Source: an uncultured Candidatus Saccharibacteria bacterium
GTDB taxonomy: Bacteria > Patescibacteriota > Minisyncoccia > Phycocordibacterales > UBA9973
NCBI GenBank assembly: GCA_964631935.1
Contig: CAZWAV010000004.1
Location: forward strand, 9,179 to 73,178
Reading direction: 5' to 3'
DNA length: 64,000 nt
Shown here: positions 1 to 64,000 of the stretch, one piece after another
Numbering within the stretch: position 1 is the stretch's first letter
Layout of the letters: the number at the start of each line of letters is the position of its first letter
Notes under the pieces: generated by a model
Database searches by the model: none
What the model was told of the DNA's origin: nothing
The model's input: only the letters and a program-made list of their open reading frames with translations
Made by a program: the position numbers and the translations under genes

Positions 1-528
1 TATAACCGGAGGAGTATAAGGCGGGGGAGGATTTTTGTCATCCTGTGAATTAGCACAAACAATTTTCGCATACACAATTTCAACATCTTTATCTCTGAAG
101 ACCACCCAATTACTAGGTGAACCTTTTAGATTTGTATATTGAAGTTGGTTGTTAACTTTTGTGCCATTCCTATAATCTCTCCAGTCTACAAGGCTACTGT
201 CATACTCAAATGAATGAGACATGATGTATGCAACACTGGATTGATCATTACCTAAATACTTTGTTCGTAAGATTGAGTCTTTAGAAGATTTTAAACCTCT
301 GCTTACCAATCTTACATACTCTGGCCATAACTCTTTCCAAATGAACGGATCCTCTCCATACAATATGATCGACCTGAACTGTTCTATAGTTCTGGAAGCA
401 TCAAAGGGGATGCAGGATTCACGAACGTCTGTACTTTTTTCCTTTTGAGGTTTAGTAGCCTTTGTTTTCTGTGCTGTTGATTGTAAACCCATGAGGCCCA
501 CAATCATAATTACAAATAAACTTTTCAT
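1..528 (-). CDS. Hypothetical secreted protein, partial: the N-terminal part lies at the high-coordinate end and the gene runs off the window start
   Basis: Reverse-strand ATG at 528-526 translates MKSLFVIMIVGLMGLQSTAQ..., a signal-peptide-like start. The frame stays open to position 1. Not in the supplied ORF track because it is truncated. Confidence 0.5.
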   Translation of the reverse strand, partial: MKSLFVIMIVGLMGLQSTAQKTKATKPQKEKSTDVRESCIPFDASRTIEQFRSIILYGEDPFIWKELWPEYVRLVSRGLKSSKDSILRTKYLGNDQSSVAYIMSHSFEYDSSLVDWRDYRNGTKVNNQLQYTNLKGSPSNWVVFRDKDVEIVYAKIVCANSQDDKNPPPPYTPPVI

Positions 529-634
529 GGGTTTCAATTTTAAGTGATTAAATAAATGTTTTTAAGTAATTTCCTTATAAAACAAGAAAATACCCAAAAA
601 CATTTATTTAATCAGAGAAATCCCATTTGCGTAC

Positions 635-2404
635 ATGATAGCATACTTGGCCAGAAATGTCAAGGAGATATATCTAGCATTTATACGCTATAATAAGGCT
701 ATTATGACCATCCAATTTGACGAGGATAAGGAAGAGAAAAATTTATCTGACCTAAGAAAACAAGAAGAGGAAGACCTGGTCCAGGCACTATCTGAATCCA
801 AGTACGGTATCCCCCCTGTAAATCTATCCGGCATGCCCATAGATAATGATGCGCTACGTTCTATTACCGAAAAAGAAGCTATAGCAGAAGAAGTAGCTCC
901 ATTTAAAATTCTTGGTAAAGATATTCACGTCGCTGTCCGATCCCCTCACGCTGAAAAGTTAGAGAGCCTTACTGAATATTTCAAAAGTCATGGATATACT
1001 CCACATTTCTATATGGCATCTCTTGCAAGTCTTACTAAAGCATGGGAGCGCTATAAAGAAATATCTTATGCTTCAGAATCTCGCGCAGGAAGTATTGCTA
1101 TATCAGGTGAAGCTTTGAAAAAGATCATGGCTGGTATTAAAAATATAGATGATATAAAAGCAGCTATCATAGAGACAGAAAAGGACAAATCGCATACAAC
1201 TTCACACATCCTTGAGATTGCACTCGCTGGTGCTATTGCTATTAATGCTTCCGACCTTCATTTCGAACCAGAGCAAGAGACAGTGCGTTTGCGTTTCCGT
1301 CTTGATGGTGTACTTCACACTGTCATGGAAATATCTCCTGTAGTTCATAAATTTATCAATTCTCGTATTAAACTCCTTGCGGGGCTCAAAATTACCGCTT
1401 CATCAATAGCTCAAGATGGACGCTTTAGTATATTCCTCGACGACGAAGAAATTAGTCTTCGTGTTTCTTTAATTCCAGGAGCGTATGGTGAATCCATAGT
1501 GATGCGTATTCTTAATCCGAAATCCATCCAAGTAAAACTTGAAGATATGGGTATTGAACCTGCGCTCTATGAGATATTCATGAGGGAGATCAAAAAACCA
1601 AACGGTATGATACTTTTGACTGGTCCAACTGGTTCTGGTAAAACAACGACACTATATTCATTCCTCCAAAAAATCTACTCAACTGAAATAAAGATTATTA
1701 CTATTGAAGATCCGATTGAATACCACTTGCCTGGTATTACCCAGACTCAGACGGATAGCGAAAAAGGTTATACATTCCTAGAAGGTCTCCGCTCAGCGCT
1801 ACGTCAGGACCCTGATGTAATAATGGTGGGAGAAATCCGTGATGGTGAGACTGCTAAGATTGCTGTGGAGTCTGCTCTTACTGGCCACCTTGTGTTCTCA
1901 ACACTTCACACCAACAACGCGGCGGGAGTAATCCCCCGTCTTATAGACCTTGATGTAAATCCAAAAATTCTTGTCTCAGCACTTTCGCTTTCTATTGCTC
2001 AGCGCCTAGTCCGCAAACTTTGTCAGCATTGTAAAAAAGAAGAAACAATTACTGAGGAAGAAATGCGAATCATTAAAAAGATTGCTGATAATGCAAAAGC
2101 TCACAATAAAGATTTCTCTAAATATGGAGTTGATATGAATGCTCCAATAAAGATATACGAAGCTGTCGGATGTGATGAGTGCAACAAGACAGGATACAAA
2201 GGCCGTATGGGAATTTTTGAAGCCATACACAATGATGCAGCTATCGAAGCGGCTATCCCTACAAACCCAAGTGAACGCCAAATAAAAGATCTAGCCCAGA
2301 ACCAAGGATCACTCGATATGAAAGAAGATGGTATTGTGAAAATTCTTAAAGGTATCACCTCTTACTCCGAAGTTGGATCAGTCGTAGACTTCTACGAAGA
2401 ATAA
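635..2404 (+). CDS. pilB: Type IV pilus / type II secretion assembly ATPase, GspE/PilB family
   Basis: Walker A LLTGPTGSGKTTT, Asp/His box region, and tetracysteine CQHC...CDEC zinc motif typical of PilB/GspE. The N-terminal GspE-N-like region is present. The true start may be the ATG at 704 (MTIQFDE...), preceded by TATAAT at 689-694. Confidence 0.85.
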   Translation: MIAYLARNVKEIYLAFIRYNKAIMTIQFDEDKEEKNLSDLRKQEEEDLVQALSESKYGIPPVNLSGMPIDNDALRSITEKEAIAEEVAPFKILGKDIHVAVRSPHAEKLESLTEYFKSHGYTPHFYMASLASLTKAWERYKEISYASESRAGSIAISGEALKKIMAGIKNIDDIKAAIIETEKDKSHTTSHILEIALAGAIAINASDLHFEPEQETVRLRFRLDGVLHTVMEISPVVHKFINSRIKLLAGLKITASSIAQDGRFSIFLDDEEISLRVSLIPGAYGESIVMRILNPKSIQVKLEDMGIEPALYEIFMREIKKPNGMILLTGPTGSGKTTTLYSFLQKIYSTEIKIITIEDPIEYHLPGITQTQTDSEKGYTFLEGLRSALRQDPDVIMVGEIRDGETAKIAVESALTGHLVFSTLHTNNAAGVIPRLIDLDVNPKILVSALSLSIAQRLVRKLCQHCKKEETITEEEMRIIKKIADNAKAHNKDFSKYGVDMNAPIKIYEAVGCDECNKTGYKGRMGIFEAIHNDAAIEAAIPTNPSERQIKDLAQNQGSLDMKEDGIVKILKGITSYSEVGSVVDFYEE

Positions 2405-2406
2405 TT

Positions 2407-2841
2407 ATGAATATAATACTTAGAGCTATTAATTTTATTGCTGAAGCCATTATCTTAGTTTTTGTTTTGATTTACGGACTTAGTGGCATATTTCAAGGAT
2501 TGTCTAGTACCCAAGATCAATATTGGGCAATAATCGTCGTAATAGTCGCATTGATAACATTTAGAAAAAACAAGAAGTCTCTTATTGGTAAATGGCATGC
2601 AAAAATTGAAAAGAAAAATGGGGAAAATACTTTATTCAACACTGCTAAAGATCTAGTTATAGAGGAGGGATATGCATCTCCAGCTTTATTACAACGAAAA
2701 CTTAAAATTGACTATTTGAAAGCTTCTTATTTAATGACTTCTTTAGAAAAGGAAAATATTATTGAATTAGCGAATGGTGCTAAACCTAGAAAAATTAAAC
2801 CTGTGTACAGTAGAGTTCCATTCCCATTTAATTTCGAATAA
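2407..2841 (+). CDS. Small membrane protein (2 predicted TM helices) with a C-terminal FtsK-gamma-like winged-helix DNA-binding domain
   Basis: The C-terminus ASPALLQRKLKIDYLKASYLMTSLEKENIIE aligns by eye with the FtsK gamma consensus AS.S.LQRrlrIGYNRAARlie.mE..GiV. The N-terminus has two hydrophobic helices. Confidence 0.6.
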   Translation: MNIILRAINFIAEAIILVFVLIYGLSGIFQGLSSTQDQYWAIIVVIVALITFRKNKKSLIGKWHAKIEKKNGENTLFNTAKDLVIEEGYASPALLQRKLKIDYLKASYLMTSLEKENIIELANGAKPRKIKPVYSRVPFPFNFE

Positions 2842-3450
2842 AGATTGATAAATAGAGGTTTTTAAGAATATCCACATTTCTTTATATACATTTGTTGCAA
2901 AGTTATTCTATGTGATATAATGAGAGCAAGGATAAGAGATATCCAAAAAATAAATATTATAGTTTCTCTTGGCAATGGAGGAACGGGCATCATACCAGTG
3001 ATATAGATTCTGGAACCATACCTTAAAGATGACATGTGAGCCTCTACGGAGTCTCATCATTGCCAAATTGTGGGGCGCTGAATTTAAACCTCAGAGCTCG
3101 CATGTCGCCTTTAGGGTATTTTTATTTGTAAGTGTGTCCTCAGGAGCAACATTCTTATCTGTTGTTTGGAGGGGTATATTTACTATAGCTTTGGGAGTGT
3201 TGCTGTACCCTAAACTCCATATCGCAGGATATAAACTGACGTACTATGTTAACACAAAATTGTACGTGTGCATTCATCTGTGTAGCTTACATAACTCGTA
3301 AGAATGGCTGGAGGGATTATGCGCATTCGCATGGATTCAAGTGCTGGCCTATTACTGACAGAAGGTCGTGTACGCTACACAAGAAAAAAGACTCATCGAA
3401 GTGATAAGTCTGATCTCTAAAAATCTTTGACCGGATTTTTAATACACAAG

Positions 3451-3480
3451 ACACTCCGAAAGGGGTGTTTTGTGTTATTT
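3451..3480 (+). terminator. Candidate intrinsic terminator: GNRA-tetraloop hairpin plus U-tract, ending a possible noncoding transcript
   Basis: ACACTCC-GAAA-GGGGTGT followed by TTTGTGTTATTT. No coding gene ends upstream of it. Confidence 0.35.
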
Positions 3481-3806
3481 ACATATTATACAAAACAAGA
3501 GGATCGGACGTAAGTACCTCTTATTAACAAGTAGGAATATCTTAGATTATTAACTAATTAAAGTCAACAACTAAAGAAAAAAACATAAATCTCTAAACAA
3601 TCTTTTGAGAGCATATAGCTTACAAAATAACGTAAGATTGCAGGATGGCTCCAGTAAATATAAATATAACCAGAACGTCCTACGCGCATACATAGAGCAC
3701 GTGGCCGATTGCTTAGAGATTTATGTCCTCTTCGCTTAAATGCTATAATTGATTTGTAAAAACACCAACGAAATTACTGAGGAAAGTATAGCATAATAAA
3801 AAACCA

Positions 3807-4802
3807 ATGTCAAGCTCTGACCAACCAACTAAAGATGAAGGATTTCTAGACCAAACACTCCGCCCGAGCATTTGGAGTGATTATATTGGCCAAGAAAACA
3901 TAAAAGCGAACCTCAAAATCCTTCTTACTGCTGCCGAAGAGCGATCCCATCCTGCTGAACACATACTATTCTATGGTCCACCTGGCCTTGGAAAGACTAC
4001 TCTTGCCCACCTTATAGCCAAAGAGACACGTAGGCAAATAAAAATAACCTCAGGCCCAGCTATCGAGAAAGTTGGCGATCTTGCGTCTGTGCTTACAAAT
4101 CTTGCTCCCGGTGATATTGTTTTTATCGACGAAATTCATCGCCTCAATAAAATGGTAGAAGAAGTCCTCTATCCTGCCATGGAGTCTGGAGTGCTTGATA
4201 TTATTATTGGGAAAGGTCCATCTGCTCGGACTATCCAACTCGAGCTTCCACCATTTACTCTTATAGCAGCGACAACTCGCATTGCACTTCTCTCTTCCCC
4301 TCTTCGCTCACGTTTCTCTGGTGGAGTATTCCGACTTGAATTTTATACTCATGATGAGATTAAAAAGATTCTAGCTCGCTCGGCAAAAATTCTCGGGGTA
4401 GAACTTTCTGATGACGCACTCGATGAGATAGCAAAGCGTGCAAGATTTACTCCACGTACTGCAAATTATTTCCTCAAACGCTGTCGTGACTATGCTCAAG
4501 TAAATAAAATGCCATTATCTAAAGAAGCAGTGAAGAAGGCATTAGCACTTCTTGAGATAGATGAGCTTGGTCTCTCTTCATCTGATCGAAGAATACTAGA
4601 AGTCATCATTAGTAAATTTAATGGTGGTCCAGTCGGACTCAAGACTATAGCAGCGGCAACTTCAGAAGAAGAAGCAACCATCGAAGAAGTAGTAGAACCA
4701 TATTTAATTCAGCTTGGTTTACTTGAACGTACTACACGCGGTAGAACAGTGACACAGAAAGGTTACGAGCATTTAGGATTTGATTACAATAAAATCATAT
4801 GA
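3807..4802 (+). CDS. ruvB: Holliday junction branch migration helicase RuvB
   Basis: FYGPPGLGKTTLAHLIA Walker A, RuvB-type sensor and arginine-finger regions, C-terminal winged-helix region. Length is typical. Confidence 0.95.
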   Translation: MSSSDQPTKDEGFLDQTLRPSIWSDYIGQENIKANLKILLTAAEERSHPAEHILFYGPPGLGKTTLAHLIAKETRRQIKITSGPAIEKVGDLASVLTNLAPGDIVFIDEIHRLNKMVEEVLYPAMESGVLDIIIGKGPSARTIQLELPPFTLIAATTRIALLSSPLRSRFSGGVFRLEFYTHDEIKKILARSAKILGVELSDDALDEIAKRARFTPRTANYFLKRCRDYAQVNKMPLSKEAVKKALALLEIDELGLSSSDRRILEVIISKFNGGPVGLKTIAAATSEEEATIEEVVEPYLIQLGLLERTTRGRTVTQKGYEHLGFDYNKII

Positions 4803-5290
4803 GGATACTTGCCATAGATCCAGGATTTGAAAGAATTGGGATTGCTGTACTTGAAAGAAAACCAAAAGAAAAAGATAGTGTTGTTTATTCAACATGTTTC
4901 AAAACATCAGCAAAAATTCCTTTCCACGAACGACTTACCGCTATTGGATTTGAGGTTGAAAAAATAATTAAAAAATACAAGCCAGTTGCTCTGGCAATAG
5001 AAAAACTCTACTTCACAACAAACCAAAAGACAGTAATGGGCGTATCGGAAGCACGCGGGGTCATCATATACAGTGCATCTCGTAATGGACTTCTAATATT
5101 TGAATACACTCCCCCTCAAATAAAAGTAGCAGTGACTGGATATGGAAAAGCTGATAAAAACATGGTTATGTCTATAGTTCCCAAGCTTATAGAGATAAAG
5201 ACTAAATCAAATTCAGATGATGAATTGGACGCTATCGCCATTGGTATTACTTGTTTTGCTTGTGAAAATCTAAAACTTCTTAAATATTAG
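4799..5290 (+). CDS. ruvC: Crossover junction endodeoxyribonuclease RuvC
   Basis: MRILAIDPGFERIGIAVLE RNase-H-fold start with catalytic Asp. Overlaps the ruvB stop (ATGA). Confidence 0.9.
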   Translation: MRILAIDPGFERIGIAVLERKPKEKDSVVYSTCFKTSAKIPFHERLTAIGFEVEKIIKKYKPVALAIEKLYFTTNQKTVMGVSEARGVIIYSASRNGLLIFEYTPPQIKVAVTGYGKADKNMVMSIVPKLIEIKTKSNSDDELDAIAIGITCFACENLKLLKY

Positions 5291-5377
5291 GTTTTCCACA
5301 GAATAAAGGTGTTGCAAAGAAAATAGTATTTTGATACAAATAGCTTATTATAATTTTCATTCCAAATGTTTTAACAT

Positions 5378-5542
5378 ATGAGTTACACCGATGATGAAGA
5401 ATTGAAGATTGGGGATCTACAAGATGATGATGATCTTGATCTTGATGCAGGTATCGATGGTCCACTTGATGACGATTTGATACCAGAAGAAGATGACGAA
5501 GAACTTGAAGGATTTGCTGATTTAGATGGTTCTAGTTACTAA
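5378..5542 (+). CDS. Small (54 aa) extremely acidic protein of unknown function
   Basis: Hand translation: MSYTDDEELKIGDLQDDDDLDLDAGIDGPLDDDLIPEEDDEELEGFADLDGSSY. It is followed directly by a strong terminator. Below the ORF-track length cutoff. Confidence 0.4.
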   Translation: MSYTDDEELKIGDLQDDDDLDLDAGIDGPLDDDLIPEEDDEELEGFADLDGSSY

Positions 5543-5546
5543 TAAT

Positions 5547-5574
5547 AAAACCCCGCTATCGCGGGGTTTTATTA
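5547..5574. terminator. Bidirectional intrinsic terminator between the acidic-peptide ORF (+) and tyrS (-)
   Basis: AAAACCCCGC-TATC-GCGGGGTTTT is a perfect GC-rich hairpin with A/T tracts on both sides. Confidence 0.7.
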
Positions 5575-6768
5575 TTATTTAATGGAAATTTTACAAAATC
5601 TTTTTTTACCAATACGATACACTCCGTTTGAGACTTTCGTATTACTATCTGTGACTTTCTCATTTGTGTCTAGATTTGTAATAGCATGCTCATCTACTAA
5701 TCTACGGAATTCGCTTTTAGAGGAAACAATATTATTACTAAGTAGAGCATCTACAAGTAGTAGACCACTCGAAACAGATATTTCTTCTATATCAGTAGGT
5801 ATTTCTTTTTTCTGAAAAGTACTGGTGAAATTAGCTTCTGCTTGTGTGGCCTTTTTTTCTCCGTGGTAGATGGTAGTTATGTCTTTTGCTAATCTCATCT
5901 TCAAATCGCGAGGATTTACTCCTTCAATCATTTCTTTTGCAATATTTTCAAGTTCCATCATAGAGACATTAGTACAAAGTTCAAAAGCAGGAATAATCAG
6001 ACTATCACTCCAGCTCATAATCTTACCGTACATTTCCTCTGGACTATCAGAAAGGGCAACCATATTACCTTCTGTTTTACCCATCTTTTTACCACTATTA
6101 TCTTCTAGGAGTTTCATCGTAATAACGAATTTCTCCTTATTTTTCAGAGTCTTTAATAAATCACGACCAGTTAGCATATTAAAAGTCTGATCATTGCCTC
6201 CTATCTCCCCATCTACATTCATTGCCACAGAGTCATAGCCCTGCATCAACGGATACATGAACTCGTGGATAAAAATTGGTTTTCCTTCTTCTATTCTTTT
6301 TTCAAACATATCTCTTTCGAGCATTTGACTGACTGTCATATTTGAGGCAAGATTTAGAACGTCATTAAAATTCATTTTCTTTAACCATTTAGAATTGAAC
6401 TTAAATTGAGCGGCATTTTTACCTGTAAATGATATTAATGAGCTTGCTTGTTTCTTGTATGTTTTTAGATTTGATAATACTTCTTTATGAGTGAGTTGCT
6501 TCCGGGTAGCTGACTTATCTGTTGGATCTCCGATCATCGCAGTAAAATCACCCATAAGTAATATTATCTTGTGGCCCATTTTCTGAAATTCTCCTAGCTT
6601 TTTAAGTGGAATAGCATGACCCAAATGAAGAGTTGGACCTGTTGGATCAATACCTAGATATATGATAAGCTTTTCGCCACGAGAAAGCTTTGAATTAATA
6701 AATTCTTTGGATGGATAAAGAGCAGACACCCCTCGGCTGAGTAATTCTTCTTGTTTGCTTTCGTTCAT
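5575..6768 (-). CDS. tyrS: Tyrosyl-tRNA synthetase
   Basis: HIGH motif (PTGPTLHLGH), KMSKS-type motif KMGKTEGN, and a C-terminal S4-like RNA-binding tail (SKSEFRRLVDEH...). Confidence 0.85.
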   Translation of the reverse strand: MNESKQEELLSRGVSALYPSKEFINSKLSRGEKLIIYLGIDPTGPTLHLGHAIPLKKLGEFQKMGHKIILLMGDFTAMIGDPTDKSATRKQLTHKEVLSNLKTYKKQASSLISFTGKNAAQFKFNSKWLKKMNFNDVLNLASNMTVSQMLERDMFEKRIEEGKPIFIHEFMYPLMQGYDSVAMNVDGEIGGNDQTFNMLTGRDLLKTLKNKEKFVITMKLLEDNSGKKMGKTEGNMVALSDSPEEMYGKIMSWSDSLIIPAFELCTNVSMMELENIAKEMIEGVNPRDLKMRLAKDITTIYHGEKKATQAEANFTSTFQKKEIPTDIEEISVSSGLLLVDALLSNNIVSSKSEFRRLVDEHAITNLDTNEKVTDSNTKVSNGVYRIGKKRFCKISIK

Positions 6769-6835
6769 TATCCCATTTTATCACATAAAAAAGCCTTTGT
6801 CCGTAGGCTTCATAACTATGATATGATTATATAAT

Positions 6836-9433
6836 ATGTTAAACGTACAACAATCTTCTAGAAAAATAGCTAAGAAATTAGTATTCTTATTAGACAAATA
6901 TCTAGGGCGCATAAAAAGAAGTATATTAAAACTATACAGAAAACACTCATGGAAAAGTTGGGTCATGTTTATTGTAGGTTTAGGAATAATTTTGGCTGGA
7001 ATTCTAATGATATGGGTTAGCACACTAGAACTTCCTGATTTTAAATCTTTTACGGAACGTAAAGTACAAAGTTCAACAAAGATATACGACAGAACTGGCA
7101 CAATATTACTCTATGACGTCCATCAAGACATAAAACGTACTATTATCCCCTATGAGAGTATGGGAACTAATATAAAAAATGCCACTGTTGCAATCGAAGA
7201 TTCAGAATTCTATAAACACGGGGGAATCAGAATAAGTTCAATTATCAGAGCAACGATATGGGCAAAACTCACCGGCAGAAAAGTTCAAGGGGGGTCAACA
7301 ATAACACAGCAATTAATAAAAAATACATTATTAAATACCGATCGTACTTTAACTCGTAAAATAAAAGAGTGGATTTTATCTATTAAACTTGAAAAAATAA
7401 TGAGCAAAGAAGATATTCTGACTCTTTATTTGAACGAAGCTCCCTATGGAGGAAATATTTACGGCATAGAAGAAGCTACGAAAGCATTTTTTGGTAAAGA
7501 GCCGACAGATATAACCCTCGCAGAATCTGCATATTTAGCTGCTATTCCAAATGCCCCTACATACTACGCTCCTAATGGAAAAAATAGACAAGCACTAGAC
7601 CAAAGAAAGAACCTAGTTCTTAAAAGAATGTTTGATTTGAAGTTTATAACTGAAGCCGAGTATAACAGCGCAGTAAATGAAAAAGTTTTCTTCTTACCTT
7701 CTCAGCCAATGCATATAGCTGCTCCACATTTTGTATTTTTTATAAAAGACTATTTAGAGAAAAAATACGGACAAGAAGCTCTTGATGCAGGAGGTCTAAA
7801 AGTTATAACAACTCTTGATTACGACCTAGAAATGAAAGCTGAGCAATCAGCCCTTGCCCACTCAAAAGAAAACGAAAAGAGTTGGAACGGTAAAAATGCC
7901 GCTATTGTAGTGCTTGATCCAAAAACAGGGCAAATACTCTCTATGGTAGGGTCTCGTGATTATTTCGATAAAACTATTGACGGTAATTTCAATGTTACAA
8001 CTGCATCTCGTCAGCCAGGATCATCTTTCAAACCAATTGTGTACGCTCTAGCATTTAAAGAGGGTTACACTGAAGATACAACACTCTTTGATGTTAAAAC
8101 AGAATTCAATTCATCTTGCAGTCCAACAGGTAAACCATTACCAGGACACAAGAGTGCTGACTGTTACATGCCAAACGACTATGATAACGGAGCACGTGGT
8201 CCAATGAAATTAAAAGACGCTCTTGCCCAATCAATAAACATAGTTGCTGTTAAGCTTCTATATTTGGTTGGAATACCAGATGCCTTAAAAATGGCACACG
8301 ATCTTGGTATAAGCACATTAAATGATCCTACAAGATATGGTCTATCTCTTGTTATCGGAGGAGGAGAAACAACATTACTTGATATGACTTCTGCTTATGG
8401 TGTATTTGCAAATGGAGGTATACGCAATCAGTATACTGGCGTACTTTCAGTAGAAGATAGTACTGGTAATATATTAGAGAAGTACGAAGACAAACCTTAT
8501 CAAGTTCTTGATCCTAATATACCTAGAATGATATCTGACATACTTTCAGATAATAAGGCTCGTACACCAACATTTGGGGCTAACTCTTCTCTTGTTGTTC
8601 CTGGTAGAGAAGTGGCAGTTAAAACTGGTACTACTAATGATAATAAAGATGCTTGGACAATAGGCTATACCCCTTCTGTAGCTGTTGGTGTATGGGTTGG
8701 TAACAATGATAACGTTCCAATGAAAAAAGGCGGTGTAGCGCTTGCTGGACCTATATGGAACGATGTGATGTCAGAGGTATTAAAAAATTTACCAGTGGAA
8801 TCATTTGAGAAACCAGATCCAATAAACCCAAACACCCCAGCAATCCTTAGAGGTTTCTGGCAAGGTGGTGATACTTTTGTAACTGATACAATCTCTGGCG
8901 GCCTTGCTACGGAATTCACACCCGCTGATACAAGAAAAGAACAATCAATAACGAACGTTCATACTATTCTCTACTGGATAGATAAAAACAACCCTCTGGG
9001 GCCAAAACCAACAAGCCCAGAAAAAGATCCTCAATACACAAACTGGGAATACGGCGTACAAAAATGGTGGGAAAATAATAGAATAAATTATCCACTTGTA
9101 ACAGGAGCAAATCAGCCAGCAAGTTATGATAACGTCCACACCACAAGCACTAAACCAGTCTTTGAGATAAGTGGTTTAGATCAAGGTGTTTATGATAAAG
9201 ATCAAAATATATCTATTACAATTACAAACAAAAGTATTGTTGGGATAAAAAAAATAGATGTATATATAAATAGCACTTATCTAACATCATTAAAACAATA
9301 TCCGTTTACAGCATCGTTTAAACCAAATGATATTAATTCAATAGGCAAACAAAATACTCTTCATATTATAGGGTATGACCTTATAGGTAATACAGGGGAA
9401 TCAACTGTGCCATTCTCTGTAAACATAGATTAG
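6836..9433 (+). CDS. Class A penicillin-binding protein (PBP1A-type, bifunctional glycosyltransferase/transpeptidase) with a C-terminal extension
   Basis: GT51 motifs EDSEFYKHGGI and QGGSTITQQL; transpeptidase SRQPGSSFKP (SxxK) and KTGTTND (KTG); N-terminal TM anchor. Confidence 0.9.
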   Translation: MLNVQQSSRKIAKKLVFLLDKYLGRIKRSILKLYRKHSWKSWVMFIVGLGIILAGILMIWVSTLELPDFKSFTERKVQSSTKIYDRTGTILLYDVHQDIKRTIIPYESMGTNIKNATVAIEDSEFYKHGGIRISSIIRATIWAKLTGRKVQGGSTITQQLIKNTLLNTDRTLTRKIKEWILSIKLEKIMSKEDILTLYLNEAPYGGNIYGIEEATKAFFGKEPTDITLAESAYLAAIPNAPTYYAPNGKNRQALDQRKNLVLKRMFDLKFITEAEYNSAVNEKVFFLPSQPMHIAAPHFVFFIKDYLEKKYGQEALDAGGLKVITTLDYDLEMKAEQSALAHSKENEKSWNGKNAAIVVLDPKTGQILSMVGSRDYFDKTIDGNFNVTTASRQPGSSFKPIVYALAFKEGYTEDTTLFDVKTEFNSSCSPTGKPLPGHKSADCYMPNDYDNGARGPMKLKDALAQSINIVAVKLLYLVGIPDALKMAHDLGISTLNDPTRYGLSLVIGGGETTLLDMTSAYGVFANGGIRNQYTGVLSVEDSTGNILEKYEDKPYQVLDPNIPRMISDILSDNKARTPTFGANSSLVVPGREVAVKTGTTNDNKDAWTIGYTPSVAVGVWVGNNDNVPMKKGGVALAGPIWNDVMSEVLKNLPVESFEKPDPINPNTPAILRGFWQGGDTFVTDTISGGLATEFTPADTRKEQSITNVHTILYWIDKNNPLGPKPTSPEKDPQYTNWEYGVQKWWENNRINYPLVTGANQPASYDNVHTTSTKPVFEISGLDQGVYDKDQNISITITNKSIVGIKKIDVYINSTYLTSLKQYPFTASFKPNDINSIGKQNTLHIIGYDLIGNTGESTVPFSVNID

Positions 9434-9693
9434 CGTATATCAGTAAAATTTCGATCTGGCAATAAAGCTTTTAGATCATCTAAAATACCAACTTTGTGTA
9501 TAAAAATCTCGTTTTTAAGCATTGGTGAACCTTGTATATAAATATGTGTACCTTTGATTTTTATTAGTTTTGATTCTATTGGTGAAGATATATGTTTCTT
9601 GATAGTAAGGGAGATAATATCATAATACTCTTCATTCTTAAAAAGTGTTTGTTTTAGTTTACCTAGAAAATTAGCAATATGGTTGTAATCCAT
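9430..9693 (-). CDS. Small conserved-looking hypothetical protein immediately downstream of dnaN (position consistent with DciA/DUF721 or YaaA-like)
   Basis: 87-aa ORF whose start overlaps the dnaN stop. There is no motif-level identification, only positional inference. Confidence 0.4.
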   Translation of the reverse strand: MDYNHIANFLGKLKQTLFKNEEYYDIISLTIKKHISSPIESKLIKIKGTHIYIQGSPMLKNEIFIHKVGILDDLKALLPDRNFTDIR

Positions 9694-9694
9694 A

Positions 9695-10792
9695 CTATCT
9701 ATTCATTGGCATTACTAAATACATAAAAGATGAATCTCCTACAGGACGAATAATCATAGGTCTATTATTACCATTAAGCTCAAGATTAAGACTATCAACT
9801 GTTATTGATTGGAAACAGTCTAATATGTATTTATAATTAAAGTTTGCAGAAACATTTTCTCCAGATAGTGCACCGCTCATAAGTGTAGTATTTTCTCCAA
9901 TATCAACATTTTTTGCTTCTATTTCAAAAACCTTTTCACTTGGTTTTACAGTAATAGTTATTTGATTGAATTTATCAGAAAAGATATTAGAAATTTTAAG
10001 AGATGATATAAAATCTTGTTTTAAAACAACAGCCTCTGTACTAGAAGTCTTTGGTATTATTTGTTTATAGTCAGGGAAATTACCATCTACAATCCTAGAG
10101 GTTAGATAAATATCGCTTGTTTTGAATGATATTTGATTTTTTTGTAGGGTTATATTTATATCCTCATCAATAGAATCAAAAACTTTTATTATTTCTGTTG
10201 CATTTTTAAAAGGTATCAATATTCCACCAAAAGAGAGTTTTTGTTTTATTTTTACTTTTTTCTCAGCAAGACGGAAAGAGTCAGTGGACACAAAAACTAG
10301 TAGATCCTCATCTGGATATATATAAATACTTCCAATTTCTGGTTTAATCTCAGATATTGCGGCACTATAATAAACAGATTTTATACCATCAATAAACTTC
10401 TTTGATGGTATTGTGAGGTTTTCTCCTGTCACAATAGGTATTGTTGGAAAATCTTCATAAGGAGTACTTTTAAGTATAATTGTATTTGATTTCGTTTTCA
10501 CAGATAAATTATTACCCACCTGCTCAAAAGATACATTTCCGTCGCCAGATAGAACAGAAAATAGAGACGATAGAATATCTCCACGAATAGCAATAGTTCC
10601 CTCTTTTTCTATTTTAGCTGGAATGTTTACCTCTATACCAATACTTAAATTTGTTGATCTTAATTTAAGACTTTTATCTGTGGCAACCCAAAGTATAGAA
10701 CCTAGTACTGGGAGTGTTAGATTTTTTCCAGTAATTCTCTCGACTACATTGAGAGCATTTTTTATTTTTATTATTGAGCATTCTAGTTTCAT
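9695..10792 (-). CDS. dnaN: DNA polymerase III beta sliding clamp
   Basis: N-terminus MKLECSIIKIKNALNVVERI, three-domain length around 365 aa, located directly downstream of dnaA. Confidence 0.9.
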   Translation of the reverse strand: MKLECSIIKIKNALNVVERITGKNLTLPVLGSILWVATDKSLKLRSTNLSIGIEVNIPAKIEKEGTIAIRGDILSSLFSVLSGDGNVSFEQVGNNLSVKTKSNTIILKSTPYEDFPTIPIVTGENLTIPSKKFIDGIKSVYYSAAISEIKPEIGSIYIYPDEDLLVFVSTDSFRLAEKKVKIKQKLSFGGILIPFKNATEIIKVFDSIDEDINITLQKNQISFKTSDIYLTSRIVDGNFPDYKQIIPKTSSTEAVVLKQDFISSLKISNIFSDKFNQITITVKPSEKVFEIEAKNVDIGENTTLMSGALSGENVSANFNYKYILDCFQSITVDSLNLELNGNNRPMIIRPVGDSSFMYLVMPMNR

Positions 10793-11001
10793 TGTATTTG
10801 TATAACTATCTATTTATAATTTATTATTACTACTATACCTGTGGATATGTGAATTACTTTTTAATCTCTATTTTATAAGTCTATTTTTGTAAACTGAAAC
10901 TTTTTATTAATTATCGTCATGTTAAATACTTTCTGTTTTTTTATTTTTATAAAGTTTTCCACAATTCTGTTTTTCTATAAACACATCTTATCCACATACT
11001 T
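10793..11001. promoter_or_regulatory. Candidate oriC segment in the dnaA-dnaN intergenic region: AT-rich with DnaA boxes
   Basis: Perfect TTATCCACA at 10988-10996; TGTGGATAT at 10850-10858 and TTTTCCACA at 10955-10963 in a very AT-rich 209-bp spacer. Confidence 0.6.
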
Positions 11002-12354
11002 TTACTTAAACATTATTCTTATTTTTTCAATCTCTTGTAATAATGATGGGTCTGTTTTTAAATCATCTCTTATTTTTAAATGGGAGTGAATTACTGTCGT
11101 GTGGTCTCTTCCCCCCAGTTTCTGCCCTATTAATGGATAAGATATATTAAAATCTTCACGAAGTATATACATAGCAACCTGACGGGCTCTCACAATTTCT
11201 CTTCTTCGTGTTTTTTCATAAATTACTTCTTCTGAGATACCATAATGAGTGGCAATAATGTGAACAATATCTTTTATTGCTACTGTTTTTTTAGGCTTAA
11301 TGTTGTTTTTTATTAAAGTTTTAACTTCTGTTAGAGATAGTGATTTATTTTTTAGTTGAGATTGGCATATGATAGTGTTTAAACTACCCTCTAGTTCGCG
11401 TATATTCCCTTCTAGGGCTTGAGCTAGATAAGAAACAACCTCTTCATCCACAATACAGTTAGTAGATTCAAATTTAGCCTTTATTATTGCTATACGAGAC
11501 TCATAATCAGGTTCTATAATCTGTACTGTCATACCAGAAGCAAACCTTGATTGAAGCCTGTCTTCCAGCCCTTGAATAAAATTAGGGTGCTTATCAGATG
11601 AAAATATTATCTGTTTGTTGTTTTCATATAAAGTATTAAATAGATGGAATAGTTCTTCTTGTGTCTTATCTTTACCAGAGATGAATTGTATATCATCCAT
11701 AATAATCACATCATACTTTCTGTATTTTTCTTTAAATGAATTTGGGTTTTTGTTTTGAATAGAATTTATATAGTCTATAGCGAATCTTTCTAAACTCACA
11801 TAATAAACTTTTTTCTCTGGGTGCTTGGTTTTTATAATATTACCAATAGCTTGGATCATATGTGTCTTTCCTAGTCCTGTACCACCATAAACAAAAAACG
11901 GATTATAGTTTTTTCCAGGATTTGTAATAATAGCTTGAGCTACTGCATAAGCAAGCTCATTAAAAGGTCCAACAATAAAAGAATTAAAATTATATTTCGG
12001 GTTTAGATTATCGTCCTTGTTTATATATAAATCGTTTAAAGGTAATTCTTTGTTTATATTTAGGTTTTGTTTAATTACTTCTGCATCACTATTTTTAGTT
12101 GGGTGGTCATGTTTAGAGATTATATATTCTATACTTCTAACACTTTCTTCATGACTAATAAGTGTTTTTAAGATAAGTTTATGAAACTTGTTGTAAAGCC
12201 AGTCTTTTACAAACTCATTCGGTACGCCTATATATAGAGTTCCGCTATCCTCTTTTACTATTGATGTGTTTTTAAACCATGTAGTAAAATTGGCTTTCGA
12301 TATACCTAATTCTATTTCTGATAGGCAATTATTCCAGAGTTCTTTTGTATCCAT
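11002..12354 (-). CDS. dnaA: Chromosomal replication initiator DnaA
   Basis: Walker A GGTGLGKTHM and the C-terminal DnaA signature (domain IV HTH, ...DHTTVIHS...). Confidence 0.95.
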   Translation of the reverse strand: MDTKELWNNCLSEIELGISKANFTTWFKNTSIVKEDSGTLYIGVPNEFVKDWLYNKFHKLILKTLISHEESVRSIEYIISKHDHPTKNSDAEVIKQNLNINKELPLNDLYINKDDNLNPKYNFNSFIVGPFNELAYAVAQAIITNPGKNYNPFFVYGGTGLGKTHMIQAIGNIIKTKHPEKKVYYVSLERFAIDYINSIQNKNPNSFKEKYRKYDVIIMDDIQFISGKDKTQEELFHLFNTLYENNKQIIFSSDKHPNFIQGLEDRLQSRFASGMTVQIIEPDYESRIAIIKAKFESTNCIVDEEVVSYLAQALEGNIRELEGSLNTIICQSQLKNKSLSLTEVKTLIKNNIKPKKTVAIKDIVHIIATHYGISEEVIYEKTRRREIVRARQVAMYILREDFNISYPLIGQKLGGRDHTTVIHSHLKIRDDLKTDPSLLQEIEKIRIMFK

Positions 12355-12422
12355 AGTGCGTATTATACTACTTTTTAAAATGGGTCTAATAATTACATAC
12401 CTGGATTAACCTGTTAACAATG

Positions 12423-12431
12423 TGTGGATAT
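12423..12431. promoter_or_regulatory. DnaA box upstream of dnaA, in the rpmH/dnaA divergent region
   Basis: TGTGGATAT (8/9 match to the DnaA box complement). Confidence 0.4.
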
Positions 12432-12485
12432 GTTTAAAGCCCAGTCGGCATTGCATTATAGCCTATTTTAGTATATATTTCCCAT

Positions 12486-12626
12486 ATGTCTCAAACATAT
12501 CAACCAAACAGACGAAAACGAGCTAAAACTCATGGTTTTCTAGTTCGATCTAAGACACCGGGAGGTAAAAGGGTTACCCAGGCACGTCGTCGCAAAGGTA
12601 GAGCTGCCGTTTCTATAAAAAAGTAA
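12486..12626 (+). CDS. rpmH: 50S ribosomal protein L34
   Basis: Hand translation: [46 protein letters not shown]. This is the classic L34 sequence, upstream of rnpA. Confidence 0.9.
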
Positions 12627-12640
12627 TAGCAGAAATAACT

Positions 12641-12961
12641 ATGCTCCCAAAACGAAAGCGGGTTACCAAAGAGCTCTTCCAAGATATCATGAAAAATGGA
12701 AAGATGCTCTCTAGCCCGCTTTTTCTCTTGCGTTATAAGGCCCAAAAACAACCCCAATATGCTATAGTTGCACCAAAAAACGTTGCAAAACAAGCCGTTT
12801 TAAGGAATAAGCTTCGTCGCCAAGGATACAATGCTATAGCCCAAAACCCTAGAATACCTAGTGTTTTAGGGGTGTTTTTCTATAAAAAACAAACAAAAAT
12901 GCCTTCTTTTAAAGATATTAAAGATAATATAGATTTAATATTAAGTAAAATAAACATTTAA
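12641..12961 (+). CDS. rnpA: RNase P protein component
   Basis: Basic 106-aa protein MLPKRKRVTKELFQ... in the conserved rpmH-rnpA-yidD-yidC order. Confidence 0.8.
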   Translation: MLPKRKRVTKELFQDIMKNGKMLSSPLFLLRYKAQKQPQYAIVAPKNVAKQAVLRNKLRRQGYNAIAQNPRIPSVLGVFFYKKQTKMPSFKDIKDNIDLILSKINI

Positions 12962-12964
12962 AAT

Positions 12965-13171
12965 ATGGCTAAATTATGCATTTGGCTTATAGATTTATAT
13001 CAGAAGGCTCCATTTAGGTCTCATTCATCGTGTGTTTTTCTCCCAACCTGTTCAGAATATACAAAAGAAGCTATATATAAATATGGAGCAATCAAGGGTA
13101 TATTCTTAGGATTTATCCGAATATGTAGATGCCACCCATGGCAGAAAAATAAATACGACCAATTAAAATAA
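12965..13171 (+). CDS. yidD: Membrane protein insertion efficiency factor YidD
   Basis: LPTCSEYTKEAIYKYGAIKG...CRCHPW, the YidD cysteine pattern. Confidence 0.85.
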   Translation: MAKLCIWLIDLYQKAPFRSHSSCVFLPTCSEYTKEAIYKYGAIKGIFLGFIRICRCHPWQKNKYDQLK

Positions 13172-13177
13172 ATACAA

Positions 13178-13963
13178 TTGTTATATTTTGGGTTTATTAC
13201 CTATTTGCGCTACAATAGACCAATGCATGCACTATGGAACACATTTTTCTACGAGCCTATTTATAACGCTCTTATTTTTATTATAAACAATATCACTATT
13301 GGCGATGTTGGTTTTGGTATAGTAATACTTACTGTTACGGTAAAATTTATACTATTCCCTCTCACCAAGAAATCAATTCGAAGTCAGATTTTAATGAAGC
13401 GCATTGAACCTGATTTAAAGAAAATTAAAAAAGATTTTCCAGACAAACAAGAGCAAGCAAAAAAAACATTTGAATTATATAAAAAGTTCGGAGTCAATCC
13501 TTTCTCTGGTTGTTTGGTTGTGCTTCTCCAGTTGCCAGTTATATTTGCCCTTTATTATGTTTTCTATAAAGGACTAGCTCTTGAAACTGGACCACTATAT
13601 TCTTTTATAAAAAATCCTGGAATCCTTCATACGAATTTCCTCGGACTAGTAGAAGTTCACAGTAAGAGTATTGTTCTTGCTGTGCTCGCAGGTATAACAC
13701 AATTTATACAAGGCTACCTAGCTTCCCCTGTTAAACCAAAAGTTGAAGTTATTAAAGATATGACAACATCTGAACCAAAAACATTTCAAGACCAAATGTC
13801 TGATAGTATGCAGATGAATATAAAATATATACTACCGATATTTATTACATTCATTGCTTATAAAATTTCAGCCGCAGTTGCATTATATTGGATTACAAGT
13901 AATATATTTACTATTGTTCAGGAGTGGTATATTAGACGCCAAATTGCCAATAATTCTATATAA
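13178..13963 (+). CDS. yidC: Membrane insertase YidC/Oxa1 (short form)
   Basis: Multi-TM protein with the FFYxPxYNAL start typical of short YidC. The real start is probably the ATG at 13223 (MHALWNTFFYEPIYNAL). Confidence 0.85.
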   Translation: MLYFGFITYLRYNRPMHALWNTFFYEPIYNALIFIINNITIGDVGFGIVILTVTVKFILFPLTKKSIRSQILMKRIEPDLKKIKKDFPDKQEQAKKTFELYKKFGVNPFSGCLVVLLQLPVIFALYYVFYKGLALETGPLYSFIKNPGILHTNFLGLVEVHSKSIVLAVLAGITQFIQGYLASPVKPKVEVIKDMTTSEPKTFQDQMSDSMQMNIKYILPIFITFIAYKISAAVALYWITSNIFTIVQEWYIRRQIANNSI

Positions 13964-13968
13964 ACCTT

Positions 13969-14427
13969 ATGAATCAAGACCAAATCAAAAAAATCATAGA
14001 AGACATATTTACACATACAAACTGTACTATATCAAAATGTGAATTTTCTGATGACCATGGAATGCTCTGGTGTATGATTGATACCCCTGATTCTCGTTTT
14101 ATGATTGGCCGTGACGGTGAGACATTGCGATCTCTTAATCATATTGTCCGAAAGATGGTTGAAAAAAATTCTTCCGAAGAAGAAGTTTCTAAAATATTTA
14201 TTGATGTAAATGGTTACCAAAAGAAACGTTTTGATAACCTAAAAACTATTGCTCATATGATGGCTGAACGCGCTCGTTACTTTAAGAGCAATATTGAAAT
14301 TGATCCAATGCCAGCTTTTGAGCGTCGGATTGTTCATATGTTCTTGGAGGGAGCTCCTGATATAAAGACAGAATCTGAAGGGTACGGACCTAATCGTCGG
14401 GTTGTTATAAAATACTTAGTTAGCTAG
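13969..14427 (+). CDS. khpB: Jag/KhpB RNA-binding protein (KH + R3H)
   Basis: R3H region IEIDPMPAFERRIVHMFLEG...GPNRRVVIK, last gene of the rpmH-...-jag cluster. Its 3' end overlaps the convergent gene by 12 nt. Confidence 0.8.
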   Translation: MNQDQIKKIIEDIFTHTNCTISKCEFSDDHGMLWCMIDTPDSRFMIGRDGETLRSLNHIVRKMVEKNSSEEEVSKIFIDVNGYQKKRFDNLKTIAHMMAERARYFKSNIEIDPMPAFERRIVHMFLEGAPDIKTESEGYGPNRRVVIKYLVS

Positions 14428-15774
14428 ATCAAGGCTCCACAGTGTGGAGTCTTTCTTGTTGATGAAGAATAGTTGTGTCTCTGTTTTGTTTAAGAATAAA
14501 TGAGTTGCATCAACAGGACTCTCCCCTATTGAGTCCGCTAATGTACTAATTTGTCCTGTTAAAATATTTATTTTTACAAAATTATCATTGAATGATACCA
14601 ATCCTTGATACCATGAATCTGGGTATTCTCCGTTCGGGATATCTCTAGGGATCGCACAATACACTATAGTGTTGTTTGTGCTCCAAACACATTTTTCAGG
14701 TAGACTATATAAATTTAACTCTTTTACTGCATGTTTTTTAACATCAAGTATTCCGAGTTTTGGATTTCCTGTAACTGTTGAACTATATATAACCGATGCC
14801 CCATCTGTACTTGCTAGTGTTGTAAGCCCAGGTACCCCACCGAATATCTTAGTCAAAACCCCATTAGCGATGTTTAAGCTGAATAAGTCACCTTCAACCG
14901 ACGATGAAGCTTTTGTAGTTAGATATACATTTTGACTTGTCGGCCATTGTGATAGCCACTCAGATAGAGATGAACTAAACACTTGCGTTTTCTTTGTATC
15001 CTTAAATGATCTAGTTGTACCTATAACTCCACTGAATGTTTTTGTTAAATAGAAGAACTTTGTTTTATCTGGAGAAATACTAACGTCTAGAATATCTGAA
15101 GGAAGGAATTCCCCGTTTGTGCTTCCAAGACTAGCCAAGAAGCTTGTTATTGTTTTTCCATCTATTGAAAGGTATCTATATAAGACACTTGAAGCAGTTC
15201 CATCAAAAAATGCTTCATATATGCTCGGTATTGTTGAATTAGAAACTGTACCTATGGTTTTTGTGTCTAAATACATTTCGTCGATATGACCAGTAACGCG
15301 CTCAACATATCTTATAGCTGGCACTATTTCAAATTTAGGAGCTGGTGGCTTTTGAGGAGTGGTTTTTCCTTTTGTTGCTGGTGTTGTTTGAGTTGGAGTA
15401 ACAGCTTGGCCTGGATTTTCTCCACCTGGTAGTGCTATTAGAGTTTCAGGTAATGGTCTTGTGTCTTCAAAAAATGTAGCCCCTGAAACAGCAAAATTAG
15501 TTATTTGATGAAATTTATTTACTTGTGGGGTGCTTGGTGTATTATTATCTTGCGTAATTGGTGTGCCTGTATCTCCTGTACTATTATTTGTATTTCCACC
15601 TGTATTACTGTCTTGTTGTGTAGTCCCCCCACCTAAGAATGGTTGGTATCCAGAGTTTGTTCCAGAGTTTGTAGTTGGTGTGCTTGTCTTTGTGTTATAA
15701 AAATATAAACCAAGCATGATTGCTCCGACGAGAATGAATACAGTTATAAAAATTATTTTTGTTTTTCTTGGCAT
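14416..15774 (-). CDS. Membrane-anchored surface protein: N-terminal TM, T/N/G/Q-rich disordered linker, C-terminal globular (beta-rich?) domain
   Basis: TM IIFITVFILVGAIMLGLYFY; a low-complexity segment of about 100 aa (TSTPTTNSGTNSGYQPFLGGGTTQQDSNTGGNTNNSTGDTG...); last gene of the long minus-strand array. Confidence 0.6.
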   Translation of the reverse strand: MPRKTKIIFITVFILVGAIMLGLYFYNTKTSTPTTNSGTNSGYQPFLGGGTTQQDSNTGGNTNNSTGDTGTPITQDNNTPSTPQVNKFHQITNFAVSGATFFEDTRPLPETLIALPGGENPGQAVTPTQTTPATKGKTTPQKPPAPKFEIVPAIRYVERVTGHIDEMYLDTKTIGTVSNSTIPSIYEAFFDGTASSVLYRYLSIDGKTITSFLASLGSTNGEFLPSDILDVSISPDKTKFFYLTKTFSGVIGTTRSFKDTKKTQVFSSSLSEWLSQWPTSQNVYLTTKASSSVEGDLFSLNIANGVLTKIFGGVPGLTTLASTDGASVIYSSTVTGNPKLGILDVKKHAVKELNLYSLPEKCVWSTNNTIVYCAIPRDIPNGEYPDSWYQGLVSFNDNFVKINILTGQISTLADSIGESPVDATHLFLNKTETQLFFINKKDSTLWSLDLAN

Positions 15775-15787
15775 GAATTTATTTAAT

Positions 15788-17380
15788 CTAACCGTTTATT
15801 TTAGTGGAATTATTATTTATACCAGTTAGATTAACTTTAAAGTATTGCGCAGCTGCAAAAGCATTATCATAAGCATTCAATATTATACCACTAGCTTTCT
15901 TGTATTTATCAAATACAGCTCTACTTAACTGGAATAATCCTGAGTAACCATATGAATTAACGGTTGTTACTGATGCTTGGCTTGTACAACCACCAGCTGA
16001 CTCTATTCTGCAAACTGCTCGGAGTTCAGTAATGCCCACTCCTGTTTCAGTTGATACTTTATTTAATTCAGTATCTATAAATGATGGTATTTGAGGGCTT
16101 GTTTTCTTTTTTGCTGCTTCCATTTTTGTCGCCCAGTACTTCAAGAAGTTATTTGGTGTTAGTACGCTAGTCCCAATTGTATTTTGTGCACTGGTTGGGT
16201 TGAAATTTGTCTGCATATTTCTGTTAATGTTTGCTTTTGTGAAAGGATTATTTGTTGGCACACTGGTATAACCTTTTTTTGCTGACCATAGTATTGCTGA
16301 AGCACCAGCCACTCCTTGTTGGTGACCCAAGTATCCTATAAATGCTGAATCGCCATAACTAGAAGGAGTAATAGTTATATTTGAAGTATCAAAGCTATCG
16401 ATATTACTCATAAAATCTGGATCATCAGCACGATCACGTACTACTATGTCTGCGTCTACCTGATCAACAGTTACCCCATTCTGTCCTGTCAGAGCTGGAT
16501 TTATGGTGTTTAATATGGCAAAGGCACCAAGAGCAATAAATAACCCAAGAATGGCTGCCATAATTTTCCCTTTTGCCTCTGTCTTACCAAAAACTGATTC
16601 TTCTCCCATGTATTGAATACCGCCAATAACGATCATTATCACAGCAAGTGCTGCACATATTCCTATACCCATCTTAAATATTATATTTAGATAATCACCA
16701 AGACCTGTAGATGTTTTAACTTCAGTCAATGTACCTATTGGAGCAAGAAGTTTATATGTCTGATCTATTACAGGAGTTTGAGTTGTAGGGTCAACATTTA
16801 CTACAGGATTATCGTCATTACCATCTGGTGTTAAACTTAAAAATACTGCATTATCTAAACATAATCCATCACACTCGTAATAGATGTGACCATCAGTTTC
16901 CCCTGCTGAATTGTACAACACGTTATCACCCTGTCTTATATAGAAAAACAAGTCACAGTCATATCCAATAGCCCCAGTCAGTCCCGCTTCACACTCCTCC
17001 TCACCTAGCCTAATTCTCATTGTAAAATTGTCAGTAGGTATGTCCAGTGGCCTCCTTAGTAAATGAGAATCTTGTAATGCATCGTCACAATTAATTCCAC
17101 AAGTATCTGCCTCGAAAACCGTAAGAGTTATATCTGACTTATCTGTACAATTTTTTGTTTTGACTTTTATATTGGCAGCTGTCTTACCGTCCCTATAGAA
17201 TGTATCTTTGTTTTGCTCTCCTGCTGGGACCCATATTGCCGAGAGAACAACGCAATCATCTGCTGAAACAGTGCTTTTATTTATCTGCGCACTACCTTTA
17301 CCATTAATAACAATACCAAAAGGAACAAAAAGGTTTGTAATTATAAGTATAGAGATTATGTATAGAGATAGTTTCTTCAT
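15788..17380 (-). CDS. Secreted/membrane protein with Cys-rich N-terminal domain, a pilin-like double hydrophobic hairpin, and a C-terminal lytic transglycosylase (SLT, VirB1/CwlT-like) domain
   Basis: Signal peptide MKKLSLYIISILIITNLFVPFG. Two adjacent TM helices (GIGICAALAVIMIVIGGIQYM ... IMAAILGLFIALGAFAILNTI). SLT-like catalytic region VCRIESAGG...GYSGLFQLS (ES...GLxQ pattern). Confidence 0.55.
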   Translation of the reverse strand: MKKLSLYIISILIITNLFVPFGIVINGKGSAQINKSTVSADDCVVLSAIWVPAGEQNKDTFYRDGKTAANIKVKTKNCTDKSDITLTVFEADTCGINCDDALQDSHLLRRPLDIPTDNFTMRIRLGEEECEAGLTGAIGYDCDLFFYIRQGDNVLYNSAGETDGHIYYECDGLCLDNAVFLSLTPDGNDDNPVVNVDPTTQTPVIDQTYKLLAPIGTLTEVKTSTGLGDYLNIIFKMGIGICAALAVIMIVIGGIQYMGEESVFGKTEAKGKIMAAILGLFIALGAFAILNTINPALTGQNGVTVDQVDADIVVRDRADDPDFMSNIDSFDTSNITITPSSYGDSAFIGYLGHQQGVAGASAILWSAKKGYTSVPTNNPFTKANINRNMQTNFNPTSAQNTIGTSVLTPNNFLKYWATKMEAAKKKTSPQIPSFIDTELNKVSTETGVGITELRAVCRIESAGGCTSQASVTTVNSYGYSGLFQLSRAVFDKYKKASGIILNAYDNAFAAAQYFKVNLTGINNNSTKING

Positions 17381-17383
17381 ATA

Positions 17384-18379
17384 TTATAGATTGAGTTTTA
17401 AATCACCACTCACCTTCTGATACAGAGTACTAAGATTTTGTAATACTAAATTTATGGTTGCATATCCACCTCGAGCTGTCGGATGTACAGTCAATTGTGT
17501 TTTCTTGGACGGAGTTTGAATATCCTTTCCATTTATCTTCCAACTATACGTAAAATCATTTTCATTGCCCTTTAATGCTAAGAAGTAAGGCTCAGCAACA
17601 ATTGTTACCTCCTCCTCTGTAATAGATGCCTGATTATCTAGTGCTTGATTATAAAGAGTACCTTCTGTTGGGGATTTTTTATAGAATAAAATCTTTGGTT
17701 TTACTATTGGAACCTCTATTGTATTTGTCGCGCTGTATTGACCATCTATAGATTGAGCATTTACTGTTACCGTCTCATTGTTGTTTAACTCACTATTTTG
17801 GAATACATAAGAATCTTTATTGTACCCAGAAGCGCTCTGAACAGTATTATTCTCAGCTTTCCAAGTATACGTTATATTACCTTTTCCTTGTTTTATGATA
17901 TTTGTATTTGGAACAGCAACAACTTTTATTAAACCTTCAGCTGAAGGAAATGATTTACCGCGATAAAAAGGAGGAGTATATGAGTCTACCCCTTCCCATA
18001 TAAGTTCAACTTCTGATGGATTAATAGCAATTCTTTTGTTTATTTTATCTAAAGAGCCTGGAATATTTATTACTACGTCTAGTATTGTAATATTGTTTGG
18101 TCCTAGAGTCTTAAATGAGTAGCTTGTTTTGCCGTAACCTGAAAGGACAATATTTGATCCATTTTGCCACTGTATCATTGCTTTGTTTAGGTCTGTGGCA
18201 TAACTTGTTAGCGTTACAGTCACGTCCTGATATGGTTGTGGATTATCTGGAATTGTAGTTACAGAGATATCGCTTTCTTGAGGAGTAATTTCATTTTCAG
18301 CCATGGAGACCCTGGCTACATAAAAGATACCAAGCATAATGATCAAGCTTAACAATATTTTTACTCGAGAATTAGTCAC
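17384..18379 (-). CDS. Secreted protein with repeated Ig-like/beta-sandwich-looking segments (T4SS-associated surface protein candidate)
   Basis: Signal peptide MTNSRVKILLSLIIMLGIFYVARVSMA. Repetitive composition (about 90-aa periodicity by eye). Tightly coupled between the VirB4 and hydrolase genes. Confidence 0.6.
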   Translation of the reverse strand: MTNSRVKILLSLIIMLGIFYVARVSMAENEITPQESDISVTTIPDNPQPYQDVTVTLTSYATDLNKAMIQWQNGSNIVLSGYGKTSYSFKTLGPNNITILDVVINIPGSLDKINKRIAINPSEVELIWEGVDSYTPPFYRGKSFPSAEGLIKVVAVPNTNIIKQGKGNITYTWKAENNTVQSASGYNKDSYVFQNSELNNNETVTVNAQSIDGQYSATNTIEVPIVKPKILFYKKSPTEGTLYNQALDNQASITEEEVTIVAEPYFLALKGNENDFTYSWKINGKDIQTPSKKTQLTVHPTARGGYATINLVLQNLSTLYQKVSGDLKLNL

Positions 18380-18439
18380 GTATATATTATACGTTAATAG
18401 GGCTACCTAAACAACTTATATAAGGTTTAAATAGTGGAT

Positions 18440-20278
18440 TTAGCTAGAAGCTTCTGAGCTAGCCAAATCATCCTTAGCTTTCTTTATCGCAAGTATTTGT
18501 GATGGGTCGGAGGTTATGATCTGGTCCTCAGTGTATGAAGCTATTGTCTTTACTGCCACGTGTTTGAGGCCAGCGAAGAATATACCCTCTCCAACGTTTG
18601 CTTCTAGGAGTAGATATTTCTCTTCATCTGTTAGGTTAAATGTTTTCTGTAATACATCAACAGTTGAAGGCGACTGCTTTAATAGAAGTTGGATAGAAGA
18701 GTTTGTCACAATAGGCACTCCGTATGGGCTTTTCATAAAATCGCCGACATCTTGAGTAATAGTGGCAAGCCCTAGATAGTATTTACGTCCACGTTTAGCT
18801 ATTGAATATAGGAAAGAAGCAGTATCTTCTGATTTCATCATCCACCACGCCTCATCAACGACAAGTAGGCGTTTGCGAATGTTCTTTCTTATCGCATTCC
18901 ATATATAGTGAGTGACTATGTACATTGCCACAGGTTTCAACTCATCTTCCATGTCACGTACTGAAAAGACTACAAATTTACGATTTATATCCACATTTGA
19001 TGGCTGGTTTAGGAATGATGACCATGATCCGTGTGTGAATTTTGCTAAGCGCTGTATAAGTGAACCACTCCCCTCCATACCAGCAAGAACCATTTCAAAG
19101 TCTGTTAGAAGTGGTGGTTCAATATTTGCAAAGTTTGATTCTGAAGTAATATCTTTAAGCGCATAAGTCTCAGTAATAGCTCGGTCAATAATAGAATCTT
19201 CTTCTGGGGTTAAACCTCCAAGCATAATGCGGAATAAGCCAACTAAGTTTATGGTGTTAGCACGCAAGACATCGGCAGGAGTTTCGTCAGAACTTGGTAT
19301 TGGTAGATCAAATGGATTAATATGGTGGTCAGAAGAAAGAGCAATATTAAAATATCTTCCACCAACTGCTTCTGATAAATATTCATATTCACGTTCAGGG
19401 TCAATCACAATAACCTCTGTGTCGAACATTAGAGTACGAATAATTTCAAGCTTGGTGGCATATGATTTACCAGCTCCTGAAGTAGCAAATGTAATTGAGT
19501 TATAGTTTGGAAGAGAGAATCTGTCAAATATTATAAGGCTAGAATTGTGACGATTAACACCATATAGTATTCCTTTATTAGACGTTAAGTCAAAAGATAC
19601 GAATGGAAATAGACTAGAAAGTGGCTCAGTATTGAGCTTCTGGTGAATGCCCAAGAGGTCAGTGCCTAAAGGAATAACACTCTTGAATGCTTCGTCTTGT
19701 TGGAATAATGCTGGTTTTAGATATATGAGCTTTGATTCAAGTAGAGATTTTATTTCACTTTCAATTTTAAATAAATCATTCTCACTATCAGCATATACTG
19801 TAATATAAAGACCAACATCAAACATTTTCTCTTGAGCCTGCATAAGATTATCACGTAAGCCCTCTAGGTCCTGATAAGCTGTATCGAGCATCGGATCACG
19901 GACAAGACCTTTTGATTCTCTTATTGAAATCTGACTTTGAACTTCAGCAACTTTCTTTTGAAAAGAACGAAGCACATCTCCTGTATCTATAGGGTGTATA
20001 AAAATAGATACATCAAAAACTTTATCAAGATTGATAATTGGTGAGAACCAGTTGTCTGTCAGATACCTAGGGTAGGATATAACGAAAAATGTACGAGCAA
20101 TTTTATCTCCCAGGTTTAAACCTTTTGGGGTTATTTGTAGAGCCGAAGGAGCGATAATGTCTTGGAGTTCAAGAGTCGCTGCTTTATAAATCTCAGATGG
20201 GATAACAGGCATAACCATACTCTTTGGTTTATTGTTTGTATTACTATCCCCTCCAAACATTTTTGAAAATATAGACAT
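18440..20278 (-). CDS. VirB4/TraE/ConE-family type IV secretion ATPase: middle and C-terminal ATPase parts
   Basis: Walker A TSGAGKSYATK. Walker B LLVVDEAWWMM (the DEAW motif characteristic of the VirB4/TraC family). No N-terminal TM helices, which argues against VirD4. N-terminal IAPSALQITPKGLNLGDKIARTFFVISYPRYL resembles Gram-positive VirB4 homologues (recalled, not searched). Confidence 0.75.
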   Translation of the reverse strand: MSIFSKMFGGDSNTNNKPKSMVMPVIPSEIYKAATLELQDIIAPSALQITPKGLNLGDKIARTFFVISYPRYLTDNWFSPIINLDKVFDVSIFIHPIDTGDVLRSFQKKVAEVQSQISIRESKGLVRDPMLDTAYQDLEGLRDNLMQAQEKMFDVGLYITVYADSENDLFKIESEIKSLLESKLIYLKPALFQQDEAFKSVIPLGTDLLGIHQKLNTEPLSSLFPFVSFDLTSNKGILYGVNRHNSSLIIFDRFSLPNYNSITFATSGAGKSYATKLEIIRTLMFDTEVIVIDPEREYEYLSEAVGGRYFNIALSSDHHINPFDLPIPSSDETPADVLRANTINLVGLFRIMLGGLTPEEDSIIDRAITETYALKDITSESNFANIEPPLLTDFEMVLAGMEGSGSLIQRLAKFTHGSWSSFLNQPSNVDINRKFVVFSVRDMEDELKPVAMYIVTHYIWNAIRKNIRKRLLVVDEAWWMMKSEDTASFLYSIAKRGRKYYLGLATITQDVGDFMKSPYGVPIVTNSSIQLLLKQSPSTVDVLQKTFNLTDEEKYLLLEANVGEGIFFAGLKHVAVKTIASYTEDQIITSDPSQILAIKKAKDDLASSEASS

Positions 20279-20279
20279 A

Positions 20280-20933
20280 TTATTGTAGTTTTATCCCCTG
20301 ACTAATATCCCCTGGGTTGAATGTCTTATAGAAAAGCTCGACAACTTCTTCTGTATTTAATTGAGAACTACGTACACCTAAACCTCCTAGTCCTGAAATT
20401 ATAACCCCGACACGCTGATCGAGCTGACTGCGCTTCTCCTCAAAGTCGGCTAAGTCTATAGCTTTTTTAGTATCTTCTATCTGCTTTTTAGGGCTTGTAG
20501 ACCCCATGATTTTATCAAGCATTCCGTCGCTTGATTTTAATATTGTCTGACTATATGGTACGACAATAAAAAATGTCTTTGTCATAATGTTCACTTCGTC
20601 GGTGAATGAACGGATAAAATCTATATATTCTTTAGTCTGTATTTTCAATAGCTTTTCCGTCTGCTCTTTTTCTCGAGCTTCAAGCATCATCAGATATGGT
20701 CTAATGTCTAATCTACGTGATTGGACTACTATTTGAGTTGAAAAATCAAGACCGTTTAGAAAAGATTGGAATTGATTAATGATAGCTGTTTGCTCTTCAG
20801 AAGATTTAAGAGAAAGATTTATTGATGATGCTATAAGCACAGCACGAAGGCCACCATCTTTTAGAATAATGACACCATTGCGAACTTCTTTAATTGGTAC
20901 GAACTCTTGTGCTGCACGAGCATTAATAGCCAT
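20280..20933 (-). CDS. VirB4 N-terminal domain (CagE/TrbE/VirB-type) as a separate ORF; possibly a split or frameshifted VirB4
   Basis: FVPIKEVRNGVIILKDGGLRAVLIASSINLSLKSSEEQTAIINQFQSFLNGLD matches by eye the VirB4 N-terminal consensus (ddgvlltkdGslgavi...d.esl..eel..l...l). Its TAA stop is 1 nt from the downstream ATG (TAATATG). Length 217 + 612 = 829 aa, the size of full-length VirB4/ConE. Confidence 0.6.
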   Translation of the reverse strand: MAINARAAQEFVPIKEVRNGVIILKDGGLRAVLIASSINLSLKSSEEQTAIINQFQSFLNGLDFSTQIVVQSRRLDIRPYLMMLEAREKEQTEKLLKIQTKEYIDFIRSFTDEVNIMTKTFFIVVPYSQTILKSSDGMLDKIMGSTSPKKQIEDTKKAIDLADFEEKRSQLDQRVGVIISGLGGLGVRSSQLNTEEVVELFYKTFNPGDISQGIKLQ

Positions 20934-20940
20934 AAGACAA

Positions 20941-21360
20941 TTATATCATATTAGTATCATTTTCTTTTTCTTGGACATCTAAACTCCAAGCTAAATCTTT
21001 TAGTGAACTTGAAGACGTCATAGGGACGATTGAAGTTGTTTGTGGAGTTACTTCTTCTTTGTTCTTATCGCTTGGTTTTACAAGGCGTTGCTTCCAAATG
21101 TATAGTTTACTTGAAATACTATAATTTATAGCTGCCTGGAGATAGTAAATGAAAGGTTTATTGTTGATTTTATAGAAAGTTAAAAGACCAGTGAGTCCAG
21201 CTACGGGAATTATTATGAAAATACTTATCCAAAATGGAAGTAATCTGTAAGCAATGAATATCATTCCAGCACCACCGACTAAATATACGAATTGGCGAAA
21301 GGTAAAAGGACCAAAGAGTTTATCTTCTATGTCGATAAATTGTGGAACCTTAAATTGCAT
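20941..21360 (-). CDS. VirB3/PrgI-like small membrane protein (TM hairpin) immediately upstream of VirB4
   Basis: 139 aa with a central hydrophobic hairpin LVGGAGMIFIAYRLLPFWISIFIIIPVAGLTGLLTFY. The position mirrors VirB3-VirB4 and PrgI-PrgJ arrangements. Motif evidence is weak. Confidence 0.45.
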   Translation of the reverse strand: MQFKVPQFIDIEDKLFGPFTFRQFVYLVGGAGMIFIAYRLLPFWISIFIIIPVAGLTGLLTFYKINNKPFIYYLQAAINYSISSKLYIWKQRLVKPSDKNKEEVTPQTTSIVPMTSSSSLKDLAWSLDVQEKENDTNMI

Positions 21361-21379
21361 AGATATATTATATCACGAA

Positions 21380-22459
21380 CTATTCTATTGCCTCATGATA
21401 AGGATCATGAGCTTTTGGAGTAGGAGCAGAATCTGCTTTACTTTCTGGGGAACCTCCCTGCATCTTTGGGATAGAATGATCACTAACTACAGTTTTACTA
21501 ACTGTAGATTGATTTAATTTATTCGAAAGCATGTCTATACCAGACTCCATAAGCAAAATATTATCCATAGGAGACATTTTCTTTTCTTTTTCTGTTACAG
21601 GTGGCACGGGAGATTCTTTTTTATCCATCATTTCAATTCCTGCACTCTTGTATATGTTTGATTCAGCCCCAGAAGCCTTTGTTTCTATTTTAACTTCTTC
21701 TTTTGGTTGAGCGATAATACTCTCTTGCATAGGGCTCTTTGCGTATGGAGGTAGAGGCACTTCATCGTCTATATCATTTGCAATTTGACTACCACTACCC
21801 CAATGATTTTTTAATATTTCTCTTATATTTTTTAAAATATCTTCGTTGACTTCGTTCGCAATCTCACTGATCTCTTCTTTTGGTTTAGCTATACTTGATT
21901 GTAATTCTGACTCGTACTTATCTGGGTGAATAATACTAAGCATAACCTTTGTTGTCGCTTCTTCTAGTGCACCCATCTCATTTATAGATAGCTTGTGCTT
22001 TGCTGCTATTGCATATAATGCTTTCTGGTAACCAGATTCACTGATAGCAAATTGTACTTCCTTTGGTAATTTTAGGAATCTCTCGTCTAATTTTTGAACA
22101 CCCCCGTATTTCTCCTCTGCGATATCTATAGCATTTTTTTGGAATGTATTAGTTAGTTGAGGTCGGATAGATCCTAATACTGTGGTATTTATTTCAGTAA
22201 TCATCTTCAGTAAATTTTCTGTAGGCATCGATATCTCATTTTGTAGATTTTTTTCATATTCTTCCTCGTCTACAATACCAAGCATTACCAATGTTGTTTC
22301 CGTACCAAGGGTCTGTATCTGTTCTTCGTTCAAGCTATACTTTTTACTTATATCTCCCAATATATCCATCCACTTCATAGATGAAAATACAGTCTGCACT
22401 TCTGATGGAAGTTTAGAATAGTAGAGCGCTATTTGTTGTTGTAGTTGTGTTTGATCCAT
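21380..22459 (-). CDS. Cytoplasmic hypothetical protein with an internal tandem duplication of an approximately 55-aa unit
   Basis: YSKLPSEVQTVFSS...LGTETTLVMLGIV is repeated as FLKLPKEVQFAISES...LEEATTKVMLSII. No TM helices. Acidic S/P/K-rich C-terminus. Confidence 0.6.
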   Translation of the reverse strand: MDQTQLQQQIALYYSKLPSEVQTVFSSMKWMDILGDISKKYSLNEEQIQTLGTETTLVMLGIVDEEEYEKNLQNEISMPTENLLKMITEINTTVLGSIRPQLTNTFQKNAIDIAEEKYGGVQKLDERFLKLPKEVQFAISESGYQKALYAIAAKHKLSINEMGALEEATTKVMLSIIHPDKYESELQSSIAKPKEEISEIANEVNEDILKNIREILKNHWGSGSQIANDIDDEVPLPPYAKSPMQESIIAQPKEEVKIETKASGAESNIYKSAGIEMMDKKESPVPPVTEKEKKMSPMDNILLMESGIDMLSNKLNQSTVSKTVVSDHSIPKMQGGSPESKADSAPTPKAHDPYHEAIE

Positions 22460-22469
22460 AATTTAAATT

Positions 22470-25166
22470 TTAATGATGTCCTCCCCCACCGTGATCATCA
22501 CCACCTTTTCCATGACTCTCTTCAACCTTTACTGTAACCTTTGCGCTTTTCATTGCTTCGGTTATTGTATGGCCTATATCTTTCAAGAAATCATTTTGTC
22601 CCGATCCATGGTTTACTCCACTACCCTTAAGCCCTGTACGTACTCCCATAGCAATTCCAGCAATTAACCCAGCACTAGCTTTTGTAAATAGACCCTCTCT
22701 TTTATCTGTCTTTGCTTGAGAAAGGTTTCTTGCGTCATAACTACCTTTATTGGATTGTGCAAAAACTCTATCTGCTCCACTAACCTGCTGTTTTGACTTG
22801 TCTTGTAATTCATTAAATTTCCTGCTCGATTCTTTATCTGTTGAAGTTTTCAATATTGCGTTAAAGTCAACATTCAATTGGTCCTCAATCTTTTTCTTGC
22901 CTGCATCTGTCAAAGCACCACTACCATCTACGTCTCCGCTTGCACGTGCGTTTGGATGACTTGCGACTGCCATAGAGACACGGTTTCTGTTTGCTGCTTT
23001 ATATCCACTCTCCCCCCCTGCCACTTTCTGGCCATTTGTATCAATCAAATCTGCCTTACCTTGCTTAATATCAGTTTCAATCTCAGTTCTCTTCTCTTTC
23101 TTGAATGTTTCTTCTAGAGCGTGGACATCTGCTCCTGAAAGATTACTATCATTTACCCCCTTCAAATGATTCTTTTCTTTTAGTGAATCCCAATCTGATC
23201 GAGCTCTGTCAACGTCATGAATCTTTGATTGTTTTGCATTTAAATTACCCCCTAAACGAGTAAATACATTTGCCTTAACACCATTGTTTGCTTTGTACAT
23301 TTCCCATGTAGGCTTTATTCCCCCACTTCCTTTTTGTTTCTTTTCTTTTGCTCTCCAATCCTCTAGGTTTTTATTAAATTGTACTTTGTGCCCACCATAC
23401 TCTTTTGCCCCATCAGTTCTAGAAAGTGCGCCCATTCCTCTACCAACAATATTTCTTCCAGCAAATGCTGCTCCTAGTGCTGCTCCTCCAAGGGCAAGTC
23501 CTCCTACAGCTGCTATACCACCTGTAATAGATTGGCCAAGTTTTCCTGACATATCTTTGGCAATACTTTTTGCTTTCATTAATAGGACCATTATGAATAT
23601 AAAAGGTAAAATAATTCCTAAAATAAATTTAATTCCAGTCATTTGGGATACATCACCTAGTCCAAATCCTACTTGTATAAATTTAAGAATTAAATAGAGG
23701 AAGAATATAAAAATAGGCGCAAGAAATGCCAGACTTATAGTTTCTGGCCACCATTTTTTCCAGCCAACCATACCCATGTTTTGCATTGATGGCACAGTGT
23801 AACTAAAGAATGCTAGTGGAGCGAATATCATAGAAAACCATAATCCTATGGATCTAGCTACGAATATTAATCCAACTGATAAGAATACTATAAAGCCTAC
23901 TATGTTTATAGCACTAGCTAGTAGTGTGATAAGTATAAATCCGCCAACTCCGAGCCCTGAAGCTGTATTTTCAGTTGAAGCACTTCCTCCTGTAGATTTA
24001 TCTATGACACTTACTTGGTTCGCATTCTTAATAAGCATCTGAGGGTTAATCTTACTAACTATTGATTCTGAAATTGGCACAGTTCCATCTGCGCCAGCTT
24101 GGGCTACACCATTTTTTGTAACTTTAATCGCATCCGAAGTATAAAATACACGCGCAAGTATGTTTGAAGCATCAATAATAATCTGCGAGGCAAAGAGACT
24201 GAAATTTATAAGGAGTCCTATAATGACTACATTTATAATCATCTCTTTAGTTTTAAATCCGTGTATTGAGAGGATAGTAGCAAATGCTATGTAAAGCAAA
24301 ACGAATATAAAGAAAATATTACAGAAATCACGAATCAACCCCCAACCTTGAACTACAAAGTCTGATCTATATGATGTGTCTTGAATTGAGTAATTAAAAG
24401 TGGTGTCGAAAAACATTCCAGCAAGTCCGAAGATATAAGATGAAGGGACAAATACTACATAGTAAGCTAGCTGAGCAATACAACCAAGTATTGTTCCCCC
24501 ACCTGTAAGCCATGAATCAGCGATTCCACAGCTTGGCATGTATGAATCTGAATTTGTATCCTTTGCGATTTGCTGAGAAGTAGTATTTACTACCCCAGTA
24601 GCAGTTGTTTTTATCGGATATTCTAGAGGGCCTATTATCCCTTCTTCTTTATTTCCGTTATAGGCAAAGTATGTAAGATAGTAAGTTGTGCTTGCTGTGA
24701 GCCCGGTAACTGATATTGGCCATGATTCAGTGACAAAGTCAGCATTTGTATCTGAAGTCGTTCCGTCGCTGCCCAGGTCTAGTTTTCCGTGAGCAAGGAC
24801 TTGGGATCCTGTTGCTGGTTTTATATCACCTTCTGGTGGAGGGTTCGTATTATAATCATTTAAATATGCATTCGTGCTTGTGATTGAAGCTTTAATATTA
24901 TTGTAGTCAGGCATAGTAGCGCCCGGCTTATCTGAGACAAGATATATAAGTTTATGATGAGCAGTTTTTGCTCTTGTAATATTGAAAGCGAATTTAATTG
25001 AATTCTCTGTCGTGTTTTCTTGCGTTATGCCTATCGTCATTGATCCGGCTTCCGCAATAGATTTTTTGATTGCTGGTTTATTTACTGCGTTTAGTCCAAG
25101 AGTAAAAGGCGCGAATATATTCACCAGAATGAGAATTATGAGAATTGAAGGGAAGATTTTTTTCAC
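22470..25166 (-). CDS. Polytopic membrane protein, VirB6/TrbL/ConG-like candidate: signal peptide, FN3-like ectodomain, at least 6 TM helices, long Gly/Lys-rich C-terminal tail
   Basis: Signal peptide MKKIFPSILIILILVNIFAPF. FN3-like TASTTYYLTYFAYNG. Multiple long hydrophobic segments across residues about 230-560. The tail is rich in G/K/A/N and ends GGDDHGGGGHH. Confidence 0.55.
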   Translation of the reverse strand: MKKIFPSILIILILVNIFAPFTLGLNAVNKPAIKKSIAEAGSMTIGITQENTTENSIKFAFNITRAKTAHHKLIYLVSDKPGATMPDYNNIKASITSTNAYLNDYNTNPPPEGDIKPATGSQVLAHGKLDLGSDGTTSDTNADFVTESWPISVTGLTASTTYYLTYFAYNGNKEEGIIGPLEYPIKTTATGVVNTTSQQIAKDTNSDSYMPSCGIADSWLTGGGTILGCIAQLAYYVVFVPSSYIFGLAGMFFDTTFNYSIQDTSYRSDFVVQGWGLIRDFCNIFFIFVLLYIAFATILSIHGFKTKEMIINVVIIGLLINFSLFASQIIIDASNILARVFYTSDAIKVTKNGVAQAGADGTVPISESIVSKINPQMLIKNANQVSVIDKSTGGSASTENTASGLGVGGFILITLLASAINIVGFIVFLSVGLIFVARSIGLWFSMIFAPLAFFSYTVPSMQNMGMVGWKKWWPETISLAFLAPIFIFFLYLILKFIQVGFGLGDVSQMTGIKFILGIILPFIFIMVLLMKAKSIAKDMSGKLGQSITGGIAAVGGLALGGAALGAAFAGRNIVGRGMGALSRTDGAKEYGGHKVQFNKNLEDWRAKEKKQKGSGGIKPTWEMYKANNGVKANVFTRLGGNLNAKQSKIHDVDRARSDWDSLKEKNHLKGVNDSNLSGADVHALEETFKKEKRTEIETDIKQGKADLIDTNGQKVAGGESGYKAANRNRVSMAVASHPNARASGDVDGSGALTDAGKKKIEDQLNVDFNAILKTSTDKESSRKFNELQDKSKQQVSGADRVFAQSNKGSYDARNLSQAKTDKREGLFTKASAGLIAGIAMGVRTGLKGSGVNHGSGQNDFLKDIGHTITEAMKSAKVTVKVEESHGKGGDDHGGGGHH

Positions 25167-25233
25167 ACAATCTATTATACCAATTTTATTACCAAAACAC
25201 AGGCTATTTTGTGGAATCCTCGGATTAAATGTA

Positions 25234-26184
25234 TTACCAGATATTAAACATCAATTCATATAGACCGTAACCTGAAATGTATTCTGGTGATCCGCTGCCA
25301 GCAGTAGGATTCTGATAGTACGGATTATCTTTAATTTGTTTAGGTCCAGTGTAAGCAGGGTTGGCTTTCTGAGCTACGCAATCTTGGGTTAGTCTTGTTG
25401 CTTGAGTGATCAACTCTTGGTTTGTTTGGTTGTCGTAATCAAGTAAAGTTACATCATCGTCTATACGAAGAGTCGGTGATAATAAGTAATATTGACGAAG
25501 AAGTACAGCTAGCTGAGCCTTCTCTTCTTCTGTAAACTCCAGAGGATCATCTGGACACATGCCAGGGGTTGCTATAGCCACTGCGTCTTTTTTACGGCTC
25601 TCATTGTTCATATTTTTATCATAGGAAAGACTATTATTAGCATCAAAATCTGTGTGACAGCCTGGATCGTGAGTGTCCACTAGATTATCCGCGTCATTAT
25701 CTATGCCATCTGAACATTGCTCTAAGTTATTTGTTGAAGTAGTTGATGTGTCTACGTTACATGCTATGAGGTTACCATTCTGGTCATGACAGTCTGTATT
25801 GCTTGGTGACGGAATTGGATTAAATGGAGGAACTATTGAACCAGGGCCAATACCAACTACTGGAGCCCCTGTATTTGATCCTGTTGTACCGTTTGAATTG
25901 TTGCCAGTCCCTGTATTTGATCCTGTTGTACCGCCTACGTTGTCAGTATTTGAATTGTTACCAGTGTTTGTATTGTCTGTATTTGTTGTATCGACATTAT
26001 TTATACTAGTTGCATCTTTTTGTTTTGACGAGCCAAGTAATGGTGCAAAAATTTTACTGATAGTTGAATTTTTTGTACCAAATACACCACCATTTTTAAA
26101 TAGGAAATAACCAACTATCAAAAGTAGAAGTACTACGATAAATGTGATGATGAATGCTTTACTTTTTTTAGGGTTATTATCCAT
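25234..26184 (-). CDS. Membrane-anchored protein: N-terminal TM, T/N/G-rich repetitive linker, Cys-containing C-terminal domain
   Basis: TM AFIITFIVVLLLLIVGYFLF. Linker TNTDNTNTGNNSNTDNVGGTTGSNTGTGNNSNGTTGSNTG is encoded by a tandem DNA repeat. Six Cys in the C-terminal half. Architecture parallels the 14416-15774 protein. Confidence 0.6.
   Translation of the reverse strand: MDNNPKKSKAFIITFIVVLLLLIVGYFLFKNGGVFGTKNSTISKIFAPLLGSSKQKDATSINNVDTTNTDNTNTGNNSNTDNVGGTTGSNTGTGNNSNGTTGSNTGAPVVGIGPGSIVPPFNPIPSPSNTDCHDQNGNLIACNVDTSTTSTNNLEQCSDGIDNDADNLVDTHDPGCHTDFDANNSLSYDKNMNNESRKKDAVAIATPGMCPDDPLEFTEEEKAQLAVLLRQYYLLSPTLRIDDDVTLLDYDNQTNQELITQATRLTQDCVAQKANPAYTGPKQIKDNPYYQNPTAGSGSPEYISGYGLYELMFNIW
25860..26000. 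repeat. Imperfect tandem repeat (about 45-bp unit) inside a coding region, encoding a G/T/N/S-rich linker
   Basis: cctgtatttgatcctgttgtaccg...tttgaattgttgccagt recurs twice with variants. It shows up in the ORF track as repeated LLPVPVFDPVVP in a + strand shadow ORF. Confidence 0.5.
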
Positions 26185-26188
26185 AAAA

Positions 26189-28639
26189 TTATTGTTTTAT
26201 TATATCATTACCATTTGCTTGGATTTCTATCCATGTAACTTTTTCATTATCAAGACAGATTTGTGGCATTGGGGTTAAACCATCTGCAATTCTTCTTGTT
26301 TTACGACGGTTTTGGGCAGCTATAACAATGGTATTTACCTTGTCTTTAATAAAACCAAGTCTGTATATATTTCCACTCGCTTGAGCATAATTATCATTAG
26401 CGCTAATAATTGCCTTTGATATATCTTCTGCATCAGTAACTATGTTTTTGGTTAGATCAAGACCAGCTTGAGCCATAGGTAAGAATTTTGGATTTGGATT
26501 TCCTTCTGGGGTGAACTCAGTCAACATTGGGCTATTTATGCCGAATATTTCTTTTGACTTTATAACATACTCGTTGTAATTTTTTGTCGCTAAATCATTC
26601 CACTTTGTAATCTGTGCTTCAACATAAGCAGGATCAACAGCCCAGTGATCTGAAGAGAAAGTATAAGTCATATGAACAGTGTTCTTCGCGATCCAATAGA
26701 ATTCTTCATTTACTATTCTATCCCAAAGATTTCTAGCGTCATCAAAAACTTTTTTGTAGTCTGTAGGGTCTGGAAGAGATATCACATTATATGAGTGATC
26801 CAATCCTCCATTGAGCAATCCTCCTATTGCTTGGATACCATCACAACCAATGAAAGGACATTTGTCGTAGACATCCCTAATGTACTCAACTGAAACCCCG
26901 CTCAAATAATCAAAATAAGCATTCTTGGCACTATCTGAATTACTCTCCCAGTTGTAGTTTGGGCCTGGTATACAATAATCGAGTTCAGCAAGTTTCGGTA
27001 TGACCTTTGGAAGGATTGTTGTTGCTTTCTTTATAGAATTTAGATAATCTTTTTGTATTTGATATACGCCTCTTGTTTCTATTATATGATTTGGCACACC
27101 GACTTTCCACGTTGTCCCATCAAAGAAAGCTTTTTGTCCGGTAGTCCAATGGTGAGCACCTGCAAAAAGTTTTGTATCTCCAGCTACAGATACTGTGTAG
27201 TATTGATTTTTTGTTCCAGTACCAGGTGTAAGTTCTGGTGTATTACTATTTGCATCCCAAGCGCCGCCATTTATAGGTAATACATATTTATTACCTAAGT
27301 CTCTGGTCAAATCAAAAGGTGCGCCGTTTGTATTTGCGCTAACTTGACTACCAATAGCAGTACCAGAAGCAATGCTGTTACCTATAGCATCAACTATATT
27401 ATTTGAACCGAATCCACCAGATACTGGGTTGGTAAAATTATTATCTTTTGATCCCAGGCCTGATAATCCTTGGTTTTCAAAAGTGTTTATTAAAATGCTG
27501 AATAACGAATTTAATCCATCATTCAATGTTTTAGATAGCTCGATTTGGCGCTCTGGAGAATTTATATATGTGTCTATTTTAGTTTTTATAACACTTCCTG
27601 GGGTAACAGTCTCAAATCGTTTACATTTTGGTGATCCATCAGCATTTTGTGAATGACTTGGATCGTCGTCAGGGTTTGGCTTCTCATACTCTACACATTT
27701 CTTCTGGTCGAATACCCCACCGTTTCTAGATAATTCTGCTTGAGCATTGGCAACAGCTGAGTTCTTCTTTTTGTTTAGTTGTGCTGTAGCATCTACAGTA
27801 AATCCTAGAGGATTATTTTCTGAGTGTTGAGTGAAAGCAAGCCAACCATTCCATCCACCTTGGGTGAAATCTCTAGCAAAACTATCTGGAGTTGCGCCTG
27901 GAGTTAGATAGTTTGTTAGATCTTGTTTCATTGAGCCTAAGGTGTCCTTACCTGCCTTATATGCATTTATTTGTCCTATGGCATAATCACGACCGTATGG
28001 GTATGCGGTTGCATTTGCTGGATCTTTGAAAAGATCATTTTCTTTTTTAAGGATTGCTGTTGTTAGACTATCCATATAAGAATCAACATCACGTACATAC
28101 ATAGGGTCACCATTGAATCCCGTTGTAATCCAGTTCATAGTGTATTTGGTCATAGCAGTCAGCTGGTTTTTTACAAGGGTCGTAGCTATACCATTAAGAC
28201 AATTTTCTGTAAAAGCTTTTTTGTCTGCACTTGCTTGCTCTTTTTGCCCAGTTTCCAGTAAAAGATCTCCCAATGCAGCATCAACACCAGATACAGAATC
28301 TTGTTTTTTTGAATTTTGTTCTTGTTTCTGTTTGGTCTTTTCAGCTTTACTAGTAAGTTTTTTCTGAATAAATTCTGTCGTTACTTTTGAAACCTTATCT
28401 ACAATACCAGTACAGCCGACAAGAGACGTAAGAAGCCTACTGTTTATAATACCCTTTAGAGATACTTTATAAGGGCTATCAGAACCAAATTTATTTGGAT
28501 TGTCATAGTTAAGTCCTGTATTCCCCGCTAGCGCACTAGAGGGTATAAAAGCTTGCAGTAAGAATAAAGCAATGATTAGAGTAGATAGTGTTTTTTTAGT
28601 AATAGATTTCTTCATGAAAGTATATAAAGAGTATATCAT
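26189..28639 (-). CDS. Large secreted hypothetical protein (816 aa), Cys-containing; adhesin/tip-protein candidate of the T4SS-like module
   Basis: Signal peptide MKKSITKKTLSTLIIALFLLQAFIPSSALA. No TM elsewhere and no recognisable enzymatic motif. Confidence 0.65.
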   Translation of the reverse strand: MIYSLYTFMKKSITKKTLSTLIIALFLLQAFIPSSALAGNTGLNYDNPNKFGSDSPYKVSLKGIINSRLLTSLVGCTGIVDKVSKVTTEFIQKKLTSKAEKTKQKQEQNSKKQDSVSGVDAALGDLLLETGQKEQASADKKAFTENCLNGIATTLVKNQLTAMTKYTMNWITTGFNGDPMYVRDVDSYMDSLTTAILKKENDLFKDPANATAYPYGRDYAIGQINAYKAGKDTLGSMKQDLTNYLTPGATPDSFARDFTQGGWNGWLAFTQHSENNPLGFTVDATAQLNKKKNSAVANAQAELSRNGGVFDQKKCVEYEKPNPDDDPSHSQNADGSPKCKRFETVTPGSVIKTKIDTYINSPERQIELSKTLNDGLNSLFSILINTFENQGLSGLGSKDNNFTNPVSGGFGSNNIVDAIGNSIASGTAIGSQVSANTNGAPFDLTRDLGNKYVLPINGGAWDANSNTPELTPGTGTKNQYYTVSVAGDTKLFAGAHHWTTGQKAFFDGTTWKVGVPNHIIETRGVYQIQKDYLNSIKKATTILPKVIPKLAELDYCIPGPNYNWESNSDSAKNAYFDYLSGVSVEYIRDVYDKCPFIGCDGIQAIGGLLNGGLDHSYNVISLPDPTDYKKVFDDARNLWDRIVNEEFYWIAKNTVHMTYTFSSDHWAVDPAYVEAQITKWNDLATKNYNEYVIKSKEIFGINSPMLTEFTPEGNPNPKFLPMAQAGLDLTKNIVTDAEDISKAIISANDNYAQASGNIYRLGFIKDKVNTIVIAAQNRRKTRRIADGLTPMPQICLDNEKVTWIEIQANGNDIIKQ

Positions 28640-28642
28640 TTA

Positions 28643-29515
28643 TTATAGATTCTTTGAAAGCGTGTTAACATCGGACACTAATGCATCTGTATACTTTTTG
28701 TAATTAATGACAGCTTTCATTCCATTTAAGGGAACAGTCAGCATATCACCCATACCCTCTATTGATTGGGCTACTTTTTCATAATCATTAGCAAGGGCAA
28801 GATGGGTGTCACTTAAAGTATTTGGAACTTGTATTTTTAAGAGCTCTTTACCAGCTGATCTATACGCTGAAGCGACCTTGTCGGCCTCTATAAATGCTTG
28901 AGGATCATTGTTTGTAAGCCCTACACTAATAAAAGTAAGTTCTTTGCCAATATCTTTATCCTTGTATTTATTGAATAAATTAGCTAATTCGGTAGTGTAT
29001 GCACTTGTACTCGCTGGGTTTGTTTTTACAGGTAAAATCATGCTTTTTGTGTAAAGATCTGGGATTGGGGTTGCTATGATTTTTTGACCTATAGTGTCGC
29101 TCACGGCTTTAATCGAAACCTCATCTAGATTGCCGGATTCTTGGAGTGACATAATAACAGAGAAAAATTCTCGTGAAAGTGTCTCATTTTCTGACAGAGG
29201 CTGATTTGTATCGTTATTTAAGGTATTCTCTTTTGCCAACGTCTCTCTTTGGGCTAAGATGAATTCTTTATTTGAAGAGCCATCCCCTTTTGGATTAAGG
29301 CCCCACAAGGATTCTTCCCAGTCAGGGATACCATTGTCATTACTATCTTTTTGAATCACATCAGATTTTATAATAAGGGAGGTCTGGCCTTTGTTCTGTA
29401 GCTTATTTCTAATAAATATCGTTATTTTATATACACCAAAAGCAATAATAATTAAAACCAGAGCTGTTATCGCCCGAGCTATGAATTGTTTACTTGGAAG
29501 GTACTTTGGATCCAT
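28643..29515 (-). CDS. Bitopic membrane protein (N-terminal TM plus an extracytoplasmic domain of about 250 aa); VirB8-position analogue, unproven
   Basis: TM ITALVLIIIAFGVYKITIFI. No motif-level assignment. Confidence 0.55.
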   Translation of the reverse strand: MDPKYLPSKQFIARAITALVLIIIAFGVYKITIFIRNKLQNKGQTSLIIKSDVIQKDSNDNGIPDWEESLWGLNPKGDGSSNKEFILAQRETLAKENTLNNDTNQPLSENETLSREFFSVIMSLQESGNLDEVSIKAVSDTIGQKIIATPIPDLYTKSMILPVKTNPASTSAYTTELANLFNKYKDKDIGKELTFISVGLTNNDPQAFIEADKVASAYRSAGKELLKIQVPNTLSDTHLALANDYEKVAQSIEGMGDMLTVPLNGMKAVINYKKYTDALVSDVNTLSKNL

Positions 29516-29517
29516 AT

Positions 29518-29931
29518 TTACTTAGAAGTACCATACATTGTTATAGGGGTAAGAGTTACGCTTGTTGATGATGGTGGAGTACCTCGGAATTTACATATAA
29601 CAGTAGTTTTTGACTGACTATATAGACCTTTTATTTGCTGGCCAGCTCGAGGTGTTGTATTTGTTCTTGATTTTACAGAAGTAGGTATTAAAAATGTTGT
29701 TGGAGACCCTTTAGTAACTGGCTTTATGGTAATAGAAGTACCAGGAACATTACAACTATAGTTCGATTCTTCTAAAGATTGTATTTCTGTCGCTTTTACA
29801 TTTATTATCTTGCCACCAAAAGCCTTCCCGACTGTACCTGCGTGGGCTATATTGAAGGCAACAATAACAACAAGAATAGCTAATATTGAAGAGGCTGTTA
29901 ATAAAGCATGTTTCATAGCCTCATTATACAT
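29518..29931 (-). CDS. Small secreted protein (signal peptide with AHA cleavage-like site)
   Basis: MKHALLTASSILAILVVIVAFNIAHA|GTVG. First gene after rsmA in the array. Confidence 0.55.
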   Translation of the reverse strand: MYNEAMKHALLTASSILAILVVIVAFNIAHAGTVGKAFGGKIINVKATEIQSLEESNYSCNVPGTSITIKPVTKGSPTTFLIPTSVKSRTNTTPRAGQQIKGLYSQSKTTVICKFRGTPPSSTSVTLTPITMYGTSK

Positions 29932-29948
29932 TTTATAAACTCAATATG

Positions 29949-30746
29949 CTACAGATTTGTGGATAAATAACTAGTTATTTCAAGCCATAAAGGAAGTTTT
30001 ATATCCTCTGCTCTCGATTTTGTATCTATATTTAATTTTTTGAACATAGAATCTATTATTTCAGGACTTGCTACTGTCTCTAAATTTTTTCTAAGAACTT
30101 TCCGTTTATGAGCAAACCCACTTTTTATAATTTTAAAGAATTTTTCTTCGGCTCCTTTTTTACTAAGATTATCTTTTGAAATATTTGTTATAGCTACGAT
30201 TGCTGAATCTACTTTTGGGCTTGGTGAGAAAAATCTTTTACCAACTTTCATTACATATTTCGGTGTGCCATAGACTTTTACAGATAAAGATAAAATACTT
30301 TCTTTGTTGTCTCGAGCAACTATACGTGTTGCTACTTCTTTCTGTACCAAAAGAACCATACATAATGGCTGAGATACTTCAGAGAGGAACTTTTTTATTA
30401 TTGCCCCAGTTATGTTGTATGGAATGTTTGCAATTAATTTGTAATTTTTTATTTTGTATACAATTGGATTAAAATCTAGACAGTCTCCTTCTATTAGCTC
30501 TAACTTTTTGCTCCTTATTTCATTAGCAAATTTTTCTTTTAGAATTGCGATAAGGTCGCGATCTTTTTCTATAGCGATAACTTTATTTGCTTTTTCTAGT
30601 AGTTTCTCTGTGAGCGCTCCCTTGCCTGGACCTATTTCAAGTATAGTGTCTTTTTCATTTACATTTCCTGCTTCACACATGGTCCGGAGAGCTTGCTCTG
30701 ACTTTAGGAAATTTTGCCCCATTGATTTTTTAGCGTGATGAACCAT
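29949..30746 (-). CDS. rsmA: 16S rRNA (adenine1518/1519-N6)-dimethyltransferase RsmA/KsgA
   Basis: MGQNFLKSEQALRTMCEAG...ILEIGPGKGALTEKL SAM-binding motif; typical KsgA length. Confidence 0.9.
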   Translation of the reverse strand: MVHHAKKSMGQNFLKSEQALRTMCEAGNVNEKDTILEIGPGKGALTEKLLEKANKVIAIEKDRDLIAILKEKFANEIRSKKLELIEGDCLDFNPIVYKIKNYKLIANIPYNITGAIIKKFLSEVSQPLCMVLLVQKEVATRIVARDNKESILSLSVKVYGTPKYVMKVGKRFFSPSPKVDSAIVAITNISKDNLSKKGAEEKFFKIIKSGFAHKRKVLRKNLETVASPEIIDSMFKKLNIDTKSRAEDIKLPLWLEITSYLSTNL

Positions 30747-30749
30747 ATT

Positions 30750-32678
30750 TTATATATACACCACTCGCTCACCTTTTCCAAATTGCCCTTGTTCGAATTC
30801 TGTCAGATGTTCTGGTATATCAGAAAGAAATTCACTAGGAGTGTTTACTTGTTTACTTCCAAATATTGTACGGAGTGATGCATAAGATAAATATAATTTA
30901 TGTTCTGCTCTTGTTAAGGCCACGTAGAATAATCTTCTCTCTTCTTCGGCATCTTCTTTTGTTTTGCTTCCGTTTCTTGTGTGTGGAAATAAATCTTGTT
31001 CAAGTCCAGTAATAAATACATATTTGAATTCAAGACCCTTTGATGCATGGACAGTCATAAGCCTTACTCCTTTACCTTTATGCATAAGAGTATCTTGATC
31101 GCTTGCAAGGGAGGCATCTTCAAGTAATTTTTCCATCCCATCACCTTGGGGCATAGAGTCATACTTTGTAGCCAAAGTTACTAATTCCTTCATATTTTCC
31201 AAGCGTTCTTGTTCATCACTAGGACCGCGTGATAATTGATCTTCAAGCCCGCTTTCTTTTATGACGTACTTTATAACCTCAGATGGTTTATGATTTTCTG
31301 CGTATTCTTTTATTTTTTCTAGTAAGCCATAAAATAAGTTTATTTTTAATTGCATGCCAGCCGGAAGCTCGCCAAATTTATTTGAAAAAAGTTTTACTAA
31401 TGTGACTTTCCCTATTCCCCGAGCTGGAGTATTTATAATTCTTTTAATATCAGATAAGCCTTCTTTATTAAAAGCTGCACGAATATATGAAAGTAAATCT
31501 TTAATTTCCTTTCTTTCGAAAAATTTTACCCCAAGTACTTGGTATGGTATTTGTTTATTTAATAATGCCTCTTCCAGTACACGGGATTGAAAGTTTGCAC
31601 GGTATAATATTGCTATATCTTCAGGGCTATGACTCTTTAACAACTCATCTATTGATGATGCGACAAATTCTGCTTCATGCACTTCGTCATAGGCTTCATG
31701 TATACAAATAGTTTCCCCTACTTTATTTTCTGTGAATAAAGTTTTATCAACCCTGTACTGATTTTTCTTAATGACACTATTAGCTGCTTCGATAATATTT
31801 TTTGTTGAGCGGTAATTCTGCTCTAACATTATTATTTTTGCGTTTGGGTAATCTTTTTCAAAATGAAGCATATTTTTTATGTTCGCTCCTCGCCAACTAT
31901 AAATATTTTGATCTGTATCACCCACGACGCAAATATTCTCATCTTTTCCAACAAGGAGTTTTACAAGTTCATACTGAACTTCATTGGTGTCTTGATACTC
32001 ATCTATATGAATATATTTCCACCTGTCTTGATAAGATTGTTTTACTTCAGGAAACTTTTTTAAAATTAAAACAGTTTCAAGTAAAAGATCATCGAAGTCT
32101 AAAGCTTTTTCATTTTTTAAAGCTCTTTCATAATCACGCCAAATCCGAGCAACGATACTTGTAAGCGCACTTGTAGCATTTTGCCCATAGGTTTCTGAAG
32201 TTATAAAATCACCCTTAGCTTTTGATATGATACTTTTTATTTTTCGTGGCTCATATTGTTTGGGGTCTATATCAGCATCTTTCATTACATCTTTTATAAT
32301 AACGAGAGCATCGTGTTCATCCACAATAGCGAAATGCTTAGTTAAGCCAATTAAATGCGCATTTTCTTTTATTATGCGTACTCCTAAAGAGTGGAATGTC
32401 GATACTACTGGCACCCCACTTGTGTTATATGGTTGATTTCCATGTGATGGCTCCCCTAGTAGAGTCATCACCCTATCTCTCATTTCCTTTGCTGCCTTAT
32501 TTGTAAAAGTTACAGCAAGTATTGCTTCAGGATTTATACCTTGGTGGATAAGGTGGATTATACGATGTGTAATAGTCTTGGTTTTACCAGCCCCAGCCCC
32601 AGCCACAATCAAAAGAGGTCCGTCTATATATAGTACGGCCTCTTTTTGTTTATCATTTAAAGATTCTAAATATTCCAT
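30750..32678 (-). CDS. pcrA: ATP-dependent DNA helicase, UvrD/PcrA/Rep family
   Basis: Motif I LIVAGAGAGKTKTITHRI and the full set of SF1 helicase motifs (DEYQDT, VGDTDQNIYSWRGA, ...). Confidence 0.9.
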   Translation of the reverse strand: MEYLESLNDKQKEAVLYIDGPLLIVAGAGAGKTKTITHRIIHLIHQGINPEAILAVTFTNKAAKEMRDRVMTLLGEPSHGNQPYNTSGVPVVSTFHSLGVRIIKENAHLIGLTKHFAIVDEHDALVIIKDVMKDADIDPKQYEPRKIKSIISKAKGDFITSETYGQNATSALTSIVARIWRDYERALKNEKALDFDDLLLETVLILKKFPEVKQSYQDRWKYIHIDEYQDTNEVQYELVKLLVGKDENICVVGDTDQNIYSWRGANIKNMLHFEKDYPNAKIIMLEQNYRSTKNIIEAANSVIKKNQYRVDKTLFTENKVGETICIHEAYDEVHEAEFVASSIDELLKSHSPEDIAILYRANFQSRVLEEALLNKQIPYQVLGVKFFERKEIKDLLSYIRAAFNKEGLSDIKRIINTPARGIGKVTLVKLFSNKFGELPAGMQLKINLFYGLLEKIKEYAENHKPSEVIKYVIKESGLEDQLSRGPSDEQERLENMKELVTLATKYDSMPQGDGMEKLLEDASLASDQDTLMHKGKGVRLMTVHASKGLEFKYVFITGLEQDLFPHTRNGSKTKEDAEEERRLFYVALTRAEHKLYLSYASLRTIFGSKQVNTPSEFLSDIPEHLTEFEQGQFGKGERVVYI

Positions 32679-32701
32679 CAGAACCCCATTGTAGCATTTT
32701 T

Positions 32702-33010
32702 TTAGTTTCCGATCTGGCTCATAATATCTGCACTTTCATCTCTCAATTTCTGTGCTTCTTCAGATACTATTGATTCTATGTTAGGAACTTTCTCACCCAA
32801 GAAAGTAAACATTACTTCTGGATCAGGATTACCCTCTATTAATTTTTCGAAAACATCTTTATCTTCTTCTGTCATAATATCAAGAACACGAAGCATGACT
32901 TCTTGATAAACAATAGAACCCATTTTCTCCATGGCCTCCTTCTGTTCTTCAACGGGAAGTACATCGATACCTAGAGTTTTTATTATGTTGTCATTTATTT
33001 TATTAAACAT
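32702..33010 (-). CDS. Small acidic hypothetical protein (102 aa)
   Basis: ORF tightly coupled between pcrA and the 1062-aa gene. No recognisable motif. Confidence 0.5.
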   Translation of the reverse strand: MFNKINDNIIKTLGIDVLPVEEQKEAMEKMGSIVYQEVMLRVLDIMTEEDKDVFEKLIEGNPDPEVMFTFLGEKVPNIESIVSEEAQKLRDESADIMSQIGN

Positions 33011-33047
33011 ATTTTTATCGCATAGCGATTTATTAAATTATAATTTT

Positions 33048-36000
33048 TTAAAAACCTGTCATTCTTACTGGTCGTGTCCAACTACTTAGATAGGGCCTGA
33101 TTATACTGCTTGCTCTATTTGCTAATCTTACAGTGTTTGGATTGTAGTTTCCAGTATTATAGGTACGGTTTGCATAATTATTCCCACTTGTATATCTTGA
33201 TCCTGGCACTCTCCTCTCAATAATACCATCATCGAGCATCTTGTCATTTATAGGAGCATCTTCTCTTATTACATAATACACCCCATTATCAGTTTGATGA
33301 ACATTCCTTGTTAGACGAGCAACATATCTCTCTATAGATTCATCGCCAATTGGTTCTGCGTTCAATTTATCAAATTCACCATAGAAGCTTGATAATCTTT
33401 TTAATTCATTTTCATGAACAAAAGAATAATCATGACTTCCATCTATGCGTACAACATCTTTCACTACGCCCGTACTAATTAATTTATCAAGATCCGATTG
33501 TGATATTTCGCTAGCATTAATAGCTTTATTGAAATCAAAGAAATCTCGAGCCGGAATTTTAGTAACAGTAGACCAGCTATCTGTGTCCCTAAAATATTCT
33601 GTCATTCTTGTAGTTTGTATATTTTTATCAAGTGCTGCGTCATACTCTATTCCGTTTTTTCCATGGCCGAAAAGTCTTTGCAGTTCACGCTCTTTATCAA
33701 AATCAGCATAGGTATCAAACTTTACTCCCCTCGCTTCAAGCATCTTGTCTGAAGCTCTGTTCCAGTCGCTGTTGTCTATGCCGTTTATTGTCCTACCACC
33801 AGATCTATCAAGGAGTACATTATTATTACCAAATTGTTGGTTCACCTCACGAGCTGTAGCTAAATGCCTAGGATCATTTTCAAAAATTAATCCATGATTA
33901 ACGCTTCTAACTTCTATCGCATCTGATGGAATATTTTCTATACTTACTGCATTTTTTGTCATGCCAACCTTTGTTGTGAACTCATCACCACCTTCGCTCA
34001 CGCTTGACCTTGGAATATTTATGTTTCCACCTTCTCCTGTCGGATAAATATTTTTTACGCCCCCTGTATTATAATATCTCTCTGTTGGCACAGATGGAGT
34101 AGTAGTGTTTGGTGTACTGGTTGAAACCACTTTGTCTACGTTGGTATCAACATTAGGGCTTGTCTCTATGTTACTAGCTTCTGGTTTATTTATTAGATCT
34201 TCATTAGCAGGTATAATTTCGCCCGATGTTTTTGGGTGGAACTTTTCGTACTCTAATTGATCTCCAGTTTTTATTTCTGGATTTGTGCTTACTCCATCAT
34301 CTAGTGTCTGTGGATGAGTTTTCATATATTCATCCGTATCATAATATGTACGTATTCGCTGTCCTTCTGAGTTGAAATCATCAGATCTTAATTTCGGATG
34401 TGTTCTTAAGTATTCTTTTAAATCATCACCTTTCAGTTGGGTCTCAACCCCAGCTTTTGGGTGATCAGCGTCAATCATCTTACCCGTATATAATTCATTT
34501 GCCTTTATTTCTGTTCCCTTCTCGAGTAATGTAGCATTTGCCCCGCTTGATTCTTGATATGTGACATTTCCAGAATCATCGACATTAAATTTTCCACCTA
34601 TTTTTGTAAGGGCGCTCTCGTCCACTTGTCCTGGCTTAAACATTCCATATTCTATTGCAAGTTTATCTGCTTTTGTATTTAGAATGTGTTTCACGCTCTC
34701 TGGAACTTTATCTGGTGTTTCAGTTAAAATTTTATCGTATTTTGCGTGCAGTTTATCTTGAAGATCGTGTATTGTTTGTATTGCGCCATGACCTTTATGG
34801 ATTTCTGCATCTATGCCACTTTGGGCAGGTACTTTCACTTCTGTTGGGATTGTTGTTTTTACTGGCTCAGTTATTCCGGGTGTTTTATTTATATTTGAAC
34901 TATCGACTGGTTGAGATTTATTTAATGTGTCGATTTCCGCTTGTTTAACTGATGGACTGTCTACTATGTGGTCTACTGGCTTAACTAGAGTACTATCAGT
35001 TAAAGGCTTTATAGGATTAATTGTGTCATGTGCTACTTGATTATTTTCTACCGGGAATTGATTCTCTGGTTGCTCAAGTATAGGCTTATTATAATTTGCA
35101 GAATTATGACCAGGAGTTGAGCCGTGTCCTCCTATACCACTACCAAATTCATGTGCTGCAAAAGCTCCAACTCCAGCACCAACAGCAGCTCCAACAACTG
35201 CTTTTAAAATTGTACGGTGGCGATTCCTCTTTGTTTCTTCTGCAACAACACTTCTTGATCCTTTTTCATAATCCTCTAGTCCTATTTCTCCTGAAGCAAA
35301 TTTATCTCTTAGTGCACCCAATTTATCATCTTGGTTTTTTCGGAATTTTTCGTCTGATTTTCTTTCTATTAAATCAATTCCTTTAACAAGATGAGCACTT
35401 GCAAAACCAGAAAGTGCCCCTCTTGCAAACCTAAAACCAGCTGCCCCAACCAAAGATCCTGTAACTGCACCTGCTGCTATAGAAGATGCTCCTAGAAATA
35501 AAACTGTATTCAAAAGTAATTTCTTCTCCCTAGGTAATTTCATATACCAATTTGCCACTCTTTTCCATGCGGCTGGATTGACTGGACTGCCATTTACTTT
35601 TGCATCTATTAATTTTTGGCGTTCATCAAGAATTGTTTTCTCTAGAATATCTTTTGCTTTATATTTTTTTAATTCTTCTCCTATTTCTGGTTCACTTTTT
35701 CCGTCTGCGATAAGCTCATTCCTTTTTTTATTAAAAAGATCATTACCCATTTCTACACGAGCTTGATCATAAATTTTTTTCGCCTCTTTGTATTCTTCCG
35801 TAAAGTAATCTTCCTCATTAATAATTTTCTTATCAGCTCTACTCTTAAATATATTTGAAATAGTTGCCTTTGTTCTATCTATGGCTACTTGTTTACGAAC
35901 CTCTTTTTTACATTTTAGATACTCCTTTACATATACTCCTCTGGCTTCATCTACTTTTCTTTCTTCTGGTGTTCTTTTATCTTCAAACTCTTTATCCATA

Positions 36001-36236
36001 GTAGATATTTCTCGATTCTCGTTTGGATATACTTTATCAATATCACTTTCATCGAAACCACGATCAAGAAGGTCTTGTTTGGTTAGGCCTGCCTCTTTAC
36101 CCAAGTTGATTAACTTTAAAGCTTCTTCTTTAATAAAAGCTGTTTCCGTATCTATCGTCTTCTCATTAGCCTCAATAGTTTTATTGAGTTCATCAAGCTC
36201 AGCTTTTTTGTTGTTCAATTCTATATTTTCTGACAT
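33048..36236 (-). CDS. Large (1062 aa) hypothetical membrane protein: coiled-coil K/E-rich N-terminus, glycine-zipper TM region, large C-terminal domain
   Basis: Hydrophobic G/A-rich segments LLLNTVLFLGASSIAAGAVTGSLVGAAGF and ILKAVVGAAVGAGVGAFAAHEFGSGIGG (GxxxG/AxxxA repeats). No enzymatic motif recognised. Confidence 0.6.
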   Translation of the reverse strand: MSENIELNNKKAELDELNKTIEANEKTIDTETAFIKEEALKLINLGKEAGLTKQDLLDRGFDESDIDKVYPNENREISTMDKEFEDKRTPEERKVDEARGVYVKEYLKCKKEVRKQVAIDRTKATISNIFKSRADKKIINEEDYFTEEYKEAKKIYDQARVEMGNDLFNKKRNELIADGKSEPEIGEELKKYKAKDILEKTILDERQKLIDAKVNGSPVNPAAWKRVANWYMKLPREKKLLLNTVLFLGASSIAAGAVTGSLVGAAGFRFARGALSGFASAHLVKGIDLIERKSDEKFRKNQDDKLGALRDKFASGEIGLEDYEKGSRSVVAEETKRNRHRTILKAVVGAAVGAGVGAFAAHEFGSGIGGHGSTPGHNSANYNKPILEQPENQFPVENNQVAHDTINPIKPLTDSTLVKPVDHIVDSPSVKQAEIDTLNKSQPVDSSNINKTPGITEPVKTTIPTEVKVPAQSGIDAEIHKGHGAIQTIHDLQDKLHAKYDKILTETPDKVPESVKHILNTKADKLAIEYGMFKPGQVDESALTKIGGKFNVDDSGNVTYQESSGANATLLEKGTEIKANELYTGKMIDADHPKAGVETQLKGDDLKEYLRTHPKLRSDDFNSEGQRIRTYYDTDEYMKTHPQTLDDGVSTNPEIKTGDQLEYEKFHPKTSGEIIPANEDLINKPEASNIETSPNVDTNVDKVVSTSTPNTTTPSVPTERYYNTGGVKNIYPTGEGGNINIPRSSVSEGGDEFTTKVGMTKNAVSIENIPSDAIEVRSVNHGLIFENDPRHLATAREVNQQFGNNNVLLDRSGGRTINGIDNSDWNRASDKMLEARGVKFDTYADFDKERELQRLFGHGKNGIEYDAALDKNIQTTRMTEYFRDTDSWSTVTKIPARDFFDFNKAINASEISQSDLDKLISTGVVKDVVRIDGSHDYSFVHENELKRLSSFYGEFDKLNAEPIGDESIERYVARLTRNVHQTDNGVYYVIREDAPINDKMLDDGIIERRVPGSRYTSGNNYANRTYNTGNYNPNTVRLANRASSIIRPYLSSWTRPVRMTGF

Positions 36237-36237
36237 T

Positions 36238-37491
36238 TTATTTTTTACTAAACTTGTCGTAATCTATATCTACAACAAGTTTATCGTTTGCAATCATCAT
36301 TGACTTGATAGGTGTTTTATATTTTTCTTCAAAATAAGATTTTATTTTTCCAACAAAAGTGGGTAATAGATAATCTGCTACCTCTCTTCTTATTTCTGTT
36401 GGTATAGCTAATCCTCCACCCATAGATAAACCACCTATATCTAATTTCCCATCTTTATTCAAAAGTGGAATAGATAAATTCATTATAGCTGTTTTGGGTT
36501 CTTTCAATCCAGTTTTTATTGATACAAAAGCCCTAGCGACAAAACCTTCTTCTGTTGACTCCAGGCTAAAATTGTCTCTTTTAGGATCTACCCTTCTTAT
36601 TTTTTCACTTTCACTTAAGAATTTAATAAGAACATCTTTTACAGCATCCTCTACAAATTTTTTATCCAATCCTCTATTTATATTTTCTTTGTTAGTTATA
36701 TTGCTTTCCCCGTCTTCATCTTCTGATTTCTCTATAATCTTTTCTGCTAGAGCGGTTTCTATTGCTTTTATCAGTTTTGGGTTACTCTTATCTATTTTTG
36801 CTTTATGGTATTCTTCAGCCACTTCTTGTGATGTCCTCTCTATAACATTAAATCTTTCATTGGCATTTTTTAGTAGAGTTGCTGCAACTCTTTTCTTGCC
36901 CGGCGTAGTGCTATTATGTTCCCATTCATTTCTCTCTTTCTCATCCATTAAGCCAAATATTTCTGCATCTGTTTTATATTTAGGCTTTAGTTTTTTCTTT
37001 ATATCTAGAAACTCTTTTGGGTTTCTTTGAGAAAAATCTTCAAGAGCTTTTGTTGTAGATTCGATATTTTCTAGAGGATTTTCAGTAATTTTATCAGCCT
37101 CTTTACTGTCAGGTTTTTCTTCTAAATTATTTTCTAGAGTTTCTAATGTCTCTTTTTTCTCAATATCTTTTATTTCTTTTTCTATAATGTCTCTTTTTTC
37201 TCTTAATTTCTGAGTATCAACTTCGAGGGTCTCCAATTTCTGTTTCCTTGTGAGCCATTCATTATATTGTTGTTCAAATAACTTTATTTTTTCTTCTTTA
37301 GATCCTTCTTCATTTTTCGTATTTGGTCCACTACTAGGTCTATCTTCTGGTTCTTTTTTATTCTTTTCATTTATCTCTTTTTGGAGTTTGATTTTTTCTT
37401 CTGGGGACAACTTAGAAAGAGCTTCAGATAGCGTTGCTCCCTCTACTTTTTCTCCAGTCGCTAATGTAAATGTGAATTCTCGATTTTTCAT
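36238..37491 (-). CDS. Hypothetical K/E-rich coiled-coil protein (417 aa), no TM
   Basis: Composition-driven call. Translationally coupled to its neighbours. Confidence 0.55.
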   Translation of the reverse strand: MKNREFTFTLATGEKVEGATLSEALSKLSPEEKIKLQKEINEKNKKEPEDRPSSGPNTKNEEGSKEEKIKLFEQQYNEWLTRKQKLETLEVDTQKLREKRDIIEKEIKDIEKKETLETLENNLEEKPDSKEADKITENPLENIESTTKALEDFSQRNPKEFLDIKKKLKPKYKTDAEIFGLMDEKERNEWEHNSTTPGKKRVAATLLKNANERFNVIERTSQEVAEEYHKAKIDKSNPKLIKAIETALAEKIIEKSEDEDGESNITNKENINRGLDKKFVEDAVKDVLIKFLSESEKIRRVDPKRDNFSLESTEEGFVARAFVSIKTGLKEPKTAIMNLSIPLLNKDGKLDIGGLSMGGGLAIPTEIRREVADYLLPTFVGKIKSYFEEKYKTPIKSMMIANDKLVVDIDYDKFSKK

Positions 37492-37502
37492 CTAATTAAA
37501 TA

Positions 37503-39578
37503 TTATTTCAATTCTAAAAGTTCCAAGAATTTATCTTCTGTCATATCTTTTCTTTTGGAAAGGCCATATGGTTGCATCATCATTACTCCTCGGACAAGCA
37601 CTGTTTCTGGTACTACTTTTTTAACTTCAGCAAAAAGTGCTTCCAGGTCGTATGTATTAGTGTTGACCATGAATCGATTATACTTCTCATTATATGTTGC
37701 AAAGCTATCATATCCTAGGGCTTTTGCTACCAAGAACCCATTATAGATTTTAATTATGTTATTTCTTTTTTTATCTAGCTGATCTATCTCTTTTTGCCTA
37801 TCTTGTTTATTATAAATAACCTTTCCTATTTTACTACTTTTCGTTTTGATTCCACGCTTCTTCATTAATTCAATAGCAAATCTTGCATTGCTTATATCCG
37901 CACCGATCTCTTTTTCTTTTTCTTCTATAATCTTTTTTAATGTAGCTTTTCTTTCCACAGGCTTTTGTCCATTTATTTTACTATCTGCATCTCTAGTCCA
38001 TTCAGTCGTTTCTAAAACCTCATTCAATTCTTCTTCTGTAAATTTCGGGTCAAAAGGATTCTTTCCCTCTTTAAACCATTGAGGAATTTTTTCAAATGGA
38101 ACATCATTATAAATACCAAACATAGATTTTGGCCACTGGTATTCTAGAGAATCTACGTCGTAATTTTCATGGTTTACGTATGATAAATTGTCTACACTTG
38201 TGACAAAGCTTGCCATGTTTTCCATCCATGGCTCACTCTCAAGCATTTTGTTTTTGACTAGTACTTCGTACATTAACTCTGTGGCAGAAGTAGCATACTT
38301 ACTAAATTCTTGCTGGTGATGATCAATGAAAATCTCTTTACCGTTAATTCCCTTTTTAAATGAAAGTCTTTCTCCTGAAGTATCTATATATAGAGTAGTC
38401 TGATCTTTTTTATTCTTTTCGTTATAGTATTGTGTCTTACTTTCTTTAATACCACCCTTAGACCCTTTCTTTGCAAGCTCCGTATATGAACCTTTATTGT
38501 AATTAACACCTTTAGCCAAATTCAAGAAAAACAAAGCCCCCCTCGTGTCTGTATCTATACTGCCATTGAATTTCGGTTCAACGTTCACTTCATCCCCCAC
38601 TTCTTTTGTTTGCCCGTGTATTACAATTTTGTCGATTCCCTGCTTCAACATCTCACCAATATCTTTTATCATTTTTTCTCGTTTTTCAAAATCAAATTTC
38701 GATCTTTCTTTTTTCTTGTTCTGGAATTCTATTTCATTTTTAGTATATATTGGCTCAATAAAAGATAAGGGAATATTATATTCCTCACTAAGACTTCTCA
38801 TCTGATCTATCTTCTCATCGTCTGAAGAATTTTTATTGAATGTCTTTTCTTTTTCTTGAAGCTCTTTAATTAATTTATCAAATTTTTCAAGCGCTTCCTT
38901 GTCTTCAATAGACATTTCTTGAACAGGTTCTTTTTCTCCAACATCTTTCTTGACAAGAGGTTCAGGCTCATCAAATGATATTTCATCACCAAGTTTATTG
39001 AAATTGATATCTTTTTTTACTGCAGGAGGTACGGATATTATTTTTGGTTTCTCTGAAGAAGTATGTTGTGCACCTGTTGCCTCACTCACATTCTTTGTTG
39101 AGCTTGAATTATCTGCTGTTGTATTGTTTTTTTTTGTATTATCTTGATCATCTAGCCCGGAGCTATTGATTGTAGATGTCGGAGACACCGCATTTTCTGG
39201 TTGTATTTTTGTAATTGTATTTAAATTTTTACTTCCTATTTCAATATTTTTCTCTTTTAGATAATCTTCTATTGTAGATGTAATTTGATCAGAAATATAT
39301 TCTGGGGATGTGTCTCCTTTCGGATTCTCTACTCCAGTTAATTTTGCCAGAGTAAGATCATGTGGGCTCTTTGTATCAATATTTATCTTCTGTAGTAGAA
39401 ATTTTTTAGCCTTAGCTTTATCTCCATTAAGCATAGCCTCAATAACTATATCCATAACCCTATCGCTGAAGTACTTTGAATCTATACCTAAAATACCTTT
39501 TATATTTTTTATAGCATCTCCAATTTTCTCTGCATCTTCACGATGTAGTTTTTCCATGTGCTTTATTATACAACACAA
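37503..39578 (-). CDS. Large hypothetical protein with a central DHH-family phosphoesterase-like domain (NrnA/RecJ-like motifs)
   Basis: Motif I-like IVIHGQ...GSIDTDTRGALFFLNLA (DxD). Motif II-like LYIDTSGERLS (compare NrnA VDTANTER). Motif III IFIDHHQ (DHH). No clear DHHA1 GGGH motif. The real start is perhaps MEKLH at 39557. Confidence 0.5.
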   Translation of the reverse strand: MCCIIKHMEKLHREDAEKIGDAIKNIKGILGIDSKYFSDRVMDIVIEAMLNGDKAKAKKFLLQKINIDTKSPHDLTLAKLTGVENPKGDTSPEYISDQITSTIEDYLKEKNIEIGSKNLNTITKIQPENAVSPTSTINSSGLDDQDNTKKNNTTADNSSSTKNVSEATGAQHTSSEKPKIISVPPAVKKDINFNKLGDEISFDEPEPLVKKDVGEKEPVQEMSIEDKEALEKFDKLIKELQEKEKTFNKNSSDDEKIDQMRSLSEEYNIPLSFIEPIYTKNEIEFQNKKKERSKFDFEKREKMIKDIGEMLKQGIDKIVIHGQTKEVGDEVNVEPKFNGSIDTDTRGALFFLNLAKGVNYNKGSYTELAKKGSKGGIKESKTQYYNEKNKKDQTTLYIDTSGERLSFKKGINGKEIFIDHHQQEFSKYATSATELMYEVLVKNKMLESEPWMENMASFVTSVDNLSYVNHENYDVDSLEYQWPKSMFGIYNDVPFEKIPQWFKEGKNPFDPKFTEEELNEVLETTEWTRDADSKINGQKPVERKATLKKIIEEKEKEIGADISNARFAIELMKKRGIKTKSSKIGKVIYNKQDRQKEIDQLDKKRNNIIKIYNGFLVAKALGYDSFATYNEKYNRFMVNTNTYDLEALFAEVKKVVPETVLVRGVMMMQPYGLSKRKDMTEDKFLELLELK

Positions 39579-39918
39579 ATGTGAAACTTGTCAAAAATTT
39601 AATATGTGTCCTTATTATAAGGGTAATTAGTCAGGTAGACTTTGCCTTTGGGGTACGTGTGCATTACTTCATTGACTAACCATACTATATAAGATACCCT
39701 TATATATACGGACTTATAAATAAGTTCCGTAATACTGAAAAGCTAGAAAAGCTATATTTTACAGGCTTTCCGAGACGATTGTAACAACTATCTTAGTATC
39801 ATTTGTATATTACAGCCTTCGCTTTTGCGGTCGTACTGTAATCCCGTAGTGGGGTGATCCTAGTATAGTTACTTAATTTAGGCTTATTTCACTTAAAACA
39901 AAAGATTCAAATGGTAAA

Positions 39919-41136
39919 TTGGCTCGCCCAAATAACCATTTGATGAAAATATCGTTATTTATCAAGACCTCTGTTATAAAGGCCTGTTTCTTTTTGTTTA
40001 TATTTATATACATGTTAGCCCAGCCAAGTCATGCTTCAGCTTCTTTTTTCTCTGATTTACTAACGCAAGTCCTAGGTTCAAAAACTCAAGCTTCGGAAAT
40101 TGCTCCTATTGAATCAGAGGTTATACATAATTCACAGAATATTCCCCTTCTTGAATCATCAATTAATCCTGACTTGAAGAATATTAAAGATGAACCAGCT
40201 CCAACCAGTGTTAATCCTAATCCTGTGGCGTTGTCTAACGATGGATCTCTAGGAAACGATGATTCTGAGCTTGAAAAATATGCCTCTTCTGTAAAAATTA
40301 GTACTTATACAGTTAAAAAAGGTGATACATTAGATAGTATAAGTAAAAAATTGAATGTTCCTAAGAGTACCATTGTTTCTTCAAATGCTGACCTAAAAAA
40401 GTCTGATTTATTAAAAATCGGACAAACTCTTGTAATCCTTGCTCTAAAAGATCAACCTACTGAAAACGTTGATAAACCAACCCAAAAAGACTCAATCAAA
40501 GATGAAAAAACAAAAGCACCATTGGAAGATAAGGTTATTGTTAAAAAGGAGGAGCCAATAAAAGAAGAAAAACCTAAAGATGAAGGTCCTAAATTTACTA
40601 TAAATACTGATTTACCACCTCCACAAACACAAAACCAGATTATAAGCACACCGCCACCTGCGCAAATAATACAGCAACAACCAGAGACTATTATTACCGC
40701 TCCAACTACTCCTACTGAGTCTGGGCAGCCGTCAGGTACTATAAATGGTGGTTATATATGGCCATTTCCACAAGGTGTAGGTCGTGTATCTCAAGGACGT
40801 CACGCTGATAATGCTTTTGACTTCTCAGCACCAAAGGGTACACCTATATATGCTGTCCAAAGTGGTACTGTTTTGATTGCTCACCCTACTGGATATAATG
40901 GTGGCTATGGACTTTATGTAGTTATAAACTTTGATGATGGTCGCCAGGCTATATTTGGCCACATGAGTAAAGTTGCAGTAGAGGCTGGTCAAGTGGTAAA
41001 GCAAGGTGATATAATAGGATACGTTGGTTCTACAGGCAAATCTACTGGTCCGCATGCACACATCGGTTTCCATGGAGACCTACCGAACCCTTATCTTGGC
41101 TTAAAAGTTGGTAATACTAATATAGATCATGATTAA
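39919..41136 (+). CDS. LysM domain-containing M23 family peptidase (peptidoglycan endopeptidase)
   Basis: LysM YTVKKGDTLDSISKKLNVPKSTI...IGQTLVI. M23 motifs GRHADNAFDF and GHMSKVAVEAGQVVKQGDIIGYVGSTGKSTGPHAHIGF. A signal-peptide start is more likely at the ATG at 39946 (MKISLFIKTS...). Confidence 0.85.
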   Translation: MARPNNHLMKISLFIKTSVIKACFFLFIFIYMLAQPSHASASFFSDLLTQVLGSKTQASEIAPIESEVIHNSQNIPLLESSINPDLKNIKDEPAPTSVNPNPVALSNDGSLGNDDSELEKYASSVKISTYTVKKGDTLDSISKKLNVPKSTIVSSNADLKKSDLLKIGQTLVILALKDQPTENVDKPTQKDSIKDEKTKAPLEDKVIVKKEEPIKEEKPKDEGPKFTINTDLPPPQTQNQIISTPPPAQIIQQQPETIITAPTTPTESGQPSGTINGGYIWPFPQGVGRVSQGRHADNAFDFSAPKGTPIYAVQSGTVLIAHPTGYNGGYGLYVVINFDDGRQAIFGHMSKVAVEAGQVVKQGDIIGYVGSTGKSTGPHAHIGFHGDLPNPYLGLKVGNTNIDHD

Positions 41137-41440
41137 AAAACTAATTCCATGTTTGTTGCTAATAGTATCCCTCTTATCTGCACCGCTTATTGTGACAGAA
41201 GTTGATGCCCAAGTGGCCTCATCTACGGCTGTTTCGGTTCCCGTAAAAGAAATTCCTACTCCTATAAAACAAGAGGTGAAAAAGCCTGTTGTTAAGAAAA
41301 AAGTTGCAGTTAAGAAAAAGAAAGTTGTTGCAAAGAGAAAAGAGAAGCTTACTACTGCACCGGCTCTCATTACTATCGATACTGCTCCACACTCACCAAA
41401 ACCTATAGCCAAAAAGAAGTCAACAAAAAAGAAGATATAA
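41129..41440 (+). CDS. Small secreted lysine-rich protein (overlaps the M23 gene end by 8 nt)
   Basis: Signal peptide MIKKLIPCLLLIVSLLSAPL followed by a KKPVVKKKVAVKKKKVVAKRKEK polylysine region. Ends at a strong terminator. Confidence 0.45.
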   Translation: MIKKLIPCLLLIVSLLSAPLIVTEVDAQVASSTAVSVPVKEIPTPIKQEVKKPVVKKKVAVKKKKVVAKRKEKLTTAPALITIDTAPHSPKPIAKKKSTKKKI

Positions 41441-41443
41441 AAA

Positions 41444-41469
41444 ATCCCTCACAACGAGGGATTTTTTAT
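41444..41469. terminator. Bidirectional intrinsic terminator
   Basis: ATCCCTC-ACAAC-GAGGGAT followed by TTTTTATT; A-tract on the other side. Confidence 0.6.
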
Positions 41470-43040
41470 TAAGCACTTGTTCTTGGTCTATATTGTAGTG
41501 CCTCTAAAATGTGAGATTGTGTAATTGATTCGATACCTTCCAGGTCAGCTATGGTGCGTGCTAGTTTAATAACACGGTGGTATGCGCGGGCTGAAAGTTG
41601 TAATCGTTCAGCGCTCTGATTAAGTAATTGTTTTATTTCTGGTGTTAGTGGTGCATAGATTGCCAAGTCTTTAACATTCATCTCACTATTAGTGTTTATT
41701 TTACGTGCAGCACCTCTAAATCTTTTTGTTTGCATGTTCCTTGCGCGCTCCACTCTCTCCTTTATCGTTATCGTTTTCTCCCCGCTTTGTTCTGTTGTTG
41801 AAAGTTTATCATAATCCACTGCGCCTACTGTCACCCATATATCGATACGATCCATAATTGGACCTGAAAGTTTTCTGTTGTATCTATCAAGATCACTTGG
41901 CTTACATATACATGCTTTTTGCTTGTTTCCTTTATTTCCACATGGACATGGATTCATTGCTGCTACTAAAATAAAATTTGATGGAAATATTGCAGATCCT
42001 CGAGCTCGAGAAATAGAAACGATGTTATCTTCGAGCGGTTGGCGAAGTGATTCAAGGACTCTTTTTTCAAATTCTGGAAACTCATCTAAAAAGAGTACAC
42101 CTCTGTGTGCAAGAGTTACTTCTCCAGGTTTAGGATTTGCCCCACCTCCAATCATAGATACATAGCTTGCTGTATGGTGTGGTGCACGAAATGGCGATTC
42201 GGTCACCAACTCATTTTCAAGTAATCCAACAACAGAATGTATACCAGTAATTTCCAATATCTCATCAGTGCTAAGATCTGGAAGTATATGAGAAAAAACC
42301 CTTGCAAGCATTGTCTTTCCTGTGCCAGGGGGACCTGACATGGCTATATTGTGCCCTCCAGCAGCGGCTATCTCTATACCCCTTTTTGCGCCTTCTTGTC
42401 CGCGAATATCTGAGAAATCTATAGAGTACTCTTTCTTTGCGTGTACTATTTCTGTCTGCGGAGTAGGTATGATTTTGGGTCGTTCGGGTTCAAGCGGTTT
42501 ACCACTTTTGTCATTTTTTATTTTATGAATATGATCTATAACCTCTTTTAAAGTTTTTGCTCCATAGACAGTTATGCCATCAACCAATGCTGCTTCTTTA
42601 GCGTTTTGTTCTGGTAAAAATATTTCTTTGTATCCTAAACGTTTGGCCTCTTGAGTAAGTGGAAGCGCCCCTTTAATTGGCTGAAGTTCTCCATTAAGAG
42701 ATAGTTCTCCTAAAAATATTTTCTCTTCTGGATCAAAATTTATTTCTTCTGCAGATAATAAATATGCAAGAGCTATGGCTAAATCAAAATACGGACCTTC
42801 TTTTTTAAGATCAGCCGGCGAAAGAGAAATAACTATTTTTTGATTCTGATTTTTAGGAGAAGCAAAGCCCGAGTTCTTTAAGGCTGAGCTCATACGGTCT
42901 TTTGATTCGTCGACAGCTTTATCTGGTAGTCCAACTAGTGTAAATGAATGAAGAGTATTTTTAGTGATATCAACCTCAACGGTCACAATTTTTCCTTTGA
43001 GTAAATGTGTTTGCGCAGAATTTATTCTTGCAAATGACAT
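41469..43040 (-). CDS. comM: Mg-chelatase-like AAA+ ATPase YifB/ComM (competence-associated)
   Basis: Lon-protease-like N-terminal domain; Walker A MSGPPGTGKTMLA; the ChlI/MCM-type Zn-binding CPCG region. Confidence 0.9.
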   Translation of the reverse strand: MSFARINSAQTHLLKGKIVTVEVDITKNTLHSFTLVGLPDKAVDESKDRMSSALKNSGFASPKNQNQKIVISLSPADLKKEGPYFDLAIALAYLLSAEEINFDPEEKIFLGELSLNGELQPIKGALPLTQEAKRLGYKEIFLPEQNAKEAALVDGITVYGAKTLKEVIDHIHKIKNDKSGKPLEPERPKIIPTPQTEIVHAKKEYSIDFSDIRGQEGAKRGIEIAAAGGHNIAMSGPPGTGKTMLARVFSHILPDLSTDEILEITGIHSVVGLLENELVTESPFRAPHHTASYVSMIGGGANPKPGEVTLAHRGVLFLDEFPEFEKRVLESLRQPLEDNIVSISRARGSAIFPSNFILVAAMNPCPCGNKGNKQKACICKPSDLDRYNRKLSGPIMDRIDIWVTVGAVDYDKLSTTEQSGEKTITIKERVERARNMQTKRFRGAARKINTNSEMNVKDLAIYAPLTPEIKQLLNQSAERLQLSARAYHRVIKLARTIADLEGIESITQSHILEALQYRPRTSA

Positions 43041-43059
43041 ACGATTTTGAGTAGATAAT

Positions 43060-43419
43060 TTATATGACTTTATTCATGCACTCTTTGCAAGTGCGAGCGC
43101 TCGGATTTGCTTCAAGGCGATCTGCCTCTATTTCTTTGCCGCATGATTCACACATACCGTAGTTTCCAGTTCCAATCTTGGCAATGGCGATATTTATATC
43201 TTCGAGTCGAGCATTAAGAGCCGACATTGTGCTTGATCGTTCTTCGTAATCCTCCGTACGATCTGCTAAGTCGTTTTCATCTGCTTCTGGGCTTGTTTGA
43301 GTTTCTGGTGTTGCTTCCCATTCACCTGTAGTCTTGTCTAGACGACCAAGAGAGCTAAGTTCACTTTCTATTAATTTTTTTTCTTCTTCTAATTTAGTTT
43401 TATAATTATCTGTGTTCAT
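43060..43419 (-). CDS. dksA: DksA/TraR family C4-type zinc-finger transcription factor
   Basis: C-terminal CESCGKEIEADRLEANPSARTCKEC (CxxC-17-CxxC) plus an N-terminal acidic coiled coil. Confidence 0.8.
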   Translation of the reverse strand: MNTDNYKTKLEEEKKLIESELSSLGRLDKTTGEWEATPETQTSPEADENDLADRTEDYEERSSTMSALNARLEDINIAIAKIGTGNYGMCESCGKEIEADRLEANPSARTCKECMNKVI

Positions 43420-43455
43420 AGGGTTAATTTTAACATTAATGTATTAAATGGCAAT

Positions 43456-44382
43456 CTATAGAGGTTTCGTACCTTTGACTAATAGTCTCGCGCTAACTTC
43501 TTTTATTGTTTCTTGATTGTCGGTGATTATGAAGTTATTTTTATTTGTAAGTATGTAGTAAAGTATTTCTTTGCCATTTCTGTCATACAATATGCGAGCA
43601 TTTTGATTGTTTATTAGGACATCTCCCCATGGTTTATCAAAAAGTGCCTCGCCATCTTTTCCAAGGTCTACATTAAATAGTACAAATAAATCCCTTAACA
43701 TTGTTTTTTCCCAGGTTAGCATTGCAGCATATGCTTGGTTGTAATCTTTAGCTTTAAATACTAAGAATAAATGCGTTTTTGGTGTTGATTCGGTCGTCTG
43801 GCCATCCGTGCTTCTTTCTGTGTATGTTCCAATCATATACTGGTCATCTAGGGTTCTAACCAGTGCTGAAGGAGCTTGAGTATCCATTAAAAAAAGTAGA
43901 TTCTTTAAAGATAGTAGTTGTGGAGCCTTGTTTACATTTTCTGTCAGGAACAGTGCCTTAATAGATCCTGCCTTGCCTGATTTATCTGATTCTATTTTAA
44001 TAGATTTAGATAAATCACCTTGATTCTTGTTTTCAGTAACATCAATGTAGGCTTTGTCATCGTAAGATATGAATGCCTCGATATCTTTTTTAGTCTGTTG
44101 TGGAGTGTTTGCTACTTCATTTTTCTTAGACAAGAAATACCATCCAAAAATTGAAAGAGCAATAAGAACAATACCTCCAAAGACTAGCATAAATTTTGAA
44201 CCTTTGGTGTCATTCGCTTCTGCATAGATTGCCTCTTGTTCCCTTTTTTCTTTTTCAGCAAGTGCTATCTTGATCACAGATGCTTCATTGATACGTACAG
44301 CATCTGCCATATCCGACGTATAAGTGTGGATAGTTTTTATTTTTTGTCCCAAACTGTCGTATTGTGGTGTTTTTTCATCCAT
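43456..44382 (-). CDS. Hypothetical single-TM membrane protein
   Basis: TM FMLVFGGIVLIALSIFGWYFL. No motifs recognised. Confidence 0.55.
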   Translation of the reverse strand: MDEKTPQYDSLGQKIKTIHTYTSDMADAVRINEASVIKIALAEKEKREQEAIYAEANDTKGSKFMLVFGGIVLIALSIFGWYFLSKKNEVANTPQQTKKDIEAFISYDDKAYIDVTENKNQGDLSKSIKIESDKSGKAGSIKALFLTENVNKAPQLLSLKNLLFLMDTQAPSALVRTLDDQYMIGTYTERSTDGQTTESTPKTHLFLVFKAKDYNQAYAAMLTWEKTMLRDLFVLFNVDLGKDGEALFDKPWGDVLINNQNARILYDRNGKEILYYILTNKNNFIITDNQETIKEVSARLLVKGTKPL

Positions 44383-44391
44383 ACTAAATTT

Positions 44392-46515
44392 TTAAACTTT
44401 TGGTTTAAAGAAGTTCGGATCTGCTTCTTTTATGGATAAGTTGAGGCGTCCCTTTTCATCAACCTTAATTATTTTTACTGGCACTTTGTCTCCTTCTTTA
44501 AGGATATCAGAAACTTTCTCAACGCGGAATGGGGCAATCTCAGAAACATGGACAAGCCCTTCTGTTCCAGCAGCAATCCTCACGAATGCACCGAAGTCCA
44601 TAAGCTTTACGACTTCACCTTGTGCTTGATCACCTATTTTGTATTCATGTGTCATGTCTTCGATAATCTTTTTCGCTCGCTCTGCCCCGCCATCCTTACC
44701 AGTTATGATCACAGTCCCATCTTCTTCAATCGTAATTTCTGTACCTGTCTCTTCACGGATGGCATTTATGTTTTTACCGCCTGGGCCGATAACCATACCG
44801 ATTTGATCCTTGTTGATTTTTGCTACCACTATCATCGGAGCATTTGGAGATATACTTGCTCGTGGTGAAGGTATTTCAGAGACTATTGCTTCTAATATTT
44901 TTAGTCTAGCATTTCGTGCACGAGATAGGGCATCTTTTAGTATGGGGGCAGATATTCCATCCACCTTAACGTCGAGCTGGATTGCTGTGATACCATCTTT
45001 CGTTCCAGCAACCTTGAAATCCATATCACCGTAATGATCTTCTGGGCCTTGTATATCAGTAAGTAGTTTGTAATTATTTTTATCTTTCAAATCTATCATC
45101 GCACCTATTGATATACCAGCTACTGGAGTTTTTAGTGGTACACCACCATCCATAAGAGCCACAACTGATGCACAGATTGAAGCTTGGGAGGTCGATCCAT
45201 TTGAAGCGACTGATTCTGAGACGACACGTATTGTATATGGGAATGAAATTTTCTCTGGAATCACAGGAGTTATAGCTTTCTCAACAAGGAATCCGTGTCC
45301 CATTTCTCGACGATTAAGTCCACCCACACGGCCTGTTTCACCGCTTGAATATGGAGGGAAATTGTAATGATGCATGAATCTTTTCTTCGCAGAAAATTCA
45401 ATACCATCTATAGTATGCATACTCTCAGGTCCTGCAAGTGTCAGTACTGATAAGACATGCGTCTCACCACGGTAGAATATTCCAGAACCGTGTAACACGT
45501 CTGATATACCCCCTGCTTTTGCATAAAGAGCGCGGACTTCATCAAGTGCTCTGCCGTCTGCTCTCTTATTGTCTACTAATGCAGCATTATGAAACGCATG
45601 ATCAAGGTAGTGATGCATGTAGTCATGAGCAACATACTTATCTTTTTCATCATAAGCTACATACTTCTCGTCAATAATATTTTTCCAGAGCATTTCTGAT
45701 TCTGCTGTAATTTTTTTGCTATCTTTACTAAATAACCCAGCTTCAAGCATTGGTTGGACTTTTTCTTTAAAAAGGGCGACAACATCTTCTGGAACTTCAA
45801 CTTTCGGAAATGGAAGTTTCTCCTTTCCGAATTCTGCTCTTAGTTTGTTTTGGAAATCTTCCCATTTCGTAATTTCAGCAATTGCCATATCAAAGCACTT
45901 ACCCATCTCTTCTTCTGAAAGTTCAAATGCCATAGCCTCAATCATATTAATTGTTTGCTCTTTACCACAAACCAATAGATCAAGAGTGTATACTGGCTCA
46001 TCAGAATTTGGAATATAATTATTTATCTTTATTGTTTGTTCTTCTTTTGTTTTACTCACATGCACAGCACCAACTGGACCCTTCCATGGAATGTCTGATA
46101 CATGAAGTACGATTGAAGCTGCATTGATCCCTAAAGTTTTTGGATCTGCTTTACCAACCGCAATAACCGTGATAATAACTTGTACAGCATTCTTTATGTG
46201 ATGATCAAATAATGGACGTATTGTTCTGTCTGTCATACGAGCAGCAAGTATTGCTTGTTCAGAAGGTCTGCCTTCGCGTCGACTAAACTGACTTCCAAGA
46301 ATTTTTCCTGCCGCGTAAAACTTTTCTAAGTATTCAACTGTCAAATTGAAAAACCCAGGATTATTGTCTCCGCTTTTTGAAATAACAGCGGTGGCCATGA
46401 CTACTGTCCCCTCGCACTTGAGCATGACTGAACCATTAGCCTGTTCTGCCAAATCACTGAAAATAGCAGTAATCTTTTTACCGCCAATTTCTACTTCGTA
46501 TTCTTTACTGTGCAT
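44392..46515 (-). CDS. pnp: Polynucleotide phosphorylase
   Basis: Two RNase PH-like domains, a KH domain and a C-terminal S1 domain (GDQAQGEVVKLMDFGAFV). Typical length of about 700 aa. Confidence 0.95.
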   Translation of the reverse strand: MHSKEYEVEIGGKKITAIFSDLAEQANGSVMLKCEGTVVMATAVISKSGDNNPGFFNLTVEYLEKFYAAGKILGSQFSRREGRPSEQAILAARMTDRTIRPLFDHHIKNAVQVIITVIAVGKADPKTLGINAASIVLHVSDIPWKGPVGAVHVSKTKEEQTIKINNYIPNSDEPVYTLDLLVCGKEQTINMIEAMAFELSEEEMGKCFDMAIAEITKWEDFQNKLRAEFGKEKLPFPKVEVPEDVVALFKEKVQPMLEAGLFSKDSKKITAESEMLWKNIIDEKYVAYDEKDKYVAHDYMHHYLDHAFHNAALVDNKRADGRALDEVRALYAKAGGISDVLHGSGIFYRGETHVLSVLTLAGPESMHTIDGIEFSAKKRFMHHYNFPPYSSGETGRVGGLNRREMGHGFLVEKAITPVIPEKISFPYTIRVVSESVASNGSTSQASICASVVALMDGGVPLKTPVAGISIGAMIDLKDKNNYKLLTDIQGPEDHYGDMDFKVAGTKDGITAIQLDVKVDGISAPILKDALSRARNARLKILEAIVSEIPSPRASISPNAPMIVVAKINKDQIGMVIGPGGKNINAIREETGTEITIEEDGTVIITGKDGGAERAKKIIEDMTHEYKIGDQAQGEVVKLMDFGAFVRIAAGTEGLVHVSEIAPFRVEKVSDILKEGDKVPVKIIKVDEKGRLNLSIKEADPNFFKPKV

Positions 46516-46689
46516 ATATATATGAGCTAGTCCCCAGACCCTAGTTTTGAAACACTATTTTGGTTTCAACTCTATCCGTCTGGAGAATAACGAATTATTG
46601 CTTGTTAATAGATAAAGCATAGCAGAAAAATCATTTTTGACAAATAGAATTACTTATTATAGAGTAGGATTAACCAAAAAATTTGAACC

Positions 46690-47451
46690 ATGAAAAAATT
46701 AATATTTGACGACTACCCCTTTACTGTAAGGAAGGATATTGTAACATTCTCGCCAACCTTCATAAGTATGGCTGAGCAAATTAAAGAATTATCAAAAAAA
46801 GGTACTATTGAGCTTTATCTTGGAAGAATAAATGATAGCGGTATAAATATAACCACTGGCCTTATAAAATTTTTTAAGATCACTCAGCTGGATGAAAACA
46901 AGTTAAGGGTCCATTATCTTTCCGATATTGAAGAGGCCGATAAACAGAAAGCAACACTTGAAAAAACTATCCGCTTTGATAATCTTTTTGGAGAGATACC
47001 AGTTTTACCTGGTTATGACCAAATGCTGAAATTCTTTTCAATAGGTGAAGAACTTGAAGCCTATAGAAACTTTATTTATGATGCCAGAGAATTATTAAGA
47101 GAAAAAATCGGTGAACCTATTCAACTCTGCTATAAAAATGATTTCGATGAGGATGATAATGATAAAAAGAACAATAGCTTCTCTGTAATTGAAGGAATTG
47201 TAAAAGAAGTAAATAAAGGTAACATTTTTATGCATGATTACAAGGAAATCCTAGTAATCAATAATGCTACCGTCACCCCTGAAAATGTTTCAAGGAATAA
47301 AAATCACAGGTTTATTTCAGAAAAAGGGTATCTGTGTTCTATCTTTCCACCTCGCTTCTTCAGCGATGAATCAGGTTTTGATGACGGTAAGTCATTTGGC
47401 CAGGAAGCGACCTGGAAGTTTTCTGCACACATAGAAAGAGTAGTTGTTTAG
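46690..47451 (+). CDS. Hypothetical protein (253 aa), orphan + strand gene bracketed by terminators
   Basis: No recognisable motif. Own promoter region (46516-46689) and terminator at 47472-47499. Confidence 0.55.
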   Translation: MKKLIFDDYPFTVRKDIVTFSPTFISMAEQIKELSKKGTIELYLGRINDSGINITTGLIKFFKITQLDENKLRVHYLSDIEEADKQKATLEKTIRFDNLFGEIPVLPGYDQMLKFFSIGEELEAYRNFIYDARELLREKIGEPIQLCYKNDFDEDDNDKKNNSFSVIEGIVKEVNKGNIFMHDYKEILVINNATVTPENVSRNKNHRFISEKGYLCSIFPPRFFSDESGFDDGKSFGQEATWKFSAHIERVVV

Positions 47452-47471
47452 AATTTATTATCAAAATAAAA

Positions 47472-47499
47472 ATCCCAGCATTTATGCCGGGATTTTTTT
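47472..47499. terminator. Bidirectional intrinsic terminator
   Basis: TCCCAGCAT-TT-ATGCCGGGA hairpin followed by a T-tract (TTTTTTTAA). Confidence 0.55.
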
Positions 47500-47998
47500 A
47501 ATATATCAAATATTTTCTTGGGTTTTTGGAGAGGTCAATGAAGTCGTCGGCGACGTCCTTTAGTTTCATTGATGTTGATTTTCCAAATGAAACGACTTCG
47601 ACTTGGACGAGCATTCCTTGCAAATATTCAACAAGTGGAATAAAGTCCCCATCCCCGGCTACGAGTATAACTGCGTCGAGTCTCGGTGCCATCTTTATGG
47701 CATCGACAGTGATTCCTACATCCCAGTCTCCTTTCTTTGCTCCACCAGAGAATATCTGCAATTCCTTGGTCTTTGTCTCAATACCGAGTTTGGTCAATGC
47801 GTCAAAAAAGCTTTTCTCGCTCCCCCCTTCGCTTGTTATGACATACGCCGTAGCTCGTACTAGTTTTCTACCAGCGACAGCGTCTTTCAATACTGCTCCG
47901 AAGTTAACCTTTCTTTTATATAAATTTTTAGCGCTATGGTATAGATTCGAAGTATCTATAAATACGCCTACCCTCTGTTCTTTGTGTTTTATTATCAT
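47498..47998 (-). CDS. NYN-domain (LabA-like, PIN-related) protein
   Basis: RVGVFIDTSNLYHSAKN ... VILVAGDGDFIPLVEYLQ, the typical NYN acidic residues. Confidence 0.75.
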   Translation of the reverse strand: MIIKHKEQRVGVFIDTSNLYHSAKNLYKRKVNFGAVLKDAVAGRKLVRATAYVITSEGGSEKSFFDALTKLGIETKTKELQIFSGGAKKGDWDVGITVDAIKMAPRLDAVILVAGDGDFIPLVEYLQGMLVQVEVVSFGKSTSMKLKDVADDFIDLSKNPRKYLIY

Positions 47999-48049
47999 AT
48001 CTGTCTATTAATAGTACTCCTTTTATAATTTTTGGCTATTAAACAAAAT

Positions 48050-48068
48050 GCCCCGACCGAAGTCGGGA
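48050..48068 (-). terminator. Intrinsic terminator downstream of rpsO
   Basis: GCCCCGAC-CGAAG-TCGGGAC hairpin; on the minus strand it is followed by a U-rich tract. Confidence 0.5.
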
Positions 48069-48076
48069 CACAATGT

Positions 48077-48346
48077 TTACGCTTTTAATAATTTAGTTTG
48101 AGATGCGAATCGTGTCTTGTCTGTCTTCTCAAGGTGTTTCAGGTGGCTTCGGCGATCAGCAACCATTTTGATCAATCCTCGGCGTGAGTGATTGTCTTTC
48201 TTGTGTTCCTTTAGGTGGCTTGCAAGCTCATCTATTCTTTTGCTAAGAATTGCAATCTGCACTTCAGGTGAACCAGTATCTTTTTCGTGAAGCTGGCTTT
48301 TCTTTATAATATTTTGCTTTTTCTTTGTTGTTAACATTACTCCCAT
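48077..48346 (-). CDS. rpsO: 30S ribosomal protein S15
   Basis: 89 aa with the S15 signature ...[23 protein letters not shown]...; upstream of pnp as usual. Confidence 0.9.
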
Positions 48347-48499
48347 ATACTAGCACATATTCTAAAAAAATGCAAGACCCATATGGACTCTAATGTTGGG
48401 TTACTTTTTTAGTCAATTTCTATTATTTTAGTGATTTAGACAAAATAAAGGGCCGCTGATTTTTCAGCGACCCTTTGACTTAAAAGTGATTTCGATTAT

Positions 48500-49141
48500 T
48501 TAGGTATTTTTATATCTGTCACCAGCATCTCCAAGACCCGGGTATATATAGTTGTTTGTCCCAAGCTCGGGATCTTTCGCAGCACAGTATATTTTTACAT
48601 CTGGATGTGCTTCCATGATAGCATTCAGGCCTTTGTCGCATGATACAATTCCCATATAAGCAATATTTCTTGCTCCGGTCTTTTTTACCTTGTCAATTGC
48701 AACAACGGCAGACTTACCTGTTGCAATCATTGGGTCAAGTATTACCACCAACCTATTAGCATCTAATTTTTCTGGAAGTTTGTTTGAATACTCAACGATA
48801 TTTATATCAACTGAACTGCTCTCATCTCTCCGCAGGCCAATATCATAACTGGGCATGTCTGGCAATATTTCCCACATAGCACTTTCCATAGATAGTCCCG
48901 CTCGCGTTATAGGTATTATGCATGGCATGTTTTCAACCTGGTATGCGTACATTTCCATCATGGGTGTTTTAACCCTTATTTTTTTCAAGGGTAAGTTTTT
49001 GAATGCCTCACTTCCCATGATAAAAGCAATGTCATACAATTGTCCTCTGAATTCTTTTGGAGGAGTTAATTCATTTCTAAGTATTGCCATCTTGTGAGCA
49101 ATCACAGCATGATCACTGAAGATGTGAATGTTTGGGTTCAT
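48500..49141 (-). CDS. upp: Uracil phosphoribosyltransferase
   Basis: HAVIAHKMAILRNELTPPKEFR near the N-terminus, a PRPP-binding loop VVILDPMIATGKSAV, and the C-terminal IYPGLGDAGDR. Confidence 0.9.
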   Translation of the reverse strand: MNPNIHIFSDHAVIAHKMAILRNELTPPKEFRGQLYDIAFIMGSEAFKNLPLKKIRVKTPMMEMYAYQVENMPCIIPITRAGLSMESAMWEILPDMPSYDIGLRRDESSSVDINIVEYSNKLPEKLDANRLVVILDPMIATGKSAVVAIDKVKKTGARNIAYMGIVSCDKGLNAIMEAHPDVKIYCAAKDPELGTNNYIYPGLGDAGDRYKNT

Positions 49142-49145
49142 TTCT

Positions 49146-49721
49146 TTAATTTTTTGCGTTATGAATTTTTTGCGTTTTGTACATTATTTGTTTGTAGCTT
49201 CGATGTTCATCTCCCCAATCCATACCATACCCGAACAACCATAAATCCGGGAACAATTCATTGATTAGTTTATATCCTATTGGGCCTGCAAAGGTATGAC
49301 CCTTTTTTACACCAATCACTGCGTACGTGAGAGATTCAGGATTCAATTTAATTAAATAATCATGTGTACTATTTAATGTGTCTCCTTTGTCTACCAGATC
49401 TTCAATTACAATTACATTCTTGCCTGATAGTGATAAGTTTGGTTTATGTATAATTTCTACATCCCCTACCGCCTCTCCTTTGGAGTTATATCTTGTTGCC
49501 GTTATGTTTTCCCTTGCGTGTTTGAGGCCACGCTTTTCAAGAGCACGAGATAAATCAATGCCGAAATCCATACCCCCATTCATAATGATAAGCAGAACAA
49601 TGTTTTCCTTATCTTTATAATCGTGATATATTTTGTCAGCCAAAAACTGAACATTTTTTTGGATCTCTTTTTCTGTATGCAATATCTTGCATACAAAATC
49701 ATTAATAACAATTTTTTTCAT
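49146..49721 (-). CDS. hpt: Hypoxanthine-guanine phosphoribosyltransferase
   Basis: Type I PRTase motif VIVIEDLVDKGDTL; size and N-terminal region fit Hpt. Confidence 0.85.
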   Translation of the reverse strand: MKKIVINDFVCKILHTEKEIQKNVQFLADKIYHDYKDKENIVLLIIMNGGMDFGIDLSRALEKRGLKHARENITATRYNSKGEAVGDVEIIHKPNLSLSGKNVIVIEDLVDKGDTLNSTHDYLIKLNPESLTYAVIGVKKGHTFAGPIGYKLINELFPDLWLFGYGMDWGDEHRSYKQIMYKTQKIHNAKN

Positions 49722-49852
49722 ATTTTATCTTTTTAAATTTTCAAAAATCAATTAACTATTTGCCGATACTAATACACTTTTAGGGAAATGTCAAAACTAT
49801 AAAAAGCATACTCCTTCATTATTTTAATGTCGCAAAATATTGTATAATTACT

Positions 49853-50776
49853 TTGTATATGGCTTCACGACTCGATCAATTAAAAAGAGAATTCCTTGAA
49901 CATGTTGAGATTGAAAAAGGCAACAGTTTAAAGACGGTGAATAATTACGATCACTATCTTTCTCGGTTTTTTGAGTTTGCGAAAATTACTGAACCAAAAC
50001 AAATAAGCGATGATAAGATTCGCGAATTCCGCTTATTTCTAAATCGCCAGCCTGGAGTGAAAATTCGTGGCCAACAAGCAAGTACTCTCAAGAAAAATAC
50101 TCAGAACTACCATCTCATTGCTATTCGTTCATTTCTAAAATACATGATGAAGCGCGACGTGTCTTCCCTTGCCCCTGATCGTATAGAATTAGCTAAGATA
50201 AAAGAACGATCTCTTGATCTCATCTCTGTTGAAGAACTAAAAAGATTACTAAGTGCACCAGATGTTACTAACCCGAAAGGTCTTCGCGATAAAGCAATTC
50301 TTGAATTATTTTTCTCTACTGGACTCCGTCTCTCTGAGCTTTCTTCTCTTGATCGCGACCTAGATCTTTCTAAGGATGAATTCTCTGTTCGTGGTAAGGG
50401 AGAAAAAGTCCGTGTTGTGTTTCTTTCTGATTCAGCCAAAAGTGCGATTCGTGATTACCTTAAAGGGCGCAAAGATTTAGATGAACCACTATTTGCCCAA
50501 CAATCAAGAAACGGGGCAAAAGGTAATCGTCTTACTCCACGCTCAATCGAACGTATTGTAAAGTTCTATGCGATCAAAGCTGGAATATCAAAGAAGGTTA
50601 CTCCCCACGTTATTCGTCACTCCTTTGCCACTGATTTACTTTCAAATGGGGCTGATATTCGATCAGTACAAATGATGCTTGGCCATGCTAATATAGCTAC
50701 AACCCAGATATACACTCATGTTACAGACAGTCAGCTTCGCGATATACATAAAAAGTTCCACAGCAAGAGTAAATAG
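49853..50776 (+). CDS. xerC: Tyrosine recombinase XerC/XerD family
   Basis: C-terminal catalytic region RHSFATDLLSNGADIRSVQMMLGHANIATTQIYTHV (R...H..R...Y). Confidence 0.9.
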   Translation: MYMASRLDQLKREFLEHVEIEKGNSLKTVNNYDHYLSRFFEFAKITEPKQISDDKIREFRLFLNRQPGVKIRGQQASTLKKNTQNYHLIAIRSFLKYMMKRDVSSLAPDRIELAKIKERSLDLISVEELKRLLSAPDVTNPKGLRDKAILELFFSTGLRLSELSSLDRDLDLSKDEFSVRGKGEKVRVVFLSDSAKSAIRDYLKGRKDLDEPLFAQQSRNGAKGNRLTPRSIERIVKFYAIKAGISKKVTPHVIRHSFATDLLSNGADIRSVQMMLGHANIATTQIYTHVTDSQLRDIHKKFHSKSK

Positions 50777-50782
50777 TCATAT

Positions 50783-51577
50783 ATGAAAATAATTTCTTGG
50801 AATACAAATGGATTACGTGCAACGGTTAAACAGGGATACTTTGAACCCCTATTTTCAAAATACAAACCAGATATATTATGTCTTCAAGAGACAAAAGTAG
50901 AAGCCGAACAGTTGCCCGATGAAGTAAAAAATATTAAAGGATATACTTCATATTTCTCACATTCAAAAGGACGCAAGGGTTACAGTGGAGTAGCAGTTTA
51001 CACGAAAATACAACCAGATAAAGTTGAAGAGATTATGGGTATTGATCACCTTGATTCTGAGGGTCGCCTTCTTGTGCTTTATTTTAATAAAGACGCATTT
51101 GGTTTCGGCAAGAAAACTATTTTACTAAATTGCTATTTCCCTAATGGTGGAGGTGGCCCAGTTCGACTCGATTACAAACTTAAATTCTATGATGCGTTTT
51201 TAGAATTTATTGATAAGAAAAAGAAAGCAGGTTACGCTATTATTTTCACTGGTGATATAAATACTGCTCATGAAGAAATAGATTTAGCTCGACCAAAAGC
51301 AAATGAAGAAAATACTGGCTTCCTTCCTGTCGAGCGCGCATGGATTGATGAAGTTGTATCTCATGGTTACGTAGACACGTTTCGCTCCCTATACCCTACT
51401 AAGAAAGACACATACTCTTACTGGGACCAGAAGTCAGGCGCTCGAGACAGAAATGTCGGCTGGCGCATCGATTACTTTTTTGTTTCTTCTGATATCATGA
51501 AAAATATAAAAGATTCAAAAATGCTTACTGATTATTTTGGTTCCGATCACTGCCCTATTGTCCTTGAGGTAAACTAA
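50783..51577 (+). CDS. xth: Exodeoxyribonuclease III / AP endonuclease
   Basis: MKIISWNTNGLRA..., DILCLQETK, GSDHCP C-terminal motif. Confidence 0.9.
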   Translation: MKIISWNTNGLRATVKQGYFEPLFSKYKPDILCLQETKVEAEQLPDEVKNIKGYTSYFSHSKGRKGYSGVAVYTKIQPDKVEEIMGIDHLDSEGRLLVLYFNKDAFGFGKKTILLNCYFPNGGGGPVRLDYKLKFYDAFLEFIDKKKKAGYAIIFTGDINTAHEEIDLARPKANEENTGFLPVERAWIDEVVSHGYVDTFRSLYPTKKDTYSYWDQKSGARDRNVGWRIDYFFVSSDIMKNIKDSKMLTDYFGSDHCPIVLEVN

Positions 51578-51580
51578 AAA

Positions 51581-51608
51581 ATTCTCACAAGCTTGTGAGA
51601 ATTTTTTA
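51581..51608. terminator. Bidirectional intrinsic terminator (perfect palindrome)
   Basis: ATTCTCACAAGCTTGTGAGAAT followed by TTTTTAG. Confidence 0.7.
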
Positions 51609-51612
51609 GTTA

Positions 51613-52104
51613 TTATACTTTTGGTGGCTGGTCCATTCCTGCCCAGAGATTCATTGTGCCAATATTTTCTGTTCCTGATTGTTTCATGTATAGGAAGAGT
51701 TGCATTTTGTACGCAGCGGCGATAGAAAGCATTCCCATTAAATGAAGCGCCTTACTTTGGTTTCTTCCCCACATATTTACTTCGGTCTTGAGATCTTCTT
51801 CTGAAAGAGATTTTATTAGTTTTTCTACCTCTAATAATTCTTTGTCCATGAGCTCTGAAAAATTTTCTAATGTAGGAACTTCCCCTGCCCCAAGGTATTT
51901 CTTGTATGCACTACCATCACCAGTAACGACTCCTTCAACCCCAGATATAAATATCTGAGTAAGATATGCCATAAGTTCCTGCATGTTTCGTTGAGGTTCA
52001 GTTGGCTTATGAGAAAGTTGCTCTGGCTTTATTTTTTCTGATAAGTGTTTAATAATTCTAAATTCATTCCCTAATATTCCTAGATATTGTTCTTTTGAAA
52101 TCAT
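51613..52104 (-). CDS. Hypothetical protein (possibly a DinB/YfiT-like helical bundle)
   Basis: 163 aa, helical, no firm motif. The family suggestion is weak. Confidence 0.45.
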   Translation of the reverse strand: MISKEQYLGILGNEFRIIKHLSEKIKPEQLSHKPTEPQRNMQELMAYLTQIFISGVEGVVTGDGSAYKKYLGAGEVPTLENFSELMDKELLEVEKLIKSLSEEDLKTEVNMWGRNQSKALHLMGMLSIAAAYKMQLFLYMKQSGTENIGTMNLWAGMDQPPKV

Positions 52105-52150
52105 AAAATATTTTTTATCTATTAATGTACGTAGAGTATATCACAAGAAT

Positions 52151-53662
52151 TTATCTTTTTACTCCATGCTTAGAGTGCACTTTCTCTATCTCTTCCTCCT
52201 CTAATTTTTCTTTTAGATCTTTAGCTTTCTCACCTAAAGTTTTCAATTCTTGATCATCTAGTTTGTCTAATTCTAAAACTCTATCTTTTAAGTACGGAGC
52301 AGTATTTTTTTTAGGATCATCAAGAACTTCTTCAAGCAATGCGTGTAGTATCCAACCCATTCTTCGTGACGGACTCATTCCTAATTCTTTTATTAATACT
52401 TCCCCATCAATAGCGAGCTGTCCAACTGAGAGTGGGTCACGCAAAACTTCATCTATCATTGCATGGTATTTGCGTAGACGATAAGGTGCCTCTTTCTTTT
52501 TCATGCCTACCCTGTCACACTCTCTTATTTCCATTAGTTGCCATACATGTTCTTTACCTACCTTCTGCACAATTCTTCTTACGGCGGAAAGAGTTATCTG
52601 TTCTGTGTCTGAGAAGAACATATGATTACGCACAAGCGAAACCACAAGGTCTGTAGTTTTCTTCGGATATTTTAATCTCTCCATTATTGCTTTTGCCATT
52701 CGAGCCCCTATAACTTCATGTCCATAGAATGTATAAGCTTTTTTATCCCCAGGTCTACGACTCTTAGGCTTACCTATGTCATGGAATAAAGCGGCAAGCC
52801 TTATCTCGGTACTGTAGCCTTTATCTGCGGCATGGCCCAATGCTCCTAGTAAATGTTCAAATACATCATATATATGTGCCCCACCTTGTTCACACCCAAT
52901 TCCCTCTTCAAGTTCAGGAATGATATATTTTAATAATTTTAATTTTTGAAGTAAAACCATACCACTGCTAGGATTCTTACTTTCTATAATTTTTGTAAAT
53001 TCATCACGAATTCTTTCTGCTGAAATATTTTTTATAAGATCAGAGTTATCCACAATAGCACTCATCGTTTCATAAGAAATTGCAAAATCTAATTGTGTGG
53101 AAAACCTTACTGCTCGAAGCATACGCAATGCATCTTCATTGAATCTATCAGGAGCCTGCCCTACAGCCCTAATTGTTTTGTCCTTTATGTCTTCTTGTCC
53201 TTTATAAAGGTCAATAATCTGTCCTTTATTGGGATTGTAGGCTAGAGCATTTACCGTAAAGTCGCGTCTTTTAAGATCATCTTCAAGATTATTGCTGAAT
53301 TTTACCTGATCTGGATGTCTAAAATCGCTATATTTTGCTTCAATTCTGTAAGGAGTAACCTCTACAATGTAGTATTCTGGTGTTTCATGTGTAACATCAA
53401 AATTTGTTTCATGATTAACCTTTTCTATACAAACTCCAACAGTTCCATATGTATTTTCATATACAGTCTTTTCAAATAAGGATACTATCTTTTCTGGCGT
53501 TGCATTTGTTGTAATATCCCAATCTTTGGGTACTCTTTCCATAATAAGATCTCGAACACAGCCACCAACAAGAAAAGCCTCAAATCCTGATTTTTCGAGG
53601 GTTTCTGTTACATGTGTAACATATGATGGTATTTTTGAGTTATTTATAGGCTTTTCGGCCAT
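52151..53662 (-). CDS. cca: CCA-adding enzyme / tRNA nucleotidyltransferase with C-terminal HD domain
   Basis: Pol-beta head FLVGGCVRDLIMERVPKDWDITT and a later HD motif LFHDIGK. Confidence 0.85.
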   Translation of the reverse strand: MAEKPINNSKIPSYVTHVTETLEKSGFEAFLVGGCVRDLIMERVPKDWDITTNATPEKIVSLFEKTVYENTYGTVGVCIEKVNHETNFDVTHETPEYYIVEVTPYRIEAKYSDFRHPDQVKFSNNLEDDLKRRDFTVNALAYNPNKGQIIDLYKGQEDIKDKTIRAVGQAPDRFNEDALRMLRAVRFSTQLDFAISYETMSAIVDNSDLIKNISAERIRDEFTKIIESKNPSSGMVLLQKLKLLKYIIPELEEGIGCEQGGAHIYDVFEHLLGALGHAADKGYSTEIRLAALFHDIGKPKSRRPGDKKAYTFYGHEVIGARMAKAIMERLKYPKKTTDLVVSLVRNHMFFSDTEQITLSAVRRIVQKVGKEHVWQLMEIRECDRVGMKKKEAPYRLRKYHAMIDEVLRDPLSVGQLAIDGEVLIKELGMSPSRRMGWILHALLEEVLDDPKKNTAPYLKDRVLELDKLDDQELKTLGEKAKDLKEKLEEEEIEKVHSKHGVKR

Positions 53663-53673
53663 AAAGTTATTTG

Positions 53674-53744
53674 TGCGGGATAGGAGAATCGAACTCCTGT
53701 CTCATCCTTGGCAAGGACGTGTTCTACCACTAAACCAATCCCGC
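53674..53744 (-). tRNA. tRNA-Gly (anticodon GCC); CCA not encoded
   Basis: Reverse complement folds as a cloverleaf: acceptor GCGGGAT/ATCCCGC, anticodon stem CGTCC/GGATG with loop TTGCCAA, T-loop TTCGATT. Confidence 0.85.
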
Positions 53745-53871
53745 ATATTATTTATAACTGGTTCAAATTATAGTATTTTTAAGCATAAATTGCAATTTAT
53801 TTTTTTAGCCTTGAAATATAAACTATCTTTGTAAATAGGTATTATTTATGTATAATAGATAGTAGTTTTAT

Positions 53872-53943
53872 GCACCCATGGTGAAATGGATATCACGACG
53901 GTCTTCGGAACCGTTATTGGGGGTTCGAATCCCTCTGGGTGCA
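53872..53943 (+). tRNA. tRNA-Arg (anticodon TCG); CCA not encoded
   Basis: Acceptor GCACCCA/TGGGTGC, anticodon stem ACGGT/ACCGT with loop CTTCGGA, T-loop TTCGAAT. TATAAT at 53851-53856 lies upstream. Confidence 0.85.
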
Positions 53944-54183
53944 CAATTATCTTTGACCTTTATTGGTCTTTTATACACAGAATAAAACCTTTTAAATTAA
54001 GAATTTTGTGGATAACTATGTGTGCATTGTTAATAAAAGACATATTTAATTTTATAAGTCATAAAGTATTATTTATAGCCATATTTGTTTAAACGTTGCT
54101 ATTTAAGGATATTTATTGAGGGACAGTATTTAAAGATCTAATAAATGTCCTATAAATGGTTAAACGTTTCACGTGAAACGTTT

Positions 54184-54588
54184 ATGAAAAAATTTACCTC
54201 TAATTCACAAAAAATAGGTCAATTAGGCGAAGATGTAGCATGTAAGTTTCTCATGAAACATCAGTTTTCTATATTAGAAAGGAATTATACTAAGAAATGG
54301 GGTGAAATAGATATAATTGCTCAAAAAGATAATAAACTATATTTTATTGAAGTTAAATCTGTTTCTTGTGAAACACTGCCAGACTTCAAAAATGATAATC
54401 CTTTTATAAAAAGACCAGAGGAAAATATGCACCCCTGGAAGATCAAAAGATTGGCAAAAACTGTCCAAACTTATCTAATACACAAAAGAATAGGGAATAC
54501 ACCTTGGCAATTTGACGTACTCCTTGTTTATTTAAATATCAAAAGTAGAACGGCTCGAGTGAAGATAATAGCTAATATTATTTTATAA
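54184..54588 (+). CDS. yraN: YraN/UPF0102 family endonuclease-fold protein
   Basis: GEIDIIAQKDNKLYFIEVKS core motif. The track ORF starts at 54145; MKKFTS... at 54184 is the more likely start. Confidence 0.7.
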   Translation: MKKFTSNSQKIGQLGEDVACKFLMKHQFSILERNYTKKWGEIDIIAQKDNKLYFIEVKSVSCETLPDFKNDNPFIKRPEENMHPWKIKRLAKTVQTYLIHKRIGNTPWQFDVLLVYLNIKSRTARVKIIANIIL

Positions 54589-54634
54589 TTGTTTTTAATA
54601 AAAAATGTGCTAATATAAAGGAATTGTTTAATTT

Positions 54635-54705
54635 CGGGGTGTAGTACACCGGTAGTATACGCGGTTTGGGACCGTGAGAACAGGGTTCAATTCCCTGCAC
54701 CCCGA
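54635..54705 (+). tRNA. tRNA-Pro (anticodon TGG); CCA not encoded
   Basis: Acceptor CGGGGTG/CACCCCG, anticodon stem CGCGG/CCGTG with loop TTTGGGA, T-loop TTCAATT. Confidence 0.85.
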
Positions 54706-54745
54706 CAATAGAAAAACCTATACAGGCTTTTCTTTAAAGAGATAT

Positions 54746-54816
54746 GCGGGATTAGTTTAGTGGTAGAACTGCAGTTTTCCAAACTGCTGGCAAGAGTTCG
54801 ATTCTCTTATCCCGCA
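54746..54816 (+). tRNA. tRNA-Gly (anticodon TCC); CCA not encoded
   Basis: Acceptor GCGGGAT/ATCCCGC, anticodon stem GCAGT/ACTGC with loop TTTCCAA, T-loop TTCGATT. Confidence 0.85.
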
Positions 54817-54817
54817 C

Positions 54818-55540
54818 ATGCAATTTGTATTTATATTCTTTACATTCATATCGACATTCCTTGGAGGGCTTTTCGGTTTGAAATATAAAGATAAAATGCA
54901 TTTAATTCTCGGCCTTACAGCAGGAGTAATTTTAGGTGTCATAGCATTTGATATTTTTCCTGAGATTATTGAACTTACTGGTTCTCTTGCGGTAAATCCA
55001 ACTTATCCAATGATTGCACTAGTTCTCGGGTTTATGGTTTTTCATATAGCTGAAAAACTATTGCTCGTGCACCATACCCATGAAGATCATTATGGACCAC
55101 ATACACACCCAAGCATAGGGAAGTTTCAAGCCCTAGCCCTCGCAGGGCACTCATTTCTTGACGGTATGGCTATTGGTCTAGGATTTCAGATATCAAGTGC
55201 CACAGGCATATTGGTGGCTATTGCTGTCATAGCCCATGATTTCTGTGATGGGCTCAATACTGTATCACTCATGCTTCGTCATAAGAATACTGACAAAAAA
55301 GCTATGCAATTCCTTTTTGTAGATGCTCTCGCTCCAGTACTGGGAGGTCTTTCGACTTTATTTTTCACACTGTCAGAGAAATCACTTCTGCTTTATCTAG
55401 GATTCTTTGCTGGATTTTTGCTTTACATTGGTGTGTCAGATATCTTACCTGAAGCACATAGCAAAACTTCATCATTAAAAACTGTCGGTATGACAGTTCT
55501 CGGTATTGTTTTTATTTTTCTTGTTACAAGAGCTTTATAA
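54818..55540 (+). CDS. zupT: ZIP family metal (zinc) transporter
   Basis: Multi-TM with a His-rich loop HHTHEDHYGPHTHP and the ZIP signature HSFLDGMAIG ... HDFCDGL. The start is 2 nt after the tRNA-Gly end. Confidence 0.8.
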   Translation: MQFVFIFFTFISTFLGGLFGLKYKDKMHLILGLTAGVILGVIAFDIFPEIIELTGSLAVNPTYPMIALVLGFMVFHIAEKLLLVHHTHEDHYGPHTHPSIGKFQALALAGHSFLDGMAIGLGFQISSATGILVAIAVIAHDFCDGLNTVSLMLRHKNTDKKAMQFLFVDALAPVLGGLSTLFFTLSEKSLLLYLGFFAGFLLYIGVSDILPEAHSKTSSLKTVGMTVLGIVFIFLVTRAL

Positions 55541-55583
55541 AAAGTAAAAGCCTGCACGTTTTAGGTACAGGCTTTTGAATAAT

Positions 55584-55606
55584 TCCGCTTTTAAGCGGGG
55601 TTTAGA
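55584..55606. terminator. Weak bidirectional terminator hairpin between the ZIP transporter and desaturase genes
   Basis: CCGCTT-TTAA-GCGGGG hairpin with short flanking T/A tracts. Confidence 0.4.
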
Positions 55607-55612
55607 AATAGT

Positions 55613-56689
55613 TTAAGCTATTCTTAATCCAGGTTTTTTTCTCCCTATCTTTTTTAGGTATGAAAAATGATCAATGGACGCTGATATCATTGTTTTGTAA
55701 TGATTGTATCTAATACCAAAATCTTTACATGTTTCAATGAGAAGCTTTTGAATTTTTGGGTAATGTACGTGCGATACTTTTGGAAGTAAGTGATGTAGTG
55801 TTTGAAAATTCAAACCACCTAACTGCCAGGTTATTAAAGGATTATTAGTGGCGAAATCCGCAGTAGTCTCGACTTGTTCTATAGCCCATTCCTTCTCTAT
55901 ATTGCCAGTTAAAGGATTAGGTTCAAAAAACTGAGATTTATTTTGTACGTGCGCTAGTTGGAAAACTAAGCTTATAGTAAACCCGCATACAAACTCCATC
56001 AACAGAAATCCAATGATACCTTTTAAGAATCCAAATACAAATACAGGCAGTAATAGTGATTTAAATACGTAAATAATTTTACCGGCCCAAAAAGTAATAT
56101 GGTCTTCTATGGTCATTTTTTCTTTAATTTCGTAATCACCAATCATGTTGGTTTTATACTTTTTAAAGTCATTCCAGAGTGCCCAGTGCCCATGCTCTAA
56201 TCCATAAAGGAATGGGGCATATAAATGCTGGAATCTATGGATAGGTAGCCATCTTTGCCACGGAGCCATAAGCAACATCTTGTCCGCGTTTAGGTCGTCA
56301 TCTTTGTGGGTGTTTGTATAGCTATGGTGCATAATATTATGCTTATAATACCAGTAGTAAGAACTTACTCCTGAGACATCAAAAGAATATCCCATTATTT
56401 TATTAAGCCATTTTTTACTACTAAAACTACCATGTATTGCATCATGACCAATATTGAAACCAGCCAGACCCATGACCCATCCACGCAAAACTGCTATAAA
56501 CATATACATACCAGTTCCCAATACTGCAAAATAGGGGAGAAGGTATAAAAATGTCGCCACCAGGATGATAATTGCTGCTTTTATAAACAGTTTTAAATTA
56601 CCAGTCCTTTTTTTGTTTGAAAAATAATTGTTTACTTTTTCTTTGAAGGCATTCTGAAAAGGAATACCAGTTGAACTTGTAATTTTCAT
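55613..56689 (-). CDS. Membrane-bound fatty acid desaturase (di-iron, three histidine boxes; Des/DesA-like)
   Basis: His boxes HDAIH, HNIMHH and QTLHH, plus 4 or more TM helices. Confidence 0.8.
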   Translation of the reverse strand: MKITSSTGIPFQNAFKEKVNNYFSNKKRTGNLKLFIKAAIIILVATFLYLLPYFAVLGTGMYMFIAVLRGWVMGLAGFNIGHDAIHGSFSSKKWLNKIMGYSFDVSGVSSYYWYYKHNIMHHSYTNTHKDDDLNADKMLLMAPWQRWLPIHRFQHLYAPFLYGLEHGHWALWNDFKKYKTNMIGDYEIKEKMTIEDHITFWAGKIIYVFKSLLLPVFVFGFLKGIIGFLLMEFVCGFTISLVFQLAHVQNKSQFFEPNPLTGNIEKEWAIEQVETTADFATNNPLITWQLGGLNFQTLHHLLPKVSHVHYPKIQKLLIETCKDFGIRYNHYKTMISASIDHFSYLKKIGRKKPGLRIA

Positions 56690-56806
56690 ACACTGTTTGT
56701 TTTTTGTTGTTTAGAATTTCAATTACCAATTTTATATAATCATACCATCCACGCATTAAAAAACCACTCCTAGATAGAATAGAGTGGTCTTTTAATCTGT
56801 ATAAAA

Positions 56807-57079
56807 TTATTTTACAGCATCTTTGAGAGCTTTCGCTGCTCGGAACTTTGGAACTTTTGTAGCGGCAACTTTGACTTGTTCTCCAGTCTTTGGATTGCGA
56901 GCCATGCGAGCTGCACGTTGCTTAACAGAGAAGATTCCAATACCTGCGATTGATACCTCGTCACCTTTTTTCAAAGTTGAAACGATAGCATCAAACATAC
57001 CGTTCACAACTTCCTCAGCTTGTACTTTTGTACCACCGATTTTTCCGTGAACCCATTCTACTAATGCTTGTTTATTCAT
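56807..57079 (-). CDS. hup: DNA-binding protein HU
   Basis: MNKQALVEWVHGK...GIGIFSVKQRAARMARNPKTGEQVKV, the HU arm signature. The track ORF extends 10 codons upstream of the likely start. Confidence 0.85.
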   Translation of the reverse strand: MNKQALVEWVHGKIGGTKVQAEEVVNGMFDAIVSTLKKGDEVSIAGIGIFSVKQRAARMARNPKTGEQVKVAATKVPKFRAAKALKDAVK

Positions 57080-57282
57080 TATTTTTAGTTTCACACATCT
57101 TTCTTTCAAAAAATATGGGAACGCTATCTGAATAATATTCGACCGTTTGCAAACGATCCCTGATAAACAGGAGTAATCCTATTATATACCAAGGTTATTT
57201 TCCCGCAAGTTATTTATATACATTGACAAATACACACATTGTTACTTAATTTTTAAATCGATATGTTATAATTGATCTTAAT

Positions 57283-57666
57283 ATGAAAAAAATCACAAGG
57301 ACTTTTGTGCGAACACAAGAAACAATGGATAGATATATAAAAGAAGCAGGTGAAAGAGTGGAAAGTGACCCATTTATGAACTGGCACGAGAAGGGTTTAG
57401 TGAAAGAATTTACTCATTGGGTTATCGTCGAGAATGATTATCCTTATGATGCTATTGCGACGACTAGCCATATCCTTTGTACAAAGAGAAAAGTACTATT
57501 TGAATGGGAACTTCTGACTAACGAAGAGACAGACGAGCTCACTCATATAAAAAAAGACTATTTAAGCCAAAACTACGATCTTATATGGGAGAATTTACCA
57601 AAAGGGCAGACTGTACCTGTACATTTCCACTTAAATCTCCTTATTCTAAAACGTGAATCTGTCTAG
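57283..57666 (+). CDS. Hypothetical protein with a histidine-triad-like motif (HFHLNLL)
   Basis: 127 aa with VPVHFHLNLLI near the C-terminus, resembling HxHxHxx of the HIT/GalT superfamily. Weak. Confidence 0.4.
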   Translation: MKKITRTFVRTQETMDRYIKEAGERVESDPFMNWHEKGLVKEFTHWVIVENDYPYDAIATTSHILCTKRKVLFEWELLTNEETDELTHIKKDYLSQNYDLIWENLPKGQTVPVHFHLNLLILKRESV

Positions 57667-57671
57667 AAAAA

Positions 57672-57695
57672 ACCCTCCAATTGGAGGGTTTTTTC
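57672..57695. terminator. Bidirectional intrinsic terminator
   Basis: CCCTCCAATTGGAGGG perfect palindrome followed by TTTTTTC; A-tract upstream. Confidence 0.7.
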
Positions 57696-59222
57696 TTATC
57701 TTGCGTATTCTACGATTCGATTCTCTCGGATCATGGTGACTTTGATTTCGCCTGGGTACTTGAGTTCTTGTTCAATCTTCTTGGCTATATCACGAGCCAT
57801 ATTCTTGGCCTCGATATCATTTACTTTCTCTGGAGTGACGAATATTCTGATTTCGCGTCCTGCGGCGAGGGCGTATGACTTCTCGACACCATCAAATGTC
57901 TTGGTAATAGCTTCTAGGTCTTGGAGACGCTTAATGTAATTCTCCACAGAATCACGACGAGCTCCTGGTCTACCACCTGAGATCATGTCGGCTGTCTGTA
58001 CTATGACTGCTTCTATGGTTTCATGAGGGCAATCATCGTGATGACTTTTCATCGATGTGATTATTCTTGGATCAGCGCCAAATTTTTGAAGGATACGAAT
58101 ACCGATGTCGATATGTGTACCTTGTACTTCGTGATCGAGTGCTTTACCTATGTCGTGTACCAATGCGCCGGCTTTGGCAATTTGTATATCTGCACCAAGT
58201 TCTTCGGCAAGCATTCCTGCGATGTGGGCCATTTCTATGGAGTGTTGGAGAACATTTTGGCCGTATGATGTACGGAAGTATAGACGGCCGACAATAGCAA
58301 CTATACGTGGATCAAGATTAAATATTCCACATTCATAAACTGCTTGGTCTCCCTTATCTTTTATAATTTTATTTATATCTTCTTGAGCTTTAATCACTAC
58401 TTCTTCGATTTTTGCAGGTTGTATGCGGCCATCGAGAATTAAGTTCTCAAGAGCAAGCCTTGCGACTTGTCTTCGAACTGGATCAAATGAAGAAATAACT
58501 ATTGCCCCAGGAGTCTCGTCTATGATTAGCTCTACTCCTGATGCTCGTTCAAATGCCCTTATATTACGGCCTTCTTTACCAATAATCTTTCCTTTTATTT
58601 CATCATTTGGAATATTTACTGACGTAGTCATCATCTCGCTTGCTGTTGAAGAGGCGAGGCGATTGATACTTGCAGCTAGTATGTCTTTTGCTCTGCGATC
58701 AAGCTTCTCGGTATTTGCTGTTTCCATTTTCTGCATACGTACAAGCAAATCTTCTTCGTATTTTCCTTCTATACCCCTGAATAACTCTTCACGAGCGTCA
58801 CTTACAGATAAGTGAGAGATCTTTTCGAGTTCTTTCTCTTTTTCTGCTTGCATGCCATCGACGCGCTCTTTGATTTTCTTTACTTCTTCTACTTTGAGCT
58901 TCATGTTCTCAACTTCACGATCAATTTCTACTTGACGAGCATCAAGAAGCTCCTCTTTTTTAATTAGACGATGTTCTGTCTCTTTCCATTCTCCCTCTTT
59001 CTTTATTGCAACTTGTTGTGATTCCTCTACCTTCTCTTCTGCTTTCTTTTTTGCTTCATCGAGCACTCGTTGTGCTTCTTCTTTTGCACCGAGCATTATC
59101 TGCTTGATCTCAAGTTCCATAGAACCTTTTTTGCCAAGAGAAATAATCAGGCGCAAATAATATCCAACCCCCACGCCTAATAAAAGAGCGAGAGCGGAAA
59201 TGATTATTGCTGTTAAACTCAT
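57696..59222 (-). CDS. rny: Ribonuclease Y
   Basis: N-terminal TM, coiled coil, KH domain (GKIIGKEGRNIRAFE) and HD domain (HSIEMAHIAGMLA...LVHDIGK). Confidence 0.9.
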   Translation of the reverse strand: MSLTAIIISALALLLGVGVGYYLRLIISLGKKGSMELEIKQIMLGAKEEAQRVLDEAKKKAEEKVEESQQVAIKKEGEWKETEHRLIKKEELLDARQVEIDREVENMKLKVEEVKKIKERVDGMQAEKEKELEKISHLSVSDAREELFRGIEGKYEEDLLVRMQKMETANTEKLDRRAKDILAASINRLASSTASEMMTTSVNIPNDEIKGKIIGKEGRNIRAFERASGVELIIDETPGAIVISSFDPVRRQVARLALENLILDGRIQPAKIEEVVIKAQEDINKIIKDKGDQAVYECGIFNLDPRIVAIVGRLYFRTSYGQNVLQHSIEMAHIAGMLAEELGADIQIAKAGALVHDIGKALDHEVQGTHIDIGIRILQKFGADPRIITSMKSHHDDCPHETIEAVIVQTADMISGGRPGARRDSVENYIKRLQDLEAITKTFDGVEKSYALAAGREIRIFVTPEKVNDIEAKNMARDIAKKIEQELKYPGEIKVTMIRENRIVEYAR

Positions 59223-59452
59223 AAAGTGACAGTGTCACTTATAAAATACACGCTATTATAGGCGAGTTATATCTAGGATATTTGCGGAAACGTTTATCAA
59301 AAGAAAACTTTTTTTCATAAATTTATATTCGGGAATTTACCAGATAGAACCGTATTTTAAAAGTGGGCACCAAATAACTGTTAAAATTCGATACACTCAT
59401 AGTACCGCAGAAATGTATTTTTGTCGAGATTGGGCAGGGGATATACCCTGTG

Positions 59453-60049
59453 TTACTTTTTGCTGTCAGCTTTTGGTTTTGAGACTATGTCGTCGATAAG
59501 ACCGTACTTTTTGGCTTCCTCAGCGCTCATATAGTTATCGCGATCTGAGTCTTTTTCTACCTGTGAGAAAGATTTACCTGTGTTTTTAGCAAGAATCTTG
59601 TTTAGTGTATCTTTAGTTCGGAGGATATGCTTGGCATTGATCTCTATATCAGAAGCTTGACCTTCAGCTCCACCCATGACTTGGTGGATCATAACTTCAG
59701 AGTTTGGAAGTGCAAAACGCTTGCCTTTAGTACCAGCAGATAGAAGTAGTGCTCCCATTGAAGCAGCGATACCTACACATATAGTAGAGACGTCAGCTTT
59801 GACGAAGCCCATAGTGTCTAATATTGCCAAGCCTGCTGTAACTGAACCACCAGGGGAATTGATATATAGGTGTATATCTTTCTTTGAGTCTGTGTGGTCT
59901 AGGTATAGAAGCTGAGCAATGACTAGATTGGCTACATGGTCGTCTATCGGGCCACCAAGGAATATGATACGCTCGTTCAATAAACGAGAGTATATATCAT
60001 AAGCTCTTTCGCCGAATTGTGATTTTTCAATTACTGTAGGTATAAGCAT
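59453..60049 (-). CDS. clpP: ATP-dependent Clp protease proteolytic subunit
   Basis: Catalytic Ser ([10 protein letters not shown]) and His (MIHQ) regions; typical N-terminus. Confidence 0.95.
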
Positions 60050-60111
60050 AGTTTTGTTTAAGTTATTGGTTAATACAGGATTTAGTATAGCAAAATAGGG
60101 TTTTTATTGTA

Positions 60112-60141
60112 CTTGACAAATAGGTATATTTTGTGCTATAA
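60112..60141 (+). promoter_or_regulatory. Sigma70-like promoter (TTGACA, 18-bp spacer, TGcTATAAT) upstream of the lipoprotein gene
   Basis: TTGACA at 60112-60117 and an extended -10 TGCTATAAT ending at 60141. This implies a 5' leader of about 115 nt. Confidence 0.45.
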
Positions 60142-60260
60142 TATCCCCAGAAAGTTCCTTGAGACCAATTTCATGACGATTTAAGATTTTTGAATTTTGC
60201 GGATTAATCGTATTAGTCCTTGGGAATCAAAAATTTTAAATCAAATCTAAAAAGATAATC

Positions 60261-60731
60261 ATGAAATCAATTAAATTATTATTGCCAATCTTCGCAACAA
60301 TTCTCTTGTCAGCAACTAGCTGTAAAAAGAATATCGGAGAAATACTTAGCTCCACATCTATAGGTTTCAACCAGGATGGATTATGGATAACTGTAAATAT
60401 TGGTAACGGAGGAGGTTATTATTATGACTACTCTGCATATCAAAATTATGGATATGGACCTTCTGCTCAAAGTTTTACTGCAGTTGTGTATGTTATTTCT
60501 TCACCAACCAATTCTACTAGCATACCAGTGTATGTGAAAGATAGGTATGGAAACTTTTCTTTTTTAGGAACTGCTGATTGCGTGAATGGAGTTTCCTGGC
60601 AAGTTGCAAACTATCAGTTGCAATTATTGCAAAATTGGTTTATACAACATCCAGGTGTTCCATGTGCTATTGTCGGAGAGTTTGATCCGAGATATACAAA
60701 CGCTCCCTGGTCAATACACCTAAGGTTTTAA
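60261..60731 (+). CDS. Hypothetical lipoprotein
   Basis: Lipobox LLSATSC after a signal peptide MKSIKLLLPIFATI. Confidence 0.7.
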   Translation: MKSIKLLLPIFATILLSATSCKKNIGEILSSTSIGFNQDGLWITVNIGNGGGYYYDYSAYQNYGYGPSAQSFTAVVYVISSPTNSTSIPVYVKDRYGNFSFLGTADCVNGVSWQVANYQLQLLQNWFIQHPGVPCAIVGEFDPRYTNAPWSIHLRF

Positions 60732-60787
60732 AAATATTGCTAGAAGCTTTTGCGAATGGTTAGTAAATAGTAAATCTAGCAATCAAA

Positions 60788-60822
60788 AAGAGCTCACGAT
60801 TAATCGTGAGCTCTTTCTTTTT
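60788..60822. terminator. Bidirectional intrinsic terminator
   Basis: AGAGCTCACGA-TTAA-TCGTGAGCTCT hairpin followed by TTCTTTTTG. Confidence 0.7.
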
Positions 60823-60832
60823 GACCAAAATT

Positions 60833-61885
60833 TTACTGACTCTCTAAGAATGCAAAAACTTTTTCGTTCTCTAGCATATTCTCTATGTATGCTCGTGCAC
60901 GAACTGGATCGGCATCTTTATACATTGTCATTATGTTATTTACCTCCTTTTCAATTTCTTCTTCGGTCGGTTTGATGTTTTCTTTTTCAGAAATTGAATG
61001 AATGACTACTTGGAGTTTCGCCCGTTTCTCAGCATCTGCACGCCATTCTTTCCTTAAGTCTTCCTCAGTCTTTTTTATCTGAGCTAAATAATCTTCAACC
61101 TTTAGTCCAGCATTTGTAATATCGCCCTCAAGTCGATACATGATTTTATCAATCTCACTTTCGATTAATATTTCTGGAATATCGCCAGTCGTTTCTTTTA
61201 GAAGATCTTCGACTATTAATAAACGAAGTTTATCTTTAGCAACTGTTTCCTTTTCAATCTTCATGTTTGCACGAATCTTTTCTTTGAATGCATCGGCATT
61301 TGCAAAGTCACCAAATGATTTTGCAAACTCGTCATCAAAAGCTGGGAGTTGTTCCTCGGTTAACTCTGGGTGAGCTTCATCTGTATCTTCGTGTTCATGC
61401 TTTGGCATAGCTTGATGAGCACGCATTTTACGAAGTTCAAGAATTGTCTTCTCGACATCAGCTTCATCGACTACTACTTCTGTGCTAGGATTTTTCTTTT
61501 TGATTTCACCCGCAAGCTTTTTGTAGTCTGGGAGTTTCATTTCAGGAAGAACTGCAGTTATGATCTTGAATTCCAAATCTGAACCTTTGGCAATTTTTGT
61601 AATAGCCACTTGTGGTCGGCCTATAGCATCGACTTTCTCATCTTGGATTATTTTTGGATAGACGTCAGAAATAGCTAGCTCTGCCATCTCTTCTAGTACC
61701 ATCATTTCGTTTACATTTTCCTTGACCATATTTGCAGGAACTTTGCCTTTACGGAATCCTGGGATTTCAAGTCTTTCAGCTATGTGAACAAGGGCTTTGC
61801 CTTCGAATTTCTCAAAATCACTCCAAGGCAATACGCCCAATATCTCAACTTCACTTTTATCAAGTTTTTTAATTGTTGTTTTCAT
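60833..61885 (-). CDS. tig: Trigger factor (short form)
   Basis: Ribosome-binding signature GFRKGKVP in the N-terminal domain; acidic/helical C-terminal domain; adjacent to clpP. Confidence 0.8.
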   Translation of the reverse strand: MKTTIKKLDKSEVEILGVLPWSDFEKFEGKALVHIAERLEIPGFRKGKVPANMVKENVNEMMVLEEMAELAISDVYPKIIQDEKVDAIGRPQVAITKIAKGSDLEFKIITAVLPEMKLPDYKKLAGEIKKKNPSTEVVVDEADVEKTILELRKMRAHQAMPKHEHEDTDEAHPELTEEQLPAFDDEFAKSFGDFANADAFKEKIRANMKIEKETVAKDKLRLLIVEDLLKETTGDIPEILIESEIDKIMYRLEGDITNAGLKVEDYLAQIKKTEEDLRKEWRADAEKRAKLQVVIHSISEKENIKPTEEEIEKEVNNIMTMYKDADPVRARAYIENMLENEKVFAFLESQ

Positions 61886-61898
61886 ATATTATATTTTC

Positions 61899-62486
61899 TT
61901 ATTCTTCCAATTTTGGAGCGTATTCTTTGTTGTATTTTTCTGAACATTCTTTAAGAACTTTCATTGCTTCTTCTGGTCCATAGAAAGTTTCCACTACACC
62001 TGTACCTGGCTTTTTAAGAGCCTTCACATTTTCCCAGAAATATTTTGTTTCAGTTTTGAAATAATCACCAAGATCATCTACATTTTTAATATGATCTGAA
62101 CGTCTATCATCATTTAGCACTGCAATTATTTTGTCATCTACTTCACCACCATCTATGAATTTCATAACACCAATGATTCGAGCTTCAACGAGTGATCCAG
62201 GAACTAATGGTTCAGTAATATTTACGATTTCAACATCTAAAGGATCACCATCATAATCCCATGTCATTGGTATCGCTCCATATGTGAAAGGATACGATAG
62301 AGATGAATAACCAACGCGATCAAGTTTTAATTGACCACTTTCAGTAATAAGTTCGTATTTATTTATACTACCTGCCGATACTTCAACTATCGCATTTACT
62401 ACACCCTTTTCTTCATTTGCGAATGGTGGAAGTACGTGCAATAAGTTCAACATGTATTTAGATGGTTTGTGATTTATATTTGCCAT
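61899..62486 (-). CDS. ppa: Inorganic pyrophosphatase (family I)
   Basis: DPLDVEIV and DDKIIAV metal-binding motifs; about 195 aa. Confidence 0.9.
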   Translation of the reverse strand: MANINHKPSKYMLNLLHVLPPFANEEKGVVNAIVEVSAGSINKYELITESGQLKLDRVGYSSLSYPFTYGAIPMTWDYDGDPLDVEIVNITEPLVPGSLVEARIIGVMKFIDGGEVDDKIIAVLNDDRRSDHIKNVDDLGDYFKTETKYFWENVKALKKPGTGVVETFYGPEEAMKVLKECSEKYNKEYAPKLEE

Positions 62487-62508
62487 AAAATAATTTATTT
62501 AATTTTAA

Positions 62509-63708
62509 TTATGCAGTAGTGCCGTCATCAACTAGGCCCTCGTCTAATTTGATTGGCTCACCACTTGCATCTTCGCTGATTATATCACTTTCACTTGAAA
62601 CTACTTCACCAGCTATACCTTTTATGTCGATTCTCCAGCCTGTGAGTTTTGCGGCGAGGCGAACATTTTGTCCACCCTTTCCGATGGCAAGAGAGAGTTG
62701 ATCAGCTGCGACTTCTACAACAGCCTTGTGTTCTTCTTCACTAACTTGGATATCTAATGCATGTGCAGGAGAGAGTGCGCTTGAAATAAATTCTGTCATA
62801 TCTGCTGACCATGGAATGATATCTATTTTCTCACCACCGAGCTCGCTCATAACTGTCGTGACACGAATACCTTTTTGTCCAACGCATGACCCAACTGGAT
62901 CAACATGTTCATCGTTTGAATAAACTGCAATCTTTGATCGTGATCCTGCTTCGCGAGCGATCGCTTTTATCTCTACTACGCCTGATGCAATTTCTGGAGC
63001 TTCCATAGCGAAAAGTCCTTCGATAAGTTGAGGATGAGTACGAGAGAGTTTAAGATTTACTCCACGTGGAGTTTCTTCGACTGAGTATAGGTATGCACGG
63101 ATTCTTTCGCCGCGTCTGTATGACTCACCGGGGATTTGTTCCTCAGGTAAAATAATTCCTGTTGCACGATTGAAATCGATGTAAACGATCCCACGTTCAA
63201 CTTTCTGGACGAAACCATTTACGATTTCACCTTCCTTGCTTCCGTACTCATCGATAATAGCACCACGTTCTGCTTCGCGGATTTTCTGTATGATAACTTG
63301 CTTTGCTGTTTGAGCTGCAATACGTCCGTAATCTTCTTGAGCTTCAAGAGGGAAGACTATCTCTTCTTCTAACTTTGCATCACTTTTTATTTTCTTTGCG
63401 TCTTCTAGAAGTATATGATGCTCTTCGTTGAAGCGTACCCTCTCATCGTCTTCAGCTATTTCTTCTTCCTCATCTTCTGTTGTCATTCGCACTAAAGATT
63501 CGTCAACGACGATCTTTATTTGGTAGAATTCCATTTTTCCACTCTCAATATCTATAGTCGCACGGATGATCTGGCCTTTTTTGCCGTAATCTTTTTTATA
63601 TGCAGCAGCTAGGGCTTGCTCTATAGCGTCGATAATTTTTTCTCGAGGAATTTTGCGTTCTTGTTCGAGCTGCTCGAGAGCAGATTTCATTGTTTTAAGG
63701 TCTAACAT
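62509..63708 (-). CDS. nusA: Transcription termination/antitermination factor NusA
   Basis: N-terminal domain, S1 domain (GEIVNGFVQKVERGIVYIDF) and two KH domains. Confidence 0.9.
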   Translation of the reverse strand: MLDLKTMKSALEQLEQERKIPREKIIDAIEQALAAAYKKDYGKKGQIIRATIDIESGKMEFYQIKIVVDESLVRMTTEDEEEEIAEDDERVRFNEEHHILLEDAKKIKSDAKLEEEIVFPLEAQEDYGRIAAQTAKQVIIQKIREAERGAIIDEYGSKEGEIVNGFVQKVERGIVYIDFNRATGIILPEEQIPGESYRRGERIRAYLYSVEETPRGVNLKLSRTHPQLIEGLFAMEAPEIASGVVEIKAIAREAGSRSKIAVYSNDEHVDPVGSCVGQKGIRVTTVMSELGGEKIDIIPWSADMTEFISSALSPAHALDIQVSEEEHKAVVEVAADQLSLAIGKGGQNVRLAAKLTGWRIDIKGIAGEVVSSESDIISEDASGEPIKLDEGLVDDGTTA

Positions 63709-63884
63709 ATGTAATTGTTATTTAATTTTGTAAAAATAAAAGCCCGGTTCGAGAACGGACTTTAGCTTCCACTATCTTACTATAATAAGGCGGAAGCGTC
63801 AATATTTTGTTTTTGACAGTTATTGTGTTTGAATATATAAAAATATCTTATAACCTGATCTTTAAACCTCCAAAATAAACTATC

Positions 63885-64000
63885 ATGAAAAAGTTAATCA
63901 TCACTGCTTTGCTATTTGCTATATGCACACAAGCTTCAAACAACTACTCAAAATCTCCTATGGGGCCTGAAATTTTGTTTTTCGGAGAAATGTCAGATAG
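63885..64000 (+). CDS. Hypothetical secreted protein, N-terminal fragment (runs off the window end)
   Basis: MKKLIITALLFAICTQA signal peptide. Only 38 codons visible. Confidence 0.4.
   Translation, partial: MKKLIITALLFAICTQASNNYSKSPMGPEILFFGEMSD

Follow-up and report, generated by a model that had tools for sequence, protein, structure and literature searches.

A Gram-positive-type type IV secretion module with a pilin fused to a putative cell-wall enzyme in a Paceibacteria genome

Here, we report that an array of 12 co-directional ORFs (positions 14416-29931, minus strand, intergenic gaps of 1-67 nt), located within a 64,000-nt stretch of DNA (hereafter, the window) from a Nomurabacteria-like Paceibacteria MAG, encodes what our data support as a Gram-positive-type, MPF-FATA-derived type IV secretion system (T4SS) module. 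This module is very probably a chromosomally fixed, vertically inherited T4SS characteristic of Patescibacteria, with a non-conjugative role at host contact. The same cluster is chromosomal, non-conjugative, and origin-adjacent in nearly all ultra-small Patescibacteria and was described between 2020 and 2025. An earlier sequence-only reading of the window had presented it as an undescribed system, a claim that fails against two published accounts (PMC12102498, 2025; PMC10633639, 2023), although its suggestion of an ultra-small episymbiont agrees with the Paceibacteria affiliation of the MAG. The window holds no new system; what it offers is an uncluttered Paceibacteria case, syntenic throughout, with a short list of parts. 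What is new here is a modest detail, namely the fusion of the only pilin to a cell-wall enzyme that is swapped among close relatives.

Results

Gene content of the module

The module comprises the following genes, in the direction of transcription:

29518-29931, minus strand: m137, 137 aa, one N-terminal hydrophobic anchor or signal (hydropathy); first gene after rsmA
28643-29515, minus strand: m290, 290 aa, N-terminally anchored conserved accessory protein with a conserved D-x-D-G-I-x-D-W-E-E motif
26189-28639, minus strand: m816, 816 aa, N-terminally anchored or secreted, 8 Cys; conserved orphan family
25234-26184, minus strand: m316, 316 aa, anchored, with a low-complexity N/T/G-rich linker and an acidic double-disulfide repeat
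22470-25166, minus strand: extended VirB6-like polytopic protein, 898 aa
21380-22459, minus strand: m359, 359 aa, acidic, no hydrophobic segment, predicted cytoplasmic
20941-21360, minus strand: PrgI/VirB3-like small membrane protein, 139 aa (Pfam PF12666)
20280-20933, minus strand: TrsD-like protein, 217 aa, counterpart of the VirB4 N-terminal domain as a separate gene (NCBIfam matches)
18440-20278, minus strand: VirB4 ATPase, C-terminal motor part, 612 aa (NCBIfam, Pfam, PDB, and pCF10 PrgJ matches)
17384-18379, minus strand: m331, 331 aa, N-terminally anchored conserved accessory protein, probably with tandem Ig-like domains
15788-17380, minus strand: pilin-enzyme fusion, 530 aa (PF18895, family-level SLT, AlphaFold)
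14416-15774, minus strand: m452, 452 aa, closes the array; N-terminally anchored, probable beta-propeller plus low-complexity linker

Conservation was assessed across 80 loci, which were retained from 593 VirB4 relatives as one locus per species genome, all of them Patescibacteria MAGs. Since these loci were picked by VirB4 similarity, VirB4 identity is inflated relative to that of its neighbours.

The ATPase gene matched the NCBIfam model NF045971 ("VirB4-like conjugal transfer ATPase, CD1110 family") with 370.3 bits (cutoff 325), Pfam P-loop_TraG (PF19044, E 1e-24), the VirB4 structure PDB 4ag5 (E 4e-38), and pCF10 PrgJ (25% identity across 539 aa, E 2e-43). Its Walker A (TSGAGKS, aa 266-272, nt 19463-19483) and Walker B (DEAW, aa 475-478, nt 18845-18856) motifs are both intact, which bears out the VirB4-family assignment made from the sequence alone. 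Further matches were to the Mbov_0397 model (251.8 bits, below its cutoff of 590) and the CedB model (29.8 bits, E 2.4e-7, cutoff 700), with a CedD model match at E 0.017. Among curated families, MPF-FATA CD1110/PrgJ fits best.

VirB4 is split into two genes, a feature that the earlier reading overlooked. A single nucleotide separates the TrsD-like gene from the ATPase gene downstream of it, as seen in the junction sequence, and the TrsD-like product matched the NCBIfam models VirB4_plasma (positions 104-237, E 5e-10), TrsD (E 3.3e-8), and CD1110 (positions 2-139, E 5e-6). These three models cover aa 8-145 of the protein, all under their full-length cutoffs, as expected of a fragment, and PF26593 (TraC-like) is also on record for it. 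In addition, the PrgJ alignment with the window ATPase begins only at PrgJ residue 244. The TrsD-like gene was found in 79 of the 80 loci, at about 212-222 aa. The PrgI/VirB3-like protein matched Pfam PF12666 (PrgI) at E 1.7e-10 and 41.7 bits (cutoff 27), and its gene occurs in 75 loci. Its proposed identity thus stands, whereas its proposed position directly upstream of the ATPase gene does not, as the TrsD-like gene, and only that gene, lies between the two.

The polytopic protein has a signal or anchor and, in addition, these parts:

24555-25040, minus strand: FN3-like beta-sandwich (aa 43-204)
23487-24491, minus strand: helical membrane core (aa 226-560)
aa 570-850: long, helical, hydrophilic C-terminal domain

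We call it VirB6-like, an assignment that draws on structure and family-level evidence, the window protein itself having no significant sequence match.

Six further proteins each carry one N-terminal hydrophobic segment by hydropathy, in line with the five or more anchored proteins proposed previously. m137 has no Pfam or NCBIfam match and is lineage-specific, with an orthologue in only 1 of the 80 loci. Orthologues of m290 were found in 36 of the 80 loci, although flank length restricts this count, and the protein had no PDB match. Neither the m816 protein nor its family matched Pfam, NCBIfam, or PDB; none of its 224 homologues has a Pfam domain, and every named one is patescibacterial. m316 is poorly conserved (9/80 loci) and matched NCBIfam NF033662 below cutoff (E 2.9e-8); its gene carries a 42-nt tandem duplication at 25864-25933. 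m331 is present in 76/80 loci, and members of its family gave weak Ig_3, PKD_3, and aBig_2 matches. m452 is present in 65/80 loci; its family profile matched TolB at E 0.023, and PD40 was matched in 2 of 27 family members. Beyond these, the putatively cytoplasmic m359 is weakly conserved (47 loci, median identity of 32%). No VirB8-like (NTF2-fold) subunit was recognised among the module proteins using Pfam, NCBIfam, and PDB, and hhalign of m331 and m290 against pCF10 PrgL was not significant. A published survey rarely found VirB8 in Patescibacteria (PMC12102498).

A pilin fused to a divergent cell-wall enzyme

The 530-aa fusion is the sole pilin-domain ORF within the window. It has a signal peptide and is otherwise organized as follows:

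16766-17299, minus strand: Cys-rich beta-sandwich (aa ~28-205)
16505-16705, minus strand: VirB2-like T4SS_pilin two-helix hairpin (aa 226-292)
15791-16423, minus strand: divergent SLT-like lytic transglycosylase domain (aa ~320-530), assigned at family level
15989-16009, minus strand: ES motif
15923-15940, minus strand: GLFQ motif

In the window protein, PF18895 was matched at E 3.9e-4 and 20.9 bits, below the gathering threshold (GA) of 26.6. Of 69 syntenic orthologues, 57 matched it as well, the best at E 9e-10, as did 27 of 33 homologues; TrbC/VirB2 was matched in 6 of the 69. The AlphaFold model (pLDDT 83) predicts the hairpin as two long helices (aa 228-293). The hairpin also weakly matched the model of Mbov_0395, a "pilin-like conjugal transfer protein" (E 1.5e-4, score below the cutoff of 40), a hint that MPF-FATA may already include such a subunit.

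The C-terminal domain is best described as divergent and SLT-like, since its assignment draws on structure and family-level evidence, with no significant sequence match in the window protein. Indeed, the window C-terminus had no Pfam SLT and no PDB sequence match and shows only the ES...GLFQ...AYDN motif. Among 22 homologues having this domain, Pfam SLT was matched in 7 (best E 1.4e-5), the family profile weakly matched phiKZ gp144 (E 0.025), and Foldseek paired the fusion with MltF (probability 0.96, 93 columns, E 0.56). The VirB1-like transglycosylase proposed by the earlier reading therefore survives as an activity suggested by the homologues, but not as a separate protein, the fusion to a VirB2-like pilin having gone unnoticed.

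Within the closest homologue clusters the hairpin shows 70-83% identity, and in syntenic orthologues 35-75%. On either side of this conserved hairpin is an interchangeable domain, a beta-sandwich at the N-terminus and a cell-wall enzyme at the C-terminus. SLT, VanY, YkuD, or NlpC/P60 domains are clearly recognisable in syntenic orthologues, and among the relatives as a whole the enzyme is a divergent or canonical SLT, VanY/M15, YkuD, NlpC/P60, or amidase, with a GDSL lipase domain additionally present in two homologue clusters. The terminal domains are exchanged even between genomes whose VirB4 proteins are 82-93% identical.

Genomic neighborhood and inheritance

Housekeeping genes outside the machine border the module on both sides:

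30750-32678, minus strand: pcrA/uvrD, upstream neighbour (UvrD-helicase, E 1e-90)
29949-30746, minus strand: rsmA, upstream neighbour (RrnaAD, E 2e-58)
9695-14427: origin-proximal block of dnaN, dnaA, rpmH/rnpA, yidC, and jag (Pfam matches)

The gap between rsmA and m137 is 17 nt, and a DnaA-box cluster lies at 10840-10996. The rsmA/pcrA adjacency is kept wherever the flank reaches, and that of the dnaN-to-jag block is conserved in about 50 of the 80 loci. Comparison across relatives, as the earlier reading had proposed, revealed that the module is colinear and occupies the same jag-rsmA position in 77 of 80 Paceibacteria species genomes. VirB4 identity across the 80 species genomes was 75-93%, and it exceeded DnaA identity in 52 of 52 loci, both values being inflated by the choice of loci by VirB4 similarity. 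The module also has a GC content of 0.366, compared with 0.357 elsewhere, and a typical 4-mer profile, in keeping with the normal composition that had been claimed. Taken together, the synteny and the normal composition show that the module is inherited vertically and is not mobile.

We considered whether the module is a functional or recently decayed conjugative element (ICE) whose relaxase, coupling protein (T4CP), and integrase lie outside the window. Its VirB4 belongs to the NCBIfam family of pCF10 PrgJ and its gene order resembles prgH-prgK, and VirD4 homologues occur in most Patescibacteria genomes, far from virB4 (PMC12102498), so a T4CP may be located elsewhere in this genome. Nevertheless, the shared jag-rsmA position, the composition, and the conservation of VirB4 above DnaA (given the same selection of loci) all weigh against an ICE. 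No relaxase domain was detected in any scanned window ORF, and no VirD4/TcpA-type T4CP in the window, where the only P-loop proteins are PilB, RuvB, DnaA, VirB4, PcrA, and ComM. The only tyrosine recombinase in the window is Xer-type (49853-50776) and lies 20 kb from the module, around which no flanking direct or att-like repeats were found. No relaxase, T4CP, or ICE integrase was recognised in the contig flanks either; beyond one window end the genes with Pfam matches are housekeeping, and several beyond the other end have no match on record. Moreover, relaxases were found in just 103 of 3,035 Patescibacteria genomes (PMC12102498). The ICE explanation is thus largely refuted and, in our judgment, highly improbable, whereas the domesticated, non-conjugative character proposed from the sequence alone, together with the lack of mobility genes in view, holds.

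Comparison with known systems

The gene order of the window (VirB6-like, X, PrgI, TrsD, VirB4, X, cell-wall enzyme, where X denotes m359 and m331, respectively) is colinear with pCF10 prgH-prgI-prgJ-prgK, in agreement with the resemblance noted earlier. We compared the module with the MPF-FATA systems of pCF10 (prgH-prgI-prgJ-prgK-prgL), pGO1/pSK41 (trsC-trsD-trsE), and ICEBs1 (conB-conG-cwlT). Its VirB4 and PrgJ fall into one NCBIfam family, it has a member of the PrgI family, and its TrsD-like N-domain is encoded separately, as in pGO1. It also shares with these systems the order VirB6(-like), VirB3, VirB4, (putative) hydrolase and the monoderm architecture devoid of VirB7, VirB9, and VirB10. 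hhalign against PrgH, PrgK, and PrgL was not significant. Unlike those mobile elements, the module keeps a fixed chromosomal position, with synteny from species to species. The window lacks a T4CP (PcfC), relaxase (PcfG), oriT, and adhesin, and a VirB2-like pilin is present that is lacking in the Gram-positive systems. Sub-cutoff matches of VirB4 and the pilin hairpin link the module to the Mycoplasma ICE T4SS (Mbov_0397 and Mbov_0395, respectively). Mycoplasma ICEs are mobile and encode their own DDE recombinase.

The closest parallels are within Patescibacteria. Quiñonero-Coronel et al. (2025) detailed a Patescibacteria T4SS whose VirB4 clade is nested in MPF-FATA, with TrsD (the most abundant component), PrgI, VirB6, and VirB2-like pilins (PF18895, a distinguishing trait), almost no relaxases, and dnaA, dnaN, rnpA, ksgA (rsmA), and rpmH as neighbours (PMC12102498). 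Wang et al. (2023) found a colinear Saccharibacteria cluster essential for epibiotic growth: in Southlakia epibionticum, the one genetically tractable relative, the T4SS is needed to grow on the host, most cluster genes scored as essential, and genes for M15 peptidase and lysozyme come after VirB4 (PMC10633639). The window order is colinear with SEML1_0013 to SEML1_0006 of S. epibionticum. With the ML1 cluster (SEML1_0006-0019) the module shares a split TrsD and 612-aa VirB4, PrgI, the origin-side location, and the absence of a nearby relaxase or T4CP. Both also have PF18895 pilin domains and an extended protein assigned as VirB6-like, and in both virB4 has known or putative cell-wall enzymes encoded shortly downstream. 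Whereas ML1 encodes six free-standing pilins in an array and has M15 and lysozyme genes of their own, the window has one pilin domain fused to a putative cell-wall enzyme. It also differs in that no NTF2/VirB8-like gene was recognised and in that m816, m290, m331, and m452 belong to unnamed families without a Pfam or NCBIfam domain.

Discussion

The assembly, substrate, and transport direction that we infer for the module are as follows. The split VirB4 motor, consisting of the TrsD-like N-domain and the ATPase, would dock on PrgI/VirB3 and the extended VirB6-like protein, and these parts would together constitute a cytoplasmic-membrane translocon. The VirB2-like pilin hairpin would bear an extracellular lytic transglycosylase that opens the cell wall, or it may form a short surface conduit, and the five or six membrane-anchored extracellular proteins would make up a wall-spanning or host-contacting part. 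Such a machine would most likely act at host-cell contact, either in protein export or as a conduit for the exchange or uptake of host molecules. A role of this kind would explain its retention beside the origin and its conservation above DnaA, as measured in loci chosen by VirB4 similarity.

In canonical systems, VirB4 drives pilin dislocation and pilus biogenesis. Accordingly, VirB4, VirB3, and VirB6 might only extract and polymerise the pilin fusion, without any macromolecule passing the channel, so that enzymes and adhesive domains are presented at the surface to attach the cell and remodel the wall. The large extracellular domains of the sole pilin, the many anchored Ig-like, FN3-like, or propeller-like proteins, and the absence of a T4CP from the window are consistent with a surface organelle of this kind. 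However, a pilin with terminal domains of ~200 aa and ~230 aa may not polymerise, and the putative VirB6-like channel subunit is retained and conserved. We regard such a pure assembly role as unlikely, even though sequence data cannot separate it from the translocon at host contact that we favour.

The archaeal Ced system of Sulfolobus and the Helicobacter pylori ComB system show that DNA import by a VirB4 together with a VirB6-like protein is possible. The module shares with both a VirB4-family ATPase, a putative polytopic VirB6/CedA-like protein, and the absence of a relaxase and T4CP, and it could likewise provide nucleotides or genes that the organism is unable to make itself. The competence-associated pilB, comM, and FtsK-gamma protein genes in the window and the weak CedB match also fit DNA uptake, which the earlier reading had entertained. 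However, that match is dwarfed by the 370 bits to the conjugative CD1110 family, the outer-membrane core of ComB (VirB7, VirB9, and VirB10) is absent from the module, and no ComB7, ComB9, or ComB10 equivalents were found in the window. In S. epibionticum, moreover, competence is linked to type IV pili and not to the T4SS. A comEC deletion there ends transformation yet leaves the cells viable, in contrast to the essential T4SS (PMC12857230), so the essential role of the T4SS in that species is not ComEC-linked DNA uptake. The idea is weakened as a result, and we consider DNA import quite improbable as the function of the module. Essentiality itself is known from the literature solely for the colinear Saccharibacteria system.

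A more speculative proposal, which we hold only tentatively and think rather unlikely, is that the pilin or channel tip of the T4SS carries a polymorphic "drilling" enzyme aimed at the host wall, whose type tracks host envelope chemistry. If true, the fusion would determine host range and would not be a housekeeping VirB1. Few envelope machines are conserved across the Patescibacteria, a radiation with a large share of bacterial diversity, and the T4SS is among them. The domain swapping of the pilin-enzyme fusion offers a testable handle, in that a comparison of enzyme class with host envelope bears on whether this machine acts on the host cell wall.

The T4SS Module Lies Beside the Replication Origin

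The module (14416-29931) consists of twelve co-directional ORFs on the minus strand, separated by gaps of 1-67 nt. It lies downstream of rsmA and pcrA and converges toward jag, yidC, rnpA, rpmH, dnaA, and dnaN.

Principal features of the module and its flanks
9695-10792, dnaN, on the other side of the module from rsmA
11002-12354, dnaA, on the same side as dnaN
15788-17380, minus strand, m530, a 530-aa pilin-enzyme fusion (PF18895, SLT-like motif, AlphaFold)
18440-20278, minus strand, VirB4 ATPase, 612 aa (NF045971, P-loop_TraG, 4ag5, and PrgJ matches)
20280-20933, minus strand, TrsD-like protein, the VirB4 N-terminal domain as its own gene, 217 aa (NCBIfam VirB4/TrsD models)
20941-21360, minus strand, PrgI/VirB3 family member (PF12666, 41.7 bits, cutoff 27)
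22470-25166, minus strand, putative extended VirB6-like polytopic protein, 898 aa (fold and gene context)
25234-26184, minus strand, m316, whose linker is N/T/G-rich and of low complexity and which also has an acidic double-disulfide repeat (NF033662, E 2.9e-8)
29949-30746, rsmA, directly upstream of the array
30750-32678, pcrA/uvrD, upstream of the array together with rsmA

The dnaN-dnaA spacer (10793-11001) contains three DnaA-box-like 9-mers (one a perfect match, the others with a single mismatch each), and a further one is found upstream of dnaA at 12423-12431. Given the dnaA and dnaN neighbors and the near-consensus boxes in their spacer, the module adjoins the replication origin, and the sequence is consistent with an oriC within about 3 kb of it. 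Since a promoter and terminator scan returned counts no higher than those of shuffled controls, we infer the operon structure from the 1-67-nt gaps. Rfam revealed no RNA elements within the module.

The rsmA gene and a UvrD-family helicase gene are also neighbors in Southlakia epibionticum ML1 (Saccharibacteria; SEML1_0666-0668), separated by a gene for a phage-tail-type lysozyme (PMC10633639 supplement). In that genome the pair is distant from the T4SS, and the pairing therefore predates its position next to the T4SS. Other loci in the window were also recorded. On the minus strand, 33048-39578 holds three large ORFs (1062, 417, and 691 aa) that precede DUF5663-pcrA-rsmA in the same orientation. 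They lack Pfam and NCBIfam matches, and the largest (1062 aa) contains two or three hydrophobic segments in its interior. At 635-2841, a PilB-type T2SS/T4P ATPase (T2SSE, E 3e-116) is followed directly by a 144-aa membrane protein for which an FtsK-gamma domain is recorded; a DNA-recognition domain next to a pilus ATPase is an unusual combination. The ~960 nt at 2842-3806 hold no convincing ORF, only one of 90 aa (3029-3301), and no Rfam match at the gathering threshold. A secreted LysM and Peptidase_M23 protein is encoded at 39919-41136, 10 kb from the module; in a published survey, M23 and LysM domains accompany some Patescibacteria VirB1 homologues (PMC12102498).

The Module Is a Vertically Inherited Core Trait

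Scanning genomes with VirB4 yielded 593 relatives, and the best 80 of these, chosen by VirB4 similarity, were compared with the window; every one is a Patescibacteria MAG with the label Paceibacteria, Nomurabacteria, or Parcubacteria. In 77 of the 80 loci, pcrA, rsmA, m290, m816, the VirB6-like gene, m359, prgI, trsD, virB4, m331, the pilin fusion, m452, jag, yidC, rnpA, dnaA, and dnaN are colinear (m denotes module proteins named by their length in amino acids). In these loci, ranked as they are by VirB4 similarity, VirB4 identity is 75-93% (median 79%), and in every one of the 52 loci with both proteins it is higher than DnaA identity (median 66%). The module is thus inherited vertically, as a core trait that is strongly constrained.

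The sequence-only reading had proposed a domesticated, non-conjugative system, and this proved right. No relaxase or T4CP domain was found in any scanned window ORF, and the window's P-loop proteins are limited to PilB, RuvB, DnaA, VirB4, PcrA, and ComM. An adjacent relaxase, VirD4, and integrase with flanking repeats, as expected of an ordinary ICE, were looked for in the window and not found: the sole tyrosine recombinase (49853-50776) is of the Xer type, and no direct repeats flank the module. Its GC content (0.366 versus 0.357 elsewhere) and its tetranucleotide distance, which is within the range of equal-sized windows, are typical. On the grounds of synteny, composition, the lack of repeats, and the Xer-type recombinase, the ICE reading was rejected. 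Past one end of the window, the Pfam-matched genes are housekeeping genes, and past the other several genes have no match on record.

A Split VirB4 Motor and Its Partners

The ATPase scored 370.3 bits against NCBIfam NF045971 ("VirB4-like conjugal transfer ATPase, CD1110 family"; cutoff 325), and it also matched Pfam P-loop_TraG (E 1e-24), PDB 4ag5 (E 4e-38), and PrgJ of the Gram-positive conjugative plasmid pCF10 (25% identity over 539 residues, E 2e-43). The Walker A (TSGAGKS) and Walker B (DEAW) motifs are where the sequence-only reading had placed them, but that reading missed that VirB4 is divided between two genes. The alignment begins at PrgJ residue 244, and the window ATPase therefore lacks the VirB4 N-terminal domain. 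The TrsD-like ORF, which ends 1 nt ahead of the ATPase start codon, matched the N-terminal part of two NCBIfam VirB4 models as well as the TrsD model (E 5e-10 to 5e-6), and the split is kept in 79 of the 80 related loci. BLASTP of the TrsD-like protein against PrgJ, and of the window PrgI against pCF10 PrgI, was non-significant in both cases; these relationships were seen by HMMs only.

For the 898-aa polytopic protein, structure comparison was the sole informative test. Pfam hmmscan of this protein and 50 homologues gave no TrbL or VirB6 match, a profile search against the PDB gave coiled-coil noise only, and hhalign against pCF10 PrgH was not significant (E 0.34); an identical database protein has a "weak" TrbL_3 match on record. 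Its AlphaFold model (pLDDT 73, from a 50-sequence alignment) has an FN3-like sandwich in its N-terminal part, a membrane core made of helices (aa 226-560), and a long C-terminal domain that is likewise helical, and the top membrane protein in Foldseek was TrwI (probability 0.98, TM 0.47-0.50, E just 0.17-0.23). In line with the earlier VirB6-like call, we accept the protein as a putative "extended VirB6-like" subunit on its predicted fold and gene context, not on sequence homology.

Among the accessory proteins, m137, m290, m816, m316, m331, and m452 each have one N-terminal hydrophobic segment, and m359 has none; a relationship of m359 to DUF5663 was considered and rejected. Profile and Pfam searches returned nothing for m816 and m290, and the homologue search for m816 returned unnamed proteins only. 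Family profiles gave weak hints of a TolB/PD40-like propeller in m452 and of Ig-like domains in m331. No VirB8-like subunit was recognised among the module proteins, and hhalign of the family profiles against pCF10 PrgK and PrgL found nothing. Across the 80 loci, m137 and m316 are lineage-specific, the latter being poorly kept (9 of 80 loci, lengths 317 to 1051 aa). A 42-nt tandem duplication (25864-25933) lies within the N/T/G-rich linker of m316.

A Pilin-Enzyme Fusion with Variable Flanking Domains

From its signal peptide, the m530 protein continues into a Cys-rich beta-sandwich and then a pair of long hydrophobic helices (aa 228-293), and it ends in an all-helical C-terminal domain. Its hairpin matches Pfam T4SS_pilin PF18895 weakly (E 3.9e-4), and PF18895 was found in 57 of 69 syntenic orthologues; a pilin-hairpin HMM found no second pilin ORF within the 64-kb window. 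The C-terminal domain, modelled with pLDDT above 90, contains an ES...GLFQ...AYDN motif and is common to 22 of the 120 listed homologues. Since Pfam SLT matches 7 of these 22 and the family profile matches the phiKZ gp144 lytic transglycosylase weakly (E 0.025), a divergent lytic transglycosylase is plausible. Foldseek of the m530 model gave nothing at E<1e-3, and an SLT domain appeared only as MltF at rank 33. The VirB1-like enzyme noted earlier is therefore plausible as an activity, but the gene is actually a pilin fusion of which the enzyme is the C-terminal part. The topology of VirB2 is known, and by analogy both domains flanking the hairpin should be extracellular.

The m530 hairpin (aa 225-293) also matches the Mycoplasma ICE Mbov_0395 "pilin-like conjugal transfer protein" (NCBIfam; E 1.5e-4, below cutoff), and the window VirB4 matches the Mbov_0397 family of the same source (251.8 bits, below cutoff). 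These matches hint at a pilin-like subunit that may already be present in MPF-FATA, as opposed to one acquired from diderm systems.

The position after the m331 orthologue is occupied by a pilin-domain protein in 68 of the 80 loci, and the domains flanking the hairpin vary between loci (window 15788-17380; loci L007-L086, about 12,850-14,500). Pfam assigned NlpC/P60 to 12 of the 69 syntenic pilin-domain proteins, VanY to 8, YkuD to 5, M15_4 to 3, and Amidase_5 to 2, with SLT-type domains (SLT, SLT_2, SLT_4) in up to 5. Variation extends to the ten nearest relatives, whose VirB4 is 82-93% identical: at the C-terminus, VanY occurs in four, canonical SLT and YkuD in one each, and no domain is assigned in four, and a TIG domain is present at the N-terminus in two. 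The N-terminal variants are a Cys-rich sandwich or a TIG domain. A precomputed enzyme domain is present in 85 of the 120 best homologue clusters, two clusters additionally having a GDSL lipase domain. Hairpin identity is 70-83% in the closest homologue clusters and 35-75% in syntenic orthologues.

Relation to Published Patescibacteria T4SS

A published survey found VirB4 in 2,417 of 3,035 Patescibacteria genomes, in a clade nested in MPF-FATA, with TrsD as its commonest partner and with PrgI, VirB6, and PF18895 pilins; relaxases occurred in only 103 of the surveyed genomes, and the Paceibacteria T4SS adjoins dnaA, dnaN, rnpA, ksgA, and rpmH (PMC12102498). The window agrees point for point, and its module is the published Patescibacteria T4SS. 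The suggestion of an undescribed system was accordingly wrong, as the same T4SS and its dnaA/ksgA setting are in that survey. The gene order is also colinear with the S. epibionticum cluster SEML1_0006-0019, which is essential for epibiotic growth and has no recognisable coupling protein or relaxase (PMC10633639). That cluster encodes, in order, a VirB6-like protein, an NTF2-like protein, a large protein, PrgI, a 293-aa protein, a 612-aa VirB4, an M15 peptidase, and a lysozyme/peptidase, followed by six separate pilins (PMC10633639 supplement).

Given the published T4SS data and the effect of comEC deletion, by which competence is lost and viability kept, the non-conjugative reading holds and the proposed role in DNA uptake is weakened; the 2025 review that describes this deletion speculates that the T4SS and pilus are a conduit through which exchange with the host, or uptake, takes place (PMC12857230). 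Overall, the observation of the module is confirmed and its first interpretation is partly supported.

The searchable literature makes no mention of a pilin-enzyme fusion, and such a fusion with exchangeable flanking domains may be what is new here. One possibility is a VirB1 equivalent anchored in the membrane, a role that any enzyme able to cut the wall would fill. We consider it rather unlikely that it is a host-directed, polymorphic enzyme displayed by the T4SS machine. The fusion is the only lead that the window offers on the question of T4SS function.

What the first reader, a model, noticed from the sequence alone, without database searches (positions are those of the whole stretch)
18440..20933. 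VirB4 homologue split across two reading frames at a TAATATG junction
The 217-aa ORF (20280-20933) looks like the VirB4 N-terminal (CagE/TrbE/VirB) domain, and the 612-aa ORF (18440-20278) carries the middle region plus the ATPase. The upstream TAA stop is separated by a single nucleotide from the downstream ATG. The summed length (829 aa) matches full-length VirB4/ConE and places Walker A near residue 487, as in ConE. Three readings are possible: a genuine two-subunit VirB4 that is translationally coupled, a frameshift-inactivated gene, or an assembly or sequencing indel.
Basis: partly seen in the sequence, partly recalled or inferred. Interest (0 to 1): 0.55.

Follow-up and report, generated by a model that had tools for sequence, protein, structure and literature searches.

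The report
Natural two-gene VirB4 secretion ATPase
The motor ATPase (VirB4) of this ultra-small bacterium's type IV secretion system is encoded as two adjacent genes; this is a conserved arrangement already described for the group, not a frameshift or sequencing error.

Summary
On the minus strand, a 217-aa ORF (20280-20933) ends in TAA. One base later a 612-aa ORF (18440-20278) starts at ATG, in another frame.

The 217-aa protein is a TrsD/TraD-family protein. It is homologous in sequence and predicted fold to the first ~190 residues of VirB4. The 612-aa protein is the rest of VirB4. It enters the full-length CD1110 VirB4 model at position 183 of 752 and carries Walker A and B. A model of the two joined matches full-length R388 TrwK/VirB4 (TM 0.64/0.66).

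Frameshift and assembly error are excluded. In 80 species-representative Patescibacteria genomes both ORFs are intact, with the stop and the restart at the same homologous positions. The spacer ranges from -4 to 288 nt, and all three relative frames occur. dN/dS is about 0.06 and 0.02.

pSK41 TrsD/TrsE is split at the same point. A sister group (Ca. Colwellbacteria-type) has the same protein fused (~790 aa).

TrsD homologues next to virB4 in Patescibacteria were already reported in Microb Genom 2025 (PMC12102498). The finding is therefore real but ordinary and already known. Translational coupling is plausible but not obligatory.

The parts
20941..21360 (-). PrgI/TcpE-family (VirB3-like) small membrane protein, 139 aa. 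It lies directly upstream; its stop is 7 nt before the start of the 217-aa gene.
   Evidence: Pfam PrgI PF12666 E 1.7e-10 and TcpE E 2.6e-5. A homologue lies directly upstream of the 217-aa gene in 78 of 78 related loci that have room for it.
20280..20933 (-). Subunit A: TrsD/TraD-family protein, 217 aa, equivalent to the detached N-terminal ~190 residues of VirB4.
   Evidence: NCBIfam hits: VirB4_plasma positions 104-237/894 (E 5e-10), TrsD 16-156/201 (E 3.3e-8), CD1110 2-139/752 (E 5e-6). AF2 model has pLDDT 82. The top 14 Foldseek PDB hits are all R388 TrwK/VirB4, prob 1.0. There are 7,596 homologues and the best 120 are all 215-218 aa. dN/dS is ~0.06.
20276..20282 (-). Junction TAA-T-ATG: stop of A, a one-base spacer (20279), start of B.
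   Evidence: Sequence read directly. In 80 relatives the spacer is -4 to 15 nt in 65 loci and 38-288 nt in 15 loci.
18440..20278 (-). Subunit B: remainder of VirB4 (second half of the N-terminal region plus the ATPase domain), 612 aa.
   Evidence: NCBIfam CD1110 VirB4-like ATPase positions 183-732/752, E 1.9e-110, above the curated cut-off. Pfam P-loop_TraG E 1e-24. PDB 4AG5 VirB4 E 4e-38; TrwK 446-735 aligns to B 260-556.
19463..19486 (-). Walker A motif ATSGAGKS (B residues 265-272).
   Evidence: Translation. G, G, K and S are invariant in the alignment with 119 fused homologues.
18851..18868 (-). Walker B motif LLVVDE (B residues 471-476).
   Evidence: Translation. D692 and E693 of the concatenation are invariant.
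14416..28639 (-). Surrounding compact minus-strand type IV secretion operon (11 tightly spaced ORFs), about 2 kb from dnaA (11002-12354). It includes a 530-aa protein with a T4SS pilin-like domain (15788-17380).
   Evidence: ORF list. Pfam T4SS_pilin E 3.9e-4 and DnaA domains. NCBIfam Mbov_0395 pilin-like E 1.5e-4. Neighbouring genes are conserved in 46-78 of 80 related loci, except the 816-aa gene (26189-28639), found in only 13.

Best explanation
This is the chromosomal type IV secretion locus of a Patescibacteria (Paceibacteria/Nomurabacteria-type) bacterium. Its VirB4 ATPase is naturally encoded as two polypeptides. Subunit A (217 aa, TrsD/TraD family) is the first ~190 residues of a canonical VirB4. 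Subunit B (612 aa) is the rest, including the Walker A/B motor. The break lies in a variable, predicted-disordered linker between the conserved motifs ELFYxxYNP (A 199-207) and D(I/V)(I/V)AP (B 39-44).

Inferred mechanism: A and B associate non-covalently to rebuild the VirB4 protomer. That protomer oligomerises and docks on the VirB3-like PrgI protein encoded immediately upstream, and it powers assembly or transport by the secretion machine. Matched synthesis is favoured by tight linkage in one operon, with termination-reinitiation at TAA-N-ATG being plausible. Coupling is not essential, because relatives tolerate spacers up to 288 nt.

Shown: homology of each part, completeness of A+B, conservation of the split, and purifying selection. 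Inferred: physical A-B association, the docking role of A, and translational coupling.
For: (1) Complementary coverage of full-length models: A covers CD1110 positions 2-139 and B covers 183-732 of 752. B 260-556 aligns to TrwK 446-735, which leaves roughly TrwK 1-186 for A.
(2) Structure: the model of A alone hits only TrwK/VirB4 chains with prob 1.0 (ranks 1-14). The A+B concatenation, modelled with 119 fused homologues, gives pLDDT 79.5 and pTM 0.71. It matches full-length TrwK with TMq 0.64, TMt 0.66 and E 6.5e-27.
(3) Fused relatives: about 118 clusters of 775-807-aa proteins (Ca. Colwellbacteria and others) align end to end with A+B at ~50% identity. The join falls in a short linker. Fused P0235 matches TIGR00929 VirB4_CagE in one stretch, 17-750.
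(4) Conservation of the split: in 80 of 80 species-representative genomes A ends at the same place (TAA 72, TAG 5, TGA 3) and B restarts with the conserved peptide M(G/S)(I/L)FSSLFG. Spacers are -4 to 288 nt and relative frames are 36/24/20. dN/dS is ~0.06 for A and ~0.02 for B. The PrgI-A-B gene order holds in 78/78 loci.
(5) Precedent: in pSK41, trsC, trsD (227 aa) and trsE (672 aa) follow in order, with a 14-nt gap between trsD and trsE. B aligns collinearly with TrsE from residue 17 to 9, E 2e-32. Both enter the CD1110 model at position 183.
(6) Literature: PMC12102498 reports 2,272 TrsD homologues in Patescibacteria, 1,664 of them next to virB4. It describes remote homology to the VirB4 N-terminus, essentiality in Ca. 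Southlakia epibionticum ML1, and loci often near dnaA.
Against: No direct evidence here that A and B bind each other. The concatenated AF2 model forces them into one chain, and its inter-domain geometry was guided by fused homologues. The profile of the A family has no sequence-level PDB hit. Pairwise A vs TrsD similarity is weak (E 0.001 over 48 aa), so the TrsD link rests on HMM and fold evidence. No Shine-Dalgarno core precedes B or any other ORF in the window. 15 of 80 relatives have long spacers, so translational coupling is unproven. No function has been assigned experimentally to any TrsD protein (PMC12102498).
Confidence: 0.9

Rival explanations
1. Frameshift-inactivated virB4 pseudogene: a recent indel broke a single ~830-aa gene.
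For: The two ORFs are in different frames with only one base between them. Fused ~790-aa versions exist in other Patescibacteria.
Against: All 80 species-level relatives keep both ORFs intact, with the stop and start at the same homologous positions. In 24 of them the ORFs are in the same frame, separated by a real stop codon plus spacer. Both genes are under strong purifying selection. B has its own conserved N-terminal peptide that is absent from fused forms. A and B are the most conserved genes of the cluster.
Confidence: 0.01
2. Assembly or sequencing indel in this window created an artificial split.
For: Single-base indels are common in some assemblies. Two apparently split relatives inside the fused clade (P0289, P0385) did turn out to be artefacts of scaffold gaps (runs of N).
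Against: The same architecture occurs in independent assemblies from many projects: 7,596 homologues, with the best 120 all 215-218 aa, and 80 of 80 genome loci. The window has no N run or homopolymer at the junction.
Confidence: 0.01
3. Programmed frameshifting or stop-codon read-through makes a single fused VirB4 from the two ORFs.
For: The ORFs are adjacent and offset by one base. A TAA-T-ATG junction could in principle allow recoding.
Against: A conserved recoding signal would need a conserved frame relation and spacer. Instead the relative frames are 36/24/20 and spacers run from -4 to 288 nt. Some spacers hold a hairpin element or an entire GIY-YIG gene. No slippery heptamer is conserved in the junction sequences listed.
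Confidence: 0.01
4. A is an independent accessory protein (TrsD) that merely descends from a VirB4 N-terminus. It now does something else and does not complete B.
For: TrsD has its own family and no assigned function. In Gracilibacteria, TrsD homologues are reported away from virB4 (PMC12102498). Some A homologues carry 100-220-aa disordered C-terminal tails.
Against: B lacks exactly the region that A supplies. Fused relatives join the two collinearly at ~50% identity. A-B adjacency holds in 80/80 loci. The TrsD homologue is listed as essential, along with other T4SS genes, in Ca. S. epibionticum (PMC12102498).
Confidence: 0.07

Closest known systems
TrsD-homologue plus VirB4 pairs of the Patescibacteria T4SS clade (Quinonero-Coronel et al., Microb Genom 2025, PMC12102498)
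   Same: Same phylum and same gene pair, next to a PrgI/VirB3 homologue and VirB2-like pilin genes. The locus is chromosomal, near dnaA, and has no relaxase nearby. The window's locus is one of these.
   Different: Nothing substantive differs. The paper treats TrsD as a separate component with 'remote homology to the N-terminal portion of VirB4' and no function. In the passages I searched (terms 'split', 'fused', 'fusion') it does not state that the partner VirB4 lacks that portion, nor that some lineages carry the fused form.
TrsD/TrsE of Staphylococcus plasmids pSK41/pGO1. TraD/TraE of pIP501 would be the equivalent pair, judging from the NCBIfam family name and my own recollection; I did not test it.
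   Same: Same gene order: VirB3-like trsC, then trsD (227 aa), then a 14-nt gap, then trsE (672 aa). TrsE and B are collinear from their N-termini. Both enter the CD1110 VirB4 model at position 183. A hits the TrsD model at E 3.3e-8.
   Different: It sits on a conjugative plasmid with a relaxase and a VirD4 coupling protein. Sequence identity is very low (A vs TrsD ~21% over 48 aa; B vs TrsE 22%). A scores 33.6 bits against the TrsD model's cut-off of 200, so A is a distant relative and not a member by NCBI's threshold.
Fused ~790-aa VirB4 of Ca. Colwellbacteria-type Patescibacteria (P0235, P0271-P0389)
   Same: About 50% identical to A+B over the full length, with the same domains. PrgI lies upstream and dnaA nearby.
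   Different: It is a single polypeptide. A ~25-aa linker replaces A's 10-aa tail plus B's ~38-aa head.
Canonical single-chain VirB4 (R388 TrwK, PDB 7O41/8RTD; Thermoanaerobacter VirB4 C-terminal domain, 4AG5)
   Same: Same overall fold when A and B are joined (TM 0.64/0.66). The ATPase domain is 27% identical to 4AG5.
   Different: It is one chain of ~800-823 aa from a diderm or plasmid system. Identity to TrwK is only 13-15%.

Membership tests
VirB4 family T4SS ATPase (A+B together) | P-loop ATPase domain with Walker A and Walker B, homologous to the VirB4/TraC/CD1110 families | tested here: met
   B scores 370 bits against NF045971 CD1110 (cut-off 325), E 1.9e-110. Motifs ATSGAGKS and LLVVDE are present. 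4AG5 matches at E 4e-38.
VirB4 family T4SS ATPase (A+B together) | Complete N-terminal region preceding the ATPase domain | tested here: met
   B alone is not complete, since it starts at CD1110 position 183 and VirB4_plasma position 291. A supplies positions 2-139 and 104-237 respectively. The joined model matches full-length TrwK with TMt 0.66.
VirB4 family T4SS ATPase (A+B together) | Encoded within a T4SS gene cluster next to a VirB3-like gene | tested here: met
   A PrgI-family gene lies directly upstream. A pilin-like domain protein lies downstream. Synteny holds in 78/78 loci.
VirB4 family T4SS ATPase (A+B together) | ATP hydrolysis, oligomerisation, and requirement for secretion | not testable with these tools
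   Needs biochemistry or genetics. The only indirect support is the reported essentiality of the homologues in Ca. S. epibionticum (PMC12102498).
TrsD/TraD family (NF041427) for subunit A | Score above NCBI's curated cut-off for the family model | tested here: not met
   A scores 33.6 bits against a cut-off of 200 (E 3.3e-8, model positions 16-156 of 201). pSK41 TrsD scores 227.6 bits. A is a distant homologue, not a member by that threshold.
TrsD/TraD family (NF041427) for subunit A | A ~200-230-aa stand-alone protein encoded between the VirB3-like gene and a VirB4 that lacks its N-terminal ~180 residues | tested here: met
   Window order is PrgI-like (139 aa), A (217 aa), B (612 aa). pSK41 order is trsC (135 aa), trsD (227 aa), trsE (672 aa). 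The break point is the same.
Patescibacteria-clade T4SS (PMC12102498) | Chromosomal virB4 with TrsD, PrgI/VirB3 and VirB2-like pilin homologues, near dnaA, in a Patescibacteria genome | tested here: met
   Homologues are named Patescibacteria, Paceibacterota or Nomurabacteria. dnaA is at 11002-12354, with PrgI and a pilin-like domain protein in the cluster. I did not place B in the paper's VirB4 tree.

The most novel reading that the evidence does not exclude
The break between TrsD-like A and VirB4 B is one ancient fission at a permissive linker. It would be shared by descent between pGO1/pSK41-type Firmicutes plasmids and the ancestor of the Patescibacteria T4SS, with the fused Colwellbacteria-type proteins being secondary re-fusions. 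On this reading the free N-terminal subunit is a separately dosed or exchangeable adaptor for VirB3 and membrane docking, with B's lineage-specific N-terminal peptide MGIFSSLFG serving as its docking handle. It would not be a neutral split. My evidence shows the same break point and both architectures within the phylum. It does not root the tree or test binding.
Probability: 0.25. Interest if true: 0.4.

Novelty: already known. Interest (0 to 1): 0.2.

Why it matters
For annotation, these two ORFs should not be flagged as a pseudogene or merged. The 217-aa 'hypothetical protein' can be named a TrsD-like VirB4 N-terminal subunit. For biology, the Patescibacteria T4SS is reported to be essential for epibiotic growth (PMC12102498, citing Wang et al. 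2023). It helps interpret mutants and design structural work to know that its motor is a two-chain VirB4 in most Paceibacteria but a single chain in Colwellbacteria-type relatives. This is an incremental clarification of a published observation, not a new kind of system.

Tried and rejected
(1) Pfam on A gave only a sub-threshold Nup54 hit. The precomputed domain PF26593 carried by all homologues is not in the Pfam copy I could scan, so I could not name it.

(2) A profile of the A family against PDB sequences found nothing. The link to solved VirB4 needed a fold comparison.

(3) Two 600-aa 'split' proteins at 77-88% identity to the fused clade (P0289, P0385) looked like recent fissions. Both turned out to be artefacts of runs of N in scaffolds.

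(4) I looked for a Shine-Dalgarno site for B inside A's 3' end. The G-rich CAGGGGA lies about 15-19 nt upstream, too far to count, and no ORF of at least 150 aa in the window has an SD core. An SD-based coupling argument was therefore dropped.

(5) I searched the window for the inverted-repeat element seen in relatives' spacers and found none.

(6) The pELF plasmid paper (PMC13492992) and Guglielmini 2014 (PMC4027160) say nothing explicit in their main text about TrsD as a VirB4 N-terminus.

(7) NCBIfam and Pfam gave no assignment for the neighbouring 331-, 359-, 452-, 816- and 898-aa proteins.
Full report
OBSERVATION. The ORF table lists 20280..20933 (-) 217 aa and 18440..20278 (-) 612 aa. 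The minus-strand junction reads ...CAGGGGATAAAACTACAA TAA T ATG TCT ATA..., a stop, one base, then a start in a different frame. The coordinates and the TAATATG description are exact. Walker A (ATSGAGKS) is at residues 265-272 of the 612-aa protein, which is 482-489 of the 829-aa concatenation. Walker B (LLVVDE) is at 471-476. I call the 217-aa product A and the 612-aa product B.

WHAT EACH PART IS. B is a VirB4-type ATPase that lacks its N-terminus.
- It scores above NCBI's cut-off for the CD1110 VirB4-like family (370 bits, E 1.9e-110), but it aligns only to model positions 183-732 of 752.
- It aligns to 291-881 of 894 of the Mbov_0397 VirB4 model.
- Pfam finds P-loop_TraG, AAA_10 and DUF87.
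- Against PDB sequences, B hits the Thermoanaerobacter VirB4 C-terminal domain (4AG5, E 4e-38). B 260-556 aligns to TrwK 446-735, which leaves roughly TrwK 1-186 unaccounted for.

A fills that hole.
- It matches CD1110 positions 2-139 (E 5e-6) and Mbov_0397 VirB4 positions 104-237 (E 5e-10).
- It also matches the TrsD/TraD family model at positions 16-156 of 201 (E 3.3e-8), which is well below that model's cut-off.
- Pfam's CagE_TrbE_VirB model does not detect A.
- An AlphaFold2 model of A, built from 58 stand-alone homologues, has mean pLDDT 82. Its 14 best Foldseek matches in the PDB are all R388 TrwK/VirB4 chains (prob 1.0, TM ~0.5 on the query). The probability then drops to 0.2 or less.

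A+B IS A COMPLETE VirB4. A search of 1.84 billion cluster representatives with A found mostly 200-250-aa stand-alone proteins, plus two full-length proteins of 797 and 898 aa. In these, the A-like region runs straight into a B-like region. Searching with the 797-aa protein found about 118 clusters of 775-807 aa, several of them named Ca. Colwellbacteria. All carry PF26593 plus the ATPase domains. The A+B concatenation aligns with them end to end at about 50% identity.

The break falls in a variable linker between two conserved motifs, ELFYxxYNP (A 199-207) and D(I/V)(I/V)AP (B 39-44). The linker is about 25 aa in most fused forms and about 135 aa in one. In the window it is A's 10-aa tail plus B's ~38-aa head. 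The fused P0235 matches TIGR00929 VirB4_CagE in a single stretch, 17-750. An AF2 model of the concatenation (pLDDT 79.5, pTM 0.71, residues 227-252 disordered) superposes on full-length TrwK/VirB4. The scores are TM 0.64 (query) and 0.66 (target), with E 6.5e-27. One caveat applies: the single-chain modelling and the fused MSA presuppose that the two parts pack together.

NOT A FRAMESHIFT AND NOT AN ASSEMBLY ERROR.
- A has 7,596 homologues in the 5.8-billion-protein set. The best 120 (79-95% identical) are all 215-218 aa.
- In 80 loci, each from a different GTDB species representative (Paceibacteria/Nomurabacteria-type MAGs), A always ends at the homologous position. The stop is TAA in 72, TAG in 5 and TGA in 3.
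- In all 80, B restarts with a conserved peptide, M(G/S)(I/L)FSSLFG.
- The spacer is -4 nt (ATGA overlap) in 3 loci, 1 nt in 19, 2-15 nt in 43, and 38-288 nt in 15.
- The relative frame of the two ORFs is +1 in 36 loci, 0 in 24 and +2 in 20.

A frameshift, an indel artefact or programmed recoding cannot produce that pattern. Both genes are under strong purifying selection. Against the closest relatives, NG86 dN/dS is ~0.06 for A and ~0.02 for B, with dS saturated at about 2. A and B are also the most conserved genes in the cluster, at median 75% and 89% identity against 35-65% for their neighbours. The PrgI-A-B order holds in 78 of 78 loci with room upstream. Two apparent splits inside the fused clade (P0289, P0385) are artefacts of runs of N in scaffolds.

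CONTEXT AND LIKELY MECHANISM. The pair sits in a compact minus-strand operon (about 14416-28639), with gaps of 1-67 nt between genes. A PrgI/TcpE-family (VirB3-like) gene lies 7 nt upstream of A, and a 530-aa protein with a T4SS-pilin-like domain lies downstream. dnaA is about 2 kb beyond the end of the operon.

PMC12102498 states that VirB3 anchors VirB4 to the membrane. As I recall the R388 structure (Mace et al. 2022, not checked here), that contact involves the VirB4 N-terminal region. I therefore infer that A is the VirB3- and membrane-proximal module of VirB4. I infer further that it binds B non-covalently to rebuild the protomer, and that operon linkage keeps the two in step.

Termination-reinitiation at TAA-T-ATG is plausible but unproven. 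No ORF of at least 150 aa in the window has a Shine-Dalgarno core. Many genes instead carry TATAAT 2-7 nt before the start codon. B has a TACAAT formed by A's last codons. One in five relatives has a long spacer.

COMPARISON WITH WHAT IS KNOWN. The arrangement is published. Quinonero-Coronel et al. (Microb Genom 2025, PMC12102498) report the following.
- TrsD was the most abundant T4SS component they retrieved in Patescibacteria, with 2,272 homologues, 1,664 of them next to virB4.
[quoted passage not shown] - The homologue in Ca. Southlakia epibionticum ML1 is listed as essential.
- The loci often lie near dnaA.

The prototype is pGO1/pSK41. In pSK41 the order is trsC (135 aa), trsD (227 aa), a 14-nt gap, then trsE (672 aa). 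B aligns collinearly with TrsE from its N-terminus (residue 17 to residue 9, E 2e-32). B and TrsE both enter the CD1110 model at position 183, so the break point is the same.

My analysis adds three points that the passages I searched in that paper do not state. First, the partner VirB4 lacks exactly the region TrsD supplies. Second, the two together give a full VirB4 fold. Third, a Colwellbacteria-type group carries the fused protein. These are clarifications rather than discoveries.

VERDICT. The pseudogene and artefact readings are rejected. The feature is an ordinary member of a described system, so novelty is 'already known' and interest is 0.2. The most novel reading still open is a single ancient fission shared with pGO1-type plasmids, followed by re-fusion in one Patescibacteria lineage and a distinct adaptor role for the free subunit. 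I give that about 0.25 probability and modest interest if true.

Noticed in passing
Related loci, A-stop/B-start spacer: L017:2441-2566, L021:1863-1984, L026, L035, L038, L039, L065 (~120 nt); L028:6649-6931, L032, L046 (~285 nt): In 10 of 80 species, the spacer between the two VirB4 genes holds an inserted element bounded by inverted repeats CCCGTTAGA(A/G)...(C/T)TCTAACGGG. The short form has no ORF and folds into a long hairpin (z -4.9). The long form encodes an 82-aa GIY-YIG nuclease (Pfam E 5.7e-17). In L021 and L017 the first 5 nt of B (ATGGG, ATGAG) appear duplicated on both sides, as with a target-site duplication. It looks like a small mobile element that repeatedly lands at, or has persisted at, this junction. 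It is absent from the window.
   Followed up: partly
window, upstream of start codons, e.g. 28640-28650, 25167-25182, 21361-21375, 20934-20948, 18380-18394, 17381-17391, 12355-12370 (minus strand): Many genes carry an exact TATAAT 2-7 nt upstream of the start codon. This holds for 10 of 46 ORFs of at least 150 aa, against about 0.5 expected from a 1.2% background. None has a GGAG/GAGG/AGGA core at -16 to -4. This suggests largely leaderless or otherwise non-Shine-Dalgarno initiation in this genome.
   Followed up: partly
P0171, P0192, P0166 and other 300-440-aa homologues of A: A subset of stand-alone TrsD-like proteins carries long, low-complexity C-terminal tails rich in P, A, G, Q and T (100-220 aa). 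One fused VirB4 (P0239, 898 aa) has a similar ~135-aa insert in the linker. The break point therefore tolerates large disordered insertions.
   Followed up: no
window 22470-25166, 26189-28639, 21380-22459, 17384-18379, 14416-15774 (all minus strand): Five operon proteins of 331-898 aa get no Pfam or NCBIfam assignment. Four of them are conserved in 58-73 of 80 related loci; the 816-aa one is found in only 13. These are candidates for the VirB6-, VirB8- or VirB1-like and surface components of this T4SS.
   Followed up: no
window 25234-26184 (-): This 316-aa protein has a weak, sub-threshold match to the 'acidic double-disulfide repeat' model (NF033662, E 2.9e-8, 33 bits against a cut-off of 41). 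It may be a secreted or surface protein within the T4SS operon.
   Followed up: no
L022:2338-2620: In one relative (a 5.2-kb contig) the B reading frame is interrupted after 91 codons, while A is intact. This could be an assembly error or a genuine pseudogene in that MAG.
   Followed up: no
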